Shown: positions 1 through 64,000 of the stretch, piece by piece | Position numbering within the stretch: the stretch's first letter is position 1 | Layout: each line of letters opens with the position of its first letter | Source of the DNA: Naegleria gruberi | Lineage: Eukaryota | Assembly (NCBI GenBank): GCA_000004985.1 | Contig: GG738899.1 | Length of the DNA stretch: 64,000 nt | Strand: one strand, 5' to 3' | Notes under the pieces: model-generated | What the model saw: only the letters and a program-made list of their open reading frames with translations | Databases searched by the model: none | What the model was told of the DNA's origin: nothing | Made by a program: the position numbers and the translations under genes

Positions 1-369
1 CGAACCCAAACCCAAACCCAAACCCAAACCCAAACCCAAACCCAAACCCAAACCCAAACCCAAACCCAAACCCAAACCCAAACCCAAACCCAAACCCAAA
101 CCCAAACCCAAACCCAAACCCAAACCCAAACCCAAACCCAAACCCAAACCCAAACCCAACCCAAACCCAAACCCAAACCCAAACCCAAACCCAAACCCAA
201 ACCCAAACCCAAACCCAAACCCAAACCCAAACCCAAACCCAAACCCAAACCCAAACCCAAACCCAAACCCAAACCCAAACCCAAACCCAAACCCAAACCC
301 AAACCCAAACCCAAACCCAAACCCAAACCCAAACCCAAACCCAAACCCAAACCCAAACCCAAACCCAAA
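1..369. repeat. Terminal telomeric repeat array (CCCAAA)n, about 61 units; C-strand on top means a left chromosome end, G-strand TTTGGG
   Basis: Direct reading: near-perfect hexamer cccaaa from position 1, with one variant cccaac near position 159. The array ends at 369 in a T8 run. Confidence 0.9.
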
Positions 370-590
370 CTTTTTTTTCATCGAGTACCTATTATCTCTA
401 GAACCACTTTGAGTTTTTATTAGCATATAACAGTTTGTCGATGAAATTGTACGCTGATTAACATATATAAGATCCAAGTTTTAAATATTGGCCATTAATA
501 AAATGGTAATGGGTTTTCGCCATACCCAAACCCAAACCCAAACCCAAAACCAAGGAGTTTAGATTGGAATGACTCCAAACCCAAACCCAA
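370..590. repeat. Subtelomeric junction element (~150 bp) ending in an inverted GGGTTTT followed by a short interstitial telomere tract (cccaaa x3-4, interrupted); copy 1
   Basis: ttatctctagaaccactttgag ... aatattggccattaataaaatggtaatgggttttcgccata, then cccaaacccaaacccaaaaccaagg ... ccaaacccaaacccaaacc. A homologous copy lies at 9586-9770. Confidence 0.6.
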
Positions 591-826
591 ACCTTTGATT
601 AATTCTAACCGTTCATCCATACGAATATTTGAATAGAAGTTACACGTTCACAGTGAACAGAATTTTATCATTTTTACAATCCAAACGGTTTTTATTGGCG
701 GGAAAAGGGAGCATTCTATTGTTTGAGGGAGCATTGCAAAAAAGCGGCGTGAACTTTTCAACAGATATCTAGATAGAAAGTATATAGTTTTTTTAAAACT
801 TTACTGAAAAACCTTTCCAAAAGCCC

Positions 827-3517
827 NNNNNNNNNNNNNNNNNNNNNNNNNNNNNNNNNNNNNNNNNNNNNNNNNNNNNNNNNNNNNNNNNNNNNNNNNN
901 NNNNNNNNNNNNNNNNNNNNNNNNNNNNNNNNNNNNNNNNNNNNNNNNNNNNNNNNNNNNNNNNNNNNNNNNNNNNNNNNNNNNNNNNNNNNNNNNNNNN
1001 NNNNNNNNNNNNNNNNNNNNNNNNNNNNNNNNNNNNNNNNNNNNNNNNNNNNNNNNNNNNNNNNNNNNNNNNNNNNNNNNNNNNNNNNNNNNNNNNNNNN
1101 NNNNNNNNNNNNNNNNNNNNNNNNNNNNNNNNNNNNNNNNNNNNNNNNNNNNNNNNNNNNNNNNNNNNNNNNNNNNNNNNNNNNNNNNNNNNNNNNNNNN
1201 NNNNNNNNNNNNNNNNNNNNNNNNNNNNNNNNNNNNNNNNNNNNNNNNNNNNNNNNNNNNNNNNNNNNNNNNNNNNNNNNNNNNNNNNNNNNNNNNNNNN
1301 NNNNNNNNNNNNNNNNNNNNNNNNNNNNNNNNNNNNNNNNNNNNNNNNNNNNNNNNNNNNNNNNNNNNNNNNNNNNNNNNNNNNNNNNNNNNNNNNNNNN
1401 NNNNNNNNNNNNNNNNNNNNNNNNNNNNNNNNNNNNNNNNNNNNNNNNNNNNNNNNNNNNNNNNNNNNNNNNNNNNNNNNNNNNNNNNNNNNNNNNNNNN
1501 NNNNNNNNNNNNNNNNNNNNNNNNNNNNNNNNNNNNNNNNNNNNNNNNNNNNNNNNNNNNNNNNNNNNNNNNNNNNNNNNNNNNNNNNNNNNNNNNNNNN
1601 NNNNNNNNNNNNNNNNNNNNNNNNNNNNNNNNNNNNNNNNNNNNNNNNNNNNNNNNNNNNNNNNNNNNNNNNNNNNNNNNNNNNNNNNNNNNNNNNNNNN
1701 NNNNNNNNNNNNNNNNNNNNNNNNNNNNNNNNNNNNNNNNNNNNNNNNNNNNNNNNNNNNNNNNNNNNNNNNNNNNNNNNNNNNNNNNNNNNNNNNNNNN
1801 NNNNNNNNNNNNNNNNNNNNNNNNNNNNNNNNNNNNNNNNNNNNNNNNNNNNNNNNNNNNNNNNNNNNNNNNNNNNNNNNNNNNNNNNNNNNNNNNNNNN
1901 NNNNNNNNNNNNNNNNNNNNNNNNNNNNNNNNNNNNNNNNNNNNNNNNNNNNNNNNNNNNNNNNNNNNNNNNNNNNNNNNNNNNNNNNNNNNNNNNNNNN
2001 NNNNNNNNNNNNNNNNNNNNNNNNNNNNNNNNNNNNNNNNNNNNNNNNNNNNNNNNNNNNNNNNNNNNNNNNNNNNNNNNNNNNNNNNNNNNNNNNNNNN
2101 NNNNNNNNNNNNNNNNNNNNNNNNNNNNNNNNNNNNNNNNNNNNNNNNNNNNNNNNNNNNNNNNNNNNNNNNNNNNNNNNNNNNNNNNNNNNNNNNNNNN
2201 NNNNNNNNNNNNNNNNNNNNNNNNNNNNNNNNNNNNNNNNNNNNNNNNNNNNNNNNNNNNNNNNNNNNNNNNNNNNNNNNNNNNNNNNNNNNNNNNNNNN
2301 NNNNNNNNNNNNNNNNNNNNNNNNNNNNNNNNNNNNNNNNNNNNNNNNNNNNNNNNNNNNNNNNNNNNNNNNNNNNNNNNNNNNNNNNNNNNNNNNNNNN
2401 NNNNNNNNNNNNNNNNNNNNNNNNNNNNNNNNNNNNNNNNNNNNNNNNNNNNNNNNNNNNNNNNNNNNNNNNNNNNNNNNNNNNNNNNNNNNNNNNNNNN
2501 NNNNNNNNNNNNNNNNNNNNNNNNNNNNNNNNNNNNNNNNNNNNNNNNNNNNNNNNNNNNNNNNNNNNNNNNNNNNNNNNNNNNNNNNNNNNNNNNNNNN
2601 NNNNNNNNNNNNNNNNNNNNNNNNNNNNNNNNNNNNNNNNNNNNNNNNNNNNNNNNNNNNNNNNNNNNNNNNNNNNNNNNNNNNNNNNNNNNNNNNNNNN
2701 NNNNNNNNNNNNNNNNNNNNNNNNNNNNNNNNNNNNNNNNNNNNNNNNNNNNNNNNNNNNNNNNNNNNNNNNNNNNNNNNNNNNNNNNNNNNNNNNNNNN
2801 NNNNNNNNNNNNNNNNNNNNNNNNNNNNNNNNNNNNNNNNNNNNNNNNNNNNNNNNNNNNNNNNNNNNNNNNNNNNNNNNNNNNNNNNNNNNNNNNNNNN
2901 NNNNNNNNNNNNNNNNNNNNNNNNNNNNNNNNNNNNNNNNNNNNNNNNNNNNNNNNNNNNNNNNNNNNNNNNNNNNNNNNNNNNNNNNNNNNNNNNNNNN
3001 NNNNNNNNNNNNNNNNNNNNNNNNNNNNNNNNNNNNNNNNNNNNNNNNNNNNNNNNNNNNNNNNNNNNNNNNNNNNNNNNNNNNNNNNNNNNNNNNNNNN
3101 NNNNNNNNNNNNNNNNNNNNNNNNNNNNNNNNNNNNNNNNNNNNNNNNNNNNNNNNNNNNNNNNNNNNNNNNNNNNNNNNNNNNNNNNNNNNNNNNNNNN
3201 NNNNNNNNNNNNNNNNNNNNNNNNNNNNNNNNNNNNNNNNNNNNNNNNNNNNNNNNNNNNNNNNNNNNNNNNNNNNNNNNNNNNNNNNNNNNNNNNNNNN
3301 NNNNNNNNNNNNNNNNNNNNNNNNNNNNNNNNNNNNNNNNNNNNNNNNNNNNNNNNNNNNNNNNNNNNNNNNNNNNNNNNNNNNNNNNNNNNNNNNNNNN
3401 NNNNNNNNNNNNNNNNNNNNNNNNNNNNNNNNNNNNNNNNNNNNNNNNNNNNNNNNNNNNNNNNNNNNNNNNNNNNNNNNNNNNNNNNNNNNNNNNNNNN
3501 NNNNNNNNNNNNNNNNN
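827..3517. other. Assembly gap (run of N, ~2.7 kb)
   Basis: Contiguous n characters. ORF 793..3933 is an artefact of translating the N run and the telomere repeats. Confidence 0.99.
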
Positions 3518-3897
3518 AAACCCAAACCCATTCCCAAACCCAAACCCAAACCCAAACCCAAACGCGAACCCAAACCCAAACCCAAACCCAAACCCAAACC
3601 CAAACCCAAACCCAAACCCAAACCCAAACCCAAACCCAAACCCAAACCCAAACCCAAACCCAAACCCAAACCCAAACCCAAACCCAAACCCAAACCCAAA
3701 CCCAAACCCAAACCCAAACCCAAACCCAAACCCAAACCCAAACCCAAACCCAAACCCAAACCCAAACCCAAACCCAAACCCAAACCCAAACCCAAACCCA
3801 AACCCAAACCCAAACCCAAACCCAAACCCAAACCCAAACCCAAACCCAAACCCAAACCCAAACCCAAACCCAAACCCAAACCCAAACCCAAACCCAG
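3518..3897. repeat. Second (CCCAAA)n telomeric block (~63 units with a few variant units), followed at 3898-3950 by degenerate telomere-like units (aaacccaacc, aaaccctagccc)
   Basis: Direct reading. Variant units: cccattccc at ~3530 and aaacgcgaaccc at ~3563. Same orientation as the terminal array. Confidence 0.85.
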
Positions 3898-3959
3898 AAC
3901 TAAAAATAGAATTCTTCTAAACCCAACCTTCAAACCCTAGCCCAAAATTATAAACTTAT

Positions 3960-4790
3960 TCAAATATCATTAAATTTTATATCATTCGATTGTAAATGAT
4001 GAGTAGAACAACGTGTTATATTTAGTTTTTCAATTTATAAAATATTAACTTTGTAAATAATATCAGATTAAAAATTTGTAAAAAGAAACCATAGGAAGAA
4101 TGATAATTTCAAAATCCTTTAATGAGATTATATAGTCTATATCATCATTAACAACATTTATAATCACTTCCATATCAAATTTCAAAAGTTCAAGTCTGTA
4201 GATATAAAAGTATCAAGTGAAAAGGGAAGTTGTGAGGTAAAAGAGGTCGACTATAACTTTTGAGTTTCTCATCAAAACATATTGAATCCTGACATGAAAA
4301 TGTTCCATTTGATGAGTAAACATCGAATATCAAATTTATTTTAACTTTCATATTTAAAGATTTCTTCCCTCAACCATCATGGTCAACTAGGGATGAAAAG
4401 GATGAAATCTTGAAAAAGGACCACCTATTGAAACTTTACCAAAATGATGTACATGATCTATAATGATATAGAATTCAATTTCATATCATAAAAATCAGAA
4501 ATGGTATCATGGGAAGGTAAATGTTGATATTTTATGGTTGACTTTAGAGAAAGACAAGTCAGACCAAGTCAATCAAATACATCACTTCAATCAACAAAAT
4601 ATACATGAAAATGCTCCATTCGATGAGTAGAGATAGATTATAAAGTTTATTTTAACTTTCATATTCATGATTTCAACTCTGACATACCATTCAGTCAACT
4701 GAGGGACATGAATGAAAATCTGGAAAATGACCACTCTATGAAACCTTACCATCATGATCTATATCACAAATAATGTTGTAGAGTTCAATT
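3960..4790. repeat. Subtelomeric repeat R750 copy 1, with internal ~230-bp subrepeats carrying the motif atgagta[ag]...atcgaatatcaaatttattttaactttcata
   Basis: ~90% identical to 11925-12700. Shared strings include aactttgtaaataat[ag]tcagattaaaaatt, ataaaagtatcaagtgaaaagggaag and gtgaggtaaaagaggtc[ga]actataacttttgagtttctcatcaaaacatattgaatcct. The internal subrepeat 4290-4440 resembles 4600-4760. Confidence 0.8.
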
Positions 4791-4924
4791 TGAGATGTTT
4801 ATAAGGTAATTTGTCTTTATAGGAAGGTAAATGTCTATATTCAAGGTCGGCCAAGTTCCTACCAGTACAGAAACCAAAAATTAAATAAGGCAAGAATTTA
4901 ATAAAGCCGAAGACCATCAAAAAA

Positions 4925-7070
4925 ATGAAAAGAAATCCCAAAGGGTTCTTGTCATCTGATGATGATGACGAACTTGTGGTGCGTTTGTCTGAAGAGCCTG
5001 TAGAAAATGACGATGACATTGAGTTGCCAAGAGATGATGAAAGTGATTCCGATGATGAACTAGACAGTGCCTTCACATCTATAATGTATGGAAATGATGA
5101 TGATGGTGAAAATATCATTGTGGAAAATCATNNNNNNNNNNNNNNNNNNNNNNNNNNNNNNNNNNNNNNNNNNNNNNNNNNNNNNNNNNNNNNNNNNNNN
5201 NNNNNNNNNNNNNNNNNNNNNNNNNNNNNNNNNNNNNNNNNNNNNNNNNNNNNNNNNNNNNNNNNNNNNNNNNNNNNNNNNNNNNNNNNNNNNNNNNNNN
5301 NNNNNNNNNNNNNNNNNNNNNNNNNNNNNNNNNNNNNNNNNNNNNNNNNNNNNNNNNNNNNNNNNNNNNNNNNNNNNNNNNNNNNNNNNNNNNNNNNNNN
5401 NNNNNNNNNNNNNNNNNNNNNNNNNNNNNNNNNNNNNNNNNNNNNNNNNNNNNNNNNNNNNNNNNNNNNNNNNNNNNNNNNNNNNNNNNNNNNNNNNNNN
5501 NNNNNNNNNNNNNNNNNNNNNNNNNNNNNNNNNNNNNNNNNNNNNNNNNNNNNNNNNNNNNNNNNNNNNNNNNNNNNNNNNNNNNNNNNNNNNNNNNNNN
5601 NNNNNNNNNNNNNNNNNNNNNNNNNNNNNNNNNNNNNNNNNNNNNNNNNNNNNNNNNNNNNNNNNNNNNNNNNNNNNNNNNNNNNNNNNNNNNNNNNNNN
5701 NNNNNNNNNNNNNNNNNNNNNNNNNNNNNNNNNNNNNNNNNNNNNNNNNNNNNNNNNNNNNNNNNNNNNNNNNNNNNNNNNNNNNNNNNNNNNNNNNNNN
5801 NNNNNNNNNNNNNNNNNNNNNNNNNNNNNNTCTGAGGATCCCATTGAGAGGAGATTCGATTTCATTCATTAGATTGAGAGACATTTCTTTCGAAATTGTA
5901 ACAGATGATGAATTAGATGATGGTACATTCACCATTAATTGTAATATGATCATCAGAAAGGAAAAACATATTGGGGAAGATAATGATCGTGAATTCAGAT
6001 TGTATGGTAAGAAGGATCAGAAATACTGTCCTGTATTCAATTTAATTAATTACCTATTTAGAAGAACTCCTAATCCATTTGAAGAATATCAGAAAGGAAT
6101 GAGTTTCAAATCTTTCTTATGCAAGCGAAACTTCAACCTGAATTCAAGTTTGAGTGAACAACCCCTTTTTACTCAAAAAGAATCAAGTAATCCAGCCACC
6201 TCCAAAGATCTTTCAAATTGGTTGAAGAATTCTTCCAGAGACAAATTGGGAATTACTTACTCCATGAGATCATTGAGATCCGGTTGTATAATCTTACTAT
6301 ATGCTACATTATGCATTATCAAAGGAACTCCAACTCTTGAAACAGGAGCATCCATTCCAATTAGAGCAATAGTTGGTCATATGAGAGACGAATCTATCAA
6401 ATTTTATATCAGAAAAGCTGTCACTCTCTGCCATAATTTTACTGACCTACAAGATGGTATCTCCGCAAAGAAATTGGATATTAATGATGTTGAACTTAAT
6501 TATTGTTTGACTATTCAGAAGTGTTGCTCTCATTCTGAATACTTAAAATGTCCTGAGTTTATTTCAAATTATATTAAGAACAATAAGGTTGATAGAAGAA
6601 CTTGGATTCCAAGAGGTAGGCCTCATTCTAATCCAAATTTAAAGAACCAACGCCACAGAGCTGCCACTGATATGAAAAAGTACATAATTGCAAATTATCC
6701 AATGCTAAATCTTGGAGATCCAGCTTTAAAAAGGAAAGATGTAGCATGGGAATCATTCTTTGCAGCATGTGGAACATTCATTACTGAAAATGAATTAGAT
6801 ATTGACCCGTATGCCGATTTATCCAAAGCTCAAAAACGAGATAGAAGAAACAAAATGTCTGCTTTGAAAAAGTGCCTTAATATTCTTTATGATGAAAGAG
6901 ATGATGATTTAAAGACCAAAAGTCAATCTAGATTGGATGAAATCATCGTTGGAGCTGAAGCTAATTGGGAGATTCCACAGAGTGCATATAATCCAAAATC
7001 CAAGAAGAGAAAGGTTGTTGCGGAATCTGAATCTGAATCTGAATCTGAATCTGAATCTGAATCTGAATGA
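4925..7070 (+). mobile_element. Crypton-like tyrosine recombinase gene, interrupted by an N-gap at 5132-5830. Acidic N-terminus, a tyrosine-recombinase catalytic domain, a KKRK nuclear-localisation signal, and an (ES)n tail encoded by (gaatct)8
   Basis: After the gap the ORF reads ...SMRSLRSGCIILLYATLCIIKGTPTLETGASIPIRAIVGHMRDESIKFYIRKA. This aligns motif-by-motif to the Cre/integrase box II region (HxxR...GxSIPxI...G[HW]...Y catalytic tyrosine). Upstream is a candidate box I / beta-hairpin Lys (REFRLYGKKDQKYCPVFNL). No reverse transcriptase or RNase H lies nearby, which argues against a DIRS element. Confidence 0.55.
5132..5830. other. Assembly gap (N run)
   Basis: n characters. All ORFs spanning it (5060..5953, 5128..5865 and the central part of 5088..7070) are artefactual in the X region. 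Confidence 0.99.
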
Positions 7071-7074
7071 CTAA

Positions 7075-7683
7075 NNNNNNNNNNNNNNNNNNNNNNNNNN
7101 NNNNNNNNNNNNNNNNNNNNNNNNNNNNNNNNNNNNNNNNNNNNNNNNNNNNNNNNNNNNNNNNNNNNNNNNNNNNNNNNNNNNNNNNNNNNNNNNNNNN
7201 NNNNNNNNNNNNNNNNNNNNNNNNNNNNNNNNNNNNNNNNNNNNNNNNNNNNNNNNNNNNNNNNNNNNNNNNNNNNNNNNNNNNNNNNNNNNNNNNNNNN
7301 NNNNNNNNNNNNNNNNNNNNNNNNNNNNNNNNNNNNNNNNNNNNNNNNNNNNNNNNNNNNNNNNNNNNNNNNNNNNNNNNNNNNNNNNNNNNNNNNNNNN
7401 NNNNNNNNNNNNNNNNNNNNNNNNNNNNNNNNNNNNNNNNNNNNNNNNNNNNNNNNNNNNNNNNNNNNNNNNNNNNNNNNNNNNNNNNNNNNNNNNNNNN
7501 NNNNNNNNNNNNNNNNNNNNNNNNNNNNNNNNNNNNNNNNNNNNNNNNNNNNNNNNNNNNNNNNNNNNNNNNNNNNNNNNNNNNNNNNNNNNNNNNNNNN
7601 NNNNNNNNNNNNNNNNNNNNNNNNNNNNNNNNNNNNNNNNNNNNNNNNNNNNNNNNNNNNNNNNNNNNNNNNNNNNNNNNNNN
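7075..7683. other. Assembly gap (N run)
   Basis: n characters. ORFs 6923..7690, 7067..7774 and 7071..7787 are artefacts. Confidence 0.99.
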
Positions 7684-8820
7684 ATACCAATTTGCATATT
7701 CTGTATCAATTTTACAGTGGTTGGCCAGTTTCCAAGGTCACTTATTAAGAAATGGTCAATTAACTTGCAAGTGACCCTTCCGGACACTTACAGTCACCAA
7801 AAACTATACCAATCAACTCTACTCATCGTCAACTACATTTTGATATATAATTTATTGACTGGTATGATACTTTCATATATGGTCATCTCAGCCCTCTAAC
7901 CTCCCATAGTAACTAAGGTATATACAGATCTCAATTTCCAGTGAGTGAATTTTAATTCTTTCAACTGTACCATGTTCCTGACATCAATTAGTGTATTCTA
8001 TATCAATTACATATGAATTGGTGATGTTTCCATTGACTTGAGTATACCTTGATTTGGTACCTTACCAAATATGGAAATGATGATATCTCTACTTCTACTG
8101 AATAGATTTGAATTGTTTCAACTCCAATACATTGCAAATATCATATAATATATTATGTATCATTTTCACTGTGGTCGGCAAGGTTTCAAGGGTAGGTCAT
8201 TAAGGATGGCCAATTGACTAACAAGTGACACTTCTAGACATTAACAGTCACAAATATCAATATCAATCACCTCCACTCACTGTCAGCAACATTTTGATAT
8301 ATAATTTATTGACTGGTATGATACTTTCATATATGGTAATTTCAGCCCTCAATCCATCCCATAGTACCTTAGGTATATACAGATCTCAACAAGTACTCAT
8401 CGAAATTAAATTCTGTCAACGCCAATCGATTTCTAACATCTAATTATGTATCGTGTATCAATTTCATATGAATTGGTGATGTTTCCATTGACTTTATTAT
8501 ACCTTGATTTGGTACCTTACCAAATATGGAAATGATGATATCTCCATTTCTACTGAGTAGATTTGAAATATTACAACTTCAATATGTTTAAAATATCGTC
8601 AGCAACATTTTGATATATAATTTATTGAGTGAAGTGATACTTTCATATATGGTAATTTCAGCCCTCAATCCATCCCATAGTACCTTAGGTTTATACATAT
8701 CTCAACAACTACTGAATAGATTTGAATTCTTTCAACACCAATCGACTTCTAACCTCAAATTATGTATCGTGTATCAATTTCATATGAATTGGTGATGTTT
8801 CCATTGACTTCAGTATTCCA
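7684..8820. repeat. Tandem satellite with a ~450-bp period (about 2.5 units)
   Basis: Three recurrences of the block: a first unit spanning about 7690-8140 that closes with ...aaatatggaaatgatgatatctc[tc]a[ct]ttctactga[ag]tagatttgaa; a core acattttgatatataatttattgactggtatgatactttcatatatggt[ac]at[ct]tcagccctc found at 7836, 8289 and 8607; and gtatcaatt[at]catatgaattggtgatgtttccattgactt found at ~8005, ~8455 and ~8770. Confidence 0.8.
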
Positions 8821-9585
8821 TTACATTCCCACAGCAGGATTTGAAGGATTCACCCTAATTGATTATATCCCTATGTACATGATTAATTTCAATTATTTCA
8901 ATTAGATATTATAAATCATGATGGTTAGACATGCAGGAATGAGTGGAATCAAGTCAAGTAAGACATTCATCCTTCAATTACCAATATTGTCAATTTCACA
9001 CAAGTTGACTTCCAAAAGTCTGCATATGGATCCAAACATGGTTTTTTCAATTATATATGATTATCATTGATATTAACTACAATTTCTAGGAGTTTAATAA
9101 ATTAGTATAGTGTTTCCATAGTATGGCTCAATATCTTGGTCAATTAAGGTAGAATGAGTACATTATACTAAGGATATAATATATTATACTCCCAACACTT
9201 CTACAAGGTAGATATCATCATTATACATCATATATATGAGATTGGTGATGATTCTAATAACATTCATATAATAGTACAATAAATGTTGAAAAGTTAATTT
9301 TAAGACATGTTGTAACTTATTAAATACACCGATTCAACATGATTAATTCATAATATCATATATTCATACATATATCTACAATATATTAAAATTTACATTT
9401 CAACCCAACTTTGAAATTTTAGACCTACTAGGGTAAAAACCTTAATATTTCAGGCAGTGCCTTATTATTTTTGAACGCAATGATATTTTTCAAATTTATT
9501 TGCGAATATAGTCAACTCATATTTATATCTACTACATATATTTAATCCAGACCGGCGATCTCCATATTCATAGAGTAATACCGGG

Positions 9586-9770
9586 AAAACCTAACTTTTA
9601 TTTTATCAGAGTTGATTATCTCTATAACTACTTTGAGATATGACTGCTTCGTTACAATATAAGCTTTTTATTTATATTTGAATGACATATATGAAATTCA
9701 GATACTCAATATTGGCCGTTCGTTAGTCGTCGATGGGTTTTCGTCTAACCCAAACCCAAACCCAAACCCA
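9586..9770. repeat. Junction element copy 2 plus a short interstitial telomere tract (taacccaaacccaaacccaaacccaatc)
   Basis: ttatctctataactactttgag ... aatattggccgttcgttagtcgtcgatgggttttcgtctaacccaaacccaaaccc matches 370-545, including the inverted gggtttt immediately before the cccaaa units. Confidence 0.6.
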
Positions 9771-11850
9771 ATCTTGAATATAGAAAACCACATCCTCAAT
9801 CAACAAAATACATATCAATCGATTGGAAATCATTAGTACATCTCGAAAATATCATTTATTTTATGTTTTGAAATCTCTCCTTTACCTCTTTTGGTCAATT
9901 AAGACAATTAAGGATGAGACTATAGGAAAAGTTACCAATCTCAAAATAAATGATAATATCGTGTTCCGCATCTCAAATAAAGTGGACTTTCTTCAAATTA
10001 TATATTTTCATTTCAATAAATGCATCCGTTAGATAGTACATGGTGATATTTCAATGGAATGGATGGAAATCTGAAGGATATAGAAACAACTCCATTTTCA
10101 CTGAAATTGATTTCATGACATGTAGACACTCTAATTAGTATATGGTATCAATTTTATGAATATTGGTTCAGTAGATGTCGACTTGTCAACTCTATCAATT
10201 TACTATAGACATTTGACATGATGTCATAGATTACACTCCAACTCACTCACTTTACATACAGTCAATCTAGAATTGATACCACATAGAGTATACATAAGTT
10301 AAATACACTGTATATAGTTTGGAAACAATTCGTATTACTTACAATTAGTCAGTCAGTTAATGTTCAATGTCAAAAGTGATTATATCCAAGTGTACACTCT
10401 ATCTCAATGAATGTACATCCTATCATCATGTAACTTTACCAGATACGTTTAATCATACTATTATACATATGGTATCAATTTAAGTCTATTAGAGTTGAAT
10501 TCAGTATGATAATAATAACAATCTGCCAAATTGTCAGATTTCAACATATAGAATATACTCCATCTCATTCATTTTACAAAATATCATACAAGTATCAAAT
10601 ATGAATACACTCTTCTTGGTGAGGAGAACAATCTGTGAGAGTTTCATATTGATGGCTCAATATCTTCAACTCAAGAACATCTAAGGTAATAAATAGGGAA
10701 GAATCTTAATTCCAAAATTAAATTTTACTATCATATCAAAATCATTGAATAATGAATTATTTATACAAGAATAATATATTCAATTGTTATACTCATGTCA
10801 GTAATCAGTGAAGGTGATACTTCTTCAACAGTAGTTTTCACATCTCAATATGTAGACAGTCAATTCCACTGAAACTTGAAATATTACCTATCTAGATGAT
10901 ATCATGATGACTCTCCATTGTAACATGCATGTGAAATTGAATGTTGACAGTTTACATCTTGTTATATTTATAGAGATGGTATCCAACAGAGTCAGTTCAT
11001 AATATTAAATATTGAAACTCATTCTGTATGACATGTTTGATGTATAGAACGGTTTTTTATTGAATATAATCAGTTTGAAATAATTTGATGAAATTGACAC
11101 TGTCTAGTCACCATTACATAACAAATAGACCATAGTTTACATTCCATCTCAGTCATTTCAACGAGTTATTGATTAATTCCACCACCATTATGTTTCTCAT
11201 ACATTGTAGTTCAGTTTGTATTTCAAGAGTGATTTCTGTGTAGATTATTATAATCGTAATACCTTGCAATACCAATAAAACTCAATAGAAGAGTTAATTC
11301 TTCTGATTTTCAAATAGATTATTCAATATAGAACACATCTAGATAGTTTCCATATCATAAAAGTCAAGATACTATATATGGTCTTTGATTAAATTTAAAA
11401 ATAGACTGCCGTTAATTACTGGAATATTAATTCAAAGCTTGTTGATCAAGCTATTGATTGAAATCAAACCGATTATTGAATATTGATCATTGAATTGGTG
11501 AATAATCACTCTTGATAATGTTACTTATTCATATTGCATGCAAATCAACCTGATTCAATCTACAAAGGTTGGTAGTTGCACCACTTCGTGGCGAAACTAC
11601 CATTCCACGATGAATCAACATAAGAATCACTTCCATTCAACTCAATTTGACCGTTATAATCAATAAATCAATGAAATGTTCCTTTATTAGCAATACCTAT
11701 TCAATCTAACGAGTAGATTCACGTCCCAAACATTTGACTTCTCAACGTCCATAATTCAAAAGTTAGTACTGACCTGACCTTTAAATATCTATCAACACAA
11801 GAAATGAAACCATCAAATTTACATCATTAATAGATCATAAGAATTATAAT
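9770..11850. repeat. Subtelomeric segmental repeat R2k, copy A
   Basis: Long collinear identity with 13055-15500. For example, atcttgaatatagaaaaccacatcctcaatcaacaaaatacatatcaatcgattggaaatcattagtacatctcgaaaatatcatttattttatgtt corresponds to 13055ff. Further anchors are at ~11220 (ttcaagagtgatttctgtgtagattattataatcg), ~11560 (gttggtagttgcaccacttcgtggcgaaactacc) and ~11700. Confidence 0.8.
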
Positions 11851-11899
11851 CAATGATATGAATCTTCACTAAGTAATCTCTTAAATAACCCAAATAAAT

Positions 11900-12700
11900 C
11901 AACTCTGAATCCTAACCAAACCCAACCATTAACTTTGTAAATAATGTCAGATTAAAAATTATAAAATGAAACCATAGGAAGAATGATAATTTCAAAATCC
12001 TTTAATGAGATTATATAGTATATATCTTCACTAACAACATTCATAATCACTCTCATATGAAATTTCTAAACTTCATGTCGGTAGGTATAAAAGTATCAAG
12101 TGAAAAGGGAAGATGTGAGGTAAAAGAGGTCAACTATAACTTTTGAGTTTCTCATCAAAACATATTGAATCCTAATATGAAAATGTTCCATTTGATTATT
12201 AAACATCGAATATCAAATTTATTTTAACTTTCATATTTAAAGATTTCTTCCCTCAACCACACATGGTCAACTATGATGAAAAGGTGGAAATCTTGATAAA
12301 GGACCACCTATTGAAACTTTACCAAAATGATTTATATGATCTATAGTGATATAGAATTCAATTTCATATCATAAGAATTAGAAATGGTACCATGGGAATG
12401 TAAATGTTGATTTTACAAAGTTGACTGAAAGGAAAGACAAGTCAGATCAAGTCTATCAAATATATCACTTCAATCAACAAATTACACATGTACATGCTCC
12501 ATTAGATGTGTAGAGATAGAATATCAAGTTTATTTTAACTTTCATAATCAAGATTTCATCCCTTTCATACCATCTAGTCAACTATGGACATGGATGAAAA
12601 TCTGGAAAATGACCTCTCTATGAAACACTTCCATCATGTTTAACAACTCAAATAATGTAATAGAATTCAATTTTAGAGTTTTAAAATGTAATTTGACAAT
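11900..12700. repeat. R750 copy 2, preceded by a degenerate telomere-like remnant (cctaaccaaacccaacca). A relic chromosome-end structure now lying internally
   Basis: Matches 3898-4790, including the degenerate tel-like leader and the aactttgtaaataatgtcagattaaaaatt...gtgaggtaaaagaggtcaactataacttttgag stretch. Confidence 0.75.
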
Positions 12701-13054
12701 ATAGTAAGGTAAAGGTTGATATTTTAAGGTTGACTTTAAGGATTGAAAGGTGAAAATCAAGATATCAAAAACATCACTCCAGTCAATAAAACACATATCA
12801 AAATGTTGCAAACGATGAGTAGTCATCGAAAATATCATTCATTCTAATTGGAAATATCTCTAATATCTAAATGGTGGTAAACTCTCCCTCAAATGAACAA
12901 ATGAATCAGCCAAGTTACCAATCTCAAATTAAATCATATAATCATGTTCCATATCTCGTATAATGTATATAATTCAGTTTTTAGACATTTTGGTAAATAT
13001 TCCATAATTCAGTAAGGTAAAGAGTGATTTATCAAGGTTGACTTGGGAGGATCA

Positions 13055-15500
13055 GGAGGAAATCTTGAATATAGAGAACCAAATCCTCAATCAACAAAAT
13101 ACATATCAATCGATTGGAAATCAATAGTACATCTCGAAAATATCATTTATTTTATGTTTTGAATTATCTCCTTGACCTAATTTGGTCAATTAAGACAATT
13201 AAGGATGATACTATAGGGAAAGTTACCAATCTCAAAATAAATGATACTATCATGTTTAACATCTCAAATAAAGTGGACTTTATTCAAATTATATATTTTC
13301 ATTTCAAGAAATACATCCGGTAGATAGTACATGGTGATATTTCAAGTGAATGGATGGAAATCTGAAAGATACAGAAACAACTCCATTTTCACTGAAATTG
13401 ATATCATGGTATGTAGACACTCTAATTAGCATATTGTATCAATTTTATGAATATTGGTTCAGTAAATGTCGTGTTGTCAACTCTATCACTTTATTATGGA
13501 CTTTTGACATGATATCATAGATTATACTCCAAATCACTCAATTTACATGCAATAAATCTAAAATTGATATCACACAATCTAGACATCATTTAAGTATATA
13601 TAAACAAGTTTAGAAACAATTCATGATACTTTCATTCAACCAATCGGTTCATGTTCAATGTCAACAGTATTTATATCCTAGTGAACTCTCTATCTCAATG
13701 AAAGCAGGTTCAATCATTATATAACTTTACCATATATATTAAATCACTTTATTAATTATATGGTATCATTTACAGTCTGTTAGAATTATATTCAGTATGA
13801 TAATAATATCATTCTTCCAAAAAGTCAGCTTTCATCACAAAGATCACACTCCATCCCATTCATTTTGCAAAATATCATATTAGTGTAAAATATGAATACA
13901 CTCCTCTTTATGTGGATAACAATCTGGAACAGTTTCATATTCATAGATCAATATCTTAAAGTTGCAACCAATCCATATAATAATTGAACACAATATTTTA
14001 ACGTAGATAAAATCGATTTACTTTGAAAAGTAATTTTAAAAATTATACGCCAAAATAGAGCAGCTTTCTTACTGGTCTTTCTTGTAGTGTTGAATTTATT
14101 TGTCCGAAAACCCAAGAATCTAAACCTAAAAACCTAAGCTAATTGAATATTCAATCTCATACCGGAAAAGATTCTTATTTGCGGAAAAAGATTCGAATCT
14201 TAGCGAATCTTCAATCAATTTCGAATGGAAACTGAATCTAATATCGAAATCTTTACCACTTTCCAAATAACAACGCAAACAACAAATACACCAAATCTCG
14301 ATATCTAGATAGAAAGTATATACTTTTTTTAAAACTTTACTGAAAAACCTTTCCAAAAGCCCAAGATTCACTTAAAGACTCTATATTAGATCATAAAGAC
14401 CATGGTGCCACCGAAGTAACAAATCAAAACAACTCTAATCCAAAACCTTATTTCCAAAATTAAATTTTACCATCATATCTAAATCATTGAATAATGAATT
14501 ATTTATACAGGAATCATATGTTTAGTTGTTATATTCATGTCAGTAATCAGTGAAGGTGACACTTCTCAAACCTAAGTATAGTAACATGCATGTGAAAACA
14601 TATATTGACACTTTTCATCTTGTTATATTTATAGAGATGGTATCTTACAGAGTCATCTCACAATATTAAATATTGAAGCTAGTTCTATATGATATATATG
14701 ATGTATAGAACTGTATTTGACGATGTCAATCCAGTATGAAATACTTTAGTGGAACTGACACTGTCTAGTCACAATTACATGACAAAGTAAACAATAGTAT
14801 ACATTCCATCTCAGTCATTTCAACGATTTATTGATTAATTCCACCACCATTATGTTTCTCATACATTGTAGCACAGTTTATATTTCAAGAGTGATTTCTG
14901 TGTAGATTATTATAATCGAAATATCATTCAATACCAATAAAACTCAATAGAAGAGTTAATTCTTCTCATTTTCAAATAGATTATTCAATATAGAACACAT
15001 CTAGATAGTTTCCAGATCACAAAAGTCAAGATGCTATATATGGTCTTTGATTAAATTTAAAAATAGACTGCCGTTGATTACTGGAATATTAATCCATAGC
15101 TTGATGATAAAGCTATTGATTGAAATCAAACCGATTATTGAATATTGATCATTGAATTGGTGAATAATCACTCTTGATAATGTTACTTATTCATATTGCA
15201 TGCAAATCAACATGATTCAATCTACAAAGGTTGGTAGTTGCACCACTTCGTGGCGAAACTACCCATCCACAATCAACATAAGAATCACTTCCATTCAACT
15301 CAATTTGACCGTTATAATCAATAAATCAATGAAATTTTCCTTTAATAGCAATACCAATACAATCCAATAAGTAGATTCACGTCCCAAACATTTGACTTCT
15401 CAAAGTCCATATTTCAAAAGTTGATACTGACCTGACCTTTAAATATCTATCAATACAAGAAATGAAACCATCAAATTTACATCATTAATAGATGATAAGA
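13055..15500. repeat. Subtelomeric segmental repeat R2k, copy B. It contains a ~480-bp insertion (about 13940-14420) absent from copy A; the insertion shares ...atctagatagaaagtatata[gc]tttttttaaaactttactgaaaaacctttccaaaagccc with 765-826
   Basis: Direct comparison with 9770-11850 and with 760-826. Confidence 0.75.
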
Positions 15501-16407
15501 ATATATTCAGTAACAAAAAAAGAAGGAGATGTTGAAACCCCAAAAAGAGTGCAAATAAATCAACCTCACCAAAGAAGAGAAAGACTAGTTCAGATTCAAA
15601 TCCATCCAAGAGAAAGAAGTCTAATCATCAAGAATCTGATGGATAAATTGAGGAAGATGGCAATGGAGAGCAGCATTATGAGGAAGAAGATTCACAAAAT
15701 TAATTCTAACAGTTAAAATTGTAACATAATAAAGGTTAAATCATATATTCGAATGAATTGAATATACCCAAGTCTACCTTAATTGAACTGGAAAAAAAAT
15801 TTCAAGTCGGGCTGCCTCCTAGTTAGCACCTTACTTTTACACCTAACCATTTTGTCCAAAATTAAGGATACAAGTTGAGGCTTAAAGTTGGTGGCTCACT
15901 TTTGATGTCATCTTTTCAAAAGTGAGAGTAATACATGGAGGCTAAAATGTTTGGTGCTGACTTTAACACTCTCACTTTCAAAAACTCCAGAGCATTTTAG
16001 TTTATTCGGGTAGATTATTGTTCATTTATTACTGGTAGCCACGAAGGGGAGATTCACTTCATTAAAAGTTTGATTTCAAAGGAATTTAAATAAAATTGTC
16101 ATCAAGGAGATATTAATGGCGCTTGAATCTCGTAATATTATGTAATATATCGTATTGAATAGTAAGCAATTAAAAAGGAGACTATAAGGCACATTTTGGT
16201 CTGATATACGAGCCGTAGTGATTATATTATTTTTAAGGCCGACATCCGCAATTAGATGTGTGTTTCTAAAGCAGGATGCTAACACTCGGGGGAACATGGG
16301 ATAGTGGAAATACCAGTTACGATTAACTCCAAAATGTGAAATTAACGAATTGTGCAGTAAAATTAAGCAGGATTACACCTCACTCAACAGAAAAACAGGG
16401 ATGAGAG

Positions 16408-17490
16408 ATGCTTAATCCCAGTATTTATACATCAGTTAAAAAAATGTTAAAACTCGATAACACTTTGGTAAAATGGTTCTTGATAGTGATGGTAGTTTCC
16501 TTTGCTTTCATTTTACAGCACGCTAGTGTGAGTGCATCCACATCTTCTACTACTGGTAGCTCTCTGCGAGATTGGTTAACATCCTTACAAAGTGAAGCAT
16601 CTTCTTTGCAAGTTAAAGTAAATCAATTGGAAAAGGTGATTGCCTTATTGACTGATTCCAATTCCACCATTTCCATTGTACAGGTTAGAGCAGCACAACT
16701 TGCCAAGATTAAGAAATCGCTCGACATGCTTAATCTTGAAATTCAAACAATCAATCAAGCATGTTCAACAAAGAGTGGGCCAAACTGCGATATATCATTA
16801 TGCGATTCTAAATGCTTGAATTGTACATCAGCAGGGCAATGTATGATGTGTTCTGGAAATTGGACTGGACCTACTTGTTCAACTTGTAAGGTTGGATGGA
16901 CAGGTCCAAATTGTAGCACTATTGATAATGTTGGTGATCTAGCAACTTCTTCGATTTTAAATTATACAATGGCAACAAGATTTGTGCAAGATTTGATATT
17001 AGGAGTTAAAAAGAATGACATTAAATTGTTATTCAGATCATCAAGAGATGGTTTCTCGTGTGTTGCCAGTGTCCTTGCCAATTTCCAAACACGAGTTTCC
17101 AATAAGGGACCAACATTTGTAATTTTCCAAGCAACATCTGGTGCCATCTTTGGTGCTTATACGAGTCAAAGTTTAACCACTGCTTGTACGCAGGTCACCG
17201 ATACAGCTACATTCTTATTCAGCATTCAATCTAATACTGGAGAACAAAGGTTTACAAAATTGCTCCCTCAGGTCACCACTAATAGCGTTCTACCATGCTC
17301 AAACCAGTATTTAGCTTTTGGTAGAGGTTATGATCTTTTTTATGGTTGTTGGGTGGGTGTAGTTGTTGGAAGAACAGTTCCTAATACATTCCCCAACATG
17401 GGTCAATATTATTTAAGTGGTTCTGGTGTTGCATATTCAACAACTGGTAGCGCCTTTGATGTTACTGACTTTGAAGTGTATTCATTGTAA
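16408..17490 (+). CDS. Membrane-anchored coiled-coil protein with a Cys-rich EGF/laminin-like module and a C-terminal TLDc domain
   Basis: N-terminal transmembrane helix (WFLIVMVVSFAFIL) and a heptad coiled coil. The Cys cluster reads CDISLCDSKCLNCTSAGQCMMCSGNWTGPTCSTCKVGWTGPNC. The TLDc signature is LLFRSSRDGFSCVASVLANFQTRVSNKGPTFVIFQATSGAIFGAYTS...FLFSI...FEVYSL. Intronless ORF. Confidence 0.6.
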   Translation: MLNPSIYTSVKKMLKLDNTLVKWFLIVMVVSFAFILQHASVSASTSSTTGSSLRDWLTSLQSEASSLQVKVNQLEKVIALLTDSNSTISIVQVRAAQLAKIKKSLDMLNLEIQTINQACSTKSGPNCDISLCDSKCLNCTSAGQCMMCSGNWTGPTCSTCKVGWTGPNCSTIDNVGDLATSSILNYTMATRFVQDLILGVKKNDIKLLFRSSRDGFSCVASVLANFQTRVSNKGPTFVIFQATSGAIFGAYTSQSLTTACTQVTDTATFLFSIQSNTGEQRFTKLLPQVTTNSVLPCSNQYLAFGRGYDLFYGCWVGVVVGRTVPNTFPNMGQYYLSGSGVAYSTTGSAFDVTDFEVYSL

Positions 17491-17675
17491 TGGATTATTA
17501 CTTCCTTCTTAATCTCCCATATCTTCCAAACAACCAAAGAAAGGCTTTAAATCATATAAAATAATGAATCCAAAATATCACATTGTATTGAATAAAAACA
17601 TCATATATAGAATTATATAATATTATGATTTTGTGGTGTACAGAACATCATCTGATTTTGTGGTGTACAGTGATA

Positions 17676-19391
17676 TTATTGTACGCATGAAATATGAATA
17701 ATTGAGGAATAATCAAATAAATCCATAATTTCATCTTCTCCCCAAGATGATACCTCAGAATCATAAGGCAACTCCAATTGTTCAAGAGATGATTCAGCAA
17801 GAAGTGGAATGGATTTTGCATCTGAAAGTACATATCGAAGATATTTCAATTTGTGTTGCTCTTTTAAGGTTGTTAAAGCTTTGTATGACGCACCAAAAAT
17901 TGTGACTTTACATAGAAGGTTTAGTTTGATTAATTCTGCAATACTTTCATCCGAACCACTCAAATCTTCAATTTCAATTTGTAAATTTGGTCGATTCATA
18001 GCTATTGATTTCCAATTAATGTTTTCTGCAGTAATGTAGCATAAACTTAAATAATTGAGATTAGGGAAACATTCAGAGGATGGTTGTGCTAGTAATTTGA
18101 GTATTTCTGAAGAAATTTCCCCTTGTAGAGTCAATCTTTCAATAAAGCTGTTACTCAAATCTCCCATTATTGTTTGGTGTCTGGTGTAAAATGATAGAGA
18201 TTTGATACAAGGTGTGTGTAGTAATGTATCTATTGAACCACCTCTATAACCAGTGATTCCTATATGCTCAATTTGTAACTTGTTTGGATTATCAATAATT
18301 TCAAAATTTTCATGTTCATTTCCTCCTTCAATATCAAGCTTTTTGATCGTACTATTACTTTGAAGGAATACTTTCAACTCTTCTCCAATATGTTCATCAA
18401 TTTGAACCCTAAGACTAGTGAGTTTTGGCAGGAGTGACGATTTTTCGTGTAATGCTTTGAAAAATCCATTCTTTACATTTTCAATATCTAACGTCCTTAG
18501 TGGAATTGGCTTTTTCATCTCTGAGAATAAATCAGCTCCTACAATTTCATTTGTTGAAACCTTAAGCTCTTTAATTTTTTCCAGAGAGAAAAGTTTCCTT
18601 ATGCTAAACTCTGTTATCAAATTATTCGAAACATCTAATTTTTCAATATTAGGTAAAATAGAGATAATTTCCAACAATCCCTTATCATTAATTCCACAAT
18701 AATGTGCCGTAATTGATGTAATTCCAGAGAATGTTCCAAAGAATTCGGTAAAATTTCCATTGTATATCATTGGTGTCCCTTCTTCATTTTCATCAGAGTG
18801 TTCAAATTCTACAGATTTCAAATTTAAACCACATTTCAAAAACCTTTCATAATTATCCTTTGTTGAAACATCCAAAAACTTGAGATTTTCAAGACCAGGA
18901 CAAAAATCCCAGTACGGGAAATCAACAATAGTGCATTGTCCAATAAAATAAGTTGGCCAAATTAAAGACTTGATTCCGTTCAACCTCATAGTTGAAACCA
19001 ATTGAGAGTGTTGATATGGACAATTCACAAAATCAAAATCTAAATGTTTAAACAAGAGTTGTACCTTTCTAAATGGATCATTTGAAAAGTATCCAAATAT
19101 TAAATTTTGTAATTTAGAAAATCCTATTTTCTCTCTAATTTCCCAATTACGAAAGCTAGCATTAAAATCAACATCTTCATACTTTTCCATATCCGATCTG
19201 GAGATGTAGTAGTACCTATTGAGAGGAAATAATACAAAATCGAAAATATTTAAAATCAAGTGGTGTGGAATTGGATGAAAAATTGACATGTTTTGATCAT
19301 GATCATCTTTACGCTTTTTTGCAGAGGGAAGTGCTTCCGATGATGCTGATGAGGTTGAATTGATATTGTCATCAAGCAAACGTTTTGACAT
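17676..19391 (-). CDS. F-box / leucine-rich-repeat protein with a basic N-terminal nuclear-localisation signal
   Basis: F-box-like HHLILNIFDFVLFPLNRY near the N-terminus, then repeated LxxLxLxxN/C LRR units (LENLKFLDVS, IEKLDVSNNLITEF, LTSLRVQ, IKKLDIEG, LNYLSLCY). KKRK nuclear-localisation signal. Intronless 571-aa ORF. Confidence 0.55.
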   Translation of the reverse strand: MSKRLLDDNINSTSSASSEALPSAKKRKDDHDQNMSIFHPIPHHLILNIFDFVLFPLNRYYYISRSDMEKYEDVDFNASFRNWEIREKIGFSKLQNLIFGYFSNDPFRKVQLLFKHLDFDFVNCPYQHSQLVSTMRLNGIKSLIWPTYFIGQCTIVDFPYWDFCPGLENLKFLDVSTKDNYERFLKCGLNLKSVEFEHSDENEEGTPMIYNGNFTEFFGTFSGITSITAHYCGINDKGLLEIISILPNIEKLDVSNNLITEFSIRKLFSLEKIKELKVSTNEIVGADLFSEMKKPIPLRTLDIENVKNGFFKALHEKSSLLPKLTSLRVQIDEHIGEELKVFLQSNSTIKKLDIEGGNEHENFEIIDNPNKLQIEHIGITGYRGGSIDTLLHTPCIKSLSFYTRHQTIMGDLSNSFIERLTLQGEISSEILKLLAQPSSECFPNLNYLSLCYITAENINWKSIAMNRPNLQIEIEDLSGSDESIAELIKLNLLCKVTIFGASYKALTTLKEQHKLKYLRYVLSDAKSIPLLAESSLEQLELPYDSEVSSWGEDEIMDLFDYSSIIHISCVQ

Positions 19392-19617
19392 TTTTTTTAA
19401 TGGTGTTTTTGAATTTACAATTACTTTCTAATAACTTTACAACAACAATCAGAGTAAATAATGAATCAAATTATTAATATTAACTGTAAAGTTATTGTAA
19501 ACAAACAGTTGCGATCGCATTTTAGAAAGATCCTTTTGTTGATTTGTGATTGGTCTAGTGTTTAATAGTTCTGCTTACTTTCAGGGTTTTCGAGCAGTTA
19601 CGAGAACACACTAAAAA

Positions 19618-20427
19618 ATGTCACAACTTAATCAACACCTGATTGACCAACTGTATAAAACTCCAGAAGAGATCGCCAAGCTTGATCAAACAGAACAAAA
19701 GATTGGTGATATTATTAATTGGTGCAGTCACAATTATCAAAACAGTGACAAGGAGCAAACCTATGAAAAAACCAAGGAGTATCTGGCTGCAGTTCTAACT
19801 GTATGTTTTTAAATATTTGATCAATATTATTGATCAATTTATTTTGATGAAATATTTGATGAAATATTTTGTTAGAATGTTGTGTTTTTTATTGACTCAT
19901 CAAGCCGTGAATTGGAAACATTGATCGAGTTTGAAACACAGGAAGTCAATCGTATTGGAGCCGAATTAACAATAATTTACGATCGTTTAAAATCTGCACG
20001 TTCAATGACTGGTCGTGAAGAATTATCCAAAATGCATGCTGTTAAGCCAACATCACGCACAGGTATGAAGAAGAGAGTAATTGAATTATCAAATTCAAAC
20101 TTTAAGAATAATATTGTTTCAATTGAAGATCTGGAAAATATCTCAACCCTTTCCTATCATACACCCAAGTCAACCAGCCAGACTGATTTCACAACTGTTG
20201 GTAGAGGTGGTTCATCGGCTGGAATGATGGATTCTCCAGTTAGTTTGGATATTGATGATGACAATAGTGGTTATTTGGAGAGGCAATCATCATTCTCATC
20301 CACTTCTTCAACTCAACAAGGTTTTAGCAGACCTCCTCCACCTCCACTCAAGAGTAGCAATCAACCTCCACCTCCACCTAGCAGGAGTGGTCCTCCACCT
20401 CCACCAAATCCAAGAAGATTTAATTAA
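19618..20427 (+). CDS. ABI (Abl-interactor)-like N-terminal WAVE-complex module with a proline-rich C-terminus. Two exons, intron 19801-19875 (gtatgt...gttag, phase 0)
   Basis: WCSHNYQNSDKEQTYEKTKEYLAAVLT | NVVFFIDSSSRELETLIEFETQEVNRIG follows the ABI pattern (yCEnNY..a.dK...leeTKaYt.qsLAsVayqI...LD.q...L...E..in.i...V.....K.aRrEIG). The C-terminus reads RPPPPPLKSSNQPPPPPSRSGPPPPPNPRRFN. Confidence 0.4.
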
Positions 20428-20853
20428 ATTGATTTAATCAAATAAATTCATGATCTGTGTCGATCCGAGAAATTAAAATATGTTGTCGTTCTTCCGAGAA
20501 TTAAATCAACAACTAAAAACATTTCTTTTAATATCCAGTGTGAAACATAAATCTACTGATGATGGTTATTGTGTTGATGTATTGATAATTATTTGCATGT
20601 TGAAAATATAATTGTATTCCATTAAAATTCATTCTTACTATTAAAATCTCCAACACCTAACATTTTATCAACTAGCCTATTCCAACCCATCCAATATTTT
20701 CCAAAATGAATTGTAAAACCCTAAACTGATTGTTTAAATATTTTTTCCTTCAAGTTCGATCCAGCACTGGAAGCCATCACAAAATTTGGTTTCATTGTGT
20801 TTGATGAAAATATCGCGCTTCCAGCTGGTAAGTTCTAAACAGTTCAAAAAAAA

Positions 20854-23280
20854 ATGAGCGCCAACACTTCTTCCACAAAACCTCCTTGCAAATGTGCTGC
20901 TCGTCCTGCTTCGGTGCTGAGAACAGTCGTAAAGGAAGGTCCAAACAAGGGCAGACAATTCTACACGTGCGCTAAATCTAGTTGTAAATTCTTTGAATGG
21001 GTGAATACTAATGCTACTAATACTTTACTATTGCCTTCATCAAGTCCATCAAGTCAACCATCAGTTTCTATTGAAACCATCAAGAATAATATTTTCGCTG
21101 ATGCTCTAAAGAAAAGTGTTAATAACAGCTCTAACAAATCATCAAGTGGCAGCACCTCTTCCGAAACTGATAGTAATTTAAATATTCCTTGCTGTACGAA
21201 TCATCAAACAACCAAGTGTAAACTGTTACAAGTTTCCAAAGAGGGACCAAACAAAGGAAAATTATTCTGGGCTTGTGGAAATACTAATCAGAGTGAAAAA
21301 TGCAACTTTTTCAAGTGGTTTGATGGAATAGTGGATCAGTACAAACATTTGGTACCAAATTACAATAGTGGAGCTCAACCATCACCAAAGAAAGAGACTC
21401 CTAAATTTATAGCACCTATGATTAAGGAAGAAACAGTTCCAATATTCATGTCAACAAGCAATTCTCAAAATAACTGGGTTGCAAACCTCCCAGTCGAAAC
21501 TTTTTCTGAGATTTTGAAATATTTACAAATTGCTCCAGATTGTGTAAAAATTCAAAGAGTTTGTGTTGAATGGAAGAGAATGAGTGATATTTATATTGGA
21601 AACGCAGTGAAAGATCATCAAGTTGATCTGAGTTTGGGATTTTTGAAGAATGATACACCATTTTCACAATGTTGTGAAATTTTCAAGAAATTCTATAGAG
21701 TGAAACAAGTTACATTTTGTAACTTTACAATTTATAGTGAATTGATGAGATTATTGGAGTGGGTTCAAGTAGAAACAATGATTTTCTATAATTGCAAATC
21801 AACCATGTCATGTGATCAGAATGAGTCAGTCGCTGAGCATGTCCCATCTTATCATGATTATGAAGAAGTTGATTGGGAGTATGTAAGATCAAATCCAGGA
21901 AGCTTATTTTCCAAGAGGGATATTGCATCGTACAAAACCAAGTTTGCTTTCCGCAGAAATGTTACTCAAATGCTATTCTCAGGACTAGAAGAAGATCGAG
22001 ACGTTCTCGTTGCAGATGCAAAGCCAAAGTTTATTGATGACATGCTACAATTTGCAACTTTGAATTATTACAAGAAATTCGTAACTTTTATAAAACAGAA
22101 ATTGGGAACTAATTATGTGCAAGGAAAGAGATTTGGAAATCTAAAGAGGATTATTTCCATCGACTCTTATGAATTGAATTTTGCATGGGTCAACAAGGAT
22201 CGTAATGTTTATTACAAAGTTGGTAATGGAATATGTGAAGCTGATTTCACAAAATTTATGTTGGCAACCCAAGAAAAGGCAACAATTAAAGAAGAAGATG
22301 AAACAACGGCAGTCCATATTGATTGGCGATACAAGAATTTCATGGTTCAAGATAGATCCATAGCTATTATTTCAATACCTTTCTCTTCTACACTCCTTTG
22401 TAAAGTTCAAATTTACAATAGCATTTCTTGCTCCTCTAAAACAGTAGTAGAAAGAACACCAACTCTCGCACCCAAATCCATCACAGGTGTATTGGAAAAA
22501 TGTAACATTGTTCAATATGTTAAGAAGGATGTTTTCAAACCAAAGAATCTCTTTCTTGCTAAATATGGATTGATACTTGGCACTTTGAATTTGCAAAGTC
22601 CTTACCCTCGTAAGACTATTTTGGAAATGTATTTGGAATCTGCCTTGGCTTCCTCTAGAAAGATGGTGAGTGGTGACTTGGATGAATTGAAAAAATTTTG
22701 TTACAAAGATCCAATTCAAAAGGCCATCAAGTTACTTTTATTTTTGCATAGGGAAACAAAGTTAATGGATAGTTATGAAATAAGTTCCAAGGTGAAGTAT
22801 CTCATTAAATCAATAGATGCCTTATGGTCTCACAAGGAGGAATTTATTAATGATGATGATGAGTACAGTGACACACCATCAATCAATACAATCACTGAAT
22901 TGGTTTCTGTAGATGGAGAATCATTGAGAGTTCCATTTTCTTGGTATCATTTCATTAAGACTGGTAACATTAAGCATATTTTCGAATTGAAACCAGAAGA
23001 AGCTAGAAATGAATTACCAAGTGGAGATTATGAAGAGGAAGATGAAGAGGATGAGGATGACAGTGAAGAGGAGAATGATAATTTTTTTAATTTTCAAAAT
23101 AATAATTCTGATCTCAGCTCTGAGGATGGAAATGAACCAGAAGAGGACGATGATTACCAAGAGAGTAATGAAGAAGAAGAAGAGGAGGAGGAAGAATCTG
23201 ACTACTCTGATGATTCAGACAGTGGAAAAAAGAGAAAGAAGAAAACTAGAGCAACCCGTTCTAAAAAGAGAAAGTATTGA
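20854..23280 (+). CDS. Protein with two N-terminal GRF-type zinc fingers, an F-box-like motif, a long alpha-rich body, and an acidic (D/E) tail ending in a basic KKRKKK nuclear-localisation signal
   Basis: GRF finger 1: CKCAARPASVLRTVVKEGPNKGRQFYTCAKSSCKFFEWV. GRF finger 2: CCTNHQTTKCKLLQVSKEGPNKGKLFWACGNTNQSEKCNFFKWFD. F-box-like: LPVETFSEILKYLQIAPDCVKIQRVCVEWKRM. Intronless 808-aa ORF. Confidence 0.6.
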   Translation: MSANTSSTKPPCKCAARPASVLRTVVKEGPNKGRQFYTCAKSSCKFFEWVNTNATNTLLLPSSSPSSQPSVSIETIKNNIFADALKKSVNNSSNKSSSGSTSSETDSNLNIPCCTNHQTTKCKLLQVSKEGPNKGKLFWACGNTNQSEKCNFFKWFDGIVDQYKHLVPNYNSGAQPSPKKETPKFIAPMIKEETVPIFMSTSNSQNNWVANLPVETFSEILKYLQIAPDCVKIQRVCVEWKRMSDIYIGNAVKDHQVDLSLGFLKNDTPFSQCCEIFKKFYRVKQVTFCNFTIYSELMRLLEWVQVETMIFYNCKSTMSCDQNESVAEHVPSYHDYEEVDWEYVRSNPGSLFSKRDIASYKTKFAFRRNVTQMLFSGLEEDRDVLVADAKPKFIDDMLQFATLNYYKKFVTFIKQKLGTNYVQGKRFGNLKRIISIDSYELNFAWVNKDRNVYYKVGNGICEADFTKFMLATQEKATIKEEDETTAVHIDWRYKNFMVQDRSIAIISIPFSSTLLCKVQIYNSISCSSKTVVERTPTLAPKSITGVLEKCNIVQYVKKDVFKPKNLFLAKYGLILGTLNLQSPYPRKTILEMYLESALASSRKMVSGDLDELKKFCYKDPIQKAIKLLLFLHRETKLMDSYEISSKVKYLIKSIDALWSHKEEFINDDDEYSDTPSINTITELVSVDGESLRVPFSWYHFIKTGNIKHIFELKPEEARNELPSGDYEEEDEEDEDDSEEENDNFFNFQNNNSDLSSEDGNEPEEDDDYQESNEEEEEEEEESDYSDDSDSGKKRKKKTRATRSKKRKY

Positions 23281-23287
23281 TAATTTA

Positions 23288-24486
23288 TCAAGATAATTTC
23301 AATTCCACGACAATTGGTTTTTTGATTCTCGGATCCGTATGATTCAAAACGGATGAAGCATTCGAATAGAGTAATGACTTAAGACTATGTTGTGTGATTG
23401 CCTCAAATGTTGTTCCATGATAGTCATGGACATGACCGAAGAAATGAGCTCTCAAATTACCTTGTTGATTGAGCTGTATAGTCTTGTTTCGCAAACTGGA
23501 ACATCCCCAGTGTCTCTTGTATTTATGCTCCTTTCCACAATATTCGCAATAATAATCAGGTCCACTACATGTTGCTAAATCCATGATACCAAATGGAGGT
23601 GAATGAGTAACAAGAAGATCAGTATCTCTGGGTATTTGTTCCCATTTTTCTTCAACTTTATCCTTTTTGAGAGTAAATCCCATACCACTAGAATGCGAAT
23701 TGGGTACAGTCCAAGGTGATCCAAATATCCTTAAAAAGTCAACATCCTTATATTTTACAACTAATTGTTGATCTTGCAAATAGATGGCATTTGTAATTAC
23801 ATGTTGCTGGATATAGTCAGCTCCTAAATCTTCGAATCCCATATCATGATTGCCAAATACTACAATTTTGATTGGGTGAGGTAATTTTCCAAGCCACTCA
23901 TTGAAAGATACAATACTTGGCACAATGATTGGATCATGAGGTTCCTCTTCGGAATTGTTGCTGTGATGTGGATGATCCTTAGTTATTTCACGCCACTCTG
24001 ACTTGTGTGAAATATCTCCACTGTGAATGAAAACATCACCCTCTGGAATGTTTTTAAGGAATTGATGTGACTTGTGTGAATCACTCATATGTACAATGGT
24101 TAATTTATGCTCGGGATGACTTTCGTACATTGGTAAGGAGCTAACAACCAATTCTTTAATTTCTATCGGTTGAGGTTTCTTCTCATAGAAAATATAGGGT
24201 GCTTCATGATGGCTATACTCTCCTCCTCCTTCCTTTGAACTATTCATACTATGTGTATCATCAGTGATATGATGACTGTGATGATCATCTAGAAGCGGAA
24301 CAGAACATCTTCTTCCTTGCGAGCTCTTCTTAACCTTAACAAAAACAACGTCCTCAGCCTCTCTATCATGCTCTGGAAAACTTGTTGCACTCACCAGCAA
24401 TTTATCCAATTTGATATCAAAATCATCTGAGTCTAGCTTACTATCGGAAGCAACAGAGAGAGAATCCCTTAGACGACCAAACATTT
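23288..24486 (-). CDS. Calcineurin-like metallophosphoesterase (MPP superfamily)
   Basis: Ordered MPP motifs: IVHMSDSH (GDxH), FIHSGD (GDxxD), VVFGNHD (GNHD/E), LLVTHSPP and AHFFGHVHDYH (GHxH). The most likely start is the internal Met MFGRLRD (24486); the ORF track extends to a non-ATG start at 24589. Confidence 0.7.
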
Positions 24487-24714
24487 TTTTTCGCTTAATA
24501 TTTTTATTAAGGAGTGCGAGTTCATTCTTCTTATTGTTGGTTTGTAGATTCTTAGGACAAATACCAAATAGGTACCTTCTATTCCACACCAGAAAGATTT
24601 CAAAGTCGCTCCTGGTTCCGCTCTTAAATGGAAGGGAATTATTATCATGTTGGTAACAATTCTAATTCGACTAAGGAATATAATGTTTTGATTTTAATTT
24701 TTGAATTTATTAAA

Positions 24715-25842
24715 CTATTGTTGAGCAGCAGCAGCGGCTTCTTTGGCAAGTCTAAGTTTTTCTTCTTTTTCTTGTTGTTTTTTGGCCTTACGACGTTCTT
24801 CCTTGTCTTTCATTTCCATAATGAGAGATTTCATTTCTTCGTCAGCAAAGCTTTGAACTTGAGCATCTGATTCTCTGTACATACAAGCAGTGATACCAGC
24901 AATCTTTTGAACACGCAAAGCGTGCAAGCACAAACGAGAGGCAATGTGTGAACTCTTAGCAATTTGTACAGCAATTTCAAATGAACGATGTCTGCAAGCA
25001 GTAGCACCTTCCATAACATCCAAAACAACTCCATATTCCTTAGCTTTTTGAGCAGTAATCAAGTCACCAGTCAAGAGCATGTATGAAGCAACTTGGTGAC
25101 CAACCAAGTATGGCAATAAAAGTGATGAACCCATACCAGGTGACAAACCAATTTTTACAAAGTTGAATGACATTTTAGCAGTAGCTTCCATAACTCTAAT
25201 ATCAGTGGCACAAGCAATACCGAGACCAGCACCAACAGCATGACCAGACATACAGGCAATGGTTGGAACAGGACAAATTCTAAGCAATGGTGACAAGAAG
25301 CTGTCATAGAATTGACTCATTCTGTTGGCATTATTGAATGGAGTATCATCAATTCTTTCTAAAAGGAAATCATAATCACCTCCAGCAGAGAATGCAGGAT
25401 GATTCATTTTACCTTCGGAATCAGGAGCTGGTGGAGCACCTGTCAAAATAATAGCTGCCAATCTGTTATTATTTGTAATTCTTGAACTTTCCATCAATGC
25501 TTTGAATTGAACAGCAGTTTCAGGACAAAGAGAATTCATCTTTTCTGGTCTATTGATTGTAATGACACCAATGGTCTTGTGAGTCATTGGTGTGAATCCA
25601 CTCTTTTCTTCCGAAAGTTTCAAATCCATTTCGTGAATATCTGAAGGATTAAAGTTTGAATTACTAGCCAACATTTTGATGCAATCAGTAACATCCAATT
25701 CATCAAATTGAACATATTGATTTGGATCAGTTTGTCTACTCATCATGGATGAATGAAATCCTCTCTTTGCTCCGAGGAACATGACAGAAGCAACCTTTCT
25801 AGTATTCAAGAGTGTACTCTTTCGGATCAATGAATTCATCAT
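24715..25842 (-). CDS. Enoyl-CoA hydratase/isomerase (crotonase-fold) family protein with a mitochondrial-type presequence
   Basis: IGVITINRPEKMNSL...AAIILTG...FSAGGDYDF...IACMSGHAVGAGLGIACATDIRV...LLTGDLITAQKAKEYGVV matches the ECH signatures. N-terminus MMNSLIRKSTLLNTRKVASVMFLGAKRGFHSS is Arg/Lys-rich and lacks acidic residues. The C-terminus is a K/E-rich coil. Confidence 0.75.
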   Translation of the reverse strand: MMNSLIRKSTLLNTRKVASVMFLGAKRGFHSSMMSRQTDPNQYVQFDELDVTDCIKMLASNSNFNPSDIHEMDLKLSEEKSGFTPMTHKTIGVITINRPEKMNSLCPETAVQFKALMESSRITNNNRLAAIILTGAPPAPDSEGKMNHPAFSAGGDYDFLLERIDDTPFNNANRMSQFYDSFLSPLLRICPVPTIACMSGHAVGAGLGIACATDIRVMEATAKMSFNFVKIGLSPGMGSSLLLPYLVGHQVASYMLLTGDLITAQKAKEYGVVLDVMEGATACRHRSFEIAVQIAKSSHIASRLCLHALRVQKIAGITACMYRESDAQVQSFADEEMKSLIMEMKDKEERRKAKKQQEKEEKLRLAKEAAAAAQQ

Positions 25843-26378
25843 TTTCTATATTATTATTGTTGTTGTATAATTTTTTAAATTACTACTATATTTTGTATTA
25901 AAAGGTCTTCCGTAGATTAATTGTTGTTGTATCAACAGAAGAGTTTAGAGTTTGTTGTTTTTTTTTGTTTGTTGTTTTTCGGTGTTTCAGCCCAATTTAA
26001 AAGAAGTTTAAAAACCATTTACGGGACTGGATTAGGTATTTTGGCTTAATTCAAATTTGTAGGTCCAAATAAGGAGCAAATCACTACAGATTCCTAAGGA
26101 ATATTCAGTTAATTATCCATTTTCAATAGGTGATGAAAGATGGCGAAAGTTATTAAAATTAACAAGATGAGTAATGGATGATGAATATTTGAATTACATT
26201 TTTCATTATTTTACATTAATTTTCACAAAAATTGTGAACTGTTTTCCACTAAAATACAACAAAATTTAAAGTTTACAATTTTTTTCATCACCAGAATTTT
26301 GAATTTCCTAAAAAGCATTTCAGATAAGATGCCAAATAAGAGGAATTACTGTCTGATGTTACAATTTTAAAAATTTCC

Positions 26379-27485
26379 TTAATGAAATCCAAAATAGGAT
26401 TTAATGCTCTTTACGGATGAAGCAAGAGCTGAGGCAAATTGAGAGTTTTCGAATGGAATTGAATGTGCTGCGCAGGTGATTGGGAAATTTGCTGATTGTT
26501 GAACTCTTTCAAAAGCTTGTAATCGTTGGAGAGGGGAGGAATAGCTAGATTTGGCATTTGACATTTGTAAATGCCAATGGCAGACAGTGAGAATGGAAAA
26601 TGCATTGGGAGAATTAGATTTTTCTTGAGAATTGAAGGGAACTGATTCAAAATCTTTCAGATAGGATTTGGATAATTCTCTAAAGGAATATTGGAATAAT
26701 TTGGCATTGATTTGGCATGTGAATTGTAAACGACACATTGCAAGGTTTACAAAATCAGAATTTGGTTTTTTCATCTTTTTGATTTGATCTTGTGTGAAAT
26801 CAATTTTCTTTTTTGGTAAATTTTCAAAAAATCCTTCATTTAGAATTTGATCCAAAACTGAATTCCAAAAATTCATATCTGAATTGAACGATTCCACTTT
26901 TTCTGAGAATAATTCATTCGAAACTTGACTAATTAAAATTCTCCATTGATGATCAGGATCAATATTTGATGTGTTTTCATCCAATTCTTCATCGGATCCA
27001 CCACTTTCGAAAGCATCAGCTAGTAAAGTATGCAATTGCTCTTGTAAATGAGAATCCATTTGAGATTCCGAGTTTCCAATATTTTCACTAAGTTTCGAAT
27101 AGAAAAATTGTTCATCTCCACCTGAGGATTGATCAATCAGAGGTGAGGAAGTTACCTTAGCATCGAAAGCAAGTGGGGATTTTCCAAACGAAATTTCCCT
27201 CTCTACACACTTTCGTAAAACAACTTTTATCAGAAAGTGAGCAGTTAGAAACGTTTCATCTCGATCCGAAACTCGATCATAACAAATATAATCACAAATA
27301 AATTCAGCAATCCAATGTATTTGCATTTCTATCGGAACCTTGTAGAATGTTTTACTTTCAATCGAGTTTCCAATAACATTTTTAAGTTTCTTACAAGCTT
27401 CATTTCCACAGAATTGATCCCACTCTTCAAAGATTGTGTGTCCTAACCGAACCAACAGCTGAGACAAGGATCGGTTTGATGACAT
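26379..27485 (-). CDS. Hypothetical protein (368 aa), no recognised domain
   Basis: Long intronless ORF with ordinary composition for this locus. An acidic stretch GGSDEELDE is present. No motif recognised. Confidence 0.4.
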   Translation of the reverse strand: MSSNRSLSQLLVRLGHTIFEEWDQFCGNEACKKLKNVIGNSIESKTFYKVPIEMQIHWIAEFICDYICYDRVSDRDETFLTAHFLIKVVLRKCVEREISFGKSPLAFDAKVTSSPLIDQSSGGDEQFFYSKLSENIGNSESQMDSHLQEQLHTLLADAFESGGSDEELDENTSNIDPDHQWRILISQVSNELFSEKVESFNSDMNFWNSVLDQILNEGFFENLPKKKIDFTQDQIKKMKKPNSDFVNLAMCRLQFTCQINAKLFQYSFRELSKSYLKDFESVPFNSQEKSNSPNAFSILTVCHWHLQMSNAKSSYSSPLQRLQAFERVQQSANFPITCAAHSIPFENSQFASALASSVKSIKSYFGFH

Positions 27486-27724
27486 TTTTTATTGTGAAAG
27501 AAGTGTTGATCATGTGATTTGCGACGTCACTTGTCAGTAATTGGACAAGTCACAAAACAAGTCAAAATATTCTATTTAGAAATTGTCTTTGTAAAACAAC
27601 AGTAGCTGCACTTACAGTATTGCTTACCAAGCTTATTTGTCACAATATTAGGTTCCACAAACAATACTCACTAATCAGTACTTAATTAAGGACTTGGAAA
27701 AATTTTTGTAAACTGTTAACAATA

Positions 27725-27922
27725 TTACAAAAAATTGTAAACGTGCATTCTTACATACACATCTTCAATGCCATTCACTCCACAAGGTAATAAACCAAGT
27801 TCCATTTCCTTTTCCAATCTTTGAGACAATTCCAATTGTTCATCATGATTCAAACTCTTGTTTTCAAAGCATGATAATCTTCCATCCACTCTTTTGACCA
27901 TTTTCCACAAATTTAAAAGCAA
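27725..27922 (-). CDS. Possible small exon or gene fragment (65 aa), unassigned
   Basis: ORF MLLNLWKMVKRVDGRLSCFENKSLNHDEQLELSQRLEKEMELGLLPCGVNGIEDVYV. No partner exons could be joined with confidence. Confidence 0.15.
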   Translation of the reverse strand: MLLNLWKMVKRVDGRLSCFENKSLNHDEQLELSQRLEKEMELGLLPCGVNGIEDVYVRMHVYNFL

Positions 27923-29010
27923 ACACCAAGGATATTAAACCATCTTTAGAAAATTAACATATCGAGTAATTGTGGGCCAAGAATTAATGGTCAATATGGC
28001 CCAATCATCACCAATTTACACAACCAACAATCAATTCAACAACCAAAGTAAATTTGTGGAAAATGGTCAAAAGCTTATCTTCCATATTTTCATTGGCTGA
28101 TTTTTCGATGTTCCATGAGAGGATACACGAAAGAGTCTGCTCCCTTAGTCAGACACAACACAATGTCAATTTCTTCAGGATTCGAATTGTGAATATTTGA
28201 AGTGGCTGATTGAATAATTGGATAGTCGTTGAGGAAATCTTTTGGAATTGAAGAGAACTGACATTCTCTTTCTATCTGGTGTAAACTCCTATTCTGCCCA
28301 TCGTTAGAGTGTAGGTTTTTGGGAGAGAAAAAATATTGTGGATCAACATCAGGTACATCATGCCTCTGTTGATTCTTGGAGTGATTTCACATCTATTAAC
28401 TCCCAGAATTTCACCACATCATCTCATCATGATTTAAATAATAGTATTAATAGTAATTGTTGGAATTTAATCCTTCATCATGATTTGGAAATAATTTTAT
28501 TATTTGGAAAAATTCGAGTGGGTATTTCATCATCGGAACAACTACCATCATAATTTTTATTTATCATCATTATAATTGTAATATTTAGTGAAATAAATCA
28601 TCATCAGGTATTTGGAAAACTTTCAACACTTCCGAACATTTTCCTATTGATTATGAGTGAATGTTAACATTAGAGATTCATGCATTTGGAGAAGCATATC
28701 CTAATCACTTCAACTTTTCAATAGTAAGGTGAACTATTTTCAGACGATACATATTTGAAATCGTTTTGATTTCTTACAAAATTATCTTTTATTATTAATA
28801 GTATTTAACTTGAAATACTTGGCTAAACTATTTGGATTTTACATTTGTGGCGTTTTGTCTGCTAATTAACATTAGATTGCCCGTTGATTTCGTATCACAA
28901 CTCCACGGATTTTTGTAATCTCTTTCCATTTAACAAGATTCACAGCTCAAATTGAGGATTTATTTCTCGATTTTGGAAATTCACCTCAATGATAGTCTTG
29001 GATATTGCTA

Positions 29011-31347
29011 ATGAATCGACATGTGCTCACACCACAAACGAGGAAACCTACTCGATTCGTTTGGAAAATGAACCGCCTCTGTGCTACTCTTTCAACAAAA
29101 AAAAACATGGAGGTTTCGAATAATGTACCACCCCAACAACAAGTGGAACACAATGCAGATAGTACATTGCATCCTAAACGGTTATCTGGTACTGTGACCT
29201 TCGAGGAACCATCAACCACAGTTCCAATCACTGAGCAAGACTCCAAATCTAATATAACTTCTCAATCCATAATGAACAAATCCTTGTTTAATAGTTTCTT
29301 TCTAATAAGAATCTTGGAGAAAATACCTCTCATCATTAAATTGGCCCTCATTATTGCCTTTTGCTTGATTCCTATGGCAGTATTTGGTGCCTTACTGATC
29401 AATTCTGCTGCTGTCAACTTGAGCCATGCGAATGAGATTAAAAAACTATCAAAAGTAACAGTGCACCTCTCAGAAATTGTTAATTCTTTGCAGAATGAAA
29501 GAGGAACCACAGCTCTTTATCTAGGTTCTCACAAGAGACAGTATATTATTCAATTAGCTAAAGCAAGAAATCAAACTGACATTGCTATAGAAAGATTCTT
29601 GGCACTTTCAGTAAGCCCTAACGATATTTTGATTAATGAAAAGTGGAAGAGGACGTGGTATTTGTTTGAGGATTATTTGGGAAAGGTTACAAATTATTCG
29701 AAAGGTATTGGAGAGTGGAGAATGAAAGTGGAGGATGTTACTAACGAAACCTTTTTACCAACATTCCAAATCGTCAGTGATTGGAATTCCCTGACCAATG
29801 ATTTGATTAGAGTTATAACAAGTCAAAGCTTGGATCCAACTTTTGCAATAATTCACAATTCATTCAACTTGCTTACCTCAACTAAGGAATATCGAGGAAT
29901 TAGAAGATTTTTAGGAACTTTTGGATTTTTAAATGGAAGTTTGTCTCAAAGTTCGATTAATTCATTTAAAGAGGCTGCCATTAGAGTAAGTAATTTATTA
30001 GAAGAATATTTTGTAATAATTGAAAATTTAACTACTTTACAAAAATCTGTTAAATCGTTTTTTAGGGAAGATTGCTTAGACACTTATTTTCACTTCAAGC
30101 ATCCAACGATATTTACGAAGAATTCCATTCAAATGTTCTCAGTAATGATCAGCAAAATGTCTGTCAGAGAATGGAAGACTATGTCTTGGCAAATTATCAA
30201 AATTTAACAAAGTATACAGTTCAAGAATGGTATGATAACATGACTCTATGCATGGATTCATTTAGGAATGTGGAAGATGGAATGAGAGCTTTCTTATTAG
30301 ACTATTCGAATCAAATTGGTTCGAATGCTACCGATTCATTAATTGCATTTACCATAGTTATAGTAATGGTGGTTCTTGTGGCAGCATTAGTGGCATTACT
30401 ATTTTCGAAAACTATTCTAGGACCTTGGAAGAAAATGTTGCGTCTCCAAGAGGACATGGTTTACAAATTCGTGCCACGAGAATTCATGTCCATTATTAAT
30501 AAGGAGAAGGTTACAGATTTGCATCATGGTGATTTCTTTGAGAAGGAGTTGGACATTATGTTTGTCGATATTCGAAACTATACTTCAATGAGTGAGAGAC
30601 TACCAACTGATCAAATGTTCAAATTCTTGAATCGATATTTGGCTTTGGTTGGTCCGATTGTGAGGAGAAATTGCGGATATATTGATAAATATATGGGTAT
30701 GTTCATTCTAGAATGATTATAAACTTTATTAAGGTGATGGATTTATTGCCCTATTTACAGAGCCAGGCCATGCACTGAAAGCATCTATTGAAATTCAAAA
30801 TTGTGTTCTGGTGTTTAATGAGAGCGTGTCACCAATCATTGGTCCTATTTCAATAGGATGTGGAATTGTCAGAGGTCGATGTGCAGTTGGTTTGATAGGT
30901 GAATCAAAGAGAATGGATCCAACTATAGTTGGGGATGCCGTCAATTTATCTGCTCGATTAGAATCTCTGACGAAATATTACAATGCCAAGATTCTAGTTT
31001 CGAAAAGTGTAACCGATTCTTGTTCACCTATTTGGCTGGGAGATGGAGGGACTTGGCGATCCATTGGAAAAATATGTGTAGTGGGTAAGAGAAATTATGT
31101 AGAAATTATGGAAATTATTCCTTTTAATAATTGTAAGAAACGGTCAACTAAGGAAATGTTTGAGAAGGCCATTACACACCTATTTTGCAGAGATAAATTT
31201 GATCCCATTACTGCTGAGCAACTATTAGAACAAGTTTCTATCATTGATCCAGACGATAGGATTTGTAAAATGAGATTATTATTGGCACAGTCGTTGGTTG
31301 TGGATTGTTCACACTGGGATTTTGTTGATACTCCAAATACCAAATAA
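29011..31347 (+). CDS. Receptor-type class III nucleotidyl (adenylyl/guanylyl) cyclase with an extracytoplasmic NIT (nitrate/nitrite-sensing) domain flanked by two transmembrane helices. Three exons: 29011-29985 (or -30012), 30066-30696, 30734-31347
   Basis: TM1 IIKLALIIAFCLIPMAVFGALLI. NIT signature VHLSEIVNSLQNERGTTALYLGSHKR. TM2 LIAFTIVIVMVVLVAALVALLFS. Cyclase motifs: ELDIMFVDIRNYTSMSERLPTDQMFKFLNRYLALVGPIVRRNCGYIDKYMG|DGFIALFTEPGH...GCGIVRGRCAVGLIG...IVGDAVNLSARLES. Intron 2 (30697-30733, gtatgt...ttaag, phase 1) rebuilds the canonical KYMGDGF. Intron 1 runs either 29986-30065 (gtaagt donor) or 30013-30065 (gtaata donor); both are in frame. Confidence 0.7.
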
Positions 31348-31608
31348 TGGATCGAACATTCCAAAGTGTTTGTAATTATCATTTCAAATGAATTTCAACT
31401 ATATGACCTAAACAATATTACAAAAAAATTAGAATCTTTGAACAACATGAGTACGAAACATACTACCAATCCGATTGGAATCATGATTGATGTATGAACG
31501 AGACGTTTGACACCAAGCAATCAAAATAGAAGAGAACTCTCAAAAATGTGAATCACGTTTTGCATTACAATACATTTTTTGCACTGAACTTATTGTATCT
31601 AAAAAAAA

Positions 31609-34467
31609 ATGTGTTTCGTCCAATTCTCTATTATTTGTCTTGTTATAGGATTGTTATTGATAACAAAAACAAATACCTTAGCTAATGAGCAACCAAAGCT
31701 GACCTATGAAATGATCACTCAAATCAAGGGTTGTCCTTGTCAAGAAGAAACTGGTGGAAACCCACACCTCATTTACGATTTTGGTGGAGGTGACATGAAG
31801 AACGTAGCATACTTTTCAGGCCTAGTTTATTTCCTTGATCAATGTAACAACAAGATATACTCATATGAATCCCAAGAAAACCAACAAATCTCAAAAAGTA
31901 ATCAAGTTTATGTGAACTTGGTGGCAGGTGGCGGTGACGATTCGTATTTTAATGGCACACATGCTTGTAGAAGATTTGGATTTGCAGGTGATGGTGGGAT
32001 GGCTATCAAAGCTCTGTTTAATAGACCTGTTCATATTGCGATAGATCATTCAAATGGTGATCTGTATGTCACTGATCAGGGAAATCATGCTATCCGAAAG
32101 ATTACTTGGGATAAGACCATCAGTACTGTTGCAGGCATAGGCAGATTTGGTACAGATTCCTTTATTGATGGAGTTCCTGCTACAAAGGTCAGTTTGGATA
32201 CACCCATCAAGTGTGTGATCGTGGCAGGTGAACTGTACATTCAAGAAAATAGAGGAATTCTTAGAGTTGGTAAAGATGGTACCATTTCTATAGTTATTGA
32301 CATCAAGAAGCACTTTTACTATGCAAAGCAATTCGAATTGTTGACATTCGACATTTCCCAAGATGGATCCATTGTTTACGTTGCCATGAGCTTTGATAAT
32401 TCAGTTTTTATCAAGCAGTATCATGAAAGTAATGAAACTTGGACTCATGTAATGGGTACAGAAAATTCTGAAAGCAGTTGTCTCTCTCTTCCCAATTGGG
32501 AAGAAGGTTATTATTTGAATCCTTCCAATTATACACTCTGCCATGTTACAGATATGATATTTACAAAAGATGGAGCGATGATTCTCATAGACACTTATTC
32601 CAAAAATTATACTGAGATTACTAATTCTGATGTTCCAATGGATATTCAACCAATGTCTGCAATTCATCGTTTAGAACAAGATGGAACGCTTTCTGTATTA
32701 ATGACCTCAACTAGAGGCTATACATTCGGTGGACTGGGGGTTTATCCAAATGGAGATTCAATAATTTATACTGTCCAAGAAGAAAATGTGAAGAAAATTA
32801 TTGAAACTCATATTACTTGTAGAGAATATTTGAAACTGTCCAGTGAAAGAAGGAACTGTGTACCAGTATGTGACACCAGACCAGCTGATGATCCAAAGGT
32901 CTGTGGTGGACATGGCACTTGTCAAGATACTAATAAGTGTGTATGTAATGATGGTTTCAATCCTGAAACATTTTGTAAATCTCCAATGTGTTTTGGAGAT
33001 TTTTCAGAAACTGGAGGATGTTCTGGTCATGGCAAATGCGTTGATTATGATAAATGTTCATGCAATTATGGCTATTGGGGGGACAATTGTCAATATCCAT
33101 GGAGTTTTACAATTATCATTATTGGTTGTATCATTTTGGTTGTAGCTTTAATGTGTGAGTTCAGTACTATCTTTGGTTGTTACATTTACTTGGACAACAA
33201 GAGGAAACATAAAGTGTTGGAGGGTGAACATTCAGACATGCTGGACGACTACAAGAGTGCTCAACAAGATGTTGCCGATATGAGGGGAATAGTTAAAGTG
33301 GTAGAATTTACAAATGCCATTTCCAGTAATCAAAGGTCCACCTTCAATATTAATGGAGAAAGCTATCCATGTTCGTTTGAGGCAAGAAAAAGGTACTTAC
33401 ATATTGAACCCAATGATTTTGGTGTTAAAACTGTGCTATGCAACAATTTAAGGCCATTACTAGTTTACAGCAAAATCTGGCAATTTACAATAGAGAGAAA
33501 TGATCAGATTGCAAGTATTCGTAATGTTGCTTACTTTGTAAATAGTTTAAAATCCAAACCATCCGAGTCCAAATCATCTGAGTATGAAGCTTATCCATAC
33601 CTATTTGTGACATTGAAACACTATCCACTTAGTAACCTTTCCATAAGGACTGAAAAAAGAATTTTACAAAAACTGTTTACAAAAGAAGGAATGAGAAAGG
33701 CATGTCTTAGTATGGCAAAAGCAATAGCTCGATTCCACAATACTTTGGGCTTAATCCATTGCGATATTGCTCTCAAAAATTTCGTAATTGAAGAACTTGG
33801 AAATGGAGAATTAGTTTTCATTTTGATAGATTTTGATGCAGCAAGATTCATCAAGCCAGAAGATGCCACAAAAATGTTACAGAACAATAAGCGAGTATCA
33901 GTGGATAGTTCACAAGGAATCCAACCGCTCTCAGACAATTCCCTAGATGAATATACTATTTCACATTTAACAGGAAACGAGGATTACCAAAATACGACAC
34001 AGAGGGATCTTTATGCCTATGGGGCAACCATTGAAGAACTTTACGATATTTTCCTTTTTCAAATTACAAACATAATTAATGAACTCACTGATATGATTTC
34101 TAATTCCAAGTTTACTGAAGAAAAAGAACGTTTAACAATGGAGATTAAGGCATTTGAAGAAGTAATTCCAAATCACTCTGAAATGTTGAACTATTTCGAA
34201 AGCAATGTGAAGCCAATTGTTGCAAAATTGAAAAATCATGAGTATCAAACAGACTACAAATCAGAAATGTATCTCATTGAACTATTTTCAGATGAAACAT
34301 TTTCTCAAACTCTAAAGAATGAACAACAAGTTTCACCTTTGTCTCACAATACAGCATCAGTCATAACTCCACATCAAAATCCAACACAAACAACAACAAC
34401 TTTAAGCTCAAATCAACCAGAAGAGATTGATGATGAACAAAGTATTCTTTTGCGCAATAGAAGATAA
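31609..34467 (+). CDS. Type-I receptor: signal peptide, NHL beta-propeller repeats, EGF-like modules, TM helix, and a cytoplasmic divergent protein-kinase-like (probable pseudokinase) domain
   Basis: Signal peptide MCFVQFSIICLVIGLLLITKTNTLA. NHL units such as FNRPVHIAIDHSNGDLYVTDQGNHAIRKIT...ISTVAGIG. EGF-like CVPVCDTRPADDPKVCGGHGTCQDTNKCVCNDGF...CSGHGKCVDYDKCSCNYGYWGDNCQ. TM IIIIGCIILVVALMC. Kinase-like core LIHCDIALKNFVIEELGNGELVFILIDFDAARF; no GxGxxG/VAIK recognised. Intronless 952-aa ORF. Confidence 0.6.
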   Translation: MCFVQFSIICLVIGLLLITKTNTLANEQPKLTYEMITQIKGCPCQEETGGNPHLIYDFGGGDMKNVAYFSGLVYFLDQCNNKIYSYESQENQQISKSNQVYVNLVAGGGDDSYFNGTHACRRFGFAGDGGMAIKALFNRPVHIAIDHSNGDLYVTDQGNHAIRKITWDKTISTVAGIGRFGTDSFIDGVPATKVSLDTPIKCVIVAGELYIQENRGILRVGKDGTISIVIDIKKHFYYAKQFELLTFDISQDGSIVYVAMSFDNSVFIKQYHESNETWTHVMGTENSESSCLSLPNWEEGYYLNPSNYTLCHVTDMIFTKDGAMILIDTYSKNYTEITNSDVPMDIQPMSAIHRLEQDGTLSVLMTSTRGYTFGGLGVYPNGDSIIYTVQEENVKKIIETHITCREYLKLSSERRNCVPVCDTRPADDPKVCGGHGTCQDTNKCVCNDGFNPETFCKSPMCFGDFSETGGCSGHGKCVDYDKCSCNYGYWGDNCQYPWSFTIIIIGCIILVVALMCEFSTIFGCYIYLDNKRKHKVLEGEHSDMLDDYKSAQQDVADMRGIVKVVEFTNAISSNQRSTFNINGESYPCSFEARKRYLHIEPNDFGVKTVLCNNLRPLLVYSKIWQFTIERNDQIASIRNVAYFVNSLKSKPSESKSSEYEAYPYLFVTLKHYPLSNLSIRTEKRILQKLFTKEGMRKACLSMAKAIARFHNTLGLIHCDIALKNFVIEELGNGELVFILIDFDAARFIKPEDATKMLQNNKRVSVDSSQGIQPLSDNSLDEYTISHLTGNEDYQNTTQRDLYAYGATIEELYDIFLFQITNIINELTDMISNSKFTEEKERLTMEIKAFEEVIPNHSEMLNYFESNVKPIVAKLKNHEYQTDYKSEMYLIELFSDETFSQTLKNEQQVSPLSHNTASVITPHQNPTQTTTTLSSNQPEEIDDEQSILLRNRR

Positions 34468-34650
34468 TCAGTTATTAGTTTAAAATCGTTTGATTTCTTA
34501 CAAAATTATCTTGCATAAAATTCAATTATACAAATTGAAATTACAATATTTTGATGTTAGCACAATCTTGTTGACTAACTCAAAGAATATTCAACCTTCC
34601 TTATTGTAATCCAACTCTTCCCAATTTGTAAATATTCATTAATAAGTACG

Positions 34651-36451
34651 ATGATGGAGCAAATAAGAAACACATCCTTCCAAAACTTGCCTATTTCTCT
34701 CTCACTACTGCCGAATTTCAAAAAAATCAACACCTTTCGATTCAAAAAACCATTCGAAACCTTTGGTCCCATCATATCTCTAAACTTTAAAAAAACTAAA
34801 CCAGCATGTCTTCACTGCCCACAACTCATAATCAACACCACACAAAATACTACAATAGAAAGTCTTCCACCGAGTCCAACTAATTCGTCCAACTCTAAAC
34901 GAAAGAGTTTCGAATTAAAATTCAATCCACATGATTACGTTCTAGTTTTCGAACACGTCATGAATGATAAAGAATGTAAAGATCTTTTCCATGAATATTT
35001 GACGAAACATGCAAAATCTGCTGAATTGTTGGATTTTCTTAATGATTATCGTGAATATGTGGTTTATTACTTTAGTTTGAATTTGAGGGCGAAACCTTCG
35101 TGTTTGATAAAGGACGTTTGGAAGAAAGTGCCAGAGAGAAAGACTGAACCTGAGAAGGAAAGCGAAGAAGTGTTGGTTATTCGAAAGAATAAGAAATTAG
35201 ACGATTTTCATGCAATGGCAAGGAATTTAATGGAAAAATATATTATCGAGGGTTCACAACATGAAATTAATATTAGTTCTTGTAGGAAAGATATCATACA
35301 GAGATGGAATAACATTAATAACTTTTTGATATCTGACAGTATTAGGACGACAGTTCAAGGATTGACACAAGTTATTGATTTGTTGAATCCTGAAACCTTG
35401 TTCAGAAGTTCAAGTAATTTAGTTCGAGTTGATTTGGAATATGATCAATTTCCTCGTTTTGTTAGAAGTGATTTAGTTTATCAATTCCTAAAAAGGAAAG
35501 GTGAAGGATTTACTCGATCTGTGGCTTTGAATGTTTCACAGGGATACAGATTAGATATTAGATTTAAACCTCACGAGTTGGTTTCCAAGAAAATTGACGA
35601 CAAGATGATTTATTTCGGTAAGTTGTTGAATATTCGAAATGTTTAATGATTTTGTGAAATAATTAATAGGTTACACCCTCCTACAAGATACACCTGACTG
35701 GGAATGTATTCATGACAAGAATGAATCTCAAGTTTTCATCTCCAAAACCAATTACACATTCGGTCTGAATTCGAATAATTTGAAACTAAAGAAACTTACC
35801 TTCTCAATTCCTTACAGTTTAGAGAACTTTTGGGCAATCTACGTAGATACAGAACTATACACGAAATACAAAATATTCCAAACGAAAAACTACAAATTTC
35901 GTCAATATATTGAACCAAATTCAGGTAAAACCGATCAGTCAACTGGAGAATTATTGGATAATCAACTGGCAATGGCTCAAGTTCAATCCTCACTTCGTCT
36001 CGTTCCATTTACCAAATCTAGACAATATTCAGTGATTACTACAGTGATTTATGAACCTCTTCTTGATTGTATCGTTCAAATTTCACCAACTTATAGAGAT
36101 CCAAATGTTGGAAATGAAAATGTGTTGGTTATTGGACTTTCGTACAGTTTTTTCTTTAGAATGAGAGATGGCTCGACTAGAGTAGTTTTGATTACGTATT
36201 CTGATATGAATTTTAATATTCCTTCCTTTGTAGAATCTCGAGCTCTGGTATTTAGTGTCAAAAATTTCAAAAAGGGAATTGTCAAAGCTTTGGATGAATT
36301 GACAGGAAAAGACAAGTCAAAAGTAATTGAATACAAGGATGATCAAGAACGTCCTTGGAATATCATCATGGAGGTCAATAAGAACATGTTCCCAAATCGA
36401 TCTTGGTTTAAGGAATGGAATGAACAAATGGAAGAAAAAGAAGAGCAATAA
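34651..36451 (+). CDS. RGS-domain protein fused to a C-terminal START-like lipid-binding domain. Two exons, intron 35618-35669 (gtaagt...taatag, phase 1)
   Basis: RGS helix signatures FEHVMNDKECKDLFHEYLTKHAKSAELLDFLNDYREY ... FVRSDLVYQFLKRKG. After splicing: ...MIYFG|YTLLQDTPDWECIHDKNESQVFISK... ...RVVLITYSDMNFNIPSFVESRALVFSVKNFKKGIVKALDEL, a START-like beta-grip. Confidence 0.5.
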
Positions 36452-36813
36452 GGAGTTGTTTATAAATGGAATTTTTACTTATTCTATAACATCAACAACA
36501 AAAGTTCGCCTCTCTCTCACCTGATTGAATCTTCTCCTGGGTGTTGAGGGGAAATTTGGAGTTGTATTCAATTTTTGGGTTCCTTATTCGAGATATGAAA
36601 ATCCTTCACCACCTGCATTCTCAATTTCGATGGGAACTGATCTAATCTTGTCTCAATACGAGGAGGTAGTGACAAGACTCATTTACACTTTCAATGTTCA
36701 AGAAATTAAATTTACCAGAGAGTAGGTAAACCATAAAATTCATTAGTAAATATAACATTCAGTTCACTTTCTAATAATTAATTGGTCACCAATTCTAACT
36801 TAGTAAAATAAAA

Positions 36814-36886
36814 AGCCCTAGAGATGTTTCGATCATCTGACCTCAACCTTATGAGGGTTATGCTCTCCCACTGAGCTACGAGGGCT
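36814..36886 (-). tRNA. tRNA-Met (anticodon CAU) gene with an initiator-like T-loop (AUCGAAA: A54, A60), followed by a T5 Pol III terminator
   Basis: Reverse complement: GCCCTCG-TA-GCTC-AGTGGGA-GAGC-A-TAACC-CTCATAA-GGTTG-AGGTC-AGATG-ATCGAAA-CATCT-CTAGGGC-T, then TTTTT. D, anticodon and T stems are fully paired. The acceptor has a G1:C72 pair and one C6:U67 mismatch. Confidence 0.75.
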
Positions 36887-37366
36887 TTGATCAACAAAAC
36901 CAAAAAATATCAAAATTATCGTAAACGAAAAAGATTTTAAATTCCAAAAATTCATTTAAATTAAACTTTAAAGTTTGTTAAAATTGGTTTTTACAATGTC
37001 ACCGTAGTGTGAACACCAAACTGTAAAGTGTTGAACTCGTCAATTAGAAATATTTGAACTTTACAATAAAAAATTCTTGCCTGAATTAATTGACAATTGT
37101 AGCCATGCACTTCCACTCCTGTTTTAAAGAACCATTACAATGAACATTTTTCCGTACAAAGATAAAATGTGCTAAGTGATAATTCCTTGTTAATAACCAG
37201 CTTAGATGTTTGGGTTTCCAAATTCTGTTTCTGGCCATAACAAGCTGTCATTCTACTTTATTGATCACTGACAGCTACCAAATGATTGGATTGAACAAAA
37301 ATAAACACTTCAAAAACCTCTTCATTGTTCTTTTTAAAAATAATAAATTTAAAAAAAACCAAACAA

Positions 37367-38461
37367 ATGAAATCACTATTGCTACTTTTCACACTCTTGG
37401 CAACTGCAATTCTCATTGCTGGCCACAAAGTCACAGAAAAGACAATCATCAGCTCTGAAAAGATAGGTTACGGTGTGTTGAAGGGTCCAGAATCTATTGT
37501 GTGGGATCCAGTCCATGCTGATGTATTATATACTGGTATTAATGATGGTAGTATCATGAGAGTAAATGTCACGTCAGGTGTCAGTACTGTTTACGCTTAT
37601 TCTGTCCCAGCTTTGAATGCCACACAAAGAGCTGTCTGTGGTACAAGCGTGTTATATGAAGGTACCTGTGGTAGAGTTTTGGGAATGGTATTTGATAAGA
37701 ATAACAATTTAATTGTCGCTGATGCTTACAAGGGATTGTTGAGAATTTCCAGAGCTAATCCAAGTCAAGTTGAAGTTTTGGTCAATTCATACAATGGAGT
37801 CCCATTCAAGATGACAAACTCAGTTGTCTTGTTGAAGGATGGTAAGACTGTCTATTTCACTGATTCTTCCCTTCTCTATTCAAGACTTTACTTTGTGTCC
37901 ATCGTTGTGGCCAACAATCCAGATGGAAGATTATTCAAATTCGATTTGGAAACCAAGCAATTGCAAGTTGTCATTTCTGATTTGAAATTTGCCAATGGTA
38001 TTGCTGTTTCCAAAGATGAATCCTTCCTCGTTATCAATGAATGTTCATCTGGCTCATTAAGAAGATTCTACTTAAAGGGAAGAAAGGCCGGAACTAATGA
38101 TGTTTTCGTTCAAGATATTGGTGGATATGCTGATAATATCAAGACTGATGATGATGGCAATTTCCTAGTTGGTTTATTCTCAAATACCACTCAAGAAGTT
38201 ACTGCCATTCATGATTCTGCCAAGTTGAAGAATATTTTCCTGACCATTGTGCCAGCAACTACCACTTTGGGAATGATTGTTCCACAAGGATTGGTTAAGA
38301 AGGTCAATCAAAAGGGAAAGATTACAACTGTTTATTCTGATAAGACTGCTACTTTTGCTTTGCAAGTTTCTGAAGCTGATGTCAGAGGTGGATATTTGTA
38401 TTTGTGTTCAGTTTTGAACCCTTGGTTGACCAGAGTTAACTTGTCAACTGGTTTGCAATAA
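37367..38461 (+). CDS. Secreted strictosidine-synthase-like / APMAP-type six-bladed beta-propeller protein
   Basis: Signal peptide MKSLLLLFTLLATAILIAG. GPESIVWDP...LYTGINDGSIMRV...GRVLGMVFDKNNNLIVADAYKGLLRI...DGRLFKFDLETKQLQVVISDLKFANGIAVSKDESFLVINE...RRFYLKGRKAG matches the Str_synth family consensus. Confidence 0.65.
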   Translation: MKSLLLLFTLLATAILIAGHKVTEKTIISSEKIGYGVLKGPESIVWDPVHADVLYTGINDGSIMRVNVTSGVSTVYAYSVPALNATQRAVCGTSVLYEGTCGRVLGMVFDKNNNLIVADAYKGLLRISRANPSQVEVLVNSYNGVPFKMTNSVVLLKDGKTVYFTDSSLLYSRLYFVSIVVANNPDGRLFKFDLETKQLQVVISDLKFANGIAVSKDESFLVINECSSGSLRRFYLKGRKAGTNDVFVQDIGGYADNIKTDDDGNFLVGLFSNTTQEVTAIHDSAKLKNIFLTIVPATTTLGMIVPQGLVKKVNQKGKITTVYSDKTATFALQVSEADVRGGYLYLCSVLNPWLTRVNLSTGLQ

Positions 38462-39021
38462 GTGTATTATATTGAATGTGTTGATATTTTCACATTTGTA
38501 AATAAAATTGTAAATTAAAGTTTCAACACAAATAATCAAATTTTCAATTTTTTAGAAATAATTAAAAAAAAATTAAAATCATGATTTCTGTTGCTCTTTC
38601 TTGATATCGATTATTATTCGAGATGCTTGATTTTTGTGATTAGATTAACAACAACAAGCACTGGAAAGTCCTCGTCTTCGGAACGACACTTCCAATTTTC
38701 TTCTTCTCAATTAATATTAATCAACTTTACCTGATGACTGATGTAATATTGTCATCATGAATGATGAACAAAAGTACTTTGTTTTCACCAGATCACACAA
38801 TTAGATTAATAACAAACAACTCGAACAAACAACTGAAACAAGCCTTACAATATCACCACAACAGAAAACTTCCATAATAATACCTCACGCAACAACACAG
38901 AGAACAAGAGAACAGGTTCACATCACCGTAAAACACTACCCAAAGAACAAAATTGCTGCAACAACAACAAATTGTGCAATGCTGCTCTCTCTGAAACGTT
39001 CACTTTGCACTGCGCATCTAG

Positions 39022-41331
39022 ATGCCTTCTTTGGCTCTGAAACTACTCTTGGTAGGAGTAAAGAAAATGTCTCTACAGCATCAGCAGCAACAGAAAGAAC
39101 AAGTACTGCAGTCAAATGCAAATAATGGACAAATTGTGGATGTTAGTACAGGTAGTGATGATGATAATAATGGATTGGAAGATGAAGGAAAAGGAGTGAA
39201 TTTGCATCATGTTCATAACATGTATGGACAAGTTAATAATGATGAAAATAATGGAGTAGTAACAACAACAATTGAAAGGACAATAGTAATGGATAATGAT
39301 GAGGATTCGGGTAGTAGAATAGCACTGGAATTGAATGCCATTCCACAGGAAGCTACACTGAATGGAAATGTAAAGACAACAACTTTGAATGATGTAATTG
39401 TTAAATCTACTTCACAGATCAAGTTGGAATTTCATGATGATCCCCTAGTTGAGGAACATGAGAGATGTTTCATGGAGTGGAGAAATGTGTGCTATCCAGT
39501 GGGAGGTAATAATTTAATTGTGAGAAATGTGAGTGGATTTGTTGCTCCTGGAAAGATTACAGCCATTATCGGTTCAGCGTTGAGTGGAAAAACAACTCTA
39601 TTGTCCATTCTATCACAAAGAGGAAATTACAAGGATTTTGGAGGATTAATTCTAATTAATGGAAAAGTTGTAAGGACATGTAAGGAAGGACCATGTGCTA
39701 AAATCTCATCAACTCAATACAAATCACTGATAGCTCATGTCCCAAAGCATTTTACAGCCTCTCATCCATTTCTTACTGTGAGGGAGATTTTGAATTTCAC
39801 AGTCAAACTGAAATTGACCAGTGTTAAAAGTGCACTCACCAAATGCAGAGAAGAACGATTAGAATACCTATTGACCAAGTATGAGCTGAAAGAAAAGGAG
39901 GATGAATTGTATTCAAAACTAGGAGTAGCAGAGAAGAGAAGATTGCACATTGCTGTACAGAATGTTCTCAAACATAGAGTTTTGCTACTGGAATATCCAA
40001 CTGATGGTTTGGAATTTGGAGAGGCATCCAGAATTATTAGAATTATGAAATCAATTGCCAAGATGGGAGTTGGTGTTGTTCTTACTTCACACAAACCAAG
40101 TTTATTAGAATTGGAATTATTCGACTACATTTCAATACTCAATAGAGGTAATCAATTATATTTTGGTCCTCCTGGTGAATTAATTCAATACTTTTCGAGA
40201 ATTGGTGTCAAACTTCACAACACCAACCATAATGAAGTGGGATTCTTGTTCCAAGTCATTTCTCTGCTTCAGGCAGAATCATTCCATCCAATGTACACCG
40301 ACACTTATGATACAAAGGAAAATACAGAGAGATTTTCCATAGAGTACGTAAGGCAAACAGAAGAGTTTTACATTCCAATGAAAAACAAGGAAGAAGCACC
40401 ATATTTGACCAATGACCTGACTCGTTTTCATTTTGAACCTTATTATGCCAACTTTTTCTATTCAGTATTCTTTCTGATGGCTAGAAATTACTTGAGCCGA
40501 ATTAGGAATTGGAAGGTTGAATTTCTAATTCCACTATTGGAAAAATTGGCTGTTTCAATATTTATTGGACTGCTTTATTTCCAAATTGATGAGGGAAATA
40601 TGTCGCTGAGAGGAAAGATTTTCACCTTTCTCAATCTTAATATCTCCCTTACTTTTACTGCGAGCTTGAAGAATCTTATCAATCAAATACCAATGTTAAC
40701 TCAGGAGAGAAACAGCTCTATCTACAGAACCAGTGTATTTTTCATTTCAAAAACCATTGAGGATTTGATAGAAACTTCGATTTTATCTCTATTATTTGGT
40801 TGGATTGTTTACTTTATGACTAACTTGAGATTGGAATATGACAGAGTATTAACGTTTGGACTGATTTTTGCAACCTACCATTGGACTTGTGTCAGTTTTG
40901 CGCAAATGCTGGTTTCTCTGATTCCTGTCCCACCATTGCTAAATTTAATTACACCAGTAATTAATATCATGTTCATATTAACGAGTGGGGTGTACGGTTT
41001 TCCGAACACTGATTGGTTGTCGTGGTTTAAATATTTGAACTATCTCTTTTATGGTTTCAAAGCAATGTCTCTCAATGAATTTGATATTCAATTGGAAATT
41101 CCAACAAATACTACCTGGCCTGCTAATTATTATACCAATGGAACCTATTTCCTCTACAAAAATTATGGATATTCAGATCCTCATTACATGATGTGGGTCT
41201 ATTTTGGAATTCTCACTTCTTTTTGGATTGTTTGTAAGATTCTGAGCTATGTTGGATTAAGATTAGTGTATGGAAAGAAGAGTTATATTCGACTTGCCAA
41301 GAAACTACTACGTTCATGGAAGAATACTTGA
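39022..41331 (+). CDS. ABCG-type half transporter (NBD then a 6-TM ABC2 domain) with non-canonical Walker B and signature motifs
   Basis: Walker A GKITAIIGSALSGKTTLLSIL. Signature region SKLGVAEKRRLHIAVQ, compared with the canonical VSGGERKRVSIA. Walker B VLLLEYPTDGLE, compared with LLFLDEPTSGLD (Asp to Glu and catalytic Glu to Tyr). H-loop VVLTSHKPS. Six hydrophobic segments lie in 40480-41290. The N-terminus is Q-rich. Confidence 0.6.
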   Translation: MPSLALKLLLVGVKKMSLQHQQQQKEQVLQSNANNGQIVDVSTGSDDDNNGLEDEGKGVNLHHVHNMYGQVNNDENNGVVTTTIERTIVMDNDEDSGSRIALELNAIPQEATLNGNVKTTTLNDVIVKSTSQIKLEFHDDPLVEEHERCFMEWRNVCYPVGGNNLIVRNVSGFVAPGKITAIIGSALSGKTTLLSILSQRGNYKDFGGLILINGKVVRTCKEGPCAKISSTQYKSLIAHVPKHFTASHPFLTVREILNFTVKLKLTSVKSALTKCREERLEYLLTKYELKEKEDELYSKLGVAEKRRLHIAVQNVLKHRVLLLEYPTDGLEFGEASRIIRIMKSIAKMGVGVVLTSHKPSLLELELFDYISILNRGNQLYFGPPGELIQYFSRIGVKLHNTNHNEVGFLFQVISLLQAESFHPMYTDTYDTKENTERFSIEYVRQTEEFYIPMKNKEEAPYLTNDLTRFHFEPYYANFFYSVFFLMARNYLSRIRNWKVEFLIPLLEKLAVSIFIGLLYFQIDEGNMSLRGKIFTFLNLNISLTFTASLKNLINQIPMLTQERNSSIYRTSVFFISKTIEDLIETSILSLLFGWIVYFMTNLRLEYDRVLTFGLIFATYHWTCVSFAQMLVSLIPVPPLLNLITPVINIMFILTSGVYGFPNTDWLSWFKYLNYLFYGFKAMSLNEFDIQLEIPTNTTWPANYYTNGTYFLYKNYGYSDPHYMMWVYFGILTSFWIVCKILSYVGLRLVYGKKSYIRLAKKLLRSWKNT

Positions 41332-42018
41332 ATGCATTCGTCCTTCCTCAATAAAGATAAAGATCATATACAATCAAACAACTACAGCAGGGTAAAGATA
41401 ATATATCCTCAACAACACTGTTTTAACATGTCCATAAGTAAATAATTTTACATGACTAAACAAGTCTTCTACATCCAAACTAGAACATCAAACCAATTGG
41501 CCATCAAATCATCATTCCACTACATCCTCCTTTCCATTTCATGATTGTATTCATTTCTACTCTGGCCCGAAATATCACACTACGTTACATTCCAGCATAC
41601 TTTCACCCATCATGTACTTGCTTATCACAAGAGATCTTTCAAACAACAACATTTAATCATTCATATTATAAGCAGCAAATAATTACCTTCCTTTCCCCTC
41701 ATCTCATCCATCACCAAATGCTTGCTGTGCTGCTTGACGAGGACACAATTTTTTCATCATTAAAAAAAATCACTAAAATTTTAAGCGGGAACCTTCAAAG
41801 CCTTTGTTCTTCCTCCTTTCCTTCACTGCACACGGCAAGAAACAACAACAACATCATCAGATTATATTGTTGTAGTAATAGTATTTGAAAAGGATACCTT
41901 AGTTATAACTAATTGTTATATTTCCGCTAACGAACGATTATTAAAATTATATATTTCTAGAAGAAGTATTATCATCATTGTCATCATCATTGTACTATAT
42001 TATTATTATTATTAAAAT

Positions 42019-43490
42019 ATGAGAGTATTTAAACAACGTATTAAAGTTAAACTTGGAAAGGCTGAATCTACTCAAGACCCAGAAGGATACAATGACTTAC
42101 GTGATCAAGTGAAAAAGACTGAAAATTATGCTAAAGGAGCTTTAAAGATTGTGAGAGGATATTGTCAAAAATCCGAAGCAATTACAAAGGTTCAAAATGA
42201 AGTTGGTCAATACTTGGTAGAAAGTGGTATGCAAACAAATGATGAAGGTAAGTTAATTTCTAGAGGATTCGGCTCAGTTAATAATTTTATGATGTTTGAT
42301 TGATGAAAATGACGAATTGACACAGTTGGTGAATCTTTGATGAAAATTGGAGAAGGATTAAAATCACTTGCTACTATTCACCATGCCATGTTGGTTAACA
42401 TTGTTGAAAAGTTTATTCAACCAGCTACAGAATTCAAGAAGGAAGTCAAGGATTCTGAAGTTTCTCATAAAAAGTATGACAAGAAGCGTTTGGAATTTGA
42501 TGCCCAAGTAGATCTTGTCAATTCATTAAAGCAAAAGGGTGAAAAGGTAGATCCACAAAAAGTTCAAACAGAAGAAGAAAAACAAACACAATTTGACAAT
42601 GAAAAGGATGAAGCTTTTGAAGAAACATTGGAAGAAACTTGTGATGTTTTGGTAAAGAGACAAACCAAGCACTTGGCACAACTCAATGAATTACTTTTGA
42701 GTTTCCACCACTTTTTTGCTGAAGGTTATACTCTTACACACGATTTGAAGGAACCATTGGAAAAATTAATGGAAAAATCCAACAAGAAAGCTTCCACATT
42801 CAAACAACAAACAGTGGAAAGTGTTTTGGGTGGAGGAGGATCTATCAGATCAACACCATCACAATCTTCATTCACACCTTCAACTAAATCAAACACTGAA
42901 ACATCAACTTCAACAGTCACAACAACCTCAACAGCCAAGTCATCAACTAATACTACTTCAACTAGTGCTGTTGGTGGTATGGGAGCTGCCTTCTCAGCTG
43001 CCAAAAAGACAGAAAGTGCTGCAGCAACAGTTTTGTGTAAATGTAAGGCCATGTATACTTATGATGCTCAGGATAGCACAGAAATTTCATTCACTGAAGG
43101 TGAAACTATTTTGGTTTATGAAAAGGAAGAAGGTGGATGGTGGAGAGGTGCTAGAGAAGCTACTCCAACCAAGTCTGGTATCTTCCCATCTAATTTCGTT
43201 GTAGATTCTAGTGCTTCTTCAGGTAGTGGAAAAACAACAACTGCATTGTATGATGTAAGTATTATTTGTTTTATTGGAATTGATTTATTAATTATTTTAT
43301 CATTTAAAATTATTTTGTTAAATTATTTAAATAGTATGAAGCTCAAGAATCAAACGAATTAACTTTCAAAGCAGGAGAAGTTATTGAAGTCATTGAGGAA
43401 GCAGATGGAGGGTGGTTTATGGGCAAGAATTTGTCAACAAACAAGGTTGGTCTTTTCCCTTCAAACTTTACAGAACTAGGAGCACAATAA
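42019..43490 (+). CDS. BAR-domain adaptor with an S/T-rich linker and two C-terminal SH3 domains. Three exons; introns 42248-42325 and 43255-43334
   Basis: BAR-like coiled N-terminus (...NDEG|VGESLMKIGEGLKSLATIHHAMLVNIVEKFIQPATEFKKEVKD...). SH3-1: KAMYTYDAQDSTEISFTEGETILVYEKEEGGWWRGAREATPTKSGIFPSNFV. SH3-2 is reconstituted across intron 2: ALYD|YEAQESNELTFKAGEVIEVIEEADGGWFMGKNLSTNKVGLFPSNFTEL. Both introns have a gtaagt donor. Confidence 0.6.
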
Positions 43491-43609
43491 ATATAAATAA
43501 AAATATTAGAAATTAATTTATTAAATTTAAATGTTATTATAATTCCAATAATTCCTAATTATTTAATTGATATTTATTTAATTAATAAATAAAATATTTC
43601 AAAAATAAT

Positions 43610-44344
43610 TTAATTACTCTTAATAATTCCATCAATCATTGAAATCCAATCAGCAGCAGTGAAATCATATCCATTGAAAACATTAACACCATTAACAAAG
43701 AAGAATGGAGTTCCATACAATCCTCTTGAAGTAGCATAACCAAACATTGAAGCAGCTTGAGCAAATGATGATTGACTATTCATTTCACTCAAATATTGTT
43801 CATAACTAATCAATCCCAATGGTTGAACATAGGTAGCATAGATCAAGTTGAAAATTTGAGCTTGATTCATATTCTTCAAATTAGCATTTGAAGCAGGTGA
43901 TTGATTACTAAAGAATAAATCCAAAAACTTCCAACAAACATTTCTATCAGCCTTTGAAAACTTGGAAACAATCGAATAGGTTTGAGCAGAATAAAATCCA
44001 GCAATATGCATTGGCAATGGCATCAAATGAAGACTAAAAACAACCTTATCTTGATTTCCAGAAGTTCCATTATTAAAATAATATTGAACAAGAGGCTTGG
44101 TAATACTTTGGAAATGTGTAGCACAATCAGGACAAGTCAAATCCAAGAACATTTCAAATTCAACAAGTGTATTCGGAGAGGAATTTCCAATAGTCCATGA
44201 ATTTTTCAAATTACTAATTCTTGGTCCGACTGGTGTAATGGCGAGTGATGATTGAGTAGAAAGGAATAAAATCATCATTACCATCATCACGATGGAAGCA
44301 AAAAGAGCGCGTGATGAGCGGGTGCTGCTGAGATGTTGAGACAT
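43610..44344 (-). CDS. Secreted DsbA-like thioredoxin-fold thiol:disulfide oxidoreductase (bacterial-type)
   Basis: Signal/anchor segment ALFASIVMMVMMILFLSTQSSLA. CxxC active site in FEMFLDLTCPDCATHFQS. DsbA C-terminal cis-Pro region GLYGTPFFFVNGVNV. Intronless. Confidence 0.55.
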   Translation of the reverse strand: MSQHLSSTRSSRALFASIVMMVMMILFLSTQSSLAITPVGPRISNLKNSWTIGNSSPNTLVEFEMFLDLTCPDCATHFQSITKPLVQYYFNNGTSGNQDKVVFSLHLMPLPMHIAGFYSAQTYSIVSKFSKADRNVCWKFLDLFFSNQSPASNANLKNMNQAQIFNLIYATYVQPLGLISYEQYLSEMNSQSSFAQAASMFGYATSRGLYGTPFFFVNGVNVFNGYDFTAADWISMIDGIIKSN

Positions 44345-44799
44345 TTTTTTTTGATGATTCTTCTCCGAACGGAGTTAAAACGGATCAGTTCAAATAGATT
44401 AATCTTTCAGAAAGAAGGAGATTCTGTCTTAATCTTTGACAATATTCGAATATGAACTGTTTCGATTAATTTTTATGAGAAATCTGAATATTAAATCATA
44501 CAAGAAATTGAGATTAATTGGATGAGTCAAACCCTTACTGTTCAACTATTCATAACCTTGAAACTGTCATTGTAACAAAAAACTGTAAGACTTTACAATA
44601 AGAGTGTTGTAAAGGAAACATTTCACATCACATCTGACATCAAACAATTTATTTGTGATTTTTGGCAAGTGTTTGCCATCCTCCTAATTAATAGGCATAC
44701 CCTATTTGTTGGTGCACTTCCGTATTCACATCAGTTCGATAATATTTATTTAAACTACCGCTTCTTTTATTAGAATCTCACAAAAAACAGAAAAAAAAT

Positions 44800-45475
44800 A
44801 TGCAAACTAAATCTTCCCTCCTCGTTTTATATTTCACACTAGTTGCAACTGTTTTGTGTGTTTTGACTTGTTCGGCTCAAGCTTCTATCAACTTGAACGT
44901 TCCAATGAAAACTCAAACTTTTCAGTCAACTTTCAAGTATCCTAGCGCTCAAGCTGCTTATCAAGTTTTGAAGACAACTGAAGTTATGTTCAGTTTGCAA
45001 CCTTATGTGTAGGTATTTGTTGTTAAATTGTTGTTTTTCTTATCAATTTATTCCGTAAATTAACAATTATTAATTTGACATTTTGACATTTAACAGATAT
45101 TATGTTCAAATTATTTCTCAAACTGATACCTCTCGTGAATTAGATTTTGCTGAGAAAATCCCAGTCTTCTTTGGTGTTTTCAATTATGATACTGGTAAAT
45201 TGAGAGCTGTCCAAGCTTTTGACAATTCTCAAAGATCCATCGTGTCAAATGTCCCATTCCCAGGTGGTTTAGGAACTTTGGTTGCTAATCTTTCATTCAC
45301 TGAATCTGCAGATGTCGACGAAAATGGCTTAAAGACAATTACTTGTAATGAAATTGTCAATGGTCAAGTTTTCTTGCTTGCTAAATTATTTGTTGAAGAT
45401 AGTGTTAAGAGTGCTCATACTCAATTGGTTGCTGATATTGCAAATTATTTCACTACTCATCCAGCTAGTGCTTAA
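44800..45475 (+). CDS. Small secreted protein of unknown function. Two exons, intron 45009-45096 (gtaggt...taacag)
   Basis: Signal peptide MQTKSSLLVLYFTLVATVLCVLTCSAQA. Exon 2 continues the frame (…LQPYV|YYVQIISQTD…). No motif recognised. Confidence 0.45.
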
Positions 45476-45756
45476 ATAAAAAGTTAACATTTTCCCGCCA
45501 ATTTACTAATTAGGACATTATTTCTCTTCATAGCAAGACTGGAAAATTGTTTTTTGGCTACCTGAAATCTGCGAAGTCAGTTTTTACCAGCTGATTATTT
45601 TTAGTCGCGAGTTTTTGATATGGTCTAGCTGGTTTTGACCATCCCAGCGCTGGGATGGTAAGCTTAAAAATTCTCCACCAGCTAGTCTTGCTATGTCTTT
45701 AACTAAACAATGAGAATTTGCTAGTGGAATATGAAAATATTTAATGTAGTTTAAAC

Positions 45757-48700
45757 TTATTTAAAATATGGATATTTGAGTAATTGTCTAGCTTGTGGTC
45801 TTGTTGCGCTATCTTTACCAACCATTTCAATAACGAGTTCAATAAGCTCAGTTGAGTAAATATTTGGTTTTTGCATATTTTCTGTAAGGATTTGTTTAAC
45901 TTGAGAACTGTCTTTAGAAAAATGGAGATGACTGATGGCAGTTGTAGTGTCATGTGTCATTAATTGATAAATAGTTACACCCAAACTGTAAACATCTGTG
46001 TTAAAACCATAACTTGCTCCCAAACCTAGTTCTGGACTCTGTGAAAATTGTTAACTTTCGAATAGCAATATACTAAACTTACCAAAAACATTGGAGTTCC
46101 ACAATAACTGTTATTTGCAGAAAGTGAATTATCCCTCGCCAATCCGAAATCTGCCAAAACTACCTGAATGTAATCTTGAGTCAATTCCTTAATAAAAATA
46201 TTCGATTCCTTAACATCTCTGTGAATCAGTTTCTTCTCTTCATGAATATATTCTAAAGCATTCAACATTTGGAACAATACACTTTTCAACAAGGTTTCGG
46301 ATATTTGAACTTTAAGTAAACTTGTCAAATCTCCCTTGTCATAATATTCCATCTCAATAACCAATAATTCATTCTTATCAACGAACATGTCATTCACCTT
46401 AATAATATTTGGATGTGCCATGTTCAATAATTGTAAACCTTCTTTCATGAATTGGTTTAGTTCAGAATAGGATTGGAATTTGATAGCTTTTAGAGCTTTG
46501 AAAGAATTGGTTTTGACATCGAAAGCTCTAAAGACAGATCCGAAACCTCCACTTCCAATCTTTACCATGTCCTTGAAACGACTCAATGGATCAAAAGAAG
46601 AAGAACTTGAGCTAGTTCCATTTGTGGAAGACGAAACTGATTGGAATTCCATGGTTGGTCGGAAGAATATGGAAGCTTCAGATTCGGGAAAATCGGTTGC
46701 TGTTATATCATTCTTGGATTCTATCATTTCCAAGTTGAGGTTTTCATTTGATTTCTTTTTTTTCCTAAAATAGAAAATTAGAATGATAATCAAAATTACA
46801 ATAATGACAATTAATAGAAAGACTGAAAGGATGGGAACTAGAGTTGCTATCAGAACTACTTGAGTTTCTTGTTGCTTTGAACTTTCTGGTGAGATTCGTA
46901 ATTGAGAACATTCGTTTCCAGAATAGTTTAAAGTACAGTTACATTGATTAGGAGAAACACATTGTCCTCTTTCTATGCCATTACATGCATCACTTGAATT
47001 CTTACCATAACAAATTGGAAGGCAATTCTCAAAATTTGAAATGAAATATCCAGTTGGACAGTTGACTGAAATTTTGTAAACAGTTCTAGCATTTGCAAAA
47101 AATATTTCACCAGTAGATTCACTAACAACAATCGAATTAGGATTACTATAAAAAACCATAATAATATCAACCTTTCCTTCCTTGTTTAGTTTCTTCAATC
47201 TTCCATTCTCAGCAAAATAAACTATTCCATTAATATTCGAAACATAAAGTGTACTAACAGCCTGTTGAGGGATATAAACAGTCGTTACAATTCCATTGCT
47301 ATCAATTTTCCTTATACCAACCGTATCTACATAATAGATTGAATCGGATAAACTATCGTAGCTTAATGAAACAGCACTTGAAATGATAAAATCAGTTGCT
47401 AGGGATCCGTCTGAGGAACGAGTGCCTCCACCAGCTACTTTTGAAATGGTATTATTTGAGGCCAATCTTATCAAGATATTATCTGAAAAGAATAAATAAC
47501 CACCTTCCTTATATGGTACAATTAATTTTGGACGTGGAATGTCTGTTAATCGATTGTTGACAACAGAACTTCCAGATCCAAACAAATCAAACGTTATCGT
47601 ATCAGTGAATGCTCGTACAATACAACGACACTGGTAGAAATTCTTGAGAAAAGGTTTTCAGGCATAATTGAGTCAACTACCACAACACTGCCTTGGAGTT
47701 TGGCTAATTTTAAAAATGCATGGGGCAATCCGGAGTGCCCTGTCTGTAGGGTATTGTCATTGTATTGTTCTGTGATTTCCATAATCTGCAAAGATATATT
47801 GGTTTGCAACTTTAGTAATTCCTGAAATTCCAGAAAGTTTTGTTTTCCTATTGTCAAACTCTGAGTTGTAATAACCTCCCAAACAAGGACCAATCAGATT
47901 TTTAACTCCCTTGCTTTGTAGATTGTATTGGAGTACTAGATTTTCACTTTGACTATATAAAATTAAATTATTTCCTGACATGGCTAAATTGGCCGAAAGG
48001 TCAACAAATTGTGGATCTTCACCATTGTATTCTCTGTAAACAGCTCCATAACCAGCTATTGTACTTAGTTTAGATGTTGTGTCGTTATACTTTCTTATTA
48101 ATTGATTTCCAGAATCGCAAATAATAAGTGTTCCATTTTGGTCAACTGTAAACGCAGTTGGATATCTTAATTTGTTATCATCAAAACCTGGTACGGTTCC
48201 AATCTGCGTGTTGCCGGCATTAGTAAGGTATCCATCTTCTGAATTGGTGTAAAACGACATTCCCTTATAGCGTCCCATATTTGTTACCTTGTATGGAAAA
48301 GTTGTAAGATATTGGAAAATATTTTCTATTATGATTGCAACAGAATTACCATCTGTAACAAATATACTTGTTTGTGATTGAATAGTTTCTACATAGATTG
48401 AGGTTGGTGCCTTAAAAAGATAATCAATATTCGAAACTATTCCATTCGAAACTATTCTAATTCTTCTATTTCCAGTATCTGAAATATAGAGAATACCATT
48501 ATTGTAGAATAAACCATTTGGATTGTTAAGCTGACAATTTATGGCCAAACCTTCTCCATTATATCCAGCAGTTCCATTTCCAGCTACTCTATAAACAGTA
48601 TCTGAGCTAATATTATAACGAATTACTCTATGATTATTCGAATCTGATATATACAATGATTGATAACTACTATCCATTACCAATGATTGAGGAAAATTCA

Positions 48701-50141
48701 GTAAAGTCTTGGTTCCTGCCATTCCATCAATGTCCGATAAAAACCCCGCTAATCCGGAATCTGCCCCAACCACTATTTTCAAAGTTTTGGTAGAAATGTC
48801 CAATTTCAATACTCGATTTGCATAACTTTCACTCATATAAATATTTCCCTCCAAATCTACAGCAATTCCTCTACATGCTGTCAATAGTTGAGTTTCGGCC
48901 ATGTAGACGAAACCTTGTCCTAAAGATTGAATTCTTTCAGTATTTGGGGAGAAACCAGCAAAGTTGTGCACATAGTTTTGTTCAATCACTCTAATTTTTT
49001 GATTATTTTTTTCTAAAAAGTAAACATTTCCATCAGACGAAACTTCAATACTTGTTGGATTGTAAAGAAAAAATTCAGTATCAAAGTGTTGCATTCCATT
49101 TCCTGCAATTGTTGTGATAGAACCATCTGTTGTTATCTTTCTAATACGATTATTTGCAGAATCTGCAAAGTAAACTTCATTATTCGAAACTCTAATGGCC
49201 TGTGGATAGTTTAGTTTAGTTTCAGTAGCACGTTTTCCATCTACATCAAACCCACATCCATTGTATCCTGCAATTGTTTCCATTTGTCCATTAAAAACTC
49301 TTCTCAATTTGCAATTGAACGTGTCAGCAATATAAATTTCACCTGTAGTATTCGAAACATGGACAGAATGTGGATAATTCAACATGGATAATGTTGCCAC
49401 ACCATCCGAATAACCAGCAGTTCCATTTCCAGCAATTGTCGTAATATTATTCGTAACAAACGAAAGCTTTCGAATAATATGATTTTCTTCTTCAACAAAA
49501 TACAATTCTCCACCATTTCTCTCAACTACAAATAAACCTCTTGGATTTTTCAAATTTGTTACCAATGCATTTCCATCTCCATTCCAAGAATCAACAAAAG
49601 TTCCAGCAACAATTGTTACCTTACTCAACAGATCGGAAGTAAAATTAAAAATTTGCTTTCCAGTCGAAACATAGATCGTATCCAGGGAGCTGCCACTCAT
49701 TCGTATTGAAGTAATTGCACGGTAGTCATTTCCGTTTCTTGTTGAAATGACAGTTTGACTAGTGACATTTATGGCGGTCAATTGGGAATCGTGAAGAACA
49801 TAAAGTGTGTCAATGCCATTGAAGGACATGTCAAGGGGTTGATAGAGTTTCAAGTTTCTGGCATGTTGGGATTGTCCAATAAATTTGGAGAGTTTATATT
49901 CGAGGGGAAGATTTTGGCCTTGTGTAAAAATTGGCAGCAATAATAAAAATGTCAAAGTCACTACACAAAATATCAGATAATTTGGCAAGTGACAGATGGC
50001 GTGTAACATGCTGAATTTTTTTTTGTTGGTTTGGAGTGTGACTCCGCCCTTTCCAGACTGAAATCTTTCAAAGGTTCCAACAAGACACTTCAATCTCTTT
50101 AAGCTTCTAAAAAGAGAAATTAATCGAATTTGTAATTTCAC
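45757..50141 (-). CDS. Large receptor Ser/Thr kinase: signal peptide, ~18 NHL repeats, EGF-like Cys module, TM helix, and a complete protein kinase domain. Multi-exon; the 47586-47760 junction is unresolved
   Basis: Upstream ORF 47757..50141 begins with a signal peptide (MLHAICHLPNYLIFCVVTLTFLLLLPIFTQG). It carries many NHL units (e.g. YIADTFNCKLRRV, YFADSANNRIRKIT, YISDSNNHRVIRY, YISDTGNRRIRIV) and stops mid-repeat (…ADYGNHRTIQ*). ORF 46026..47585 continues with NHL units, CNCTLNYSGNEC, TM LIATLVPILSVFLLIVIIVILIIILIF, and kinase motifs GSGGFGSV, ALKAIK, HRDVKESN, DFGLARD, GTPMFL|SPE across a 44-bp intron at 46039-46082 (gtaagttt...ttcacag), then DVYSLGV. The frame of the downstream part has no ATG for ~150 codons, so it must be spliced to upstream sequence. 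Confidence 0.6.
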
Positions 50142-50162
50142 AAAAAATTCAAAAAAAATGAA

Positions 50163-52274
50163 ATGATCGTTGGTGGCGCCTTAAAAGGTCTCGGAATGAT
50201 TTTTCCCGCCAATTTGGAGCATATCGTAAATGAGGAGAATGAAGAGGAATTTATTTTGATTCGGAAGGGATTTGATAATAGAAAACAAGTTGCTTTAATT
50301 TCTGGTTAGTAACATATTCATTTGTTGGATTTGGATATATAAATTGGTGATACTATTTAATTTTATTATTTGATGATTTGATGAATTTAATTTGATTTTA
50401 ATATTATTGATGGTGATGAACAAATATGAAAAGGAGGAGGATCTGGACATTCACCATCACATGAAGGATTTGTTGCAAAAGGAATGCTCACAGCTGCTGT
50501 TTTGGGAGCTGTTTTTACTTCTCCGAGTGTTTTGCAAATCTTCAAGGCAATCACTGCTGTTACAAGCAGGAGACGAGTTGATGAAGAAGGAAAGGGATGC
50601 TTGTTGATTGTGAAGAATTATACAGGAGATATATTGAATTTTAGATTGGCTAGAGAAATGGCCATTCAAGATGGATATAATGTGGAGATGATTATTGTGG
50701 GAGATGGTATGTTGTTTGAATATATATGTGAAGATTGTAAAGTTTTTGAATGATTAGATGTTACTCATCAGAGAGGAGTTGCTGGAACTGTTTTTATTCA
50801 TAAATTGTGTGGAGCTATGGCTGAGAGAGGTGATTCATTGAGTGAGATTTTTGAGTTTATGAAATCAAAATTAAAAATCACATCGGAACAAGTATTGAAT
50901 AATGGAAATGAATCATTTATTAGGAGTATTGGAATTGGATTGAATAGTATTTCAATGCCAGGTAATTCGGAACCACTCTATGAATTGAGTGACAGCGATC
51001 CTGTCTATGAGCTCGGCTTGGGAATTCATGGAGAGAAGGGCGTTTGCAGACTTACATTTTCTCCAACTAATCCAGTCACTGAAATTTCCAACACAATGAT
51101 TGAACATTTATTACCAAAGGAATTCAGTGCCGAGAATCTCAAATTTGCTCTCATGATTAATAATTTAGGATCTACCACCTTGTTGGAAATGTACAATATT
51201 GCAAGGGTGGTAATTACCTTATTGGAAAATCAAAACATTTCTATTGAGAGAGTGTATGTTGGAACATTCATGACTGCTCTGAATATGCATGGATTCTCTC
51301 TCAGCTTGCTTAATTTAGCTCAAAACTCTGAACAATTATTAGAACTCTTGGACACTCCAACAGAGTCAATGTTTTGGCCAACTAGTTTGAATCTCTCCAA
51401 AAAATCAAACAATTCTTCGAGAACTAGTCACTCAACTGGAGGTATTAAACTGTCCCCTCAAATAGGAATAACAGCCACAACAAAATCCATCATATCTACT
51501 GAGGAAAATTCACAAGTAGAAAAATTCCTCTCACTCACAGGGGTCGTTTGTGATTTTATCTTGACAAGAATTAAAGAATATAATTCTTTGGACAGTGAAG
51601 TTGGAGATGGGGATTGCGGGAGTGCCATTGAAAGGTATGTACAAAATATCACATTATGTAATTATATAATTTATAACTATTTTATATATTTGGAATATTT
51701 TAGAGCTTGTGAATCAATTCAACAACACATCCTCAAAAAACAAGATTTGAAAATGACACTTGCCGAATTGGTTTATCAAATTGGAATTTGTGTTCAAAAT
51801 AGTGGAGGTAGTTCAGGAGCTATTATTTCCATGTTCTTTTTAAGATATTCCAAATCATTGAAAACGAATTCATTCGATCACAAGAAGGCATTCATTGAGG
51901 GAGTGCACGGAATGATGGAATTGGGTGATTCAAAGAAGGGAGACAGAACAATGCTCGATACTCTCATTCCAGTCAGTGAATATTTACAGGAACAAGAAGA
52001 ATCTATCGATGTGGAAACCATTGTTAAAGTTGCAAATGAAGGAATGGATAGTACAAAATCAATGCTTGCCAAAAGGGGTAGATCTCGTTATCTTGGAGAC
52101 AGAGTTTTAGGATTCTTAGATCCTGGTGCACTTTGCATGTTTGATATTGTCAAAATTTGGTCATTGTGGATGTTAGATAAATCACGGGTGGCTAACTCTA
52201 GCGATTTTTTTCGTGAAGTCTCCGACCCACGAGTTTTTTTTGCCACAGTAAATATTACAAGTTGTACTATTTGA
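50163..52274 (+). CDS. Dihydroxyacetone kinase / triokinase (DhaK + DhaL domains), 4 exons. The last 30 codons and the stop codon are supplied by the inserted transposon
   Basis: Exons: 50163-50304, 50434-50706, 50758-51634, 51704-52274. Introns: gttagt...aag, gtatgt...ttag, gtatgt...ttttag. DhaK motifs: KQVALIS|[32 protein letters not shown]...[37 protein letters not shown]|[25 protein letters not shown]. DhaL motifs: [16 protein letters not shown]|ACES...[12 protein letters not shown]...GDRTMLDTL...[21 protein letters not shown]. The native end ...WMLDK is immediately followed, in the uninterrupted flank, by TGA at 57008. Confidence 0.75.
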
Positions 52275-55200
52275 ACCAATATACAATCAATAAATGTTTT
52301 GAAAATGTAAATAATCATATTTAAAGACTAGACTCTATCGTTTACCTGTTGACGAAAAATCTTGGGGTTTTATCAACCCCTAATAAAGAATTTGATGTGT
52401 GCAACAATCATAAAAATAAATATAACCATAAAAGGTATTGAAAAATGACTAACCGAGCTCAAAATCAAATATAACGAGTTTTATTCGAAATACTAATACA
52501 AAAATTGGTAAGTACCTTTCTTCTTACTTCAATAACGAAATGTAAAATTTTGAATTAAATATCTTGAGAGTTGATGATTTGAGAAGGTTGCGGTTCAATT
52601 TCAATTTCCTCAAATAAGCAATTATTGCACCATCTTTCAAATTTAACACATGAATCACAAATAAGAGATCCACAATCATGACATCTACGTACTGACTGAG
52701 TTCTGAAGTGACATGATTCACAGACAAATTGAGGGAAATGAGTGGAACAATTTTTACAAACTCCTTGAAATTCACATAAATTACAAATCTCCACTCCACA
52801 TTGATTACACTCATCAAGTGATTTTGTGTATCCTAAACAAATGTGGCATGGATAAATTGGATAGAAAAGTTCTGTAAAACAATCTATGCAATATAATTGA
52901 TGCCAACATGAATCACAAAACAACCTGAAACAATCACCACACTTATTAATTCCTCTCTCATGTCTACAATAGTTGCAACCTTGTTGTTCACAAATATCTG
53001 GATCACATTTACAAGTATTTGGAAAGCAATATCGTTCATTCTTCTTACAGGAGCATTTAAGGTTTGAGCAACTGGTTGTACAACGGCATCCTGTTACCTT
53101 AGTAAGCTTGGATTCTGAATTTGATTTCTTTCTTTTTTTCTCAATATTTGAGGTTTTAGAGAATTCTTGAATATTCGAAATGGCTGTGTTAACATCATCA
53201 AAAAATTTGTTTAAAATATTAAATAATCCAATTACATCAAAGAATGCACAATGACAATCCGCAACATTTCCCACTTGGAAATGTTCAATTAACATTTCTT
53301 CTTTGAATGCAGTTCTTCCACTACTCTCTTTTTTTGGTAATTTGTGATGTAGATCTTTGTGGCTTTTCATTAATTTCAAGGAATCTACGAAAACTATATT
53401 TTCAAACTTTGATTCTCTTTTCGGATAAAACTCTTTCTTAAATACTTTGAAATCAAGTATCTCACCATTGTGCGCAATTAAGAAAGTTTTCCCTTTAGTA
53501 TTACTAATAAAATCAATAATAAAATCAAGCTCCTTTTCAATGATTGGTTTGTCTCTTACATAATTCAAATTGATTCCAGTAATCTTTGTTGAATGATATG
53601 AAATTGATTTTGTTGGATTTACTAATCCATAAATTGATTCACCTGTTGCCATATTTAAAAAGCAATATTCTGTTATTTTTGGTGGATCATCATTTGTCCA
53701 AAATCCTGTTGTTTCAAAATCAAACAGAATATATTTGTCATCTCCAAAATCATGTTGAAATGGAAGACCCTTATTGTGTGTGTACAAATCATCATTGAAT
53801 AAAATTCTGGAAGCTCGTGGGATTGGTTCTGAAGGTCTAATTTTTTGATCTACTATTGATTTATCAACAGTATTTGTAATAAGTGTTAATAAATTATCAC
53901 TGTCCAATAGGTTGGAAGAATCTGACTGTTTGATTGATTTCAATAAAGCTTCAATCATTGACTGCTTTCCCTCTGAAAATGAATAATTATGAACGTTCAT
54001 TACATGTTTCAAAAATGATTTCAATCTCACAAAAGGTTGATTACATTCTTTACAAAGAATGTAAATATTATTCATGATGTTTTTTGAGTCAATGTTCGGT
54101 GGATTTTTACACATGAATTCTCGTATGAGCATAGTGTTTCTTTGAGGTTCAAATCCTTCTACAGCATCCAATATATAATCGAACATTTCAGTAAAACTAT
54201 TTTCTTTCTCTAATATTTGATCTTCTTCTTCCTCTGTAAGTTTTTTCTTATTCTTCTTCTTATACTTCTTTCTAGTTAATTCCTCATACTCCAATTCCAA
54301 ATCTATTTTTCCATAACAATTCGAATAACTCTCATTTCTCAAAACAAATGGTCCGTCACTTAGTTTTGCTTTTAACACTAACCAAACAGATCTATAACAG
54401 GAACAATAATCCATAAATGTTGGATATCTAATTTTGGATCTAACAATGCTGAAACAATGTTCTACCATTAATGTAGATAAGCTACAAGTACATAGCTCAA
54501 TTGTTGGAAATCTTGTCTTAAGCTCCTTTAAGGATTTTAATGTAATTATAATATGATCAAATAATTCATTATTTAAAGAAATATCGTTTGATTTTTGCCA
54601 TGGATTAATAAATTGAAAAACAGAGTCTAACAGAATCTCTTTTGCTTCCCAACAATAATCATTTTTGAAAATATAATAAATATCCTGCATTAGTTTTAAA
54701 TATTTAGAGACTGTTTGACAAGTAGTATTTTTTGATTTGGCCAAACCATCAATTAAATTAGTTTCTAATAATGCAAATACGGGATCCATAGCCATTTTGT
54801 CAGTAGGATAAATCACAGAATTAGGTAGCCAATCAGTTAAATTTGATTCAGATTTGGCAATCAATAACGTCTCAATTGAAAATGAAATGCCATCTATAGT
54901 CATGGTTTCATTTAGTAATCTATTTCGTAATCGTTTTAGTAGATGAGAGTAATCAAAGAAGTGAACAGTATTGGGAAATATTTTTTGTGTTTGGAAAAAT
55001 GTTAAATTTCCAGTCAATCCATCGCTACTGAAACCTACAACTTGGAAAGAATAATTATTTAACTGAATTCTTTCAAACTGTTCCTTAATCTTTTTTACTT
55101 GATCTTCCAAAAAATCTGCATGACTTGATTTTGTACAACCTGCAAACATTAAAGGGAAAGAAACACTTCCATCAATTGTAGTAGCAAAGAATTGGCAAAT

Positions 55201-56999
55201 GTGAGAAGCAATTTGGGAAGGTACAATTTCTTCTTTAGATTTGTATAGCTGATCAAAATCTTTTTCATTATAATCTGCAAATCCTATAACTTTTCCAGAA
55301 TCTTTAAGAACACATAACCCTCCTCTTATTTCTATTTCATCATATGAAATTATTATATTATTCGTAACTTTCTTTTTCTGTATAGATTTCAATAAAGATT
55401 GCAAATCTAAATCAGAGGTTTGCCCTGTAGATAATTTGGGAAGATAAGATTTCACTGTTGCTAGAGATGGAAGTAATAAATTCACTTCATCAAGGGCTGT
55501 TTGAGAATTCAAAGCTGAGCCATTTCCTTTCAATATTTTCCATATTTTTGATCCACCAAAATATCTTAAAATTAGACACCAATGAATAATAGATTCCTTA
55601 TACTGATATCCTCTTGACTTATTATAATTAGTGATATTTTCCAAAGTATTTTCCATTAATTGGTAGAAAAATTGTTGTTCATGCAGTTTTTCATCTTCAA
55701 TAGCAGCAATCACCAATTTTACAAGTTTGTGATGATGAATTTTGGATAGTTTTTCCTCTAATGAATCCAATTTTTCTTCCCGTCTTGTTAACATAGATTT
55801 TAATTGAGATACTTTCTTTCTTAATTTCTCTATTTGATCTTTTTGTTTGATTAATTTTTCGTCAGAGTTGTTTGATTTAGTGGTTGTCATATGTCGCAAT
55901 TTTTCATATAATTGATAACAATCTGTGCAAACTCCATTCCGATTTAAATTAATATTTCCACATTTCAATGATTTGAAAATGAAATTTCCATTATCATTAA
56001 ATGATACAATTCCTACTTCATTGTTTCGTTTGTCACAAACTTTTCCATCATAATTTAATAAATTCCATACTTTTTCCACAGCAACTCCTTTACATGTAGT
56101 ATTATTATTTTTACAGTTAGCACATGATCGTGTATCAGCATGTTTACATTTCCCCATGCCTTCTTTAATTTCCGAAAATCCTTTTTCTGAATTATATTCA
56201 ACTTTGATCGTTTCATCATTTGCCAATTTTTCAACAAATCTTATTAGCTTCTGATAATGACTGTGACATAAACGTGACGTTTTTTTGTTGATTATTATAT
56301 TATCAGGAACATTTCTTGTGCCAGGCTGTTTACAACAACAACAACTTGTACGTTGTTTTCTTCATGACATTTTTTTGTTTTTTACTCAAAAAAATGTCAT
56401 GAAGACCCAACACAGCCGGAGTTCTTTACCTAGGATGTTCAAGCCAAGTATTATTCTCAAGAAACTAGAACCAATTCATAAATTAAATATTTAATTAGAT
56501 TACTAGTAATAACCCGCCAGGTTCATACAATGAATAAACATTTAAATTTTTTTATTTTTTAACGGAATTAATTTGCTTTGATGAAAATATAATGGAGACT
56601 GTTGGTATGTTTCATGCAAAGTTCCACGTTGGTCAAATAATTATTAACATCAACAAGTAGTAGAAAACAGTAGGTTTTAAATTATTGGATTAGTTTTTTG
56701 ACCAACGTGGAACTTTACATGAACGAGGGCACACTTTGAAGATTATTTTTCTGTGGCTTTATGTTATTCTTGTAATATATCTACAGACTCGGAAAGTTGC
56801 CAAGCAATAAATAAACAATACTAGTACTCATATGTTCAAAAGAATGACAAAGATCAACTTTAGATGTATTATAAATCGATTTAAAAGTTGAAAATTATTT
56901 ATTGATGAGCAACAACAAATTCCAATTTTATTTAAAAACTCGTGGGACACAAATGCTCGATTGCCTGAGCCAAAAATGACCCATAGTTAGCCACCCGTG
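52183..56999 (-). mobile_element. Intact autonomous DNA transposon (P-element-superfamily-like), 4817 bp. Has a 15-bp perfect terminal inverted repeat, ~70-bp imperfect subterminal IRs, and an 8-bp target-site duplication AGATAAAT
   Basis: Left end 52183 reads CACGGGTGGCTAACTctagcgattttttt...CCCACGAGTTTTTTTT. Right end 56999 is the reverse complement: ...AAAAACTCGTGGGacacaaatgctcg...AGTTAGCCACCCGTG. Flanking direct repeats agataaat sit at 52175-52182 and 57000-57007. The ORF track shows a single ORF on the minus strand, 52555-56226. Confidence 0.8.
52555..56226 (-). CDS. Transposase, 1223 aa, intronless. N-terminal Cys/His zinc-binding region, coiled coil, P-element/THAP9-like transposase core, DEDDh 3'-5' exonuclease domain, and C-terminal CXC (tesmin/TSO1-like) plus B-box-like Cys-rich modules
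   Basis: P/THAP9-like core motifs: IISYDEIEIRGGLCV, VVGFSSDGLTGNLTFF, FFDYSHLLKRLRNRLLN. Exonuclease: Exo I YILFDFETTGF...KITEY, Exo II FLIAHNGEILDFKVF, Exo III YHSTKITGI...HFQVGNVADCHCAFFDV (H-x-A-x-x-D). CXC domain: CRCTTSCSNLKCSCKKNERYCFPNTCKC, followed by multiple CxxC...CxxC units (CHICLGY...CNQCGVEICNLCEF...CKNCSTHF). Confidence 0.65.
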   Translation of the reverse strand: MANDETIKVEYNSEKGFSEIKEGMGKCKHADTRSCANCKNNNTTCKGVAVEKVWNLLNYDGKVCDKRNNEVGIVSFNDNGNFIFKSLKCGNINLNRNGVCTDCYQLYEKLRHMTTTKSNNSDEKLIKQKDQIEKLRKKVSQLKSMLTRREEKLDSLEEKLSKIHHHKLVKLVIAAIEDEKLHEQQFFYQLMENTLENITNYNKSRGYQYKESIIHWCLILRYFGGSKIWKILKGNGSALNSQTALDEVNLLLPSLATVKSYLPKLSTGQTSDLDLQSLLKSIQKKKVTNNIIISYDEIEIRGGLCVLKDSGKVIGFADYNEKDFDQLYKSKEEIVPSQIASHICQFFATTIDGSVSFPLMFAGCTKSSHADFLEDQVKKIKEQFERIQLNNYSFQVVGFSSDGLTGNLTFFQTQKIFPNTVHFFDYSHLLKRLRNRLLNETMTIDGISFSIETLLIAKSESNLTDWLPNSVIYPTDKMAMDPVFALLETNLIDGLAKSKNTTCQTVSKYLKLMQDIYYIFKNDYCWEAKEILLDSVFQFINPWQKSNDISLNNELFDHIIITLKSLKELKTRFPTIELCTCSLSTLMVEHCFSIVRSKIRYPTFMDYCSCYRSVWLVLKAKLSDGPFVLRNESYSNCYGKIDLELEYEELTRKKYKKKNKKKLTEEEEDQILEKENSFTEMFDYILDAVEGFEPQRNTMLIREFMCKNPPNIDSKNIMNNIYILCKECNQPFVRLKSFLKHVMNVHNYSFSEGKQSMIEALLKSIKQSDSSNLLDSDNLLTLITNTVDKSIVDQKIRPSEPIPRASRILFNDDLYTHNKGLPFQHDFGDDKYILFDFETTGFWTNDDPPKITEYCFLNMATGESIYGLVNPTKSISYHSTKITGINLNYVRDKPIIEKELDFIIDFISNTKGKTFLIAHNGEILDFKVFKKEFYPKRESKFENIVFVDSLKLMKSHKDLHHKLPKKESSGRTAFKEEMLIEHFQVGNVADCHCAFFDVIGLFNILNKFFDDVNTAISNIQEFSKTSNIEKKRKKSNSESKLTKVTGCRCTTSCSNLKCSCKKNERYCFPNTCKCDPDICEQQGCNYCRHERGINKCGDCFRLFCDSCWHQLYCIDCFTELFYPIYPCHICLGYTKSLDECNQCGVEICNLCEFQGVCKNCSTHFPQFVCESCHFRTQSVRRCHDCGSLICDSCVKFERWCNNCLFEEIEIEPQPSQIINSQDI

Positions 57000-57194
57000 A
57001 GATAAATGATTGAGTTTTGTGAAACAGCTCATCAACGGAAATTGGTTGTATCCAATTAATTTTCAAAAAAGAAATCCATTATCTTACTGTAATCAATTAT
57101 TACAATCTAAAATTGATTACAAGTAGCATCTGATACCAACACCATTATAACCAAACTGTTGAAACTTGACGAAACTTTTTCATCTTTAAAAAAA

Positions 57195-58496
57195 ATGAAA
57201 AGATTCATTGGTGGTTTATTTCTCGTACTAATCTTTGCCACTGTTGCCATGTGTGCCAGCAGTGATGCATTCGACACCTTGAGTGATTACATCTCTCTCG
57301 CAGACTCCCTCAGAGGAGGTGGTTCTTCAGGAGGTGGAGGTGGCAGAGGAGGTGGATCCGGTGGTGGTGGCAGAGGAGGAGGTAGCTCTGGAAGTAGAGG
57401 AGGATCCAGCAGAGGAGGAAGTAGCTCTGGAAGATCAAGCACTGGAGGTAGATCAAGTACTGGTGGTAGATCAAGAAGTACTGGAGGAAGAGTTTCTGGA
57501 CCTGGTCGTTCACCAACTGGACCTTCTAGATCAATTGGTGCAACTAAAGGTGGAAGAGTTGGAGGAAGAGTTGGTGGAAGAGTTTCTGGACCAGGTAGAT
57601 CACCAACTGGACCTGCCAGATCAAGAGTTGGAAGAGTTTCTGGACCAGGACGTGCTCCAACATCTGTTTCCATTCAAAGAAATGCCATTCAAAGTAGAAT
57701 TAATGCTGCATTTGCTGGATTGAGTAAGGTTTCTACCAATCCTGCCTTGTCAGCTGCTCTTTCTAGATATGCCTCAATGAAAGCTGCTTCCTTGAAAGCT
57801 CCTTCAGTAACTAGTGCATTATTCTCCAAGACTCCATTGGGTCCAGTGAGTACTTTCTCAAAGGTCAACCCATCCTTGCCAACCAACAAGTTCACTAAAC
57901 CTGCAACTGTTGCCAATGTTCCTATTCCACAACCTCGTCCTGCCAATTTGGCCAAACCAGCAACTCAAACTGTTGCTGCTACTACCAGTGTCAAGAATCC
58001 AATTAATCCTGCTGGTGTCCAAAGAGTTGCTCGTAGTAAGCAACTTACTGGACCACAAGTAGCTCAAAAAGCAATTAAGGAATTAGCTGCTGCTGGTGTT
58101 ACTTTATCAGCCGATCCAAAACAAAGAATTGCTCAAATTGCTGACCAAATGGCCAACCCAGGATCATTACACAAATGTGCTGGTTATGTTGCTGCTGCTG
58201 TTGAAGCTGCTACAGGAGTCTCTCTCAGCAGACCTGCCTCAGCTGAAGCTAAGGATTACGGAACTACCATGGCCAAGGCTGGAATGAAGTCAATTCCAAA
58301 TAATAGCACTCCACAAATTGGTGATGTCAGAGTGATTGGACCATCTCCAACCAATGCCAAGTACAGTATTGGTCATATGGAGACCTATACTGGACCAAAG
58401 AGTGGATGGGTTTCTGATTATGCTCAAGGAGTATCTGCTGTTGATAATCCAAAGAGTGCTTATCATGGAGCTTCTGTTTCTACCTATCGTTTCTAA
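57195..58496 (+). CDS. Secreted protein: signal peptide, Gly/Ser/Arg-rich repetitive linker, and a C-terminal CHAP-like (Cys/His amidase-peptidase, NlpC/P60-type) domain
   Basis: Signal peptide MKRFIGGLFLVLIFATVAMCASS. Low-complexity GGGSSGGGGGRGGGSGGGGRGGG...GRVSGPGRSPTGPSRS repeats, with an ~100-bp tandem DNA duplication at ~57480-57660. C-terminal domain HKCAGYVAAAVEAATGVSL...AKDYGTTMAKAGMKSIPNNSTPQIGDVRVIG...YSIGHMETYTG has Cys...His spacing and surrounding hydrophobics consistent with the CHAP fold. Confidence 0.45.
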   Translation: MKRFIGGLFLVLIFATVAMCASSDAFDTLSDYISLADSLRGGGSSGGGGGRGGGSGGGGRGGGSSGSRGGSSRGGSSSGRSSTGGRSSTGGRSRSTGGRVSGPGRSPTGPSRSIGATKGGRVGGRVGGRVSGPGRSPTGPARSRVGRVSGPGRAPTSVSIQRNAIQSRINAAFAGLSKVSTNPALSAALSRYASMKAASLKAPSVTSALFSKTPLGPVSTFSKVNPSLPTNKFTKPATVANVPIPQPRPANLAKPATQTVAATTSVKNPINPAGVQRVARSKQLTGPQVAQKAIKELAAAGVTLSADPKQRIAQIADQMANPGSLHKCAGYVAAAVEAATGVSLSRPASAEAKDYGTTMAKAGMKSIPNNSTPQIGDVRVIGPSPTNAKYSIGHMETYTGPKSGWVSDYAQGVSAVDNPKSAYHGASVSTYRF

Positions 58497-58694
58497 TTTT
58501 TATTTGATAATAAATATATTGATTTAGGTAAATAATAACTTGCTTATTCACACAATTCTTTTCAATCCAATTTGGAATATTTCAATTTCACTGGTTGCTC
58601 AAGTCATACCTCTTTTGATTCCTAATTGGAGAGTGATACGTAATATTAATATTGAAAACTTTTACAACGACATCATCAAAATAATTCAAAAAAA

Positions 58695-60386
58695 ATGTCT
58701 TCACTGCTAACAAGCAAACAAATTTCTCAACTTGTTTCTCTCCCAGGCAACAATAAATGTGCCGATTGCCAAGCACCAAATCCCCGATTTGCCGATATTA
58801 AACAATTCACACTTTCGTGTATTTCATGTGCAGGAATTAAACGAACCAAGATTGGAACACATGTTTGTCAGTTGAGAGTTGTTGGACTGGATACTTGGAA
58901 AGAAGAACACTTTAATGCAATGATTGAACAAGGAGGAAATGATGCAGTGAATCGAATTTTGGAAGCCGAATTGAAAGATCAAGATAGGAAGGAAGAAATG
59001 AAGGATATGACACGTTTTATTCGTGCAAAGTATGAAGAGATGCGATGGAAGGGATGTAAAGCATTGAATGAGGTGTTTATGAAGAGCTACTGGTGTAATT
59101 TGAAGGAATTATTGGAAAGGAATGGAGCAGTTGGTAGTATTGAAATAGTTTTGAAGAGTGTAAATTCGAATGATTGTGTGAGAGTTAAACAAGGTCAGAA
59201 AATGTATGAAATTAATTTGAGAGATTTTACAATGGAACAGATAGAGAATTCAACCGATAGCTCAATTGAATTGAGTTTAAACTCTTATCAATCAATTGAC
59301 AAACCAATCTATCAAGCAATGATTGATCAGTCAGACGAAATTTCAATATTTAGTAATGGAAGAGGATTTTTCAAACGTTCAGGGACGAGATTGTTTGATT
59401 TTAATTTAGAAAATGATTTTATTTTACAAATTATTTCTACAATTAATGGAATTTTTGTAATTGACAGGAATTTGAAAGTTTACAAATATTATTTCTTGAA
59501 AATTTGTGAAAATGAAAAGTTTACAAATGGAATTACTCTTCAAAAATGCGAGAGAGATGAAACTCCATGTGGATTGACCTATTTTAAATCATTCATTTCA
59601 AGAATTTATCCTAATTTGTATAAATTCATTGAAAATGATAATTTGTTAACAAATGAGGAAATTGGAACGCTAAATATTATATTCAACATGTTACTATATG
59701 ATAATTATGATATTAATGGCATTGATTTATTTTCATTAGCTTGTATTATTAATAATTCAACCCCAGATTTGGATTTTTTTATGGAAAAACTTGAGTTTTT
59801 AACATTTAAAGATATGAATGGAATACAAACTGTTATTGAAAAGGTTAAGAATTATATTGGTGAAAATTCTACTAGATCAGTATCATTTCTTAAATTATAT
59901 TTATTTAAATGTTTACAATTTATTTCCAATTATGGAAATGTTAATAATATCAAGATTTACTTACCATTCAATTATAGTTTGAAACCTAAATCGAAAGAAA
60001 ACTTGACATGTCTATTTAATTGTCAAAAAAGTAGTGATATTACTATAAAAATAGAAAATGAATTATTTTATTTGCATCGAACAGTATTAACAAGTAAATC
60101 TTCAGTATTTAAAATAATTTTGGACGAAAATAGTAAATTTAATGATGTGAAAAATAATATTTTGGAAATTGATTGTGAAATATTTAAAAATTCCAAAAAT
60201 GGAAATGTTCCAAATTTAATGGTTAAATGCTTTACAATACTATTTAACTATTTTTATGATTTTGAAATTGATTTATCAAAATTTAACTTTTATCTAATGT
60301 CTACATTATTAGAAATGTCTCAATTTTATCAACTCGATCAATTCCATGATAAAATCAACAATGAATTGAAATTTTTTCGATTTTGA
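58695..60386 (+). CDS. ArfGAP-domain protein with a C-terminal BTB/POZ-like domain
   Basis: ArfGAP zinc finger: NNKCADCQAPNPRFADIKQFTLSCISCAGIKRTKIGTHVCQLRVVGLDTWKEEHFNAMIEQGGNDAVNRIL...FIRAKYEEMRW. BTB-like: SDITIKIENELFYLHRTVLTSKSSVFKIIL. Intronless 563 aa. Confidence 0.7.
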   Translation: MSSLLTSKQISQLVSLPGNNKCADCQAPNPRFADIKQFTLSCISCAGIKRTKIGTHVCQLRVVGLDTWKEEHFNAMIEQGGNDAVNRILEAELKDQDRKEEMKDMTRFIRAKYEEMRWKGCKALNEVFMKSYWCNLKELLERNGAVGSIEIVLKSVNSNDCVRVKQGQKMYEINLRDFTMEQIENSTDSSIELSLNSYQSIDKPIYQAMIDQSDEISIFSNGRGFFKRSGTRLFDFNLENDFILQIISTINGIFVIDRNLKVYKYYFLKICENEKFTNGITLQKCERDETPCGLTYFKSFISRIYPNLYKFIENDNLLTNEEIGTLNIIFNMLLYDNYDINGIDLFSLACIINNSTPDLDFFMEKLEFLTFKDMNGIQTVIEKVKNYIGENSTRSVSFLKLYLFKCLQFISNYGNVNNIKIYLPFNYSLKPKSKENLTCLFNCQKSSDITIKIENELFYLHRTVLTSKSSVFKIILDENSKFNDVKNNILEIDCEIFKNSKNGNVPNLMVKCFTILFNYFYDFEIDLSKFNFYLMSTLLEMSQFYQLDQFHDKINNELKFFRF

Positions 60387-60665
60387 AAATAAATTTTGAA
60401 TTTCTAATAAAAATTAAAATCTTTCTAATTTTTATTTGTAAGTAGATTCGAATATTCTTCTTATTATTTTTGTTGGAATGTTCAGTTTGGTAAAATTAGT
60501 TTCTAATAGAAAGAAATTTCATTGGAAACAAAACTGATCTAATCATTCCACATTGTAAAAACCAACAATATTAAAATAAACTGTCAACTCCGTGCCAACT
60601 TTCCATTTTCCTTCAACAAGAAATAGGAGTTTTCTTTCCGAAACTCACCGAAACTTCAAAAAAAA

Positions 60666-61597
60666 ATGGCCAAACACCATCTCATCATTGGAACCCTTCT
60701 CCTGATAACCTTCTTGCTATTCGAAAGTAGCATCCTCGCCCAAACCTGTTCCATTACCCTCTCCGATGGTACTTCAATTGATGTTTCCAAATTGGATACC
60801 ACAAATGGCTATGTTTCGAATGATGACAAGGATCCAAACTATAAATTCTACTTGTATGTTGTTATTAGTTTAAATTAGACCAATTTGTGTGTTAAATAAT
60901 TTATCATGTTAATGATGAAATTGATGTTCCTTTCGAATATTGTGAAAAAAAAATCTTGAAAAAAATCTTTATTCGAAACTATAGTAATATTTGTGGAGGA
61001 TTGAAGAAACCATCTGATGTGTGTCTTGTTGATGGTCAAGCATTCCAATATTCAAATGATATCAATCTTTGCTATCCAATTTCAAAGCCAAATACTCCAA
61101 CCGTTACCTTGTTAAATCCAGCAGATGAAAAGGCAGGTGTCAAAGTTGTCCATCAACCTGTCTCAATGGATAGAACTTCCAGACAATTATCTTTGGAAAT
61201 TTCATGTGATGTTAATGGTCCAGCTGCTCCATCATTCAAATACATGAAAGAACAAATCAATGGTGGAATTATTGTCTACTCTTTCAGTGGTTCAACCAAG
61301 TCAATTTGTCCAGGTGTCAAACCAGATCCAAATAATCCAACCAATGACAGTGATTTACCATTGGGTCAATATGGTATTGGAGGTTTAATAATGACCTTGG
61401 CATTGGTCGCCTTGATTTTATATTTCATTATTGGATTTGCAATTTTAAAGTTCAAAATGCAAAAGACTGGAACTGAAGTTATTCCACAATTTACATTCTG
61501 GAAGGATTTGCCATTCCTTTTCATTGATGGTATCATGTTACCTGTTGATTTAATTAAGGGATGTATGGGAAAGAAGAATTATCAAGAAATGGCTTAG
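60666..61597 (+). CDS. Type-I membrane protein with a mannose-6-phosphate-receptor-homology (MRH)-like luminal domain (Atg27/CI-MPR-like). Two exons, intron 60854-60984 (gtatgt...ctatag, phase 2)
   Basis: Signal peptide MAKHHLIIGTLLLITFLLFESSILA. Six-Cys MRH pattern: CSITLSDGTSIDVSKL...YKFYF|NICGGL...DVCLVDG...SLEISCD...FSGSTKSICPG. TM GIGGLIMTLALVALILYFIIGFAIL. Short cytoplasmic tail. Confidence 0.5.
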
Positions 61598-61740
61598 TTT
61601 TTTTCATCATTAAAAAAGAATAAATGTAATTCTATCTAAATACTTGATTGACTGACATCTGTACTGGAGTGAGTTTTGAGAAGATAACGTTTTTACATTC
61701 TGAAATTGCAATTTTTATTGTAAACTATTTTTCAAAAAAA

Positions 61741-62373
61741 ATGAAACCACAGAAGGAAGCGATTTGGTCGCTCAAACTCGATGAAATTTTTAGTTGCTAC
61801 TCGCCACGTGATCTTCCCGATGCCATTCGTAATTATTTCGAAGAGGATTGTGATGAAATTTATTTGGAAATTGGAAATTCTTCTGCTGGATTGAAGCACA
61901 TCATGGAAAGACATGAAAATCAATTTATAATTCCAAAATTGAGGAAATTGAATGATGAGAAGGGAGGTGATGATGATGATATTGAGAGGAGTATGAGTTC
62001 TTGTTCATCATCCGAAGGTTTGGAAATTGATTTTACAAATAATATTAATGATGATCGGAATGAAAATATTGAAAATAAAGAAATGGAAAATATGAAAAAT
62101 TGTAATGAGAATGATACTGATTCAATACCATCATTGGAAAGGAATTATCAACTAGTTTCTGAATACATCTACAATATTATGAAAAGAGCAGATTATTACT
62201 ATTATGGATATAAAATTCTGCCAGGAAAGAAAATTCCAGAACGTGTAACTCTTGCCTTGCTATATCAATTGGATTTTAATAAGTTTTTGAGGGTTTCAAT
62301 GGGAACGAATGGTTTCATTGTGACTGCAGTGCCTCAAAGTATCAATAATTATGTTCACACTTCATTGTGTTGA
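61741..62373 (+). CDS. Hypothetical protein with an acidic, Asn-rich central low-complexity region
   Basis: ORF from the ATG at 61741 (MKPQKEAIWSLKLDE...). No motif recognised. The upstream part of the tracked ORF (from 61648) starts at a non-ATG codon. Confidence 0.35.
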   Translation: MKPQKEAIWSLKLDEIFSCYSPRDLPDAIRNYFEEDCDEIYLEIGNSSAGLKHIMERHENQFIIPKLRKLNDEKGGDDDDIERSMSSCSSSEGLEIDFTNNINDDRNENIENKEMENMKNCNENDTDSIPSLERNYQLVSEYIYNIMKRADYYYYGYKILPGKKIPERVTLALLYQLDFNKFLRVSMGTNGFIVTAVPQSINNYVHTSLC

Positions 62374-62562
62374 AAAAGTATTTCACAATTTCATCTTTAG
62401 AGAACTATATGAAATGCAAGACTAAGGACTCACTATTTAACCAACTAGATTTGACAAGATTATGAAATATATCATTTGTAACATTATCAATAATCAAGAT
62501 GATACAATAATTTTGAAACCATTTTCACACACTCTTCTTTGATTAGGAAATCAAAAAAAAAA

Positions 62563-64000
62563 ATGACTAGAAAACAAAGCAAAAGTCATCATCAAACTCT
62601 CAGCAACAACACCAACATACAACAACATCAAAGGCTTCTGGTTCTTCTCCTGCTTTGGAAGGAAAGGAAAAGAAGAGAAATTCGGATCCGCCTCCTCCGA
62701 ATGATCAAGTTGTTGCTCAGCAAATTGTTGTTGAACAATCATCATCGGATGAGAAAGAAAAGAAGAAGAATTTGGAAGAAGAAATTCCAGAAGTTGTCTA
62801 TCAAGATGGAGAACAGGATGCTCTTGATCGATCACAGGAAATTGAAGTTTTACAATCAATTTATGGAGAAGATTTTGCTATGATTGATGCAGAACAATGT
62901 TTTGAAATTACAATTAGAGGAAAATTAAATTTTGAATTACCAAGTGATTCGGATATTGCTAATAATCACTTTTCAATTTCGGAAATTCCTTTCAAATTGA
63001 GTCATGTTGGTTTGAAGCTTTGGGTCAAGTATGTGAATGGTTATCCATCTCAAACTCTTCCCAAGTTTAAATGTATTCCCTTGATAGATTTGAATAGAAT
63101 TATGAGTTTGGTAAGAAGTGCTTCTCAAGTTCATGCTCAATTGTCTTTGAAAAGTCAAATGCAAGAGGAGGAAATTGAAAGCATTTATGCAAAAATTAGA
63201 GCCAAATCAAGTGAATTATTAGGATATGCGATGGTGTATTCTTTCATTCAGGAAATTGAGGAATATTTGGAGAGTAATAATGTATCTGTCTCTCTTGCTG
63301 AGGAACAATTCCAATTCCAACAGAAGGAAAAGAAGATTATCAAAACATCTGTCGTATTGACAATGATTGGAGATGCTGCTCTCACATCAGACAATGTTCT
63401 CAACGTGGAAACAAGTGCCAAGTACAAAAACAAGGAGAATCACGAGGAGGAAGATAGGAAGAAGAAAGGCTGCACTAAAAATAATGCCGTATGGGAAAAT
63501 ATTCAATACTTTAAGGCAAAGAATAGAATTTCCATCGAGAGTTATGTCAAGGTTGAGGCCTCGTATAGCAAGAATAGCATTAGTTCAAACTTTTGGCTAA
63601 ATAGATATGGCCATGCTGTGGCTAGTAACGGTAATCACTTGTGGTTTAGTTTTGGTGGTATTCATGAAGGAAGGGTGACTGCTGATTTGATTTCGTTCAA
63701 TGATTCAGGAATAGCCAAACCTGCCCTTCTTAAGGAAACCATTAATCCAAGAATTTTCCACACATTCACCTACATTGTTACTGCAGAAATATTTGTTATC
63801 TTGGGGGGCATGTCTGAGAATCGTGACTATTATTCGGATGCATATCTCATTGACTGCCAATTCAATCATCCTAACGTACAAAGATTGCCCGTATTTCCAT
63901 CCAAGATTGCTGGACATTCAGCAACCAATTTTGAAGACAAGCTCTACGTGTTTGGCGGATTTTCTGGAGATACTTATTCTAACCACCTGTACAGTTTAAC
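62563..64000 (+). CDS. RWD-domain protein with C-terminal Kelch-type beta-propeller repeats. 3'-partial (runs off the window); the 5' end is uncertain
   Basis: A stop-free frame from ~62572 to 64000 encodes ...EKEKKKNLEEEIPEVVYQDGEQDALDRSQEIEVLQSIYGEDFAMIDAEQCFEITIRGKLNFELPSDSDI...LWVKYVNGYPSQTLPKF (RWD fold). Later it encodes YGHAVASNGNHLWFSFGG, IFVILGG and GHSATNFEDKLYVFGGFSGD (Kelch blades). It is absent from the ORF track, presumably because the frame contains no stop codon before the window end. The only upstream ATG (62563) is in a different frame. Confidence 0.5.

Follow-up and report, generated by a model that had tools for sequence, protein, structure and literature searches.

Two genes in a subtelomeric region of the Naegleria gruberi NEG-M genome probably encode two type I surface receptors, lineage-specific and independent of each other, in which one module, an extracellular NHL propeller with EGF and a transmembrane (TM) helix, is joined to two different kinase-fold tails; we put the probability of this reading at about 0.6. 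Gene 1, the smaller, is intact and has a strongly diverged tail. Gene 2 ends in a Ser/Thr kinase domain with all catalytic motifs, and its reading frame is interrupted in the assembly. The window (the whole stretch of 64,000 nucleotides that was analysed) lies at a scaffold end, and 10 of its ORFs are identical to N. gruberi NEG-M proteins. The two genes lie 11 kb from each other in opposite orientation, and about eight unrelated genes separate them. Their ORFs are far too long to be open by chance (probabilities of 1e-28 for gene 1, and 1e-21 and 1e-16). An earlier note on this DNA had given both genes a type I architecture that runs from an NHL propeller to a cytoplasmic kinase-fold tail, with one or more EGF modules and a TM helix in between, and this layout is present in each.

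Two receptors with NHL and EGF ectodomains

Gene 1 has the following features:

31609-34467, plus strand: gene 1 coding sequence, intact, single exon, 952 aa, type I membrane protein (ORF list, translation)
31609-31680, plus strand: signal peptide, aa 1-24, MCFVQFSIICLVIGLLLITKTNTL (hydropathy peak at aa 1-21; cleavage site placed by eye)
31765-32811, plus strand: six-bladed NHL beta-propeller, about aa 53-401 (Pfam, AlphaFold2, Foldseek)
32857-33099, plus strand: two EGF_2 (tenascin/teneurin-type) modules, aa 417-497 (Pfam, cysteine pattern)
33094-33186, plus strand: TM helix, aa 496-526, followed by basic DNKRKHK (hydropathy, sequence)
33391-34248, plus strand: divergent protein-kinase-fold domain, about aa 595-880

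Hydropathy gives gene 1 a signal-like N-terminal segment and one TM helix. Membership of the NHL class was judged by the curated Pfam cut-offs of PF01436 and PF25021, which both genes pass. The gene 1 propeller scores 30.8 bits for TEN_NHL (2e-07; cut-off 27.1) and 26.1 bits for NHL (8.2e-06; cut-off 20), while SGL/SMP-30 and Vgb_lyase score lower and fall short of their own cut-offs. Its EGF region matches EGF_2 (30.4 bits, 5e-07; cut-off 22.1) and EGF_Teneurin (9.8e-06). The AlphaFold2 model, a prediction only, has 24 strands arranged as 6 x 4 with blade pLDDT values of 80-94, in agreement with the earlier count of about six blades. Foldseek also favours an NHL-type propeller, with a teneurin-like protein, SOQ1, teneurins, NHLRC2 and TRIM71 as top matches (E down to 1.4e-13).

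Gene 2 is organized as follows:

45757-50009, minus strand: gene 2, type I receptor Ser/Thr kinase gene of about 1,400 aa, interrupted as assembled (translations, gene-model building)
47067-49913, minus strand: NHL-repeat ectodomain, about aa 33-985 (Pfam; about 18 blades, or roughly three propellers, by estimate)
47600-47760, minus strand: frame disruption (three-frame translations)
46908-47024, minus strand: EGF module, CLPICYGKNSSDACNGIERGQCVSPNQCNCTLNYSGNEC (cysteine pattern and BLASTP to the gene 1 EGF; Pfam EGF matches below cut-offs)
46755-46868, minus strand: TM helix, followed by RKKKK (hydropathy maximum 3.9, conceptual aa 1052-1089)
45760-46580, minus strand: protein kinase domain, Ser/Thr type, with all catalytic motifs (Pfam, PDB matches)
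46082-46039, minus strand: 44-nt GT-AG intron (GTAAGT...CAG) between GTPMFL and SPELGLG, GC 27%
50201-50212, minus strand: TTGGCGGGAAAA motif, a possible promoter element about 190 nt upstream of the gene 2 ATG

In the encoded order, a signal peptide is followed by NHL repeats over about 950 aa, a single EGF, a TM helix and the Ser/Thr kinase. Translation begins at the ATG at 50009 and stops at TAA 45759-45757. Position 50141, given earlier as the end of the gene on that side, marks only how far the frame stays open upstream of this ATG. Pfam scores for the ectodomain are high (NHL 102.8-104.6 bits, E 4e-30 to 1.1e-30; TEN_NHL 73.7-85.1 bits, 6.2e-24). The blade profile finds eight clear blades; the remainder of the approximately 18 previously proposed is estimated from motif spacing and from the division of about 950 aa into blades of about 52 aa each. 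The TTGGCGGGAAAA motif occurs in three exact copies in the window, compared with 0.23 expected, and its promoter role is putative. Accession bookkeeping implies a gene model, EFC39508, at the gene 2 locus, despite the lack of a public match to the TM and kinase half.

Two different kinase-fold tails

The gene 2 kinase is recognized by Pfam (Pkinase PF00069, 121.5 bits, 5.5e-35 for the part before the intron). Removal of the 44-nt intron puts SPE, DVYSLG and the subdomain XI Arg back in frame, and the spliced domain has the complete feature set of an active kinase, from glycine loop, VAIK Lys and alphaC Glu to HRD Asp, Asn, DFG Asp and APE; its motifs are GSGGFGSV, AIK, KEG, HRDVKESN, DFG, SPE, DVYSLG and TRPQAR. 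All of the catalytic motifs listed for it earlier are therefore found on the minus strand, SPE and DVYSLG only once the intron is removed. HRDVKESN is a Ser/Thr-type loop. The best solved matches are cytoplasmic kinases: MST3/STK24 of the STE20 group (5.9e-30, 118 bits), SLK (110 bits), and NEK and ULK (105-107 bits), with MST1/2 also among the PDB matches. The best-scoring solved structures do not group it with TK/TKL kinases (animal RTK, TGF-beta receptor, plant IRAK/Pelle RLK), and by these scores it falls outside known receptor-kinase families. A STE20/NEK-like assignment is provisional, as it is based on score margins of 8-20 bits and not on a tree. Since the propeller is NHL-type and this kinase lies outside known receptor families, neither finding that the note had named as contrary to its reading (another propeller fold, or a kinase from an established receptor family with this ectodomain) was made.

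The tail of gene 1 is a different domain. It has LVYSK (aa 619), HCDIALKN (717), DFD (741) and DLYAYG (800), lacks APE, and has a degenerate glycine loop, IEPNDFGV (602), so that the earlier observation of a lost loop with HCD and DFD retained is accurate. No Pkinase (PF00069) match occurs in this tail, and the glycine loop and APE of the active-kinase feature set are absent. Weak Pfam matches are to Kdo/WaaP and fungal kinase families, with Kdo at 18.9 bits, under its cut-off of 21.3. Homology to the kinase fold is supported, although the tail model was built on an alignment that contains kinases, which means that fold searches with it are not independent evidence, and its N-lobe has low confidence.

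The true paralog of gene 1 is D2VQ32/NAEGRDRAFT_71145 of N. gruberi on another scaffold, with which it has both ectodomain and tail in common. Their best BLASTP alignment, which covers the N-terminal 49% of gene 1, has 41% identity, and the searched collection contains no protein identical, or more than 41% identical, to gene 1. The cytoplasmic domains are 30% identical over 319 aa (E = 9e-27). D2VQ32 (P0001; full tail P0255) shares the order of signal peptide, NHL propeller, EGF repeats, TM and kinase-like tail with gene 1, and differs in having about five EGFs (four EGF_2 Pfam matches) and a coiled-coil juxtamembrane segment. Its public model stops short of the catalytic loop. Gene 1 would belong to a small Naegleria family; it combines a single propeller with a pair of EGF modules and a kinase-fold domain that has diverged strongly.

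Whether this domain is catalytic bears on the earlier term "pseudokinase", a plausible candidate label for a domain that would have to lack at least one of the beta3 Lys, the HRD Asp and the DFG Asp: the glycine loop and APE are lost, while the catalytic Asp, the Asn and the metal-binding Asp are kept in both paralogs. An active atypical kinase is the less likely alternative, and a fairly doubtful one. In its favour, gene 1 and its paralog (HID..N, DMD) both retain HxD, the Asn five residues on and the leading Asp of DxD at just 30% identity, and gene 1 has a Lys at the expected beta3 spacing, 18 residues past the loop FG, in a low-confidence N-lobe alignment. The weak Kdo/WaaP and fungal kinase matches also fit, as a classic glycine loop is missing from some of these families. 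Against activity, the glycine loop and the APE Glu are gone, the N-lobe is not modelled with confidence, and the beta3 residue is Arg in the paralog, which counts against catalysis. Gene 1 most likely signals as a scaffold or as a weak, atypical kinase; we infer both this catalytic status and its biological role.

Similarity between the two genes is modest: 25-34% identity in the NHL regions, 37% in the EGF (BLASTP, E 2e-05) and 26% over 82 aa of the kinase cores. When the gene 1 tail is searched against the whole library, its best matches are unrelated kinases and not gene 2. Judged from these alignments, the genes are not close paralogs and resemble each other at the domain level only. The earlier term "paralogous" holds for that domain-level likeness and fails for closer kinship. 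The proposed "partner" role of gene 1 finds no footing in a locus where the genes are separated and oppositely oriented. A co-receptor pair of paralogs, in which a gene 1 pseudokinase would associate with an active gene 2 as in plant NFR5/NFR1, is improbable: likeness is confined to domains, the gene 1 tail is no nearer to gene 2 than to unrelated kinases, the true paralog of gene 1 is on a different scaffold, about eight unrelated genes and a change of strand intervene, and gene 2 is frame-disrupted.

The interrupted frame of gene 2

The earlier note treated gene 2 as continuous and missed two frame breaks within exon-like sequence at about 47.76-47.60 kb. Frame 0 ends at TGA 47759-47757, blade-like peptide continues in frame +1, and frame 0 returns near 47600 (order 0, +1, 0), with three frame-0 stops within about 47760-47600. 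Across the break, codon usage scores below zero in frame 0 and slightly above zero in frame +1. GC content of the disrupted stretch is 39% versus 11-27% in four real introns, and no credible intron bridges 47760-47600, where all candidates have weak donors (GTTGCA or GC). As assembled, gene 2 is either a disrupted gene (a very recent pseudogene) or contains assembly errors. The present assembly gives no continuous translation across 47760-47600, which counts against a functional full-length receptor.

A dead unitary pseudogene is a serious possibility, at roughly one chance in three. The window would then have no functional NHL receptor kinase and at most a 750-aa secreted NHL protein from the first ORF. 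Two frame changes and three stops in exon-like sequence of 39% GC, the weak donors of every bridging intron candidate and the lack of a public protein that matches the TM and kinase half all favour this view. It has to contend with downstream exons of 501 and 93 codons that are fully open, contain every catalytic motif and are joined by a clean intron; any inactivation must consequently be very recent. An artefact of assembly or haplotype merging could also account for a pair of indels that lie about 170 nt from each other and offset one another in length.

On the preferred reading of two independent receptors, gene 2 would be a present or recent receptor Ser/Thr kinase. Its approximately three propellers, the third of which would contain the frame breaks, may bind an extracellular ligand or surface. 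Clustering, possibly by dimerisation, would bring the STE20/NEK-like kinase domains together, with activation-loop autophosphorylation and downstream signalling as the expected outcome.

Comparison with known systems

The bacterial counterpart named earlier is the PknD type, known from Mycobacterium tuberculosis: a Hanks-type receptor Ser/Thr kinase with an extracellular six-bladed NHL propeller. PknD and the Naegleria genes are alike as single-pass membrane proteins that couple such a propeller to a Ser/Thr kinase. PknD has an N-terminal cytoplasmic kinase, one C-terminal propeller, no signal peptide and no EGF, whereas neither Naegleria gene has this order: both are type I, with propellers first, EGF present and the kinase last. 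The gene 2 kinase scores best against eukaryotic STE20/NEK kinases and not against bacterial PknB-like ones.

Teneurins and a teneurin-like protein (PDB 9ifo, 6fb3, 7bam), which combine teneurin-type EGF (EGF_2) with an NHL propeller, are the best fold matches to the gene 1 ectodomain. Teneurins lack a kinase and have type II topology; they carry eight EGFs, TTR and FN-plug domains, a YD shell and a C-terminus that resembles a toxin. In contrast, the Naegleria genes are type I with order and orientation reversed and only one or two EGF modules; YD/RHS and Tox-GHH have no Pfam matches in either gene, and other extra teneurin domains were not detected. Plant LysM/LRR receptor kinases with pseudokinase co-receptors (NFR5, SOBIR1, IRAK/Pelle) have unrelated ectodomains, and the Naegleria kinases do not appear to be TKL/IRAK; plant RLKs match gene 2 at E 1e-10 to 1e-14 in a large collection and STE20/NEK kinases at 1e-24 to 1e-30 among solved structures, values that are not directly comparable.

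Closer relatives come from Naegleria and the environment. N. lovaniensis C9374_010972 (P0118) has a signal peptide, an NHL propeller 33% identical to the gene 2 NHL region, EGF repeats and a TM helix; it is set apart from genes 1 and 2 by some 20 EGFs and a tail that is short and kinase-free. The kinase domain nearest to the gene 2 one (51% identity) belongs to an environmental protein, P0127 (contig ENA ERZ27315067 k141_505436, locus L001), also a single-pass receptor kinase, with juxtamembrane and C-terminal motifs in common. P0127 differs in having EGF repeats (EGF_2 modules) and a GPS motif, no NHL blades in its visible ectodomain (the 5' end is missing) and no intron at the SPE site.

These relatives bear on function. 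The two proteins could be receptors for prey or substrate that act in adhesion or phagocytosis, with tails that only modulate the cytoskeleton, and not sensors of soluble ligands. NHL and EGF ectodomains occur in adhesion proteins, with teneurins as top fold matches, and in kinase-less, many-EGF Naegleria surface proteins; the nearest kinase relative has a GPS motif, which is typical of adhesion receptors. This proposal, which we consider possible although the weaker one, departs from the main explanation just in the nature of the ligand.

As the earlier note had held, a eukaryotic type I NHL/EGF kinase is no standard family: no described eukaryotic family with an NHL/EGF ectodomain and a kinase was found, and the full receptor forms seem absent from public protein sets. 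A broader and more speculative view, to which we assign a low probability, is that heteroloboseans independently built a class of receptor Ser/Thr kinases and kinase-like receptors (NHL/EGF, GPS in a relative, and STE20/NEK-like kinases) that is hidden by missing or truncated gene models; gene 2 would then be functional with its breaks due to assembly errors, and gene 1 would represent a conserved pseudokinase-receptor family. A modular design is indicated because NHL-EGF repeat-TM occurs without a kinase in N. lovaniensis and EGF repeat-GPS-TM with a kinase 51% identical to that of gene 2 in the environmental protein. The NHL propeller-EGF-TM module would be a recurrent Naegleria unit that became fused to two different kinase-fold tails; the domain combination is an unusual, lineage-specific variant of receptor Ser/Thr kinases.

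A receptor kinase and a kinase-like receptor near a scaffold end

Two genes in the window combine NHL blades, EGF modules and a single transmembrane (TM) helix with a kinase or kinase-like tail. This unusual architecture, pointed out in the earlier note, is confirmed for both genes; the observation is largely correct and stands well above chance, and the note's interpretation holds in part. Gene 2 is, or recently was, a lineage-specific receptor Ser/Thr kinase and gene 1 a lineage-specific kinase-like receptor. The features that define their surroundings are as follows.

Features of the region (coordinates, strand, description)
1-370 and 3518-3895: (CCCAAA)n arrays, telomere-type, G-strand TTTGGG; short runs at ~525-590
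828-3517: N gap lying, together with unique sequence, between the two (CCCAAA)n arrays
29011-31347, plus: NIT (nitrate/nitrite-sensing) domain gene, upstream of gene 1; downstream ORF with a weak cyclase match
31609-34467, plus: gene 1
34651-35643, plus: RGS-domain gene, downstream of gene 1
37367-38458, plus: EFC39438, annotated as strictosidine synthase, with a signal-peptide-like N-terminus
43613-44344, minus: EFC39507, bracketing the gene 2 locus in accession order
50009-45757, minus: gene 2
52558-56157, minus: EFC39509, a 1,200-aa ORF with a TNP/THAP9-like RNase H domain, bracketing the gene 2 locus in accession order

Because (CCCAAA)n arrays flank an N run at its start, the window begins, as judged from its sequence, at a scaffold end with telomere-type repeats. 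The array is doubled either because one copy is interstitial or because the end is mis-joined. Gene 1 lies ~28 kb and gene 2 ~42-46 kb from the inner array, and GC content across the region is 32-36%. Subtelomeric direct repeats occur at 4292-4665 and 7696-8819, spaced 311, 316 and 455 nt apart and 78-90% identical. An exact, E2F-site-like 12-mer, TTGGCGGGAAAA, occurs three times in the window against 0.23 expected (695-706, plus; 45490-45501, minus; 50201-50212, minus), with one copy in the subtelomere and another ~190 nt 5' of the gene 2 start codon. Gene 1 sits between two other signalling genes, NIT upstream and RGS downstream, while the interval between genes 1 and 2 holds the RGS gene, the strictosidine-synthase-like gene, an ABCG transporter, a DsbA-like gene and others. 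By family, EFC39438 would be a further six-bladed propeller, and EFC39509 is possibly a domesticated or intact transposase.

Ten window ORFs exactly match GenBank/RefSeq proteins of Naegleria gruberi NEG-M that all come from one 331-kb scaffold (EFC39435 to EFC39444 and EFC39504 to EFC39509). The neighbours of both genes are all present in a collection of 5.8 billion proteins, whereas identity to any protein of that collection does not exceed 41% for gene 1 and 42% for the TM and kinase half of gene 2. The order of accessions points to EFC39508 as a model at the gene 2 locus; evidently it lacks the kinase half and does not correspond to the 750-aa first ORF of that gene. The 27.5-37.3 kb interval holds four ORF groups but just two plus-strand models to assign to them, EFC39436 and EFC39437, and gene 1 is therefore probably unannotated.

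Gene 1: NHL propeller and kinase-like tail

Gene 1 is one ATG-to-stop ORF of 952 codons, a frame that would stay open by chance with a probability of ~1e-28 (stops make up ~6.6% of codons in the other five frames). Hydropathy indicates type I topology, since a signal-like N-terminal segment is combined with a single TM helix (aa 496-526) followed by DNKRKHK. Pfam matches to TEN_NHL (30.8 bits), NHL (26.1) and EGF_2 (30.4) all exceed curated cut-offs. An AlphaFold2 model of the ectodomain (aa 25-500), built on an alignment of NHL proteins, has six four-stranded blades, or 24 strands, with blade pLDDT of 80-94. A Foldseek search of the PDB with this model places a teneurin-like protein first (1.4e-13), with the SOQ1 lumenal NHL domain, teneurins, NHLRC2 and TRIM71/Lin41 also among the best; propellers of the SMP-30/paraoxonase type come lower. 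The NHL-type propeller proposed in the earlier note thus holds: Pfam cut-offs for NHL are passed and the best PDB fold matches are NHL propellers, so a check for assignment to another fold was negative.

The cytoplasmic region is almost an orphan at the sequence level. A word-indexed search of the 5.8 billion proteins with the tail gave no match, and exhaustive phmmer against 1.84 billion representatives recovered only two proteins (E 1.1e-4 and 5.5e-4), both ordinary Pkinase proteins aligned over the hinge-to-alphaF part. Pfam gives only sub-threshold kinase-clan matches, Kdo (18.9 bits; cut-off 21.3) and Pkinase_fungal, both covering the catalytic loop and DFG. A profile built from two sequences, gene 1 and its paralog, matches a kinase profile with an hhalign probability of 97.9% (E 6.7e-13). 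The corresponding motifs are listed here.

Kinase motifs in the gene 1 tail (motif, sequence and residue, state)
Glycine loop: IEPNDFGV, degenerate
beta3 Lys: LVYSK, 619, Lys at the expected spacing
HRD equivalent: HCDIALKN, 717
DFG equivalent: DFD, 741
APE: lost (ISH)
DxWSxG equivalent: DLYAYG, 800

The paralog, N. gruberi NAEGRDRAFT_71145 (D2VQ32, EFC41035), is the best database match of gene 1 and lies on a different, 352-kb scaffold. The top BLASTP alignment of the two has 41% identity and spans 49% of gene 1, in its N-terminal part. The public model of the paralog (792 aa) ends directly before the catalytic loop in a spurious NSKIKHILLWYSN. P0255, an ENA assembly ORF in the same 90% cluster, carries a complete kinase-like tail. 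Over 319 aa this tail shares 30% identity with the gene 1 tail (E 9e-27), and it has the motifs HIDLKLDN and DMD and an Arg at the putative beta3 position; the kinase-like domain of NAEGRDRAFT_71145 is hidden by annotation. That HxD..N and DxD persist at 30% identity hints at a function for this type of tail, while the Lys-to-Arg change and glycine loop loss argue against normal catalysis. The motif description in the earlier note (glycine loop lost, HCD and DFD kept) is accurate; its label "pseudokinase" is not established because the tail keeps all three of the classical catalytic acid/amide residues. The gene 1 C-terminus (34390-34464, EEIDDEQSILLRNRR) contains an acidic dileucine-type motif, EQSILL, of the endocytic-sorting kind, which may be a chance occurrence because the paralog does not have it.

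Gene 2: kinase domain and frame break

Gene 2 starts at an ATG at 50009 that opens a good signal peptide; position 50141, where the gene had been thought to begin, is a mere upstream limit of the open frame. The first ORF (50009-47760, minus; 750 aa) is NHL-rich (Pfam NHL 4e-30, TEN_NHL 1.8e-20). The ORF at 47585-46083 (minus) contains, in order, more degenerate blades, one EGF, a very hydrophobic TM helix, RKKKK, a Ser-rich juxtamembrane segment and the kinase up to GTPMFL. Removal of a 44-nt intron (46082-46039, GTAAGT..CAG, 27% GC) joins the kinase in frame to SPELGLG..DVYSLG..TRPQARQLLKYPYFK, with a stop at 45757. Eight clear NHL blades are detected by the blade profile between aa 132 and 640, with degenerate blades elsewhere; from the ectodomain length of ~950 aa and the intervals between YxxD..N..IR motifs, the total is estimated at 18-19.

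All catalytic motifs previously listed for the gene 2 kinase are present, and its HRDVKESN loop and GTPxxxSPE are of Ser/Thr type. Against solved structures, both the domain alone and a two-sequence profile best match the STE20-group kinases MST3/STK24, STK25 and MST4, followed by SLK/LOK, NEK1/2/7 and ULK1 at a margin of 8-20 bit. In a separate large-collection search, plant RLKs and animal receptor kinases give weak matches only (E 1e-10 to 1e-14). The kinase therefore belongs to no known receptor-kinase group, in keeping with the earlier suggestion that this is not a standard family, and its STE20/NEK-like placement is provisional. A metagenome scan for relatives of this kinase returned generic kinases only, at 25-36%.

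The earlier note overlooked a disruption of the gene 2 frame. Frame 0 stops at a TGA (47759-47757) directly after the blade motif YIFADYGNHR, meets two further stops downstream and picks up again near 47600. Frame +1 is open for the next 57 codons and, by eye, resembles a degenerate blade (..LPHAFLKLAKLQGSVVVVDSIMPENLFSRIS..). In the break segment, the codon-usage score is strongly negative for frame 0 and mildly positive for frame +1, and Pfam finds no match in the isolated peptide of either frame; openness, codon bias and inspection by eye are the grounds for considering frame +1 blade-coding. Enumeration of all GT/GC..AG pairs of 22-401 nt makes a conventional intron unlikely: an open frame is obtained only with weak donors (GTTGCA or GC) over 147-180 nt or longer, and the candidates would remove blade sequence, the YIFADYGNHR motif. 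GC content of the segment is 39%, compared with 33-34% in the exons, and is unlike that of four verified window introns (11-27% GC, 44-88 nt, donors GTAAGT, GTATTT or GTAAAT). The simplest reading is two opposite-sign indels ~170 nt apart. These indels could be genuine, marking a gene that was disabled recently, or could stem from an error in assembly or haplotype merging. Any inactivation must be recent because both downstream exons, of 501 and 93 codons, are intact and hold a perfect motif set; the longer exon would be open by chance with a probability of ~1e-16.

Relationships and significance

Similarity between genes 1 and 2 is at the level of domains. BLASTP aligns NHL blades at 25-34% identity (E 7e-10), one EGF at 37% and the kinase core at 26% over 82 residues (E 5e-5), and gene 2 is no nearer to the gene 1 tail than unrelated kinases are. 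The earlier term "paralogous" thus overreaches, as the true paralog of gene 1 is NAEGRDRAFT_71145, and so does "pseudokinase partner", as nothing bears on physical partnership. Searching the window by tblastn with both proteins reveals no additional family members. The closest kinase to gene 2 is environmental: P0127, on a 2.9-kb contig (L001), is 42% identical over the whole query and 51% in the domain. This contig (ENA ERZ27315067 k141_505436) has one ORF (26-2134), which reads in order as at least five EGF modules, a GPS motif of the autoproteolysis type (CLTTHLTSFAV), a TM helix and the kinase; Pfam scores the GPS at 19.1 bits, slightly short of its cut-off. A single-pass receptor kinase with a GPS motif is itself unusual. 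Overall, the picture is one of domain shuffling around a Naegleria NHL-EGF-TM cassette, not of a duplicated receptor pair.

In full-text literature searches, NHL-propeller receptor kinases were found described neither for Naegleria nor for any other protist. The Naegleria pangenome paper gives the number of predicted kinases as 265 and lists "SOQ1" homologs, presumably NHL proteins, and NHL-propeller receptor kinases are not mentioned there (PMC9928731). Full receptor forms seem to be missing from public protein sets and the annotated paralog ends before its catalytic loop; because of this annotation gap, Naegleria kinome and receptor counts may be too low. The practical impact of the finding is modest at present.

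Among known proteins, N. lovaniensis C9374_010972 has propellers 33% identical to those of gene 2 but, unlike gene 2, is an NHL-EGF(~20)-TM protein without a kinase. Bacteria supply the best-known NHL sensor kinases (PknD-type), and receptor kinases are usually treated as separate animal (RTKs, TGF-beta receptors) and plant (IRAK-type RLKs) inventions. A free-living discoban amoeba that joins NHL propellers and EGF modules to a STE20/NEK-like kinase, with a gene 1-type sister family in which the kinase fold has decayed, would represent another independent solution.

Follow-up and report, generated by a model that had tools for sequence, protein, structure and literature searches.

A Naegleria gruberi transposon encoding a P-type transposase joined to a DEDDh exonuclease

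A 64,000-nt stretch of the Naegleria gruberi genome (assembly GCA_000004985.1, contig GG738899.1; hereafter the window) contains a long open reading frame with transposase-like and exonuclease-like motifs, which raises the questions of what kind of mobile element it belongs to, whether this copy is intact, and what role an exonuclease might have beside a transposase. The boundaries of the element could be read directly from the sequence. It occupies positions 52183–56999 (4817 bp) and is flanked on both sides by a perfect 8-bp target-site duplication, AGATAAAT. The left copy (52175–52182) lies in the last codons of an upstream Dak1/Dak2 gene, and the identical right copy (57000–57007), together with the next two bases, GA, supplies the stop codon that Dak had before the insertion (GAT AAA TGA); the insertion point is exactly at the stop codon of this dihydroxyacetone-kinase gene.

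The element terminates in 15-bp inverted repeats, CACGGGTGGCTAACT at 52183–52197 (plus strand), on the downstream side of the transposase gene, and its exact reverse complement at 56985–56999 (minus strand), on the upstream side; the inverted match goes on, imperfectly, to about 28 nt. With up to three mismatches allowed, the 15-mer was found in the window at these two sites only, 0.26 matches being expected. A 13-bp subterminal repeat, CCCACGAGTTTTT, is a candidate transposase binding site: a search of the window returned two copies only, at 52226–52238 (plus strand) and, inverted, at 56934–56946 (minus strand), against a chance expectation of 0.03. A 33-nt inverted repeat (56611–56723, containing CCACGTTGG / CCAACGTGG), 91% complementary across a 47-nt loop, lies in the element's 5' non-coding part. 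The element is a structurally intact cut-and-paste DNA transposon. An earlier note on this DNA had described the terminal and subterminal repeats and the duplication, all of which are borne out; its description of the element as freshly inserted is at most weakly supported, perfect terminal repeats and duplication and an intact 3.6-kb reading frame in 31% GC DNA being consistent with recency.

The sole gene of the element is an uninterrupted open reading frame at 52555–56226 (minus strand). A length of 1223 aa had been given for it, counted from a TTG; from the first ATG, the gene (52555–56157, minus strand) encodes 1200 aa plus a stop, the same as the N. gruberi "predicted protein" at NCBI (P0001), whose gene model begins at M24. 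The absence of interruptions held on inspection, but the gene is not the only large intronless one at the locus, as had been claimed, since the window has uninterrupted reading frames of 1046, 952, 808, 794, and 769 aa. The protein consists, in order, of a cysteine-rich N terminus, a coiled coil, helical or HTH-like segments, a DDE core, a C2H2 finger, a DEDDh exonuclease, and a CXC/B-box-like zinc tail. Its cysteine-rich region (aa 1–95; 55873–56157, minus strand), a presumed DNA-binding domain whose cysteine pattern is kept in Naegleria lovaniensis, was modeled by AF2 as small beta elements with pLDDT 65–78. A long helix follows (aa 78–141 in the AF2 model; 55735–55926, minus strand) at the place of the P-element leucine zipper, and its weak Pfam matches were solely of the coiled-coil type.

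For identification of the transposase, Pfam, profile, and fold comparisons were combined with column conservation. The RNase H-like DDE core (54358–55374, minus strand), which carries an inserted domain of ~185 aa, was matched above the gathering threshold by Pfam TNP-like_RNaseH_N (PF21787; E = 1.5e-5), as were 15 of 22 relatives by the same family. The core residues D273 (55339–55341), D379 (55021–55023), and E566 (54460–54462; VENFFSxIR consensus), and the DxxH motif D402/H405 (54943–54954, minus strand), are invariant or near-invariant in these 22 relatives. A family profile matched the Drosophila P transposase structure 6p5a with E = 1.4e-15. The AF2 core (pLDDT 80–94) gave 6pe2/6p5a as top Foldseek matches (E = 2e-15), with a target-normalized TM of 0.64–0.67 over about 500 columns and, in the aligned structures, 15–16% identity to P transposase. 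The homology of the core to P/THAP9 proposed earlier thus withstood testing, and the motifs quoted in its favor (SYDEIEI, FSSDG, and D-x-SHLLKRLRN) are all present. Neither a THAP domain nor a GTP-binding-domain or P-element C-terminal family was found by Pfam in the protein or its relatives, which places this lineage at a distance from canonical P/THAP9.

Between transposase and exonuclease lies a C2H2 zinc finger (C702, C705, H718, and H723; 53989–54054, minus strand), for which zf-C2H2 matches in Pfam were weak, and all four ligands are invariant in the 22 relatives. The exonuclease itself (53158–53745, minus strand) is of the DEDDh (DnaQ-H) 3'–5' type, as judged from Pfam, catalytic residues, and PDB and fold matches. 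RNase_T matched it with E = 2.3e-7 (32 bits; gathering threshold, 24) and was found in 19 of 22 relatives. All five catalytic residues are present: D813 (53719–53721), E815 (53713–53715), D902 (53452–53454), H969 (53251–53253), and D974 (53236–53238). The motifs read earlier as DFETTG, AHNGxxxD, and HxAxxD were likewise found, and conservation of the catalytic residues was upheld, D-x-E, HN-x-fD, and H-x-A-x2-D each being at least 90% conserved over 40 related exonuclease domains. The N. gruberi sequence alone matched 9l8a (1.4e-9) and 2p1j (4.5e-6) in the PDB. The protein ends in a cysteine-rich tail (52588–53091, minus strand), with a CXC-like module (52984–53091) and then B-box-like C/H repeats; as had been noted, it is cysteine-rich, but its HMM support is sub-threshold only (preSET_CXC, E = 6e-4, 20.6 bits against 23.3; ANCHR-like B-box, E = 0.006). 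This tail, which AF2 left unmodeled (pLDDT below 35), is kept in N. lovaniensis and is confined to the Naegleria branch.

Relatives were then compared for their ends, insertion sites, and architecture. The N. lovaniensis relative is 45% identical, has near-identical termini (CACGGGTGGCCAACT / CACGGGTGGACAACT), and is flanked by a perfect 8-bp duplication of its own, GATTTTAT; the 35 nt at 52183–52217 are kept in it (blastn, positions 1–35 against L001 13706–13672, 86% identity). It carries a frameshift. In Naegleria fowleri the copy occupies another locus and has deletions and a retroelement insertion; its comparison with the N. lovaniensis copy gives a dN/dS of 0.25. A second N. lovaniensis family comprises six copies that are 99.9–100% identical, five of them with perfect 8-bp duplications, and an environmental family has the termini TACGGGGTGCTGACT. 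The structure of inverted ends and duplications therefore recurs, as the earlier note had anticipated, and non-orthologous sites together with near-identical multi-copy families with 8-bp duplications show that the relatives are mobile. The wider clade extends over Heterolobosea, Amoebozoa, Rotosphaerida, and environmental contigs. Of 32 assessable members, 29 have an exonuclease joined covalently after the transposase, a count from a search seeded by an exonuclease-containing profile, which favors two-domain proteins; every assessable member also scores strongly on the transposase part alone. The transposase–exonuclease architecture is common to this broad clade of protist transposons, which itself appears to be undescribed.

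The insertions bear on whether the element might be a Kolobok or hAT transposon, not a P element. The KolobokD lineage encodes a DEDDh exonuclease and Kolobok elements are present in Naegleria (PMC9587614), and 8-bp duplications are also typical of hAT, whose YARNG terminus is fitted by the CAGGG start of the second N. lovaniensis family. However, seven insertions from three families have 8-bp non-TTAA duplications, whereas Kolobok is defined by TTAA duplications and 5'-RR termini; no hAT family appeared in the Pfam results for the protein and its relatives; and the P element was the sole transposase among the PDB sequence matches and the 50 Foldseek matches listed. We consider either assignment very improbable.

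A separate alternative concerns the exonuclease, which might serve as a counter-defense or regulatory module, either degrading host small RNAs like ERI-1 or removing excised or abortive DNA like TREX1. TREX1 was the best fold match of the domain (TREX1/2, TM 0.65–0.72, Foldseek with the AF2 model), in P0015, a member of the clade, a SAP domain directly precedes the exonuclease, the order of domains found in ERI-1, and the describers of KolobokD likened its exonucleases to TREX and ERI1 as well (PMC9587614). Yet SAP domains bind DNA too, and the family profile matched ERI1 and RNase T structures at about 1e-8 only, far more weakly than exonucleases of DNA replication and repair, namely the PolC exonuclease (1e-31), DnaQ (1e-21), and TREX2 (2e-16). 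Covalent fusion in nearly all assessable members is also easier to reconcile with action within the transpososome than with a diffusible role, and we regard a counter-defense role as unlikely.

The N terminus of the gene bears on the condition of this copy, which had been called autonomous. Upstream of the reading frame described above, the frame is open for another 45 codons, to a TGA one codon past an in-frame ATG. The in-frame extension ahead of the 1200-aa gene (56158–56370, minus strand) includes a conserved C-x2-C...C-x2-H motif (RKQRTSCCCCKQPGTRNVPDNIIINKKTSRLCHSH...), where the N. lovaniensis counterpart reads MGRPNRCCCC...CNTH. The ATG (56368–56370), TCA, and TGA (56362–56364) that precede the open codons put a stop at codon 3 and are enclosed by a perfect 19-bp hairpin with a 9-nt loop (56359–56405); in the N. 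gruberi copy, no usable in-frame ATG lies upstream of the conserved motif. ATG-TCA-TGA is a probable N-terminal lesion, judging from the sequence, and as a result the full-length protein is probably not made. With the stop upstream of a conserved zinc motif, the autonomy of this copy is uncertain.

Whether the copy has been recently inactivated, is non-autonomous, or makes only an N-terminally truncated protein is a closer question, and we put the chance of this somewhat below even. The 45 codons with their CCCC...C-x2-H motif lack a start codon, the alternative ATG is out of frame by one base beside an A-run, and the NCBI model starts only at M24; a single N. gruberi protein of the family was found in a collection of 5.8 billion proteins, and both Naegleria relatives are damaged. 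Against this, the terminal repeats, the duplication, and the 1200-codon reading frame are perfect and both catalytic centers are intact, the stop may be a sequencing error or be met by read-through or non-AUG initiation, and a protein begun at M24 retains most of the cysteine-rich region.

The account that we favor is one of transposition. The transposase would bind the 15-bp ends and the subterminal repeats with their CACG, oligomerize through its coiled coil, and excise the element, which would then integrate with an 8-bp stagger. Drosophila P transposase reportedly (Beall and Rio, in 1997) leaves 17-nt 3' overhangs on both the element and the donor flanks. By extrapolation from Drosophila P, the substrate proposed for the tethered exonuclease is the DNA 3' ends of such staggered cleavage; by trimming overhangs on the donor flanks, or 3' flaps, the enzyme would allow both the broken donor and the gapped insertion to be repaired. 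A 3'–5' exonuclease could equally destroy the reactive 3'-OH of the transposon, and its action would therefore need restraint. That the element belongs to a deep lineage within the P-element superfamily, one characterized by an exonuclease, taken with this whole account of transposition, is in our view likely. The observation in the earlier note is thus confirmed and its interpretation partly supported.

The element shares with Drosophila P and human THAP9 the DxxH motif, a motif of VENFFSxIR type surrounding the catalytic E, a coiled coil upstream, 8-bp duplications, short terminal repeats starting CA, and subterminal inverted repeats, as well as sequence, profile, and fold matches. It differs in having no recognizable THAP domain, a short-spacer C-x2-C...C-x2-H motif and further cysteines standing instead, and the C2H2 finger, the C-terminal DEDDh exonuclease, and the Naegleria CXC/B-box-like tail are absent from canonical P/THAP9.

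The exonuclease had been thought undescribed in such transposases. No report of a transposase–exonuclease fusion in the P superfamily was found in the literature; the add-on itself is already known from the neighboring Kolobok superfamily, where KolobokD encodes a DEDDh (DnaQ) 3'–5' exonuclease that its describers proposed to act in transposition by degrading DNA intermediates from their 3' ends (Kojima & Bao 2022, PMC9587614). Both are eukaryotic DDE cut-and-paste transposons, from superfamilies related to one another and to hAT and MuDR. KolobokD was reported from molluscs, arthropods, and cnidarians, with a nuclease compared by its describers to Exuperantia, TREX, and ERI1, whereas the present clade occurs in protists, has CA or TA termini and 8-bp non-TTAA duplications in place of 5'-RR termini and TTAA duplications, and gives PolC and DnaQ as best sequence matches. 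Compared by the published description of KolobokD, the two fusions were probably acquired independently. The Cas2-DEDDh protein of CRISPR adaptation (PDB 8fy9; E = 5e-14 with the family profile) likewise couples a DnaQ-type DEDDh domain to a DNA integrase and trims 3' overhangs before integration, but that integrase is prokaryotic and of the Cas1 type, not a DDE transposase, and the analogy is one of logic, with no common descent of the fusion implied. TREX1/TREX2, DnaQ, and PolC share the DEDDh fold and its catalytic residues with this exonuclease, but they are host enzymes, either free-standing or associated with a polymerase, whereas here the domain is a C-terminal module of a transposase in a mobile element.

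The boundaries of the element could be read directly from the sequence. An 8-bp target-site duplication (TSD), AGATAAAT, occupies 52175–52182 and 57000–57007, and directly inside its two copies lie perfect 15-bp terminal inverted repeats (TIRs), CACGGGTGGCTAACT at 52183–52197 and its exact reverse complement at 56985–56999. Past these 15 bp, an imperfect inverted match of the two ends reaches ~28 nt, and an inverted pair of a subterminal 13-mer, CCCACGAGTTTTT, lies 43 and 53 nt in from the two ends. These positions place the element at 52183–56999, a length of 4817 bp with a GC content of 30% (31% for the window). The TIR 15-mer has two matches in the 64-kb window and no others even at 3 mismatches (0.26 expected), and the 13-mer occurs only twice (0.03 expected); these statistics, together with conservation across species (N. 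lovaniensis), ruled out a chance inverted repeat. The combination of 13-bp subterminal inverted repeats with 15-bp TIRs matches the TIR organization of the P superfamily, with the repeats as candidate transposase-binding sites. The TIRs, TSD, subterminal repeats, and single large ORF described in the earlier note were all seen in the sequence.

Upstream of the element is an ORF for dihydroxyacetone kinase (Dak; 50805–52274, plus strand; Dak1, 1e-36; Dak2, 8e-31). Removal of the element and one TSD copy in silico restored ...GAT AAA TGA, and the insertion therefore lies exactly on the Dak stop codon (window 52160–52274, 57000–57009). The 3′ end of Dak reads ...GTTAGATAAATGATTGAG..., and with the insertion the Dak frame continues for 30 codons within the transposon. 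On the downstream side, close to the element (57159–58496, plus strand), is a 445-aa ORF whose long N-terminal half is repetitive and rich in Gly, Ser, and Arg; a Pfam search of this ORF gave no match. Its repeat region is also open in another frame and on the other strand (57283–57723, plus; 57287–57673, minus), and these overlapping frames are probably composition artefacts.

The transposase-exonuclease is encoded by a single ORF on the minus strand, from 56226 to 52555, which, when read from the first ATG (56157), gives the same 1200-aa sequence as an N. gruberi "predicted protein"; residue numbers below refer to this protein, the start of which is M24 of the 1223-aa ORF. The frame is open for 45 more codons 5′ of the TTG start, encoding RKQRTSCCCCKQPG...RLCHSH, a stretch that can be aligned to the N terminus of the N. 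lovaniensis protein, MGRPNRCCCC...LCNTH. Immediately 5′ of those codons, N. gruberi has ATG TCA TGA, a stop at codon 3, and an adjacent ATG lies one base out of frame, next to an A-run. A spliced 5′ exon around the TGA, for which a GT...AG pair (AG/GTAAAG ... GAAG/) would preserve the frame, was rejected as unsupported because an ATG is lacking from the upstream exon. Three possibilities are left: a fresh lesion, such that this copy makes protein only from M24; an assembly error; or unconventional initiation of the transposase. Because of this stop, the autonomy claimed for the element, with which its intact ends and frame agree, is unproven for the N. gruberi copy.

A perfect hairpin (19-bp stem, 9-nt loop; TCTTCATGACATTTTTTTG / CAAAAAAATGTCATGAAGA; 56359–56405) encloses the in-frame ATG-TCA-TGA where the transposase gene starts. 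In the N. lovaniensis element, the ATG is directly preceded by a shorter palindrome, TTTTTGA..TCAAAAA. A further inverted repeat of 33 nt (91% complementary, 47-nt loop) is located at 56611–56723, within the element but 5′ of its coding region, and contains CCACGTTGG / CCAACGTGG, similar to the CACG cores found in the TIR and in the subterminal repeats. This inverted repeat, which is not flanked by a duplication, may be a further site of transposase binding or a miniature element nested within the larger one. As for the age of the insertion, the perfect ends and a 3.6-kb open frame in AT-rich DNA fit the description "freshly inserted," but one copy gives no date. The accompanying statement that the locus has no other large intronless gene was wrong, as the window contains other uninterrupted ORFs of 769–1046 aa.

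For placement of the transposase, Pfam, PDB, and structure-prediction results were combined. Residues 254–389 match Pfam TNP-like_RNaseH_N (PF21787), the P-element/THAP9 family, just over the cutoff (25.8 bits; gathering threshold, 24.6), and the same family matches 15 of 22 full-length relatives that were aligned at ~22% identity to the query. Across these 22 relatives, Asp-273 is nearly invariant, and Asp-379, D402-x2-H405, R411-N412, and Glu-566 (consensus VENFFSxIR) are invariant; these columns form a D-D-E triad with the C/DxxH motif, the latter being common to the P, hAT, Kolobok, and MuDR superfamilies. A profile of the 22 relatives matches the Drosophila P element transposase structure 6p5a (E = 1.4e-15), the sole transposase among the PDB sequence matches of the family profile. 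In an AlphaFold2 model built from the same alignment, the catalytic core has pLDDT values of 80–94, a long helix spans aa 78–141, and a helical insertion of ~185 aa lies between Asp-379 and Glu-566. The best Foldseek PDB matches of the model are 6pe2 and 6p5a, both P element strand-transfer complexes (E = 2e-15, target-normalized TM 0.64–0.67, ~500 aligned columns). The P/THAP9-like core proposed in the earlier note was thereby borne out.

Other hallmarks of P and THAP9 are missing from the Pfam results. In the P superfamily, a GTP-binding domain (GBD) is inserted in the RNase H fold, and the reaction is GTP-dependent; the ~185-aa helical insertion of the model may correspond to such a domain, but the TNP-like GBD family gave no match among the 22 relatives, and neither the P-element GBD nor the C-terminal Pfam families were detected. 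No THAP domain was found by Pfam in the N termini of the N. gruberi or N. lovaniensis proteins or in the 22 relatives; the N terminus instead carries a C-x2-C-x21–24-C-x2-H motif, the spacer of which is below the 35–50 residues of THAP. Because the core homology is of the P type and no THAP, GBD, or C-terminal Pfam family accompanies it, the exonuclease-bearing clade is a distant branch of the P superfamily, without close kinship to P or THAP9. The transposase homology, TIR organization, and 8-bp TSD of the N. gruberi element are those of the superfamily, in which TSDs are 7–9 bp and typically 8 bp.

Other identities were also considered. hAT transposases have a BED finger, an hATC dimerization domain, and a Hermes-like fold; Pfam returned no hAT or BED families, and neither Hermes nor any other hAT structure was among the PDB sequence matches or the 50 fold matches listed. 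A Transib/RAG-like identity, hinted at by the CACGGGTG terminus, was rejected: the TSD measures 8 bp, not 5 bp, and similarity to RAG1 or Transib was seen neither among the PDB sequence matches nor among the fold matches listed.

Scanned alone, aa 805–1000 match Pfam RNase_T (PF00929) with 32 bits against a threshold of 24, and this family was matched in 19 of the 22 relatives. An alignment of 40 domains shows conservation of ≥90% at each of the DxE, HN-x-fD, and H-x-A-x2-D positions, and the catalytic residues are present in the N. gruberi protein (Asp-813, Glu-815, Asp-902, His-969, and Asp-974). With its Exo I DxE, Exo II D, and Exo III H-x4-D, the domain is predicted to be a DEDDh (DnaQ-H) 3′–5′ exonuclease, in agreement with the earlier note. 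The closest solved relatives by family profile act on DNA as exonucleases; they are the PolC-type exonuclease 2p1j (1e-31), DnaQ epsilon (1e-21), and TREX2 (2e-16), followed by TREX1 and Cas2-DEDDh (5e-14), with RNase T and ERI1 much weaker (~1e-8); the N. gruberi domain alone gave the same ranking. The exonuclease fold matches TREX1/2 with TM 0.65–0.72. Between transposase and exonuclease lies a C2H2 finger, all four ligands of which are invariant in the 22 relatives. The Soliformovum irregulare protein (P0008 / P0153; 1812–2481 aa) has two exonuclease domains. In another clade member, P0015, a SAP domain immediately precedes the exonuclease in protein order, and SAP followed by exonuclease is the domain order of ERI-1.

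The cysteine-rich tail, described as "CXC plus B-box-like," gave only sub-threshold HMM scores: preSET_CXC 20.6 bits (threshold 23.3) for N. gruberi, Tesmin TCR 14.6 bits (threshold 23.5) for the N. lovaniensis segment, and an ANCHR-like B-box 17.1 bits (threshold 27). The description is reasonable as a reading of the cysteine pattern, and nothing further. AlphaFold2 pLDDT of the tail is <35. It is kept in the N. lovaniensis element and one environmental fragment (P0065) but not across the wider clade.

Among 1.84 billion representative proteins searched exhaustively with HMMER, there were 875 relatives at E ≤ 1e-3, of which 192 reached E ≤ 1e-10. Named members, from this search and cluster look-ups, belong to Heterolobosea (Naegleria), Amoebozoa (Soliformovum, Protostelium, and Dictyostelium cf. 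discoideum), and Rotosphaerida (Pompholyxophrys), and many more are encoded on metagenome contigs of 2–18 kb. A word-indexed protein search with the 22-sequence alignment added only Naegleria fragments, one JGI protein, bacterial PolC, and one beetle protein. Proteins were counted as assessable when the transposase match ran to the domain end with ≥150 residues after it; among the proteins returned, 29 of 32 assessable clade members have the exonuclease. The seeding profile included the exonuclease, which biases the ranking, yet all 32 are strong matches on the transposase part alone. The fusion is the rule in a large protist clade, not a one-off, and clade proteins annotated in protists and metagenomes as "Exonuclease domain-containing" or "DNA polymerase III epsilon subunit-like" are transposases.

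The TIR/TSD structure, whose absence from other copies the earlier note had named as a refutation, was found again in relatives. In N. lovaniensis, the non-pathogenic sister species of the brain-eating N. fowleri, the first relative (L001) is an element of 4620 bp (9087–13706) with termini CACGGGTGGCCAACT and CACGGGTGGACAACT, a perfect 8-bp TSD, GATTTTAT, and a protein 45% identical to that of N. gruberi; 35 nt at the gene-downstream end are conserved between the two elements. All three parts (transposase, exonuclease, and cysteine tail) are retained in its ORF, which has a frameshift after the N-terminal region. A copy in N. fowleri (L002), at an unrelated locus, is 97.8% identical in DNA sequence (L001 9915–13682 versus L002 10329–14087). 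This copy has internal deletions and lacks its 5′ end, and an RT/RNase H retroelement of 5.2 kb (RVT_1 and RNase_H genes; L002 14100–19313) splits it just before its TIR. Between the two copies synonymous changes are in excess (dN/dS 0.25, from small counts), with a synonymous divergence (pS) of 0.035, a value that would suggest horizontal transfer if host genes have diverged further. The 17 nt flanking their 3′ ends are identical at 12 of 17 positions, which may reflect an AT-rich target preference.

A second, more distant N. lovaniensis family (L003–L008) encodes a 1010-aa exonuclease-bearing protein. Its six copies, 3411 bp each (3882–7292 in L003), are 99.9–100% identical, with termini CAGGGAGGGTGAGCC and a perfect 144-bp subterminal inverted repeat. 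A perfect 8-bp TSD flanks 5 of the 6; in the exception, L006, the flanks differ (ACAAAGTG / GTTACACG), a mismatch of the kind that recombination between copies would produce. Near-identity and intact TSDs together indicate that this family moved very recently.

A distant environmental family (L129–L134, ~50% GC; 22% protein identity) has termini TACGGGGTGCTGACT...AGTCAGACACCCGTA. Judged by the near-likeness of TACGGGGTGCTGACT to CACGGGTGGCTAACT, its terminal motif is clearly that of N. gruberi, and at such low protein identity this suggests that the tip sequence is conserved across the clade. Only one cross-contig flank pair (GCAGTTTT) supports an 8-bp TSD in assemblies that are chimeric at the element ends. 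In L129 the element adjoins a chromodomain Gypsy-type retrotransposon. A metagenome scan with CACGGGTGGNNAACTC gave 120 single chance matches (median GC 0.60), none of which encodes the protein; these mostly GC-rich contigs are probably bacterial. The ends of the Dictyostelium cf. discoideum member were not definable in a locus crowded with other repeats.

The interpretation at the core of the earlier note is thus correct: the element represents a lineage of P-type transposons into which a DnaQ-like exonuclease is built. It is TIR-bounded, integrates with an 8-bp stagger, and is mobile in relatives, and its P-type DDE and DEDDh catalytic centers are both under conservation. In the mechanism that we propose, the N-terminal zinc region would recognize the element ends, the long helix at aa 78–141 would mediate oligomerization, excision and integration would be P-like, and the tethered exonuclease would work on DNA 3′ ends. 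Drosophila P transposase is reported (Beall and Rio, 1997) to make cuts staggered by 17 nt, after which element and donor both carry 3′ overhangs. Given such overhangs, trimming of donor flanks or of 3′ flaps during repair is the most economical role for the exonuclease, and we would give it slightly less than an even chance. The main alternative, an ERI-1- or TREX1-type nuclease that serves in counter-defence or regulation, is suggested by the single SAP-exonuclease member, P0015, and we consider it improbable. A broader version of the trimming role, in which these transposons form an ancient, formally undescribed P lineage with the exonuclease as an obligatory, transpososome-tethered end-processing enzyme, is put forward tentatively. 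If true, the transposase would supply its own repair nuclease for the 3′-overhang breaks that it makes. A testable question follows: is a dedicated 3′–5′ exonuclease required for donor repair or integration where a transposase leaves long 3′ overhangs? The near-identical N. lovaniensis family, with copies up to 100% identical, points to a currently active element, which could become a genetic tool for Naegleria, for which, to our knowledge, such tools are still limited; under the broader version above, it would be the first transposon tool of the genus.

A full-text literature search, with Repbase outside its scope, found no description of an exonuclease in P-superfamily elements or of the N. 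gruberi element itself. The novelty claimed for the exonuclease has nevertheless to be tempered, because KolobokD, a Kolobok lineage of molluscs, arthropods, and cnidarians, already encodes a DEDDh exonuclease, proposed by its describers to degrade 3′ ends of transposition intermediates (PMC9587614). Kolobok is defined by TTAA duplications and RR termini, and almost all of its lineages carry a zinc finger between D2 and E (PMC9587614). In contrast, 7 of 7 TSDs here are 8 bp and none is TTAA, the termini begin CA... or TA..., and no Cys/His columns other than DxxH are conserved between Asp-379 and Glu-566. Compared by description, KolobokD is the closest precedent for the transposase-exonuclease combination, and the theme of transposases with their own accessory nuclease now reaches beyond Kolobok to the P superfamily.

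Follow-up and report, generated by a model that had tools for sequence, protein, structure and literature searches.

A P-superfamily DNA transposon in the stop codon of a dihydroxyacetone kinase gene of Naegleria gruberi

A complete DNA transposon of the P superfamily resides in the stop codon of the dihydroxyacetone kinase (DAK) gene of Naegleria gruberi, where the native stop is lost and the reading frame continues for thirty codons into the end of the element. The features of the analyzed window, by which we mean the whole 64-kb stretch of DNA that was examined, are listed in Table 1. Stop-codon removal or exonization by transposon insertion is a general and well-documented effect of mobile elements, and in this respect the insertion is ordinary, being a new and clean instance of a familiar type of event; the element family is more interesting. 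As with known stop-removing insertions, the stop is lost, the frame enters the element, and the terminal sequence of the element determines the tail. In contrast to these, the junction lies within the stop codon itself, not a single native residue is lost, and the host has a compact genome with very few transposons. The content of transposable elements in Naegleria has been given as 0.13-0.28% (bioRxiv 10.64898/2026.06.24.734286), and in N. lovaniensis a DNA transposon share of 1.25% has been reported (PMC6125883). In such a compact genome, whose intergenic spacers measure about 185 bp, a transposon can hardly insert without touching a gene boundary.

Table 1. Features of the DAK locus and of the inserted element. 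Positions are those of the window; domains of the transposase are given in amino acid residues.
Feature	Position	Strand	Remarks
DAK native coding region	50163-52181	+	GT-AG gene model with one open frame; Pfam Dak1, Dak2
Left TSD copy AGATAAAT	52175-52182		Last T is the first base of the original TGA stop
Thirty new codons from TCA, then stop	52182-52274	+	TGA stop at 52272-52274; encoded by the terminal 92 bases of the transposon
Complete P-superfamily DNA transposon, 4,817 bp	52183-56999	-	TIRs, TSD, intact ORF, homologous element in N. lovaniensis
Left TIR CACGGGTGGCTAACT	52183-52197	+	Imperfect repeat reaches about 29 nt
Subterminal motif CCCACGAGTTTTT	52226-52238	+	Inverted repeat of the motif at 56934-56946; encodes ..DPRVF.. 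of the extension
AATAAA hexamer	52289-52294	+	15 nt past the new stop
Transposase gene	52555-56157	-	1,200 aa, single exon, intact ORF
Transposase, Cys-rich N-terminus	residues ~1-90
Transposase, coiled coil	residues ~100-141
Transposase, P-type RNase H/DDE core	residues ~150-680		D273, D379, D402xxH405, E566
Transposase, C2H2 zinc finger	residues ~700-722
Transposase, predicted DEDDh exonuclease	residues ~800-1010		D813, E815, D902, H969, D974
Transposase, Cys-rich C-terminal tail	residues ~1020-1200
Right TIR, reverse complement of CACGGGTGGCTAACT	56985-56999	-
Right TSD copy AGATAAAT	57000-57007
Displaced original DAK stop TGA	57007-57009	+	4.8 kb away from the DAK coding region
Former DAK 3' flank and intergenic spacer, ~185 bp	57010-57194	+	Reaches the ATG of the next gene (57195)

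The insertion site and the native end of the DAK gene

The DAK gene consists of four GT-AG exons on the plus strand (50163-50304, 50434-50706, 50758-51634, and 51704-52181), the last of which ends with the native codon AAA (Lys) at 52179-52181. A complete DhaK and a complete DhaL domain are encoded in one polypeptide, with Pfam matches to Dak1 (E=1.2e-36) and Dak2 (E=8.3e-31), and the spliced model contains the GGGSGH and GDGDxG motifs. Judged by these features, the gene product is a predicted two-domain DhaK-DhaL ATP-dependent dihydroxyacetone kinase or triokinase, the homologs of which number in the thousands in the protein database. The structure model of the annotated protein reached a pTM of 0.81. 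The protein is identical (100%) to the N. gruberi predicted protein P0001 and 55% identical to its counterpart in N. lovaniensis.

Some further observations concern the window as such. The DAK and transposase proteins are each 100% identical to records named 'predicted protein [Naegleria gruberi]' from one 331-kb contig, and the genetic code in the window is standard. About 61 copies of CCCAAA, a C3A3 telomere-like repeat, are found at the start of the window, which therefore lies at a scaffold end. A ciliate origin, which this repeat could bring to mind, was rejected in view of the standard code and of the 100% identity with N. gruberi proteins. In the protein encoded by the gene that follows DAK (ATG at 57195), the N-terminus includes a hydrophobic stretch resembling a signal, and another region is rich in Gly, Ser, and Arg.

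At the 3' end of DAK, the left junction reads ...TGG ATG TTA GAT AAA T/CA CGG GTG GCT AAC..., that is, T/CACGGGTGGCTAACT at the start of the element, where the slash marks the border. The right junction reads ...GTTAGCCACCCGTG/AGATAAAT/GATTGAG..., the element side of which can alternatively be written as ...AGTTAGCCACCCGTG/AGATAAAT/GATTGAG.... The 15-mer CACGGGTGGCTAACT is found at two places only within the 64 kb, namely at the two ends of the element in inverted orientation and without any mismatch, and about 0.01 chance matches are expected for it in the window. These perfect terminal inverted repeats (TIRs) are directly abutted on both sides by a perfect 8-bp target-site duplication (TSD), AGATAAAT. 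On its own, this octamer is not rare in the AT-rich DNA of the window, in which it is found in 4 copies versus 7.9 expected, and its weight lies in the position that abuts both TIRs.

When the element and one TSD copy are removed, the flanks rejoin to ...GAT AAA TGA, which translates into ...IWSLWMLDK followed by the stop, and the reconstructed empty site is GGATGTTAGATAAATGATTGAGTT. The orthologs end within a few residues of this ...MLDK position, with ...WAKWFSENRK in N. lovaniensis, ...WAKWFSGETHCRE in N. fowleri, ...FWSKLI in Willaertia, and ...VWADLMSH in Acrasis, each followed by the stop. In an alignment of 39 homologs, the tail after the DPGA motif comprises about 13-33 residues; N. 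gruberi DAK has 17 residues after this motif without the extension and 47 with it, the latter being the longest in the set. A preliminary description of this DNA had already proposed the pre-insertion end ...MLDK-stop, and the rejoined flanks, the orthologs, and the 39 homologs all agree with it. It had also held that the DhaL domain is not truncated, which is borne out by the Dak2 match, as this match reaches profile position 170 of 174 and stops 9 residues before the native terminus. The same description had placed the transposon one codon before the DAK stop and had read TGA beyond the right TSD. The insertion as such stands, given the perfect TIRs and the TSD, but its position has to be corrected, because the junction lies inside the stop codon (T/GA): the right TSD is followed by GATTGAG, and the ancestral stop is composed of the final T of the TSD plus GA.

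The best explanation for this arrangement, which we hold to be very likely correct, is a cut-and-paste insertion of a P-superfamily transposon into the DAK stop codon that made the transposon-encoded extension. The transposon would have integrated at the octamer AGATAAAT, which covers the last DAK codons and the first base of TGA, and a staggered 8-bp cut with subsequent gap repair would have duplicated this octamer. The duplicated T on the gene side now precedes the CA of the TIR, so that TCA (Ser) stands in place of TGA. Provided that it follows the DNA, translation would then run for thirty codons through the TIR and the subterminal sequence to the first in-frame TGA at the end of the extension, and the catalytic DhaK and DhaL domains are left untouched.

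As the scaffold is a draft with N gaps near its start (827-3517, 5132-5830, and 7075-7683), one could think of an assembly artifact in which a repeat was wrongly joined to the DAK end. This is extremely improbable, as no gap lies closer than 40 kb to the insertion site, and a chimeric join would neither make a perfect 8-bp direct repeat that exactly abuts both TIRs nor leave flanks that rejoin into an ortholog-like gene end.

The thirty-codon extension and the new 3' end of the gene

The DAK frame continues past ...MLDK for 30 residues, the first of which is the Ser of the altered stop codon, and ends at the TGA at 52272-52274. The loss of the stop codon and a C-terminal extension of 30 residues had been described before in exactly this form, and the translated frame confirmed both. 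The extension had also been called TIR-encoded, which is correct for its first five codons, as these lie inside the perfect TIR, but not for the other codons, which stem from subterminal transposon sequence. Within this subterminal part, the motif CCCACGAGTTTTT is a candidate internal transposase-binding site, and it recurs in inverted orientation near the other end of the element.

The length of the extension is unremarkable and within chance expectation: at the local base composition, 30 or more open codons have a probability of about 0.08, and 22 and 4 codons would be reached in the other two frames at the left junction. In the AlphaFold model of the annotated DAK, the confidence drops from 79 to 44 along the tail, and part of the tail is modeled as a helix. 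We also considered whether the new C-terminus ...SCTI forms a prenylation motif of the CaaX type and rejected this, as the Cys is at position -3 and not at position -4.

It could be asked whether the insertion is old and fixed, with a tail that has acquired a selected function in the kinase, such as that of a localization or interaction motif. The helical part of the tail model and the intact remainder of the DAK gene would be compatible with such a function, as would the fact that the apparently sole N. gruberi DAK copy bears the tail, since no other N. gruberi DAK sequence was found in the protein database. Nevertheless, we consider this scenario unlikely, as a comparable tail is present in no ortholog, the open length is within the range given by chance, and the model confidence falls along the tail. 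In addition, conserved motifs of the transposon end determine the sequence of the tail, and the element retains its intact ORF, TIRs, and TSD. We therefore read the tail as a passive appendage and not as a designed module. The perfect TSD and TIRs do not date the insertion, and a moderately old insertion could look alike. The insertion may be polymorphic, which the preliminary description had regarded as probable; an empty-site 24-mer had 0 exact matches in the metagenome collection.

From the DNA, we infer that an extended mRNA or protein would be produced and tolerated. In the public N. gruberi record P0001 (556 aa), the transposon-encoded tail already forms the C-terminal end, and the record begins at an internal Met, so that the true N-terminus is missing. 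The last 30 residues of the DAK record in the N. gruberi reference proteome are thus transposon sequence, and the tail should be trimmed before this record is used to align sequences, study the structure, or express the enzyme.

As the original stop and the 3' flank have been displaced by 4.8 kb, the 3' end of the DAK mRNA must form inside the transposon, convergent with the transposase gene, the stop of which is 280 bp away from the new DAK stop. The transposase gene is on the minus strand, and it is therefore the 3' end of the element that faces DAK. Conservation of this DAK-facing end extends over about 45 bp in N. gruberi, N. lovaniensis, and N. fowleri. An AATAAA had been noted before at about 52290, and we found it at 52289-52294, where it may serve as a replacement poly(A) signal. 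The hexamer is absent from the original DAK 3' flank (57008-57194).

The transposase and its superfamily

The superfamily of the element was addressed with its transposase. The N. gruberi protein matches the Pfam family TNP-like_RNaseH_N with 25.8 bits, just above the cut-off of 24.6. A HMMER scan of 1.84 billion representative proteins yielded 222 relatives of the transposase, and 25 of the 42 long relatives match TNP-like_RNaseH_N (best E=1.3e-13), which is the only transposase Pfam family matched. Searches of solved structures with the single sequence or with a three-sequence profile returned exonucleases only and no transposase. The Drosophila P transposase was reached only with the 42-member and 15-member family profiles, the former of which matched 6p5a with E=2.7e-15.

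The catalytic triad of the Drosophila P transposase DmTNP consists of D230, D303, and E531, and the superfamily signature is D...D...[C/D](2)H...E (PMC8230255). With a profile of the core only, the FDE, SSDG, D-x-x-H, and VENFFS motifs of the family align on D230, D303, the D(2)H, and E531 of DmTNP, respectively. The equivalent N. gruberi residues, D273, D379, D402/H405, and E566, are either invariant or conserved to at least 90% among the 42 relatives. The AlphaFold model of the transposase, for which the family alignment was the input, had a mean pLDDT of 73 and was confident over residues 150-680. The best PDB matches found for this model by Foldseek were 6PE2 and 6P5A, with E values of about 1e-15, target-normalized TM-scores (TMt) of 0.63-0.67, and about 500 aligned columns. 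The model thus aligns over most of the DmTNP chain, and about 185 residues are inserted between D379 and E566.

With the 8-bp TSD, the TIRs, the DDE signature, and the fold all in place, the element belongs to the P superfamily. The 8-bp TSD also occurs in the hAT superfamily, which we considered and rejected, as no hAT family appeared in the Pfam scans and the P transposase was the sole transposase in the sequence and fold searches of the PDB.

The likeness to DmTNP (6P5A/6PE2) includes the DDE core of RNase H-like type, in which a large insertion separates the second D from the E, the coiled coil after the N-terminal Cys-rich region, and the alignment of the D/D/D(2)H/E residues. In contrast, the sequence identity is only about 16%, and three parts of the N. 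gruberi protein are additional, namely a C2H2 finger, the DEDDh exonuclease domain, and a Cys-rich tail that comprises about 180 residues. The element shares the 8-bp TSD and the presence of TIRs with the Drosophila P element, but its TIRs are perfect over 15 bp (imperfect over about 29 bp) and not 31 bp long, and their sequence is unrelated. Further differences are the AT-rich target sites and the single exon of the transposase gene. A Pfam match to THAP was not obtained in the N. gruberi transposase even at E values up to 1, and the Cys-rich N-terminus is modeled with strands and a helix. The TNP-like GBD was matched neither in the N. gruberi transposase nor in any of the 42 relatives. Because THAP and GTP-binding-domain Pfam matches are lacking, the element is, as far as its sequence can tell, not a canonical P element. 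The transposases of the THAP9 and Pdre2 type share with it the Pfam family TNP-like_RNaseH_N and the same signature string (PMC8230255), but it differs from them in having no THAP, TNP-like GBD, or RNaseH_C match, and its relatives come from protists and metagenomes and not from animals. With its intact transposase of 1,200 residues, the element appears to be autonomous.

The second enzymatic domain of the transposase is matched by Pfam RNase_T at residues ~800-1010 (31.9 bits, cut-off 24) and corresponds by sequence and fold to TREX1, the PolC exonuclease, and the epsilon subunit in the PDB. The residues of Exo I (D813/E815), Exo II (D902), and Exo III (H969/D974) are invariant in the three Naegleria proteins. 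The domain is therefore predicted to be a TREX/DnaQ-like DEDDh 3'-5' exonuclease with all five catalytic residues present. The RNase_T match and the complete set of DEDDh residues are shared with TREX1/TREX2 and the DnaQ/PolC-type exonucleases, from which the domain differs in that it sits inside a transposase, and a role in transposition is only conjectural. P-element excision leaves long 3' single-stranded overhangs, and one may speculate that a built-in 3'-5' exonuclease could trim such overhangs at the donor or the target. A P-type transposase with a proofreading-type exonuclease could inform about DNA-end processing by P-like elements.

Copies in other Naegleria species and distribution of the family

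A homologous element with 45% protein identity is present in N. lovaniensis (L002, 5087-9706) at a locus unrelated to DAK. Its TIRs, CACGGGTGGCCAACT and CACGGGTGGACAACT, differ from CACGGGTGGCTAACT in one to two of the 15 bases, and it is flanked by its own perfect 8-bp TSD, GATTTTAT. This copy fixes the start of the TIR at CACGGG and the length of the TSD at 8 bp. A 6-bp TSD with a TCACGGG terminus, which could be considered for N. gruberi, was rejected on the basis of the same copy. The N. lovaniensis copy shows that the element family is mobile. The DAK locus of N. lovaniensis contains no such element, and only DAK itself is common to N. gruberi and N. lovaniensis within about 8 kb around the gene. 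As the flanks are not syntenic, N. lovaniensis gives no alignable orthologous empty site.

As only one copy is detectable in N. gruberi, with no others found at the protein level, and as the transposase protein is conserved across three Naegleria species and has unusual extra domains, the large ORF could in principle be a domesticated host gene that is not mobile, in which case the flanking repeats would be relics without bearing on DAK. However, the copies of N. gruberi and N. lovaniensis are at non-homologous loci, each with its own 8-bp TSD and with conserved TIRs, and N. fowleri has several fragments of the element on other contigs, including one 5'-truncated copy that is split by a retroelement. 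Moreover, no catalytic residue of the DDE, the D(2)H, or the exonuclease has been lost, as one would expect of an active element. In view of these data, domestication is very unlikely, and we retain the view of a mobile element that inserted into the DAK stop codon.

The fusion of transposase and exonuclease is found in 15 of the 42 long relatives. These relatives stem from transcriptomes of Amoebozoa and Rotosphaerida and from metagenome contigs about 4-5 kb long, and no relative was found in the viral contigs searched. A degenerate 35-mer of the conserved transposon end had 0 matches in the metagenome collection. The literature searched contained nothing relevant on a P-type transposase fused to an exonuclease or on the Naegleria element. 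Tentatively, the element may stand for a hitherto undescribed clade within the P superfamily that is marked by a transposase-exonuclease fusion, although we would not put this possibility at quite even chances. The proposed clade would range over Heterolobosea, Amoebozoa, Rotosphaerida, and many environmental contigs, and its Naegleria members would additionally have the C2H2 finger and the Cys-rich tail.

The element copies of N. lovaniensis and N. fowleri are 98.5% identical at the DNA level, compared with 74% identity at the protein level for a housekeeping ortholog. This hints at a recent horizontal transfer between the non-pathogenic N. lovaniensis and the pathogenic N. fowleri, and the near-identical copies in these two species could help to tell whether mobile DNA passes between free-living and pathogenic Naegleria.

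Element copies in N. lovaniensis and N. fowleri

The DNA of the homologous elements in the N. lovaniensis sequence L002 and the N. fowleri sequence L003 was 98.5% identical over the aligned parts (55 mismatches in ~3.75 kb), and the encoded transposon proteins were ~98% identical, whereas the dihydroxyacetone kinase (DAK) orthologues of these two species shared just 74% protein identity. With this one host gene as a baseline, the sequence comparison suggests that the element reached the two species by recent horizontal transfer or in a very recent shared invasion.

In N. fowleri, the 5' part of the element (~830 bp) is missing, and the copy is interrupted close to the 3' end by a ~5.2-kb insertion, a retroelement coding for a reverse transcriptase and RNase H; the right terminal inverted repeat was found past this insertion. 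The "gene" annotated in N. fowleri joins the transposase to unrelated upstream sequence, and at least four further element fragments are present on other contigs of this species. As the ATG of an HPS3-like gene in N. lovaniensis is positioned just 28 bp downstream of the element 3' end, the promoter or 5' UTR of this gene must now be located within or across the transposon end.

Table. Coordinates of the features
Feature	Sequence	Position
First CCCAAA/AAACCC array	window	3-370
Further CCCAAA/AAACCC repeat	window	520-553
N gap	window	827-3517
Second CCCAAA/AAACCC array	window	3518-3896
DAK, exons 1 and 2 of the GT-AG model	window	50163-50706
Transposase gene	window	52555-56157
19-nt inverted repeat	window	56359-56405
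33-nt inverted repeat	window	56611-56723
Aligned element DNA, N. lovaniensis	L002	5915-9682
HPS3-like gene start and element 3' end, N. lovaniensis	L002	9692-9737
Aligned element DNA, N. fowleri	L003	6329-10087
Retroelement insertion, N. fowleri	L003	10088-15326
Right terminal inverted repeat, N. fowleri	L003	15348-15362

Transposase-exonuclease fusion and upstream repeats

The N. gruberi fusion of a P-type transposase to a DEDDh exonuclease was found again in 15 of the 42 long relatives examined (among P0124-P0272). The sources of the relatives were transcriptomes of Soliformovum, Protostelium, and Pompholyxophrys along with ~4-5-kb metagenome contigs. The ~180-aa Cys-rich C-terminal tail of the N. 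gruberi transposase (within residues ~800-1200) was modeled with very low confidence.

Two inverted repeats are located 5' of the transposase start codon, a perfect 19-nt repeat with a 9-nt loop and a 33-nt repeat with 91% complementarity and a 47-nt spacer, and both are possible regulatory or binding sites.

DAK gene model and repeat arrays

P0001, the publicly available DAK model of N. gruberi, begins at an internal Met (MLTAAVLG...). A gene model with GT-AG introns extends P0001 by 64 residues, which are encoded by exon 1 and the first part of exon 2 and include the conserved DhaK-domain motif GGGSGH.

Close to the window start, CCCAAA/AAACCC repeats (TTTGGG on the opposite strand) form two arrays of ~61-63 copies with the N gap between them, and a further stretch of the repeat is present at 520-553. 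We regard this repeat as a candidate telomere repeat of N. gruberi; according to a survey from 2013, there was no information on the telomeres of Naegleria (PMC3622300). The second array, which is internal, may be due to a subtelomeric structure or to a scaffolding join.
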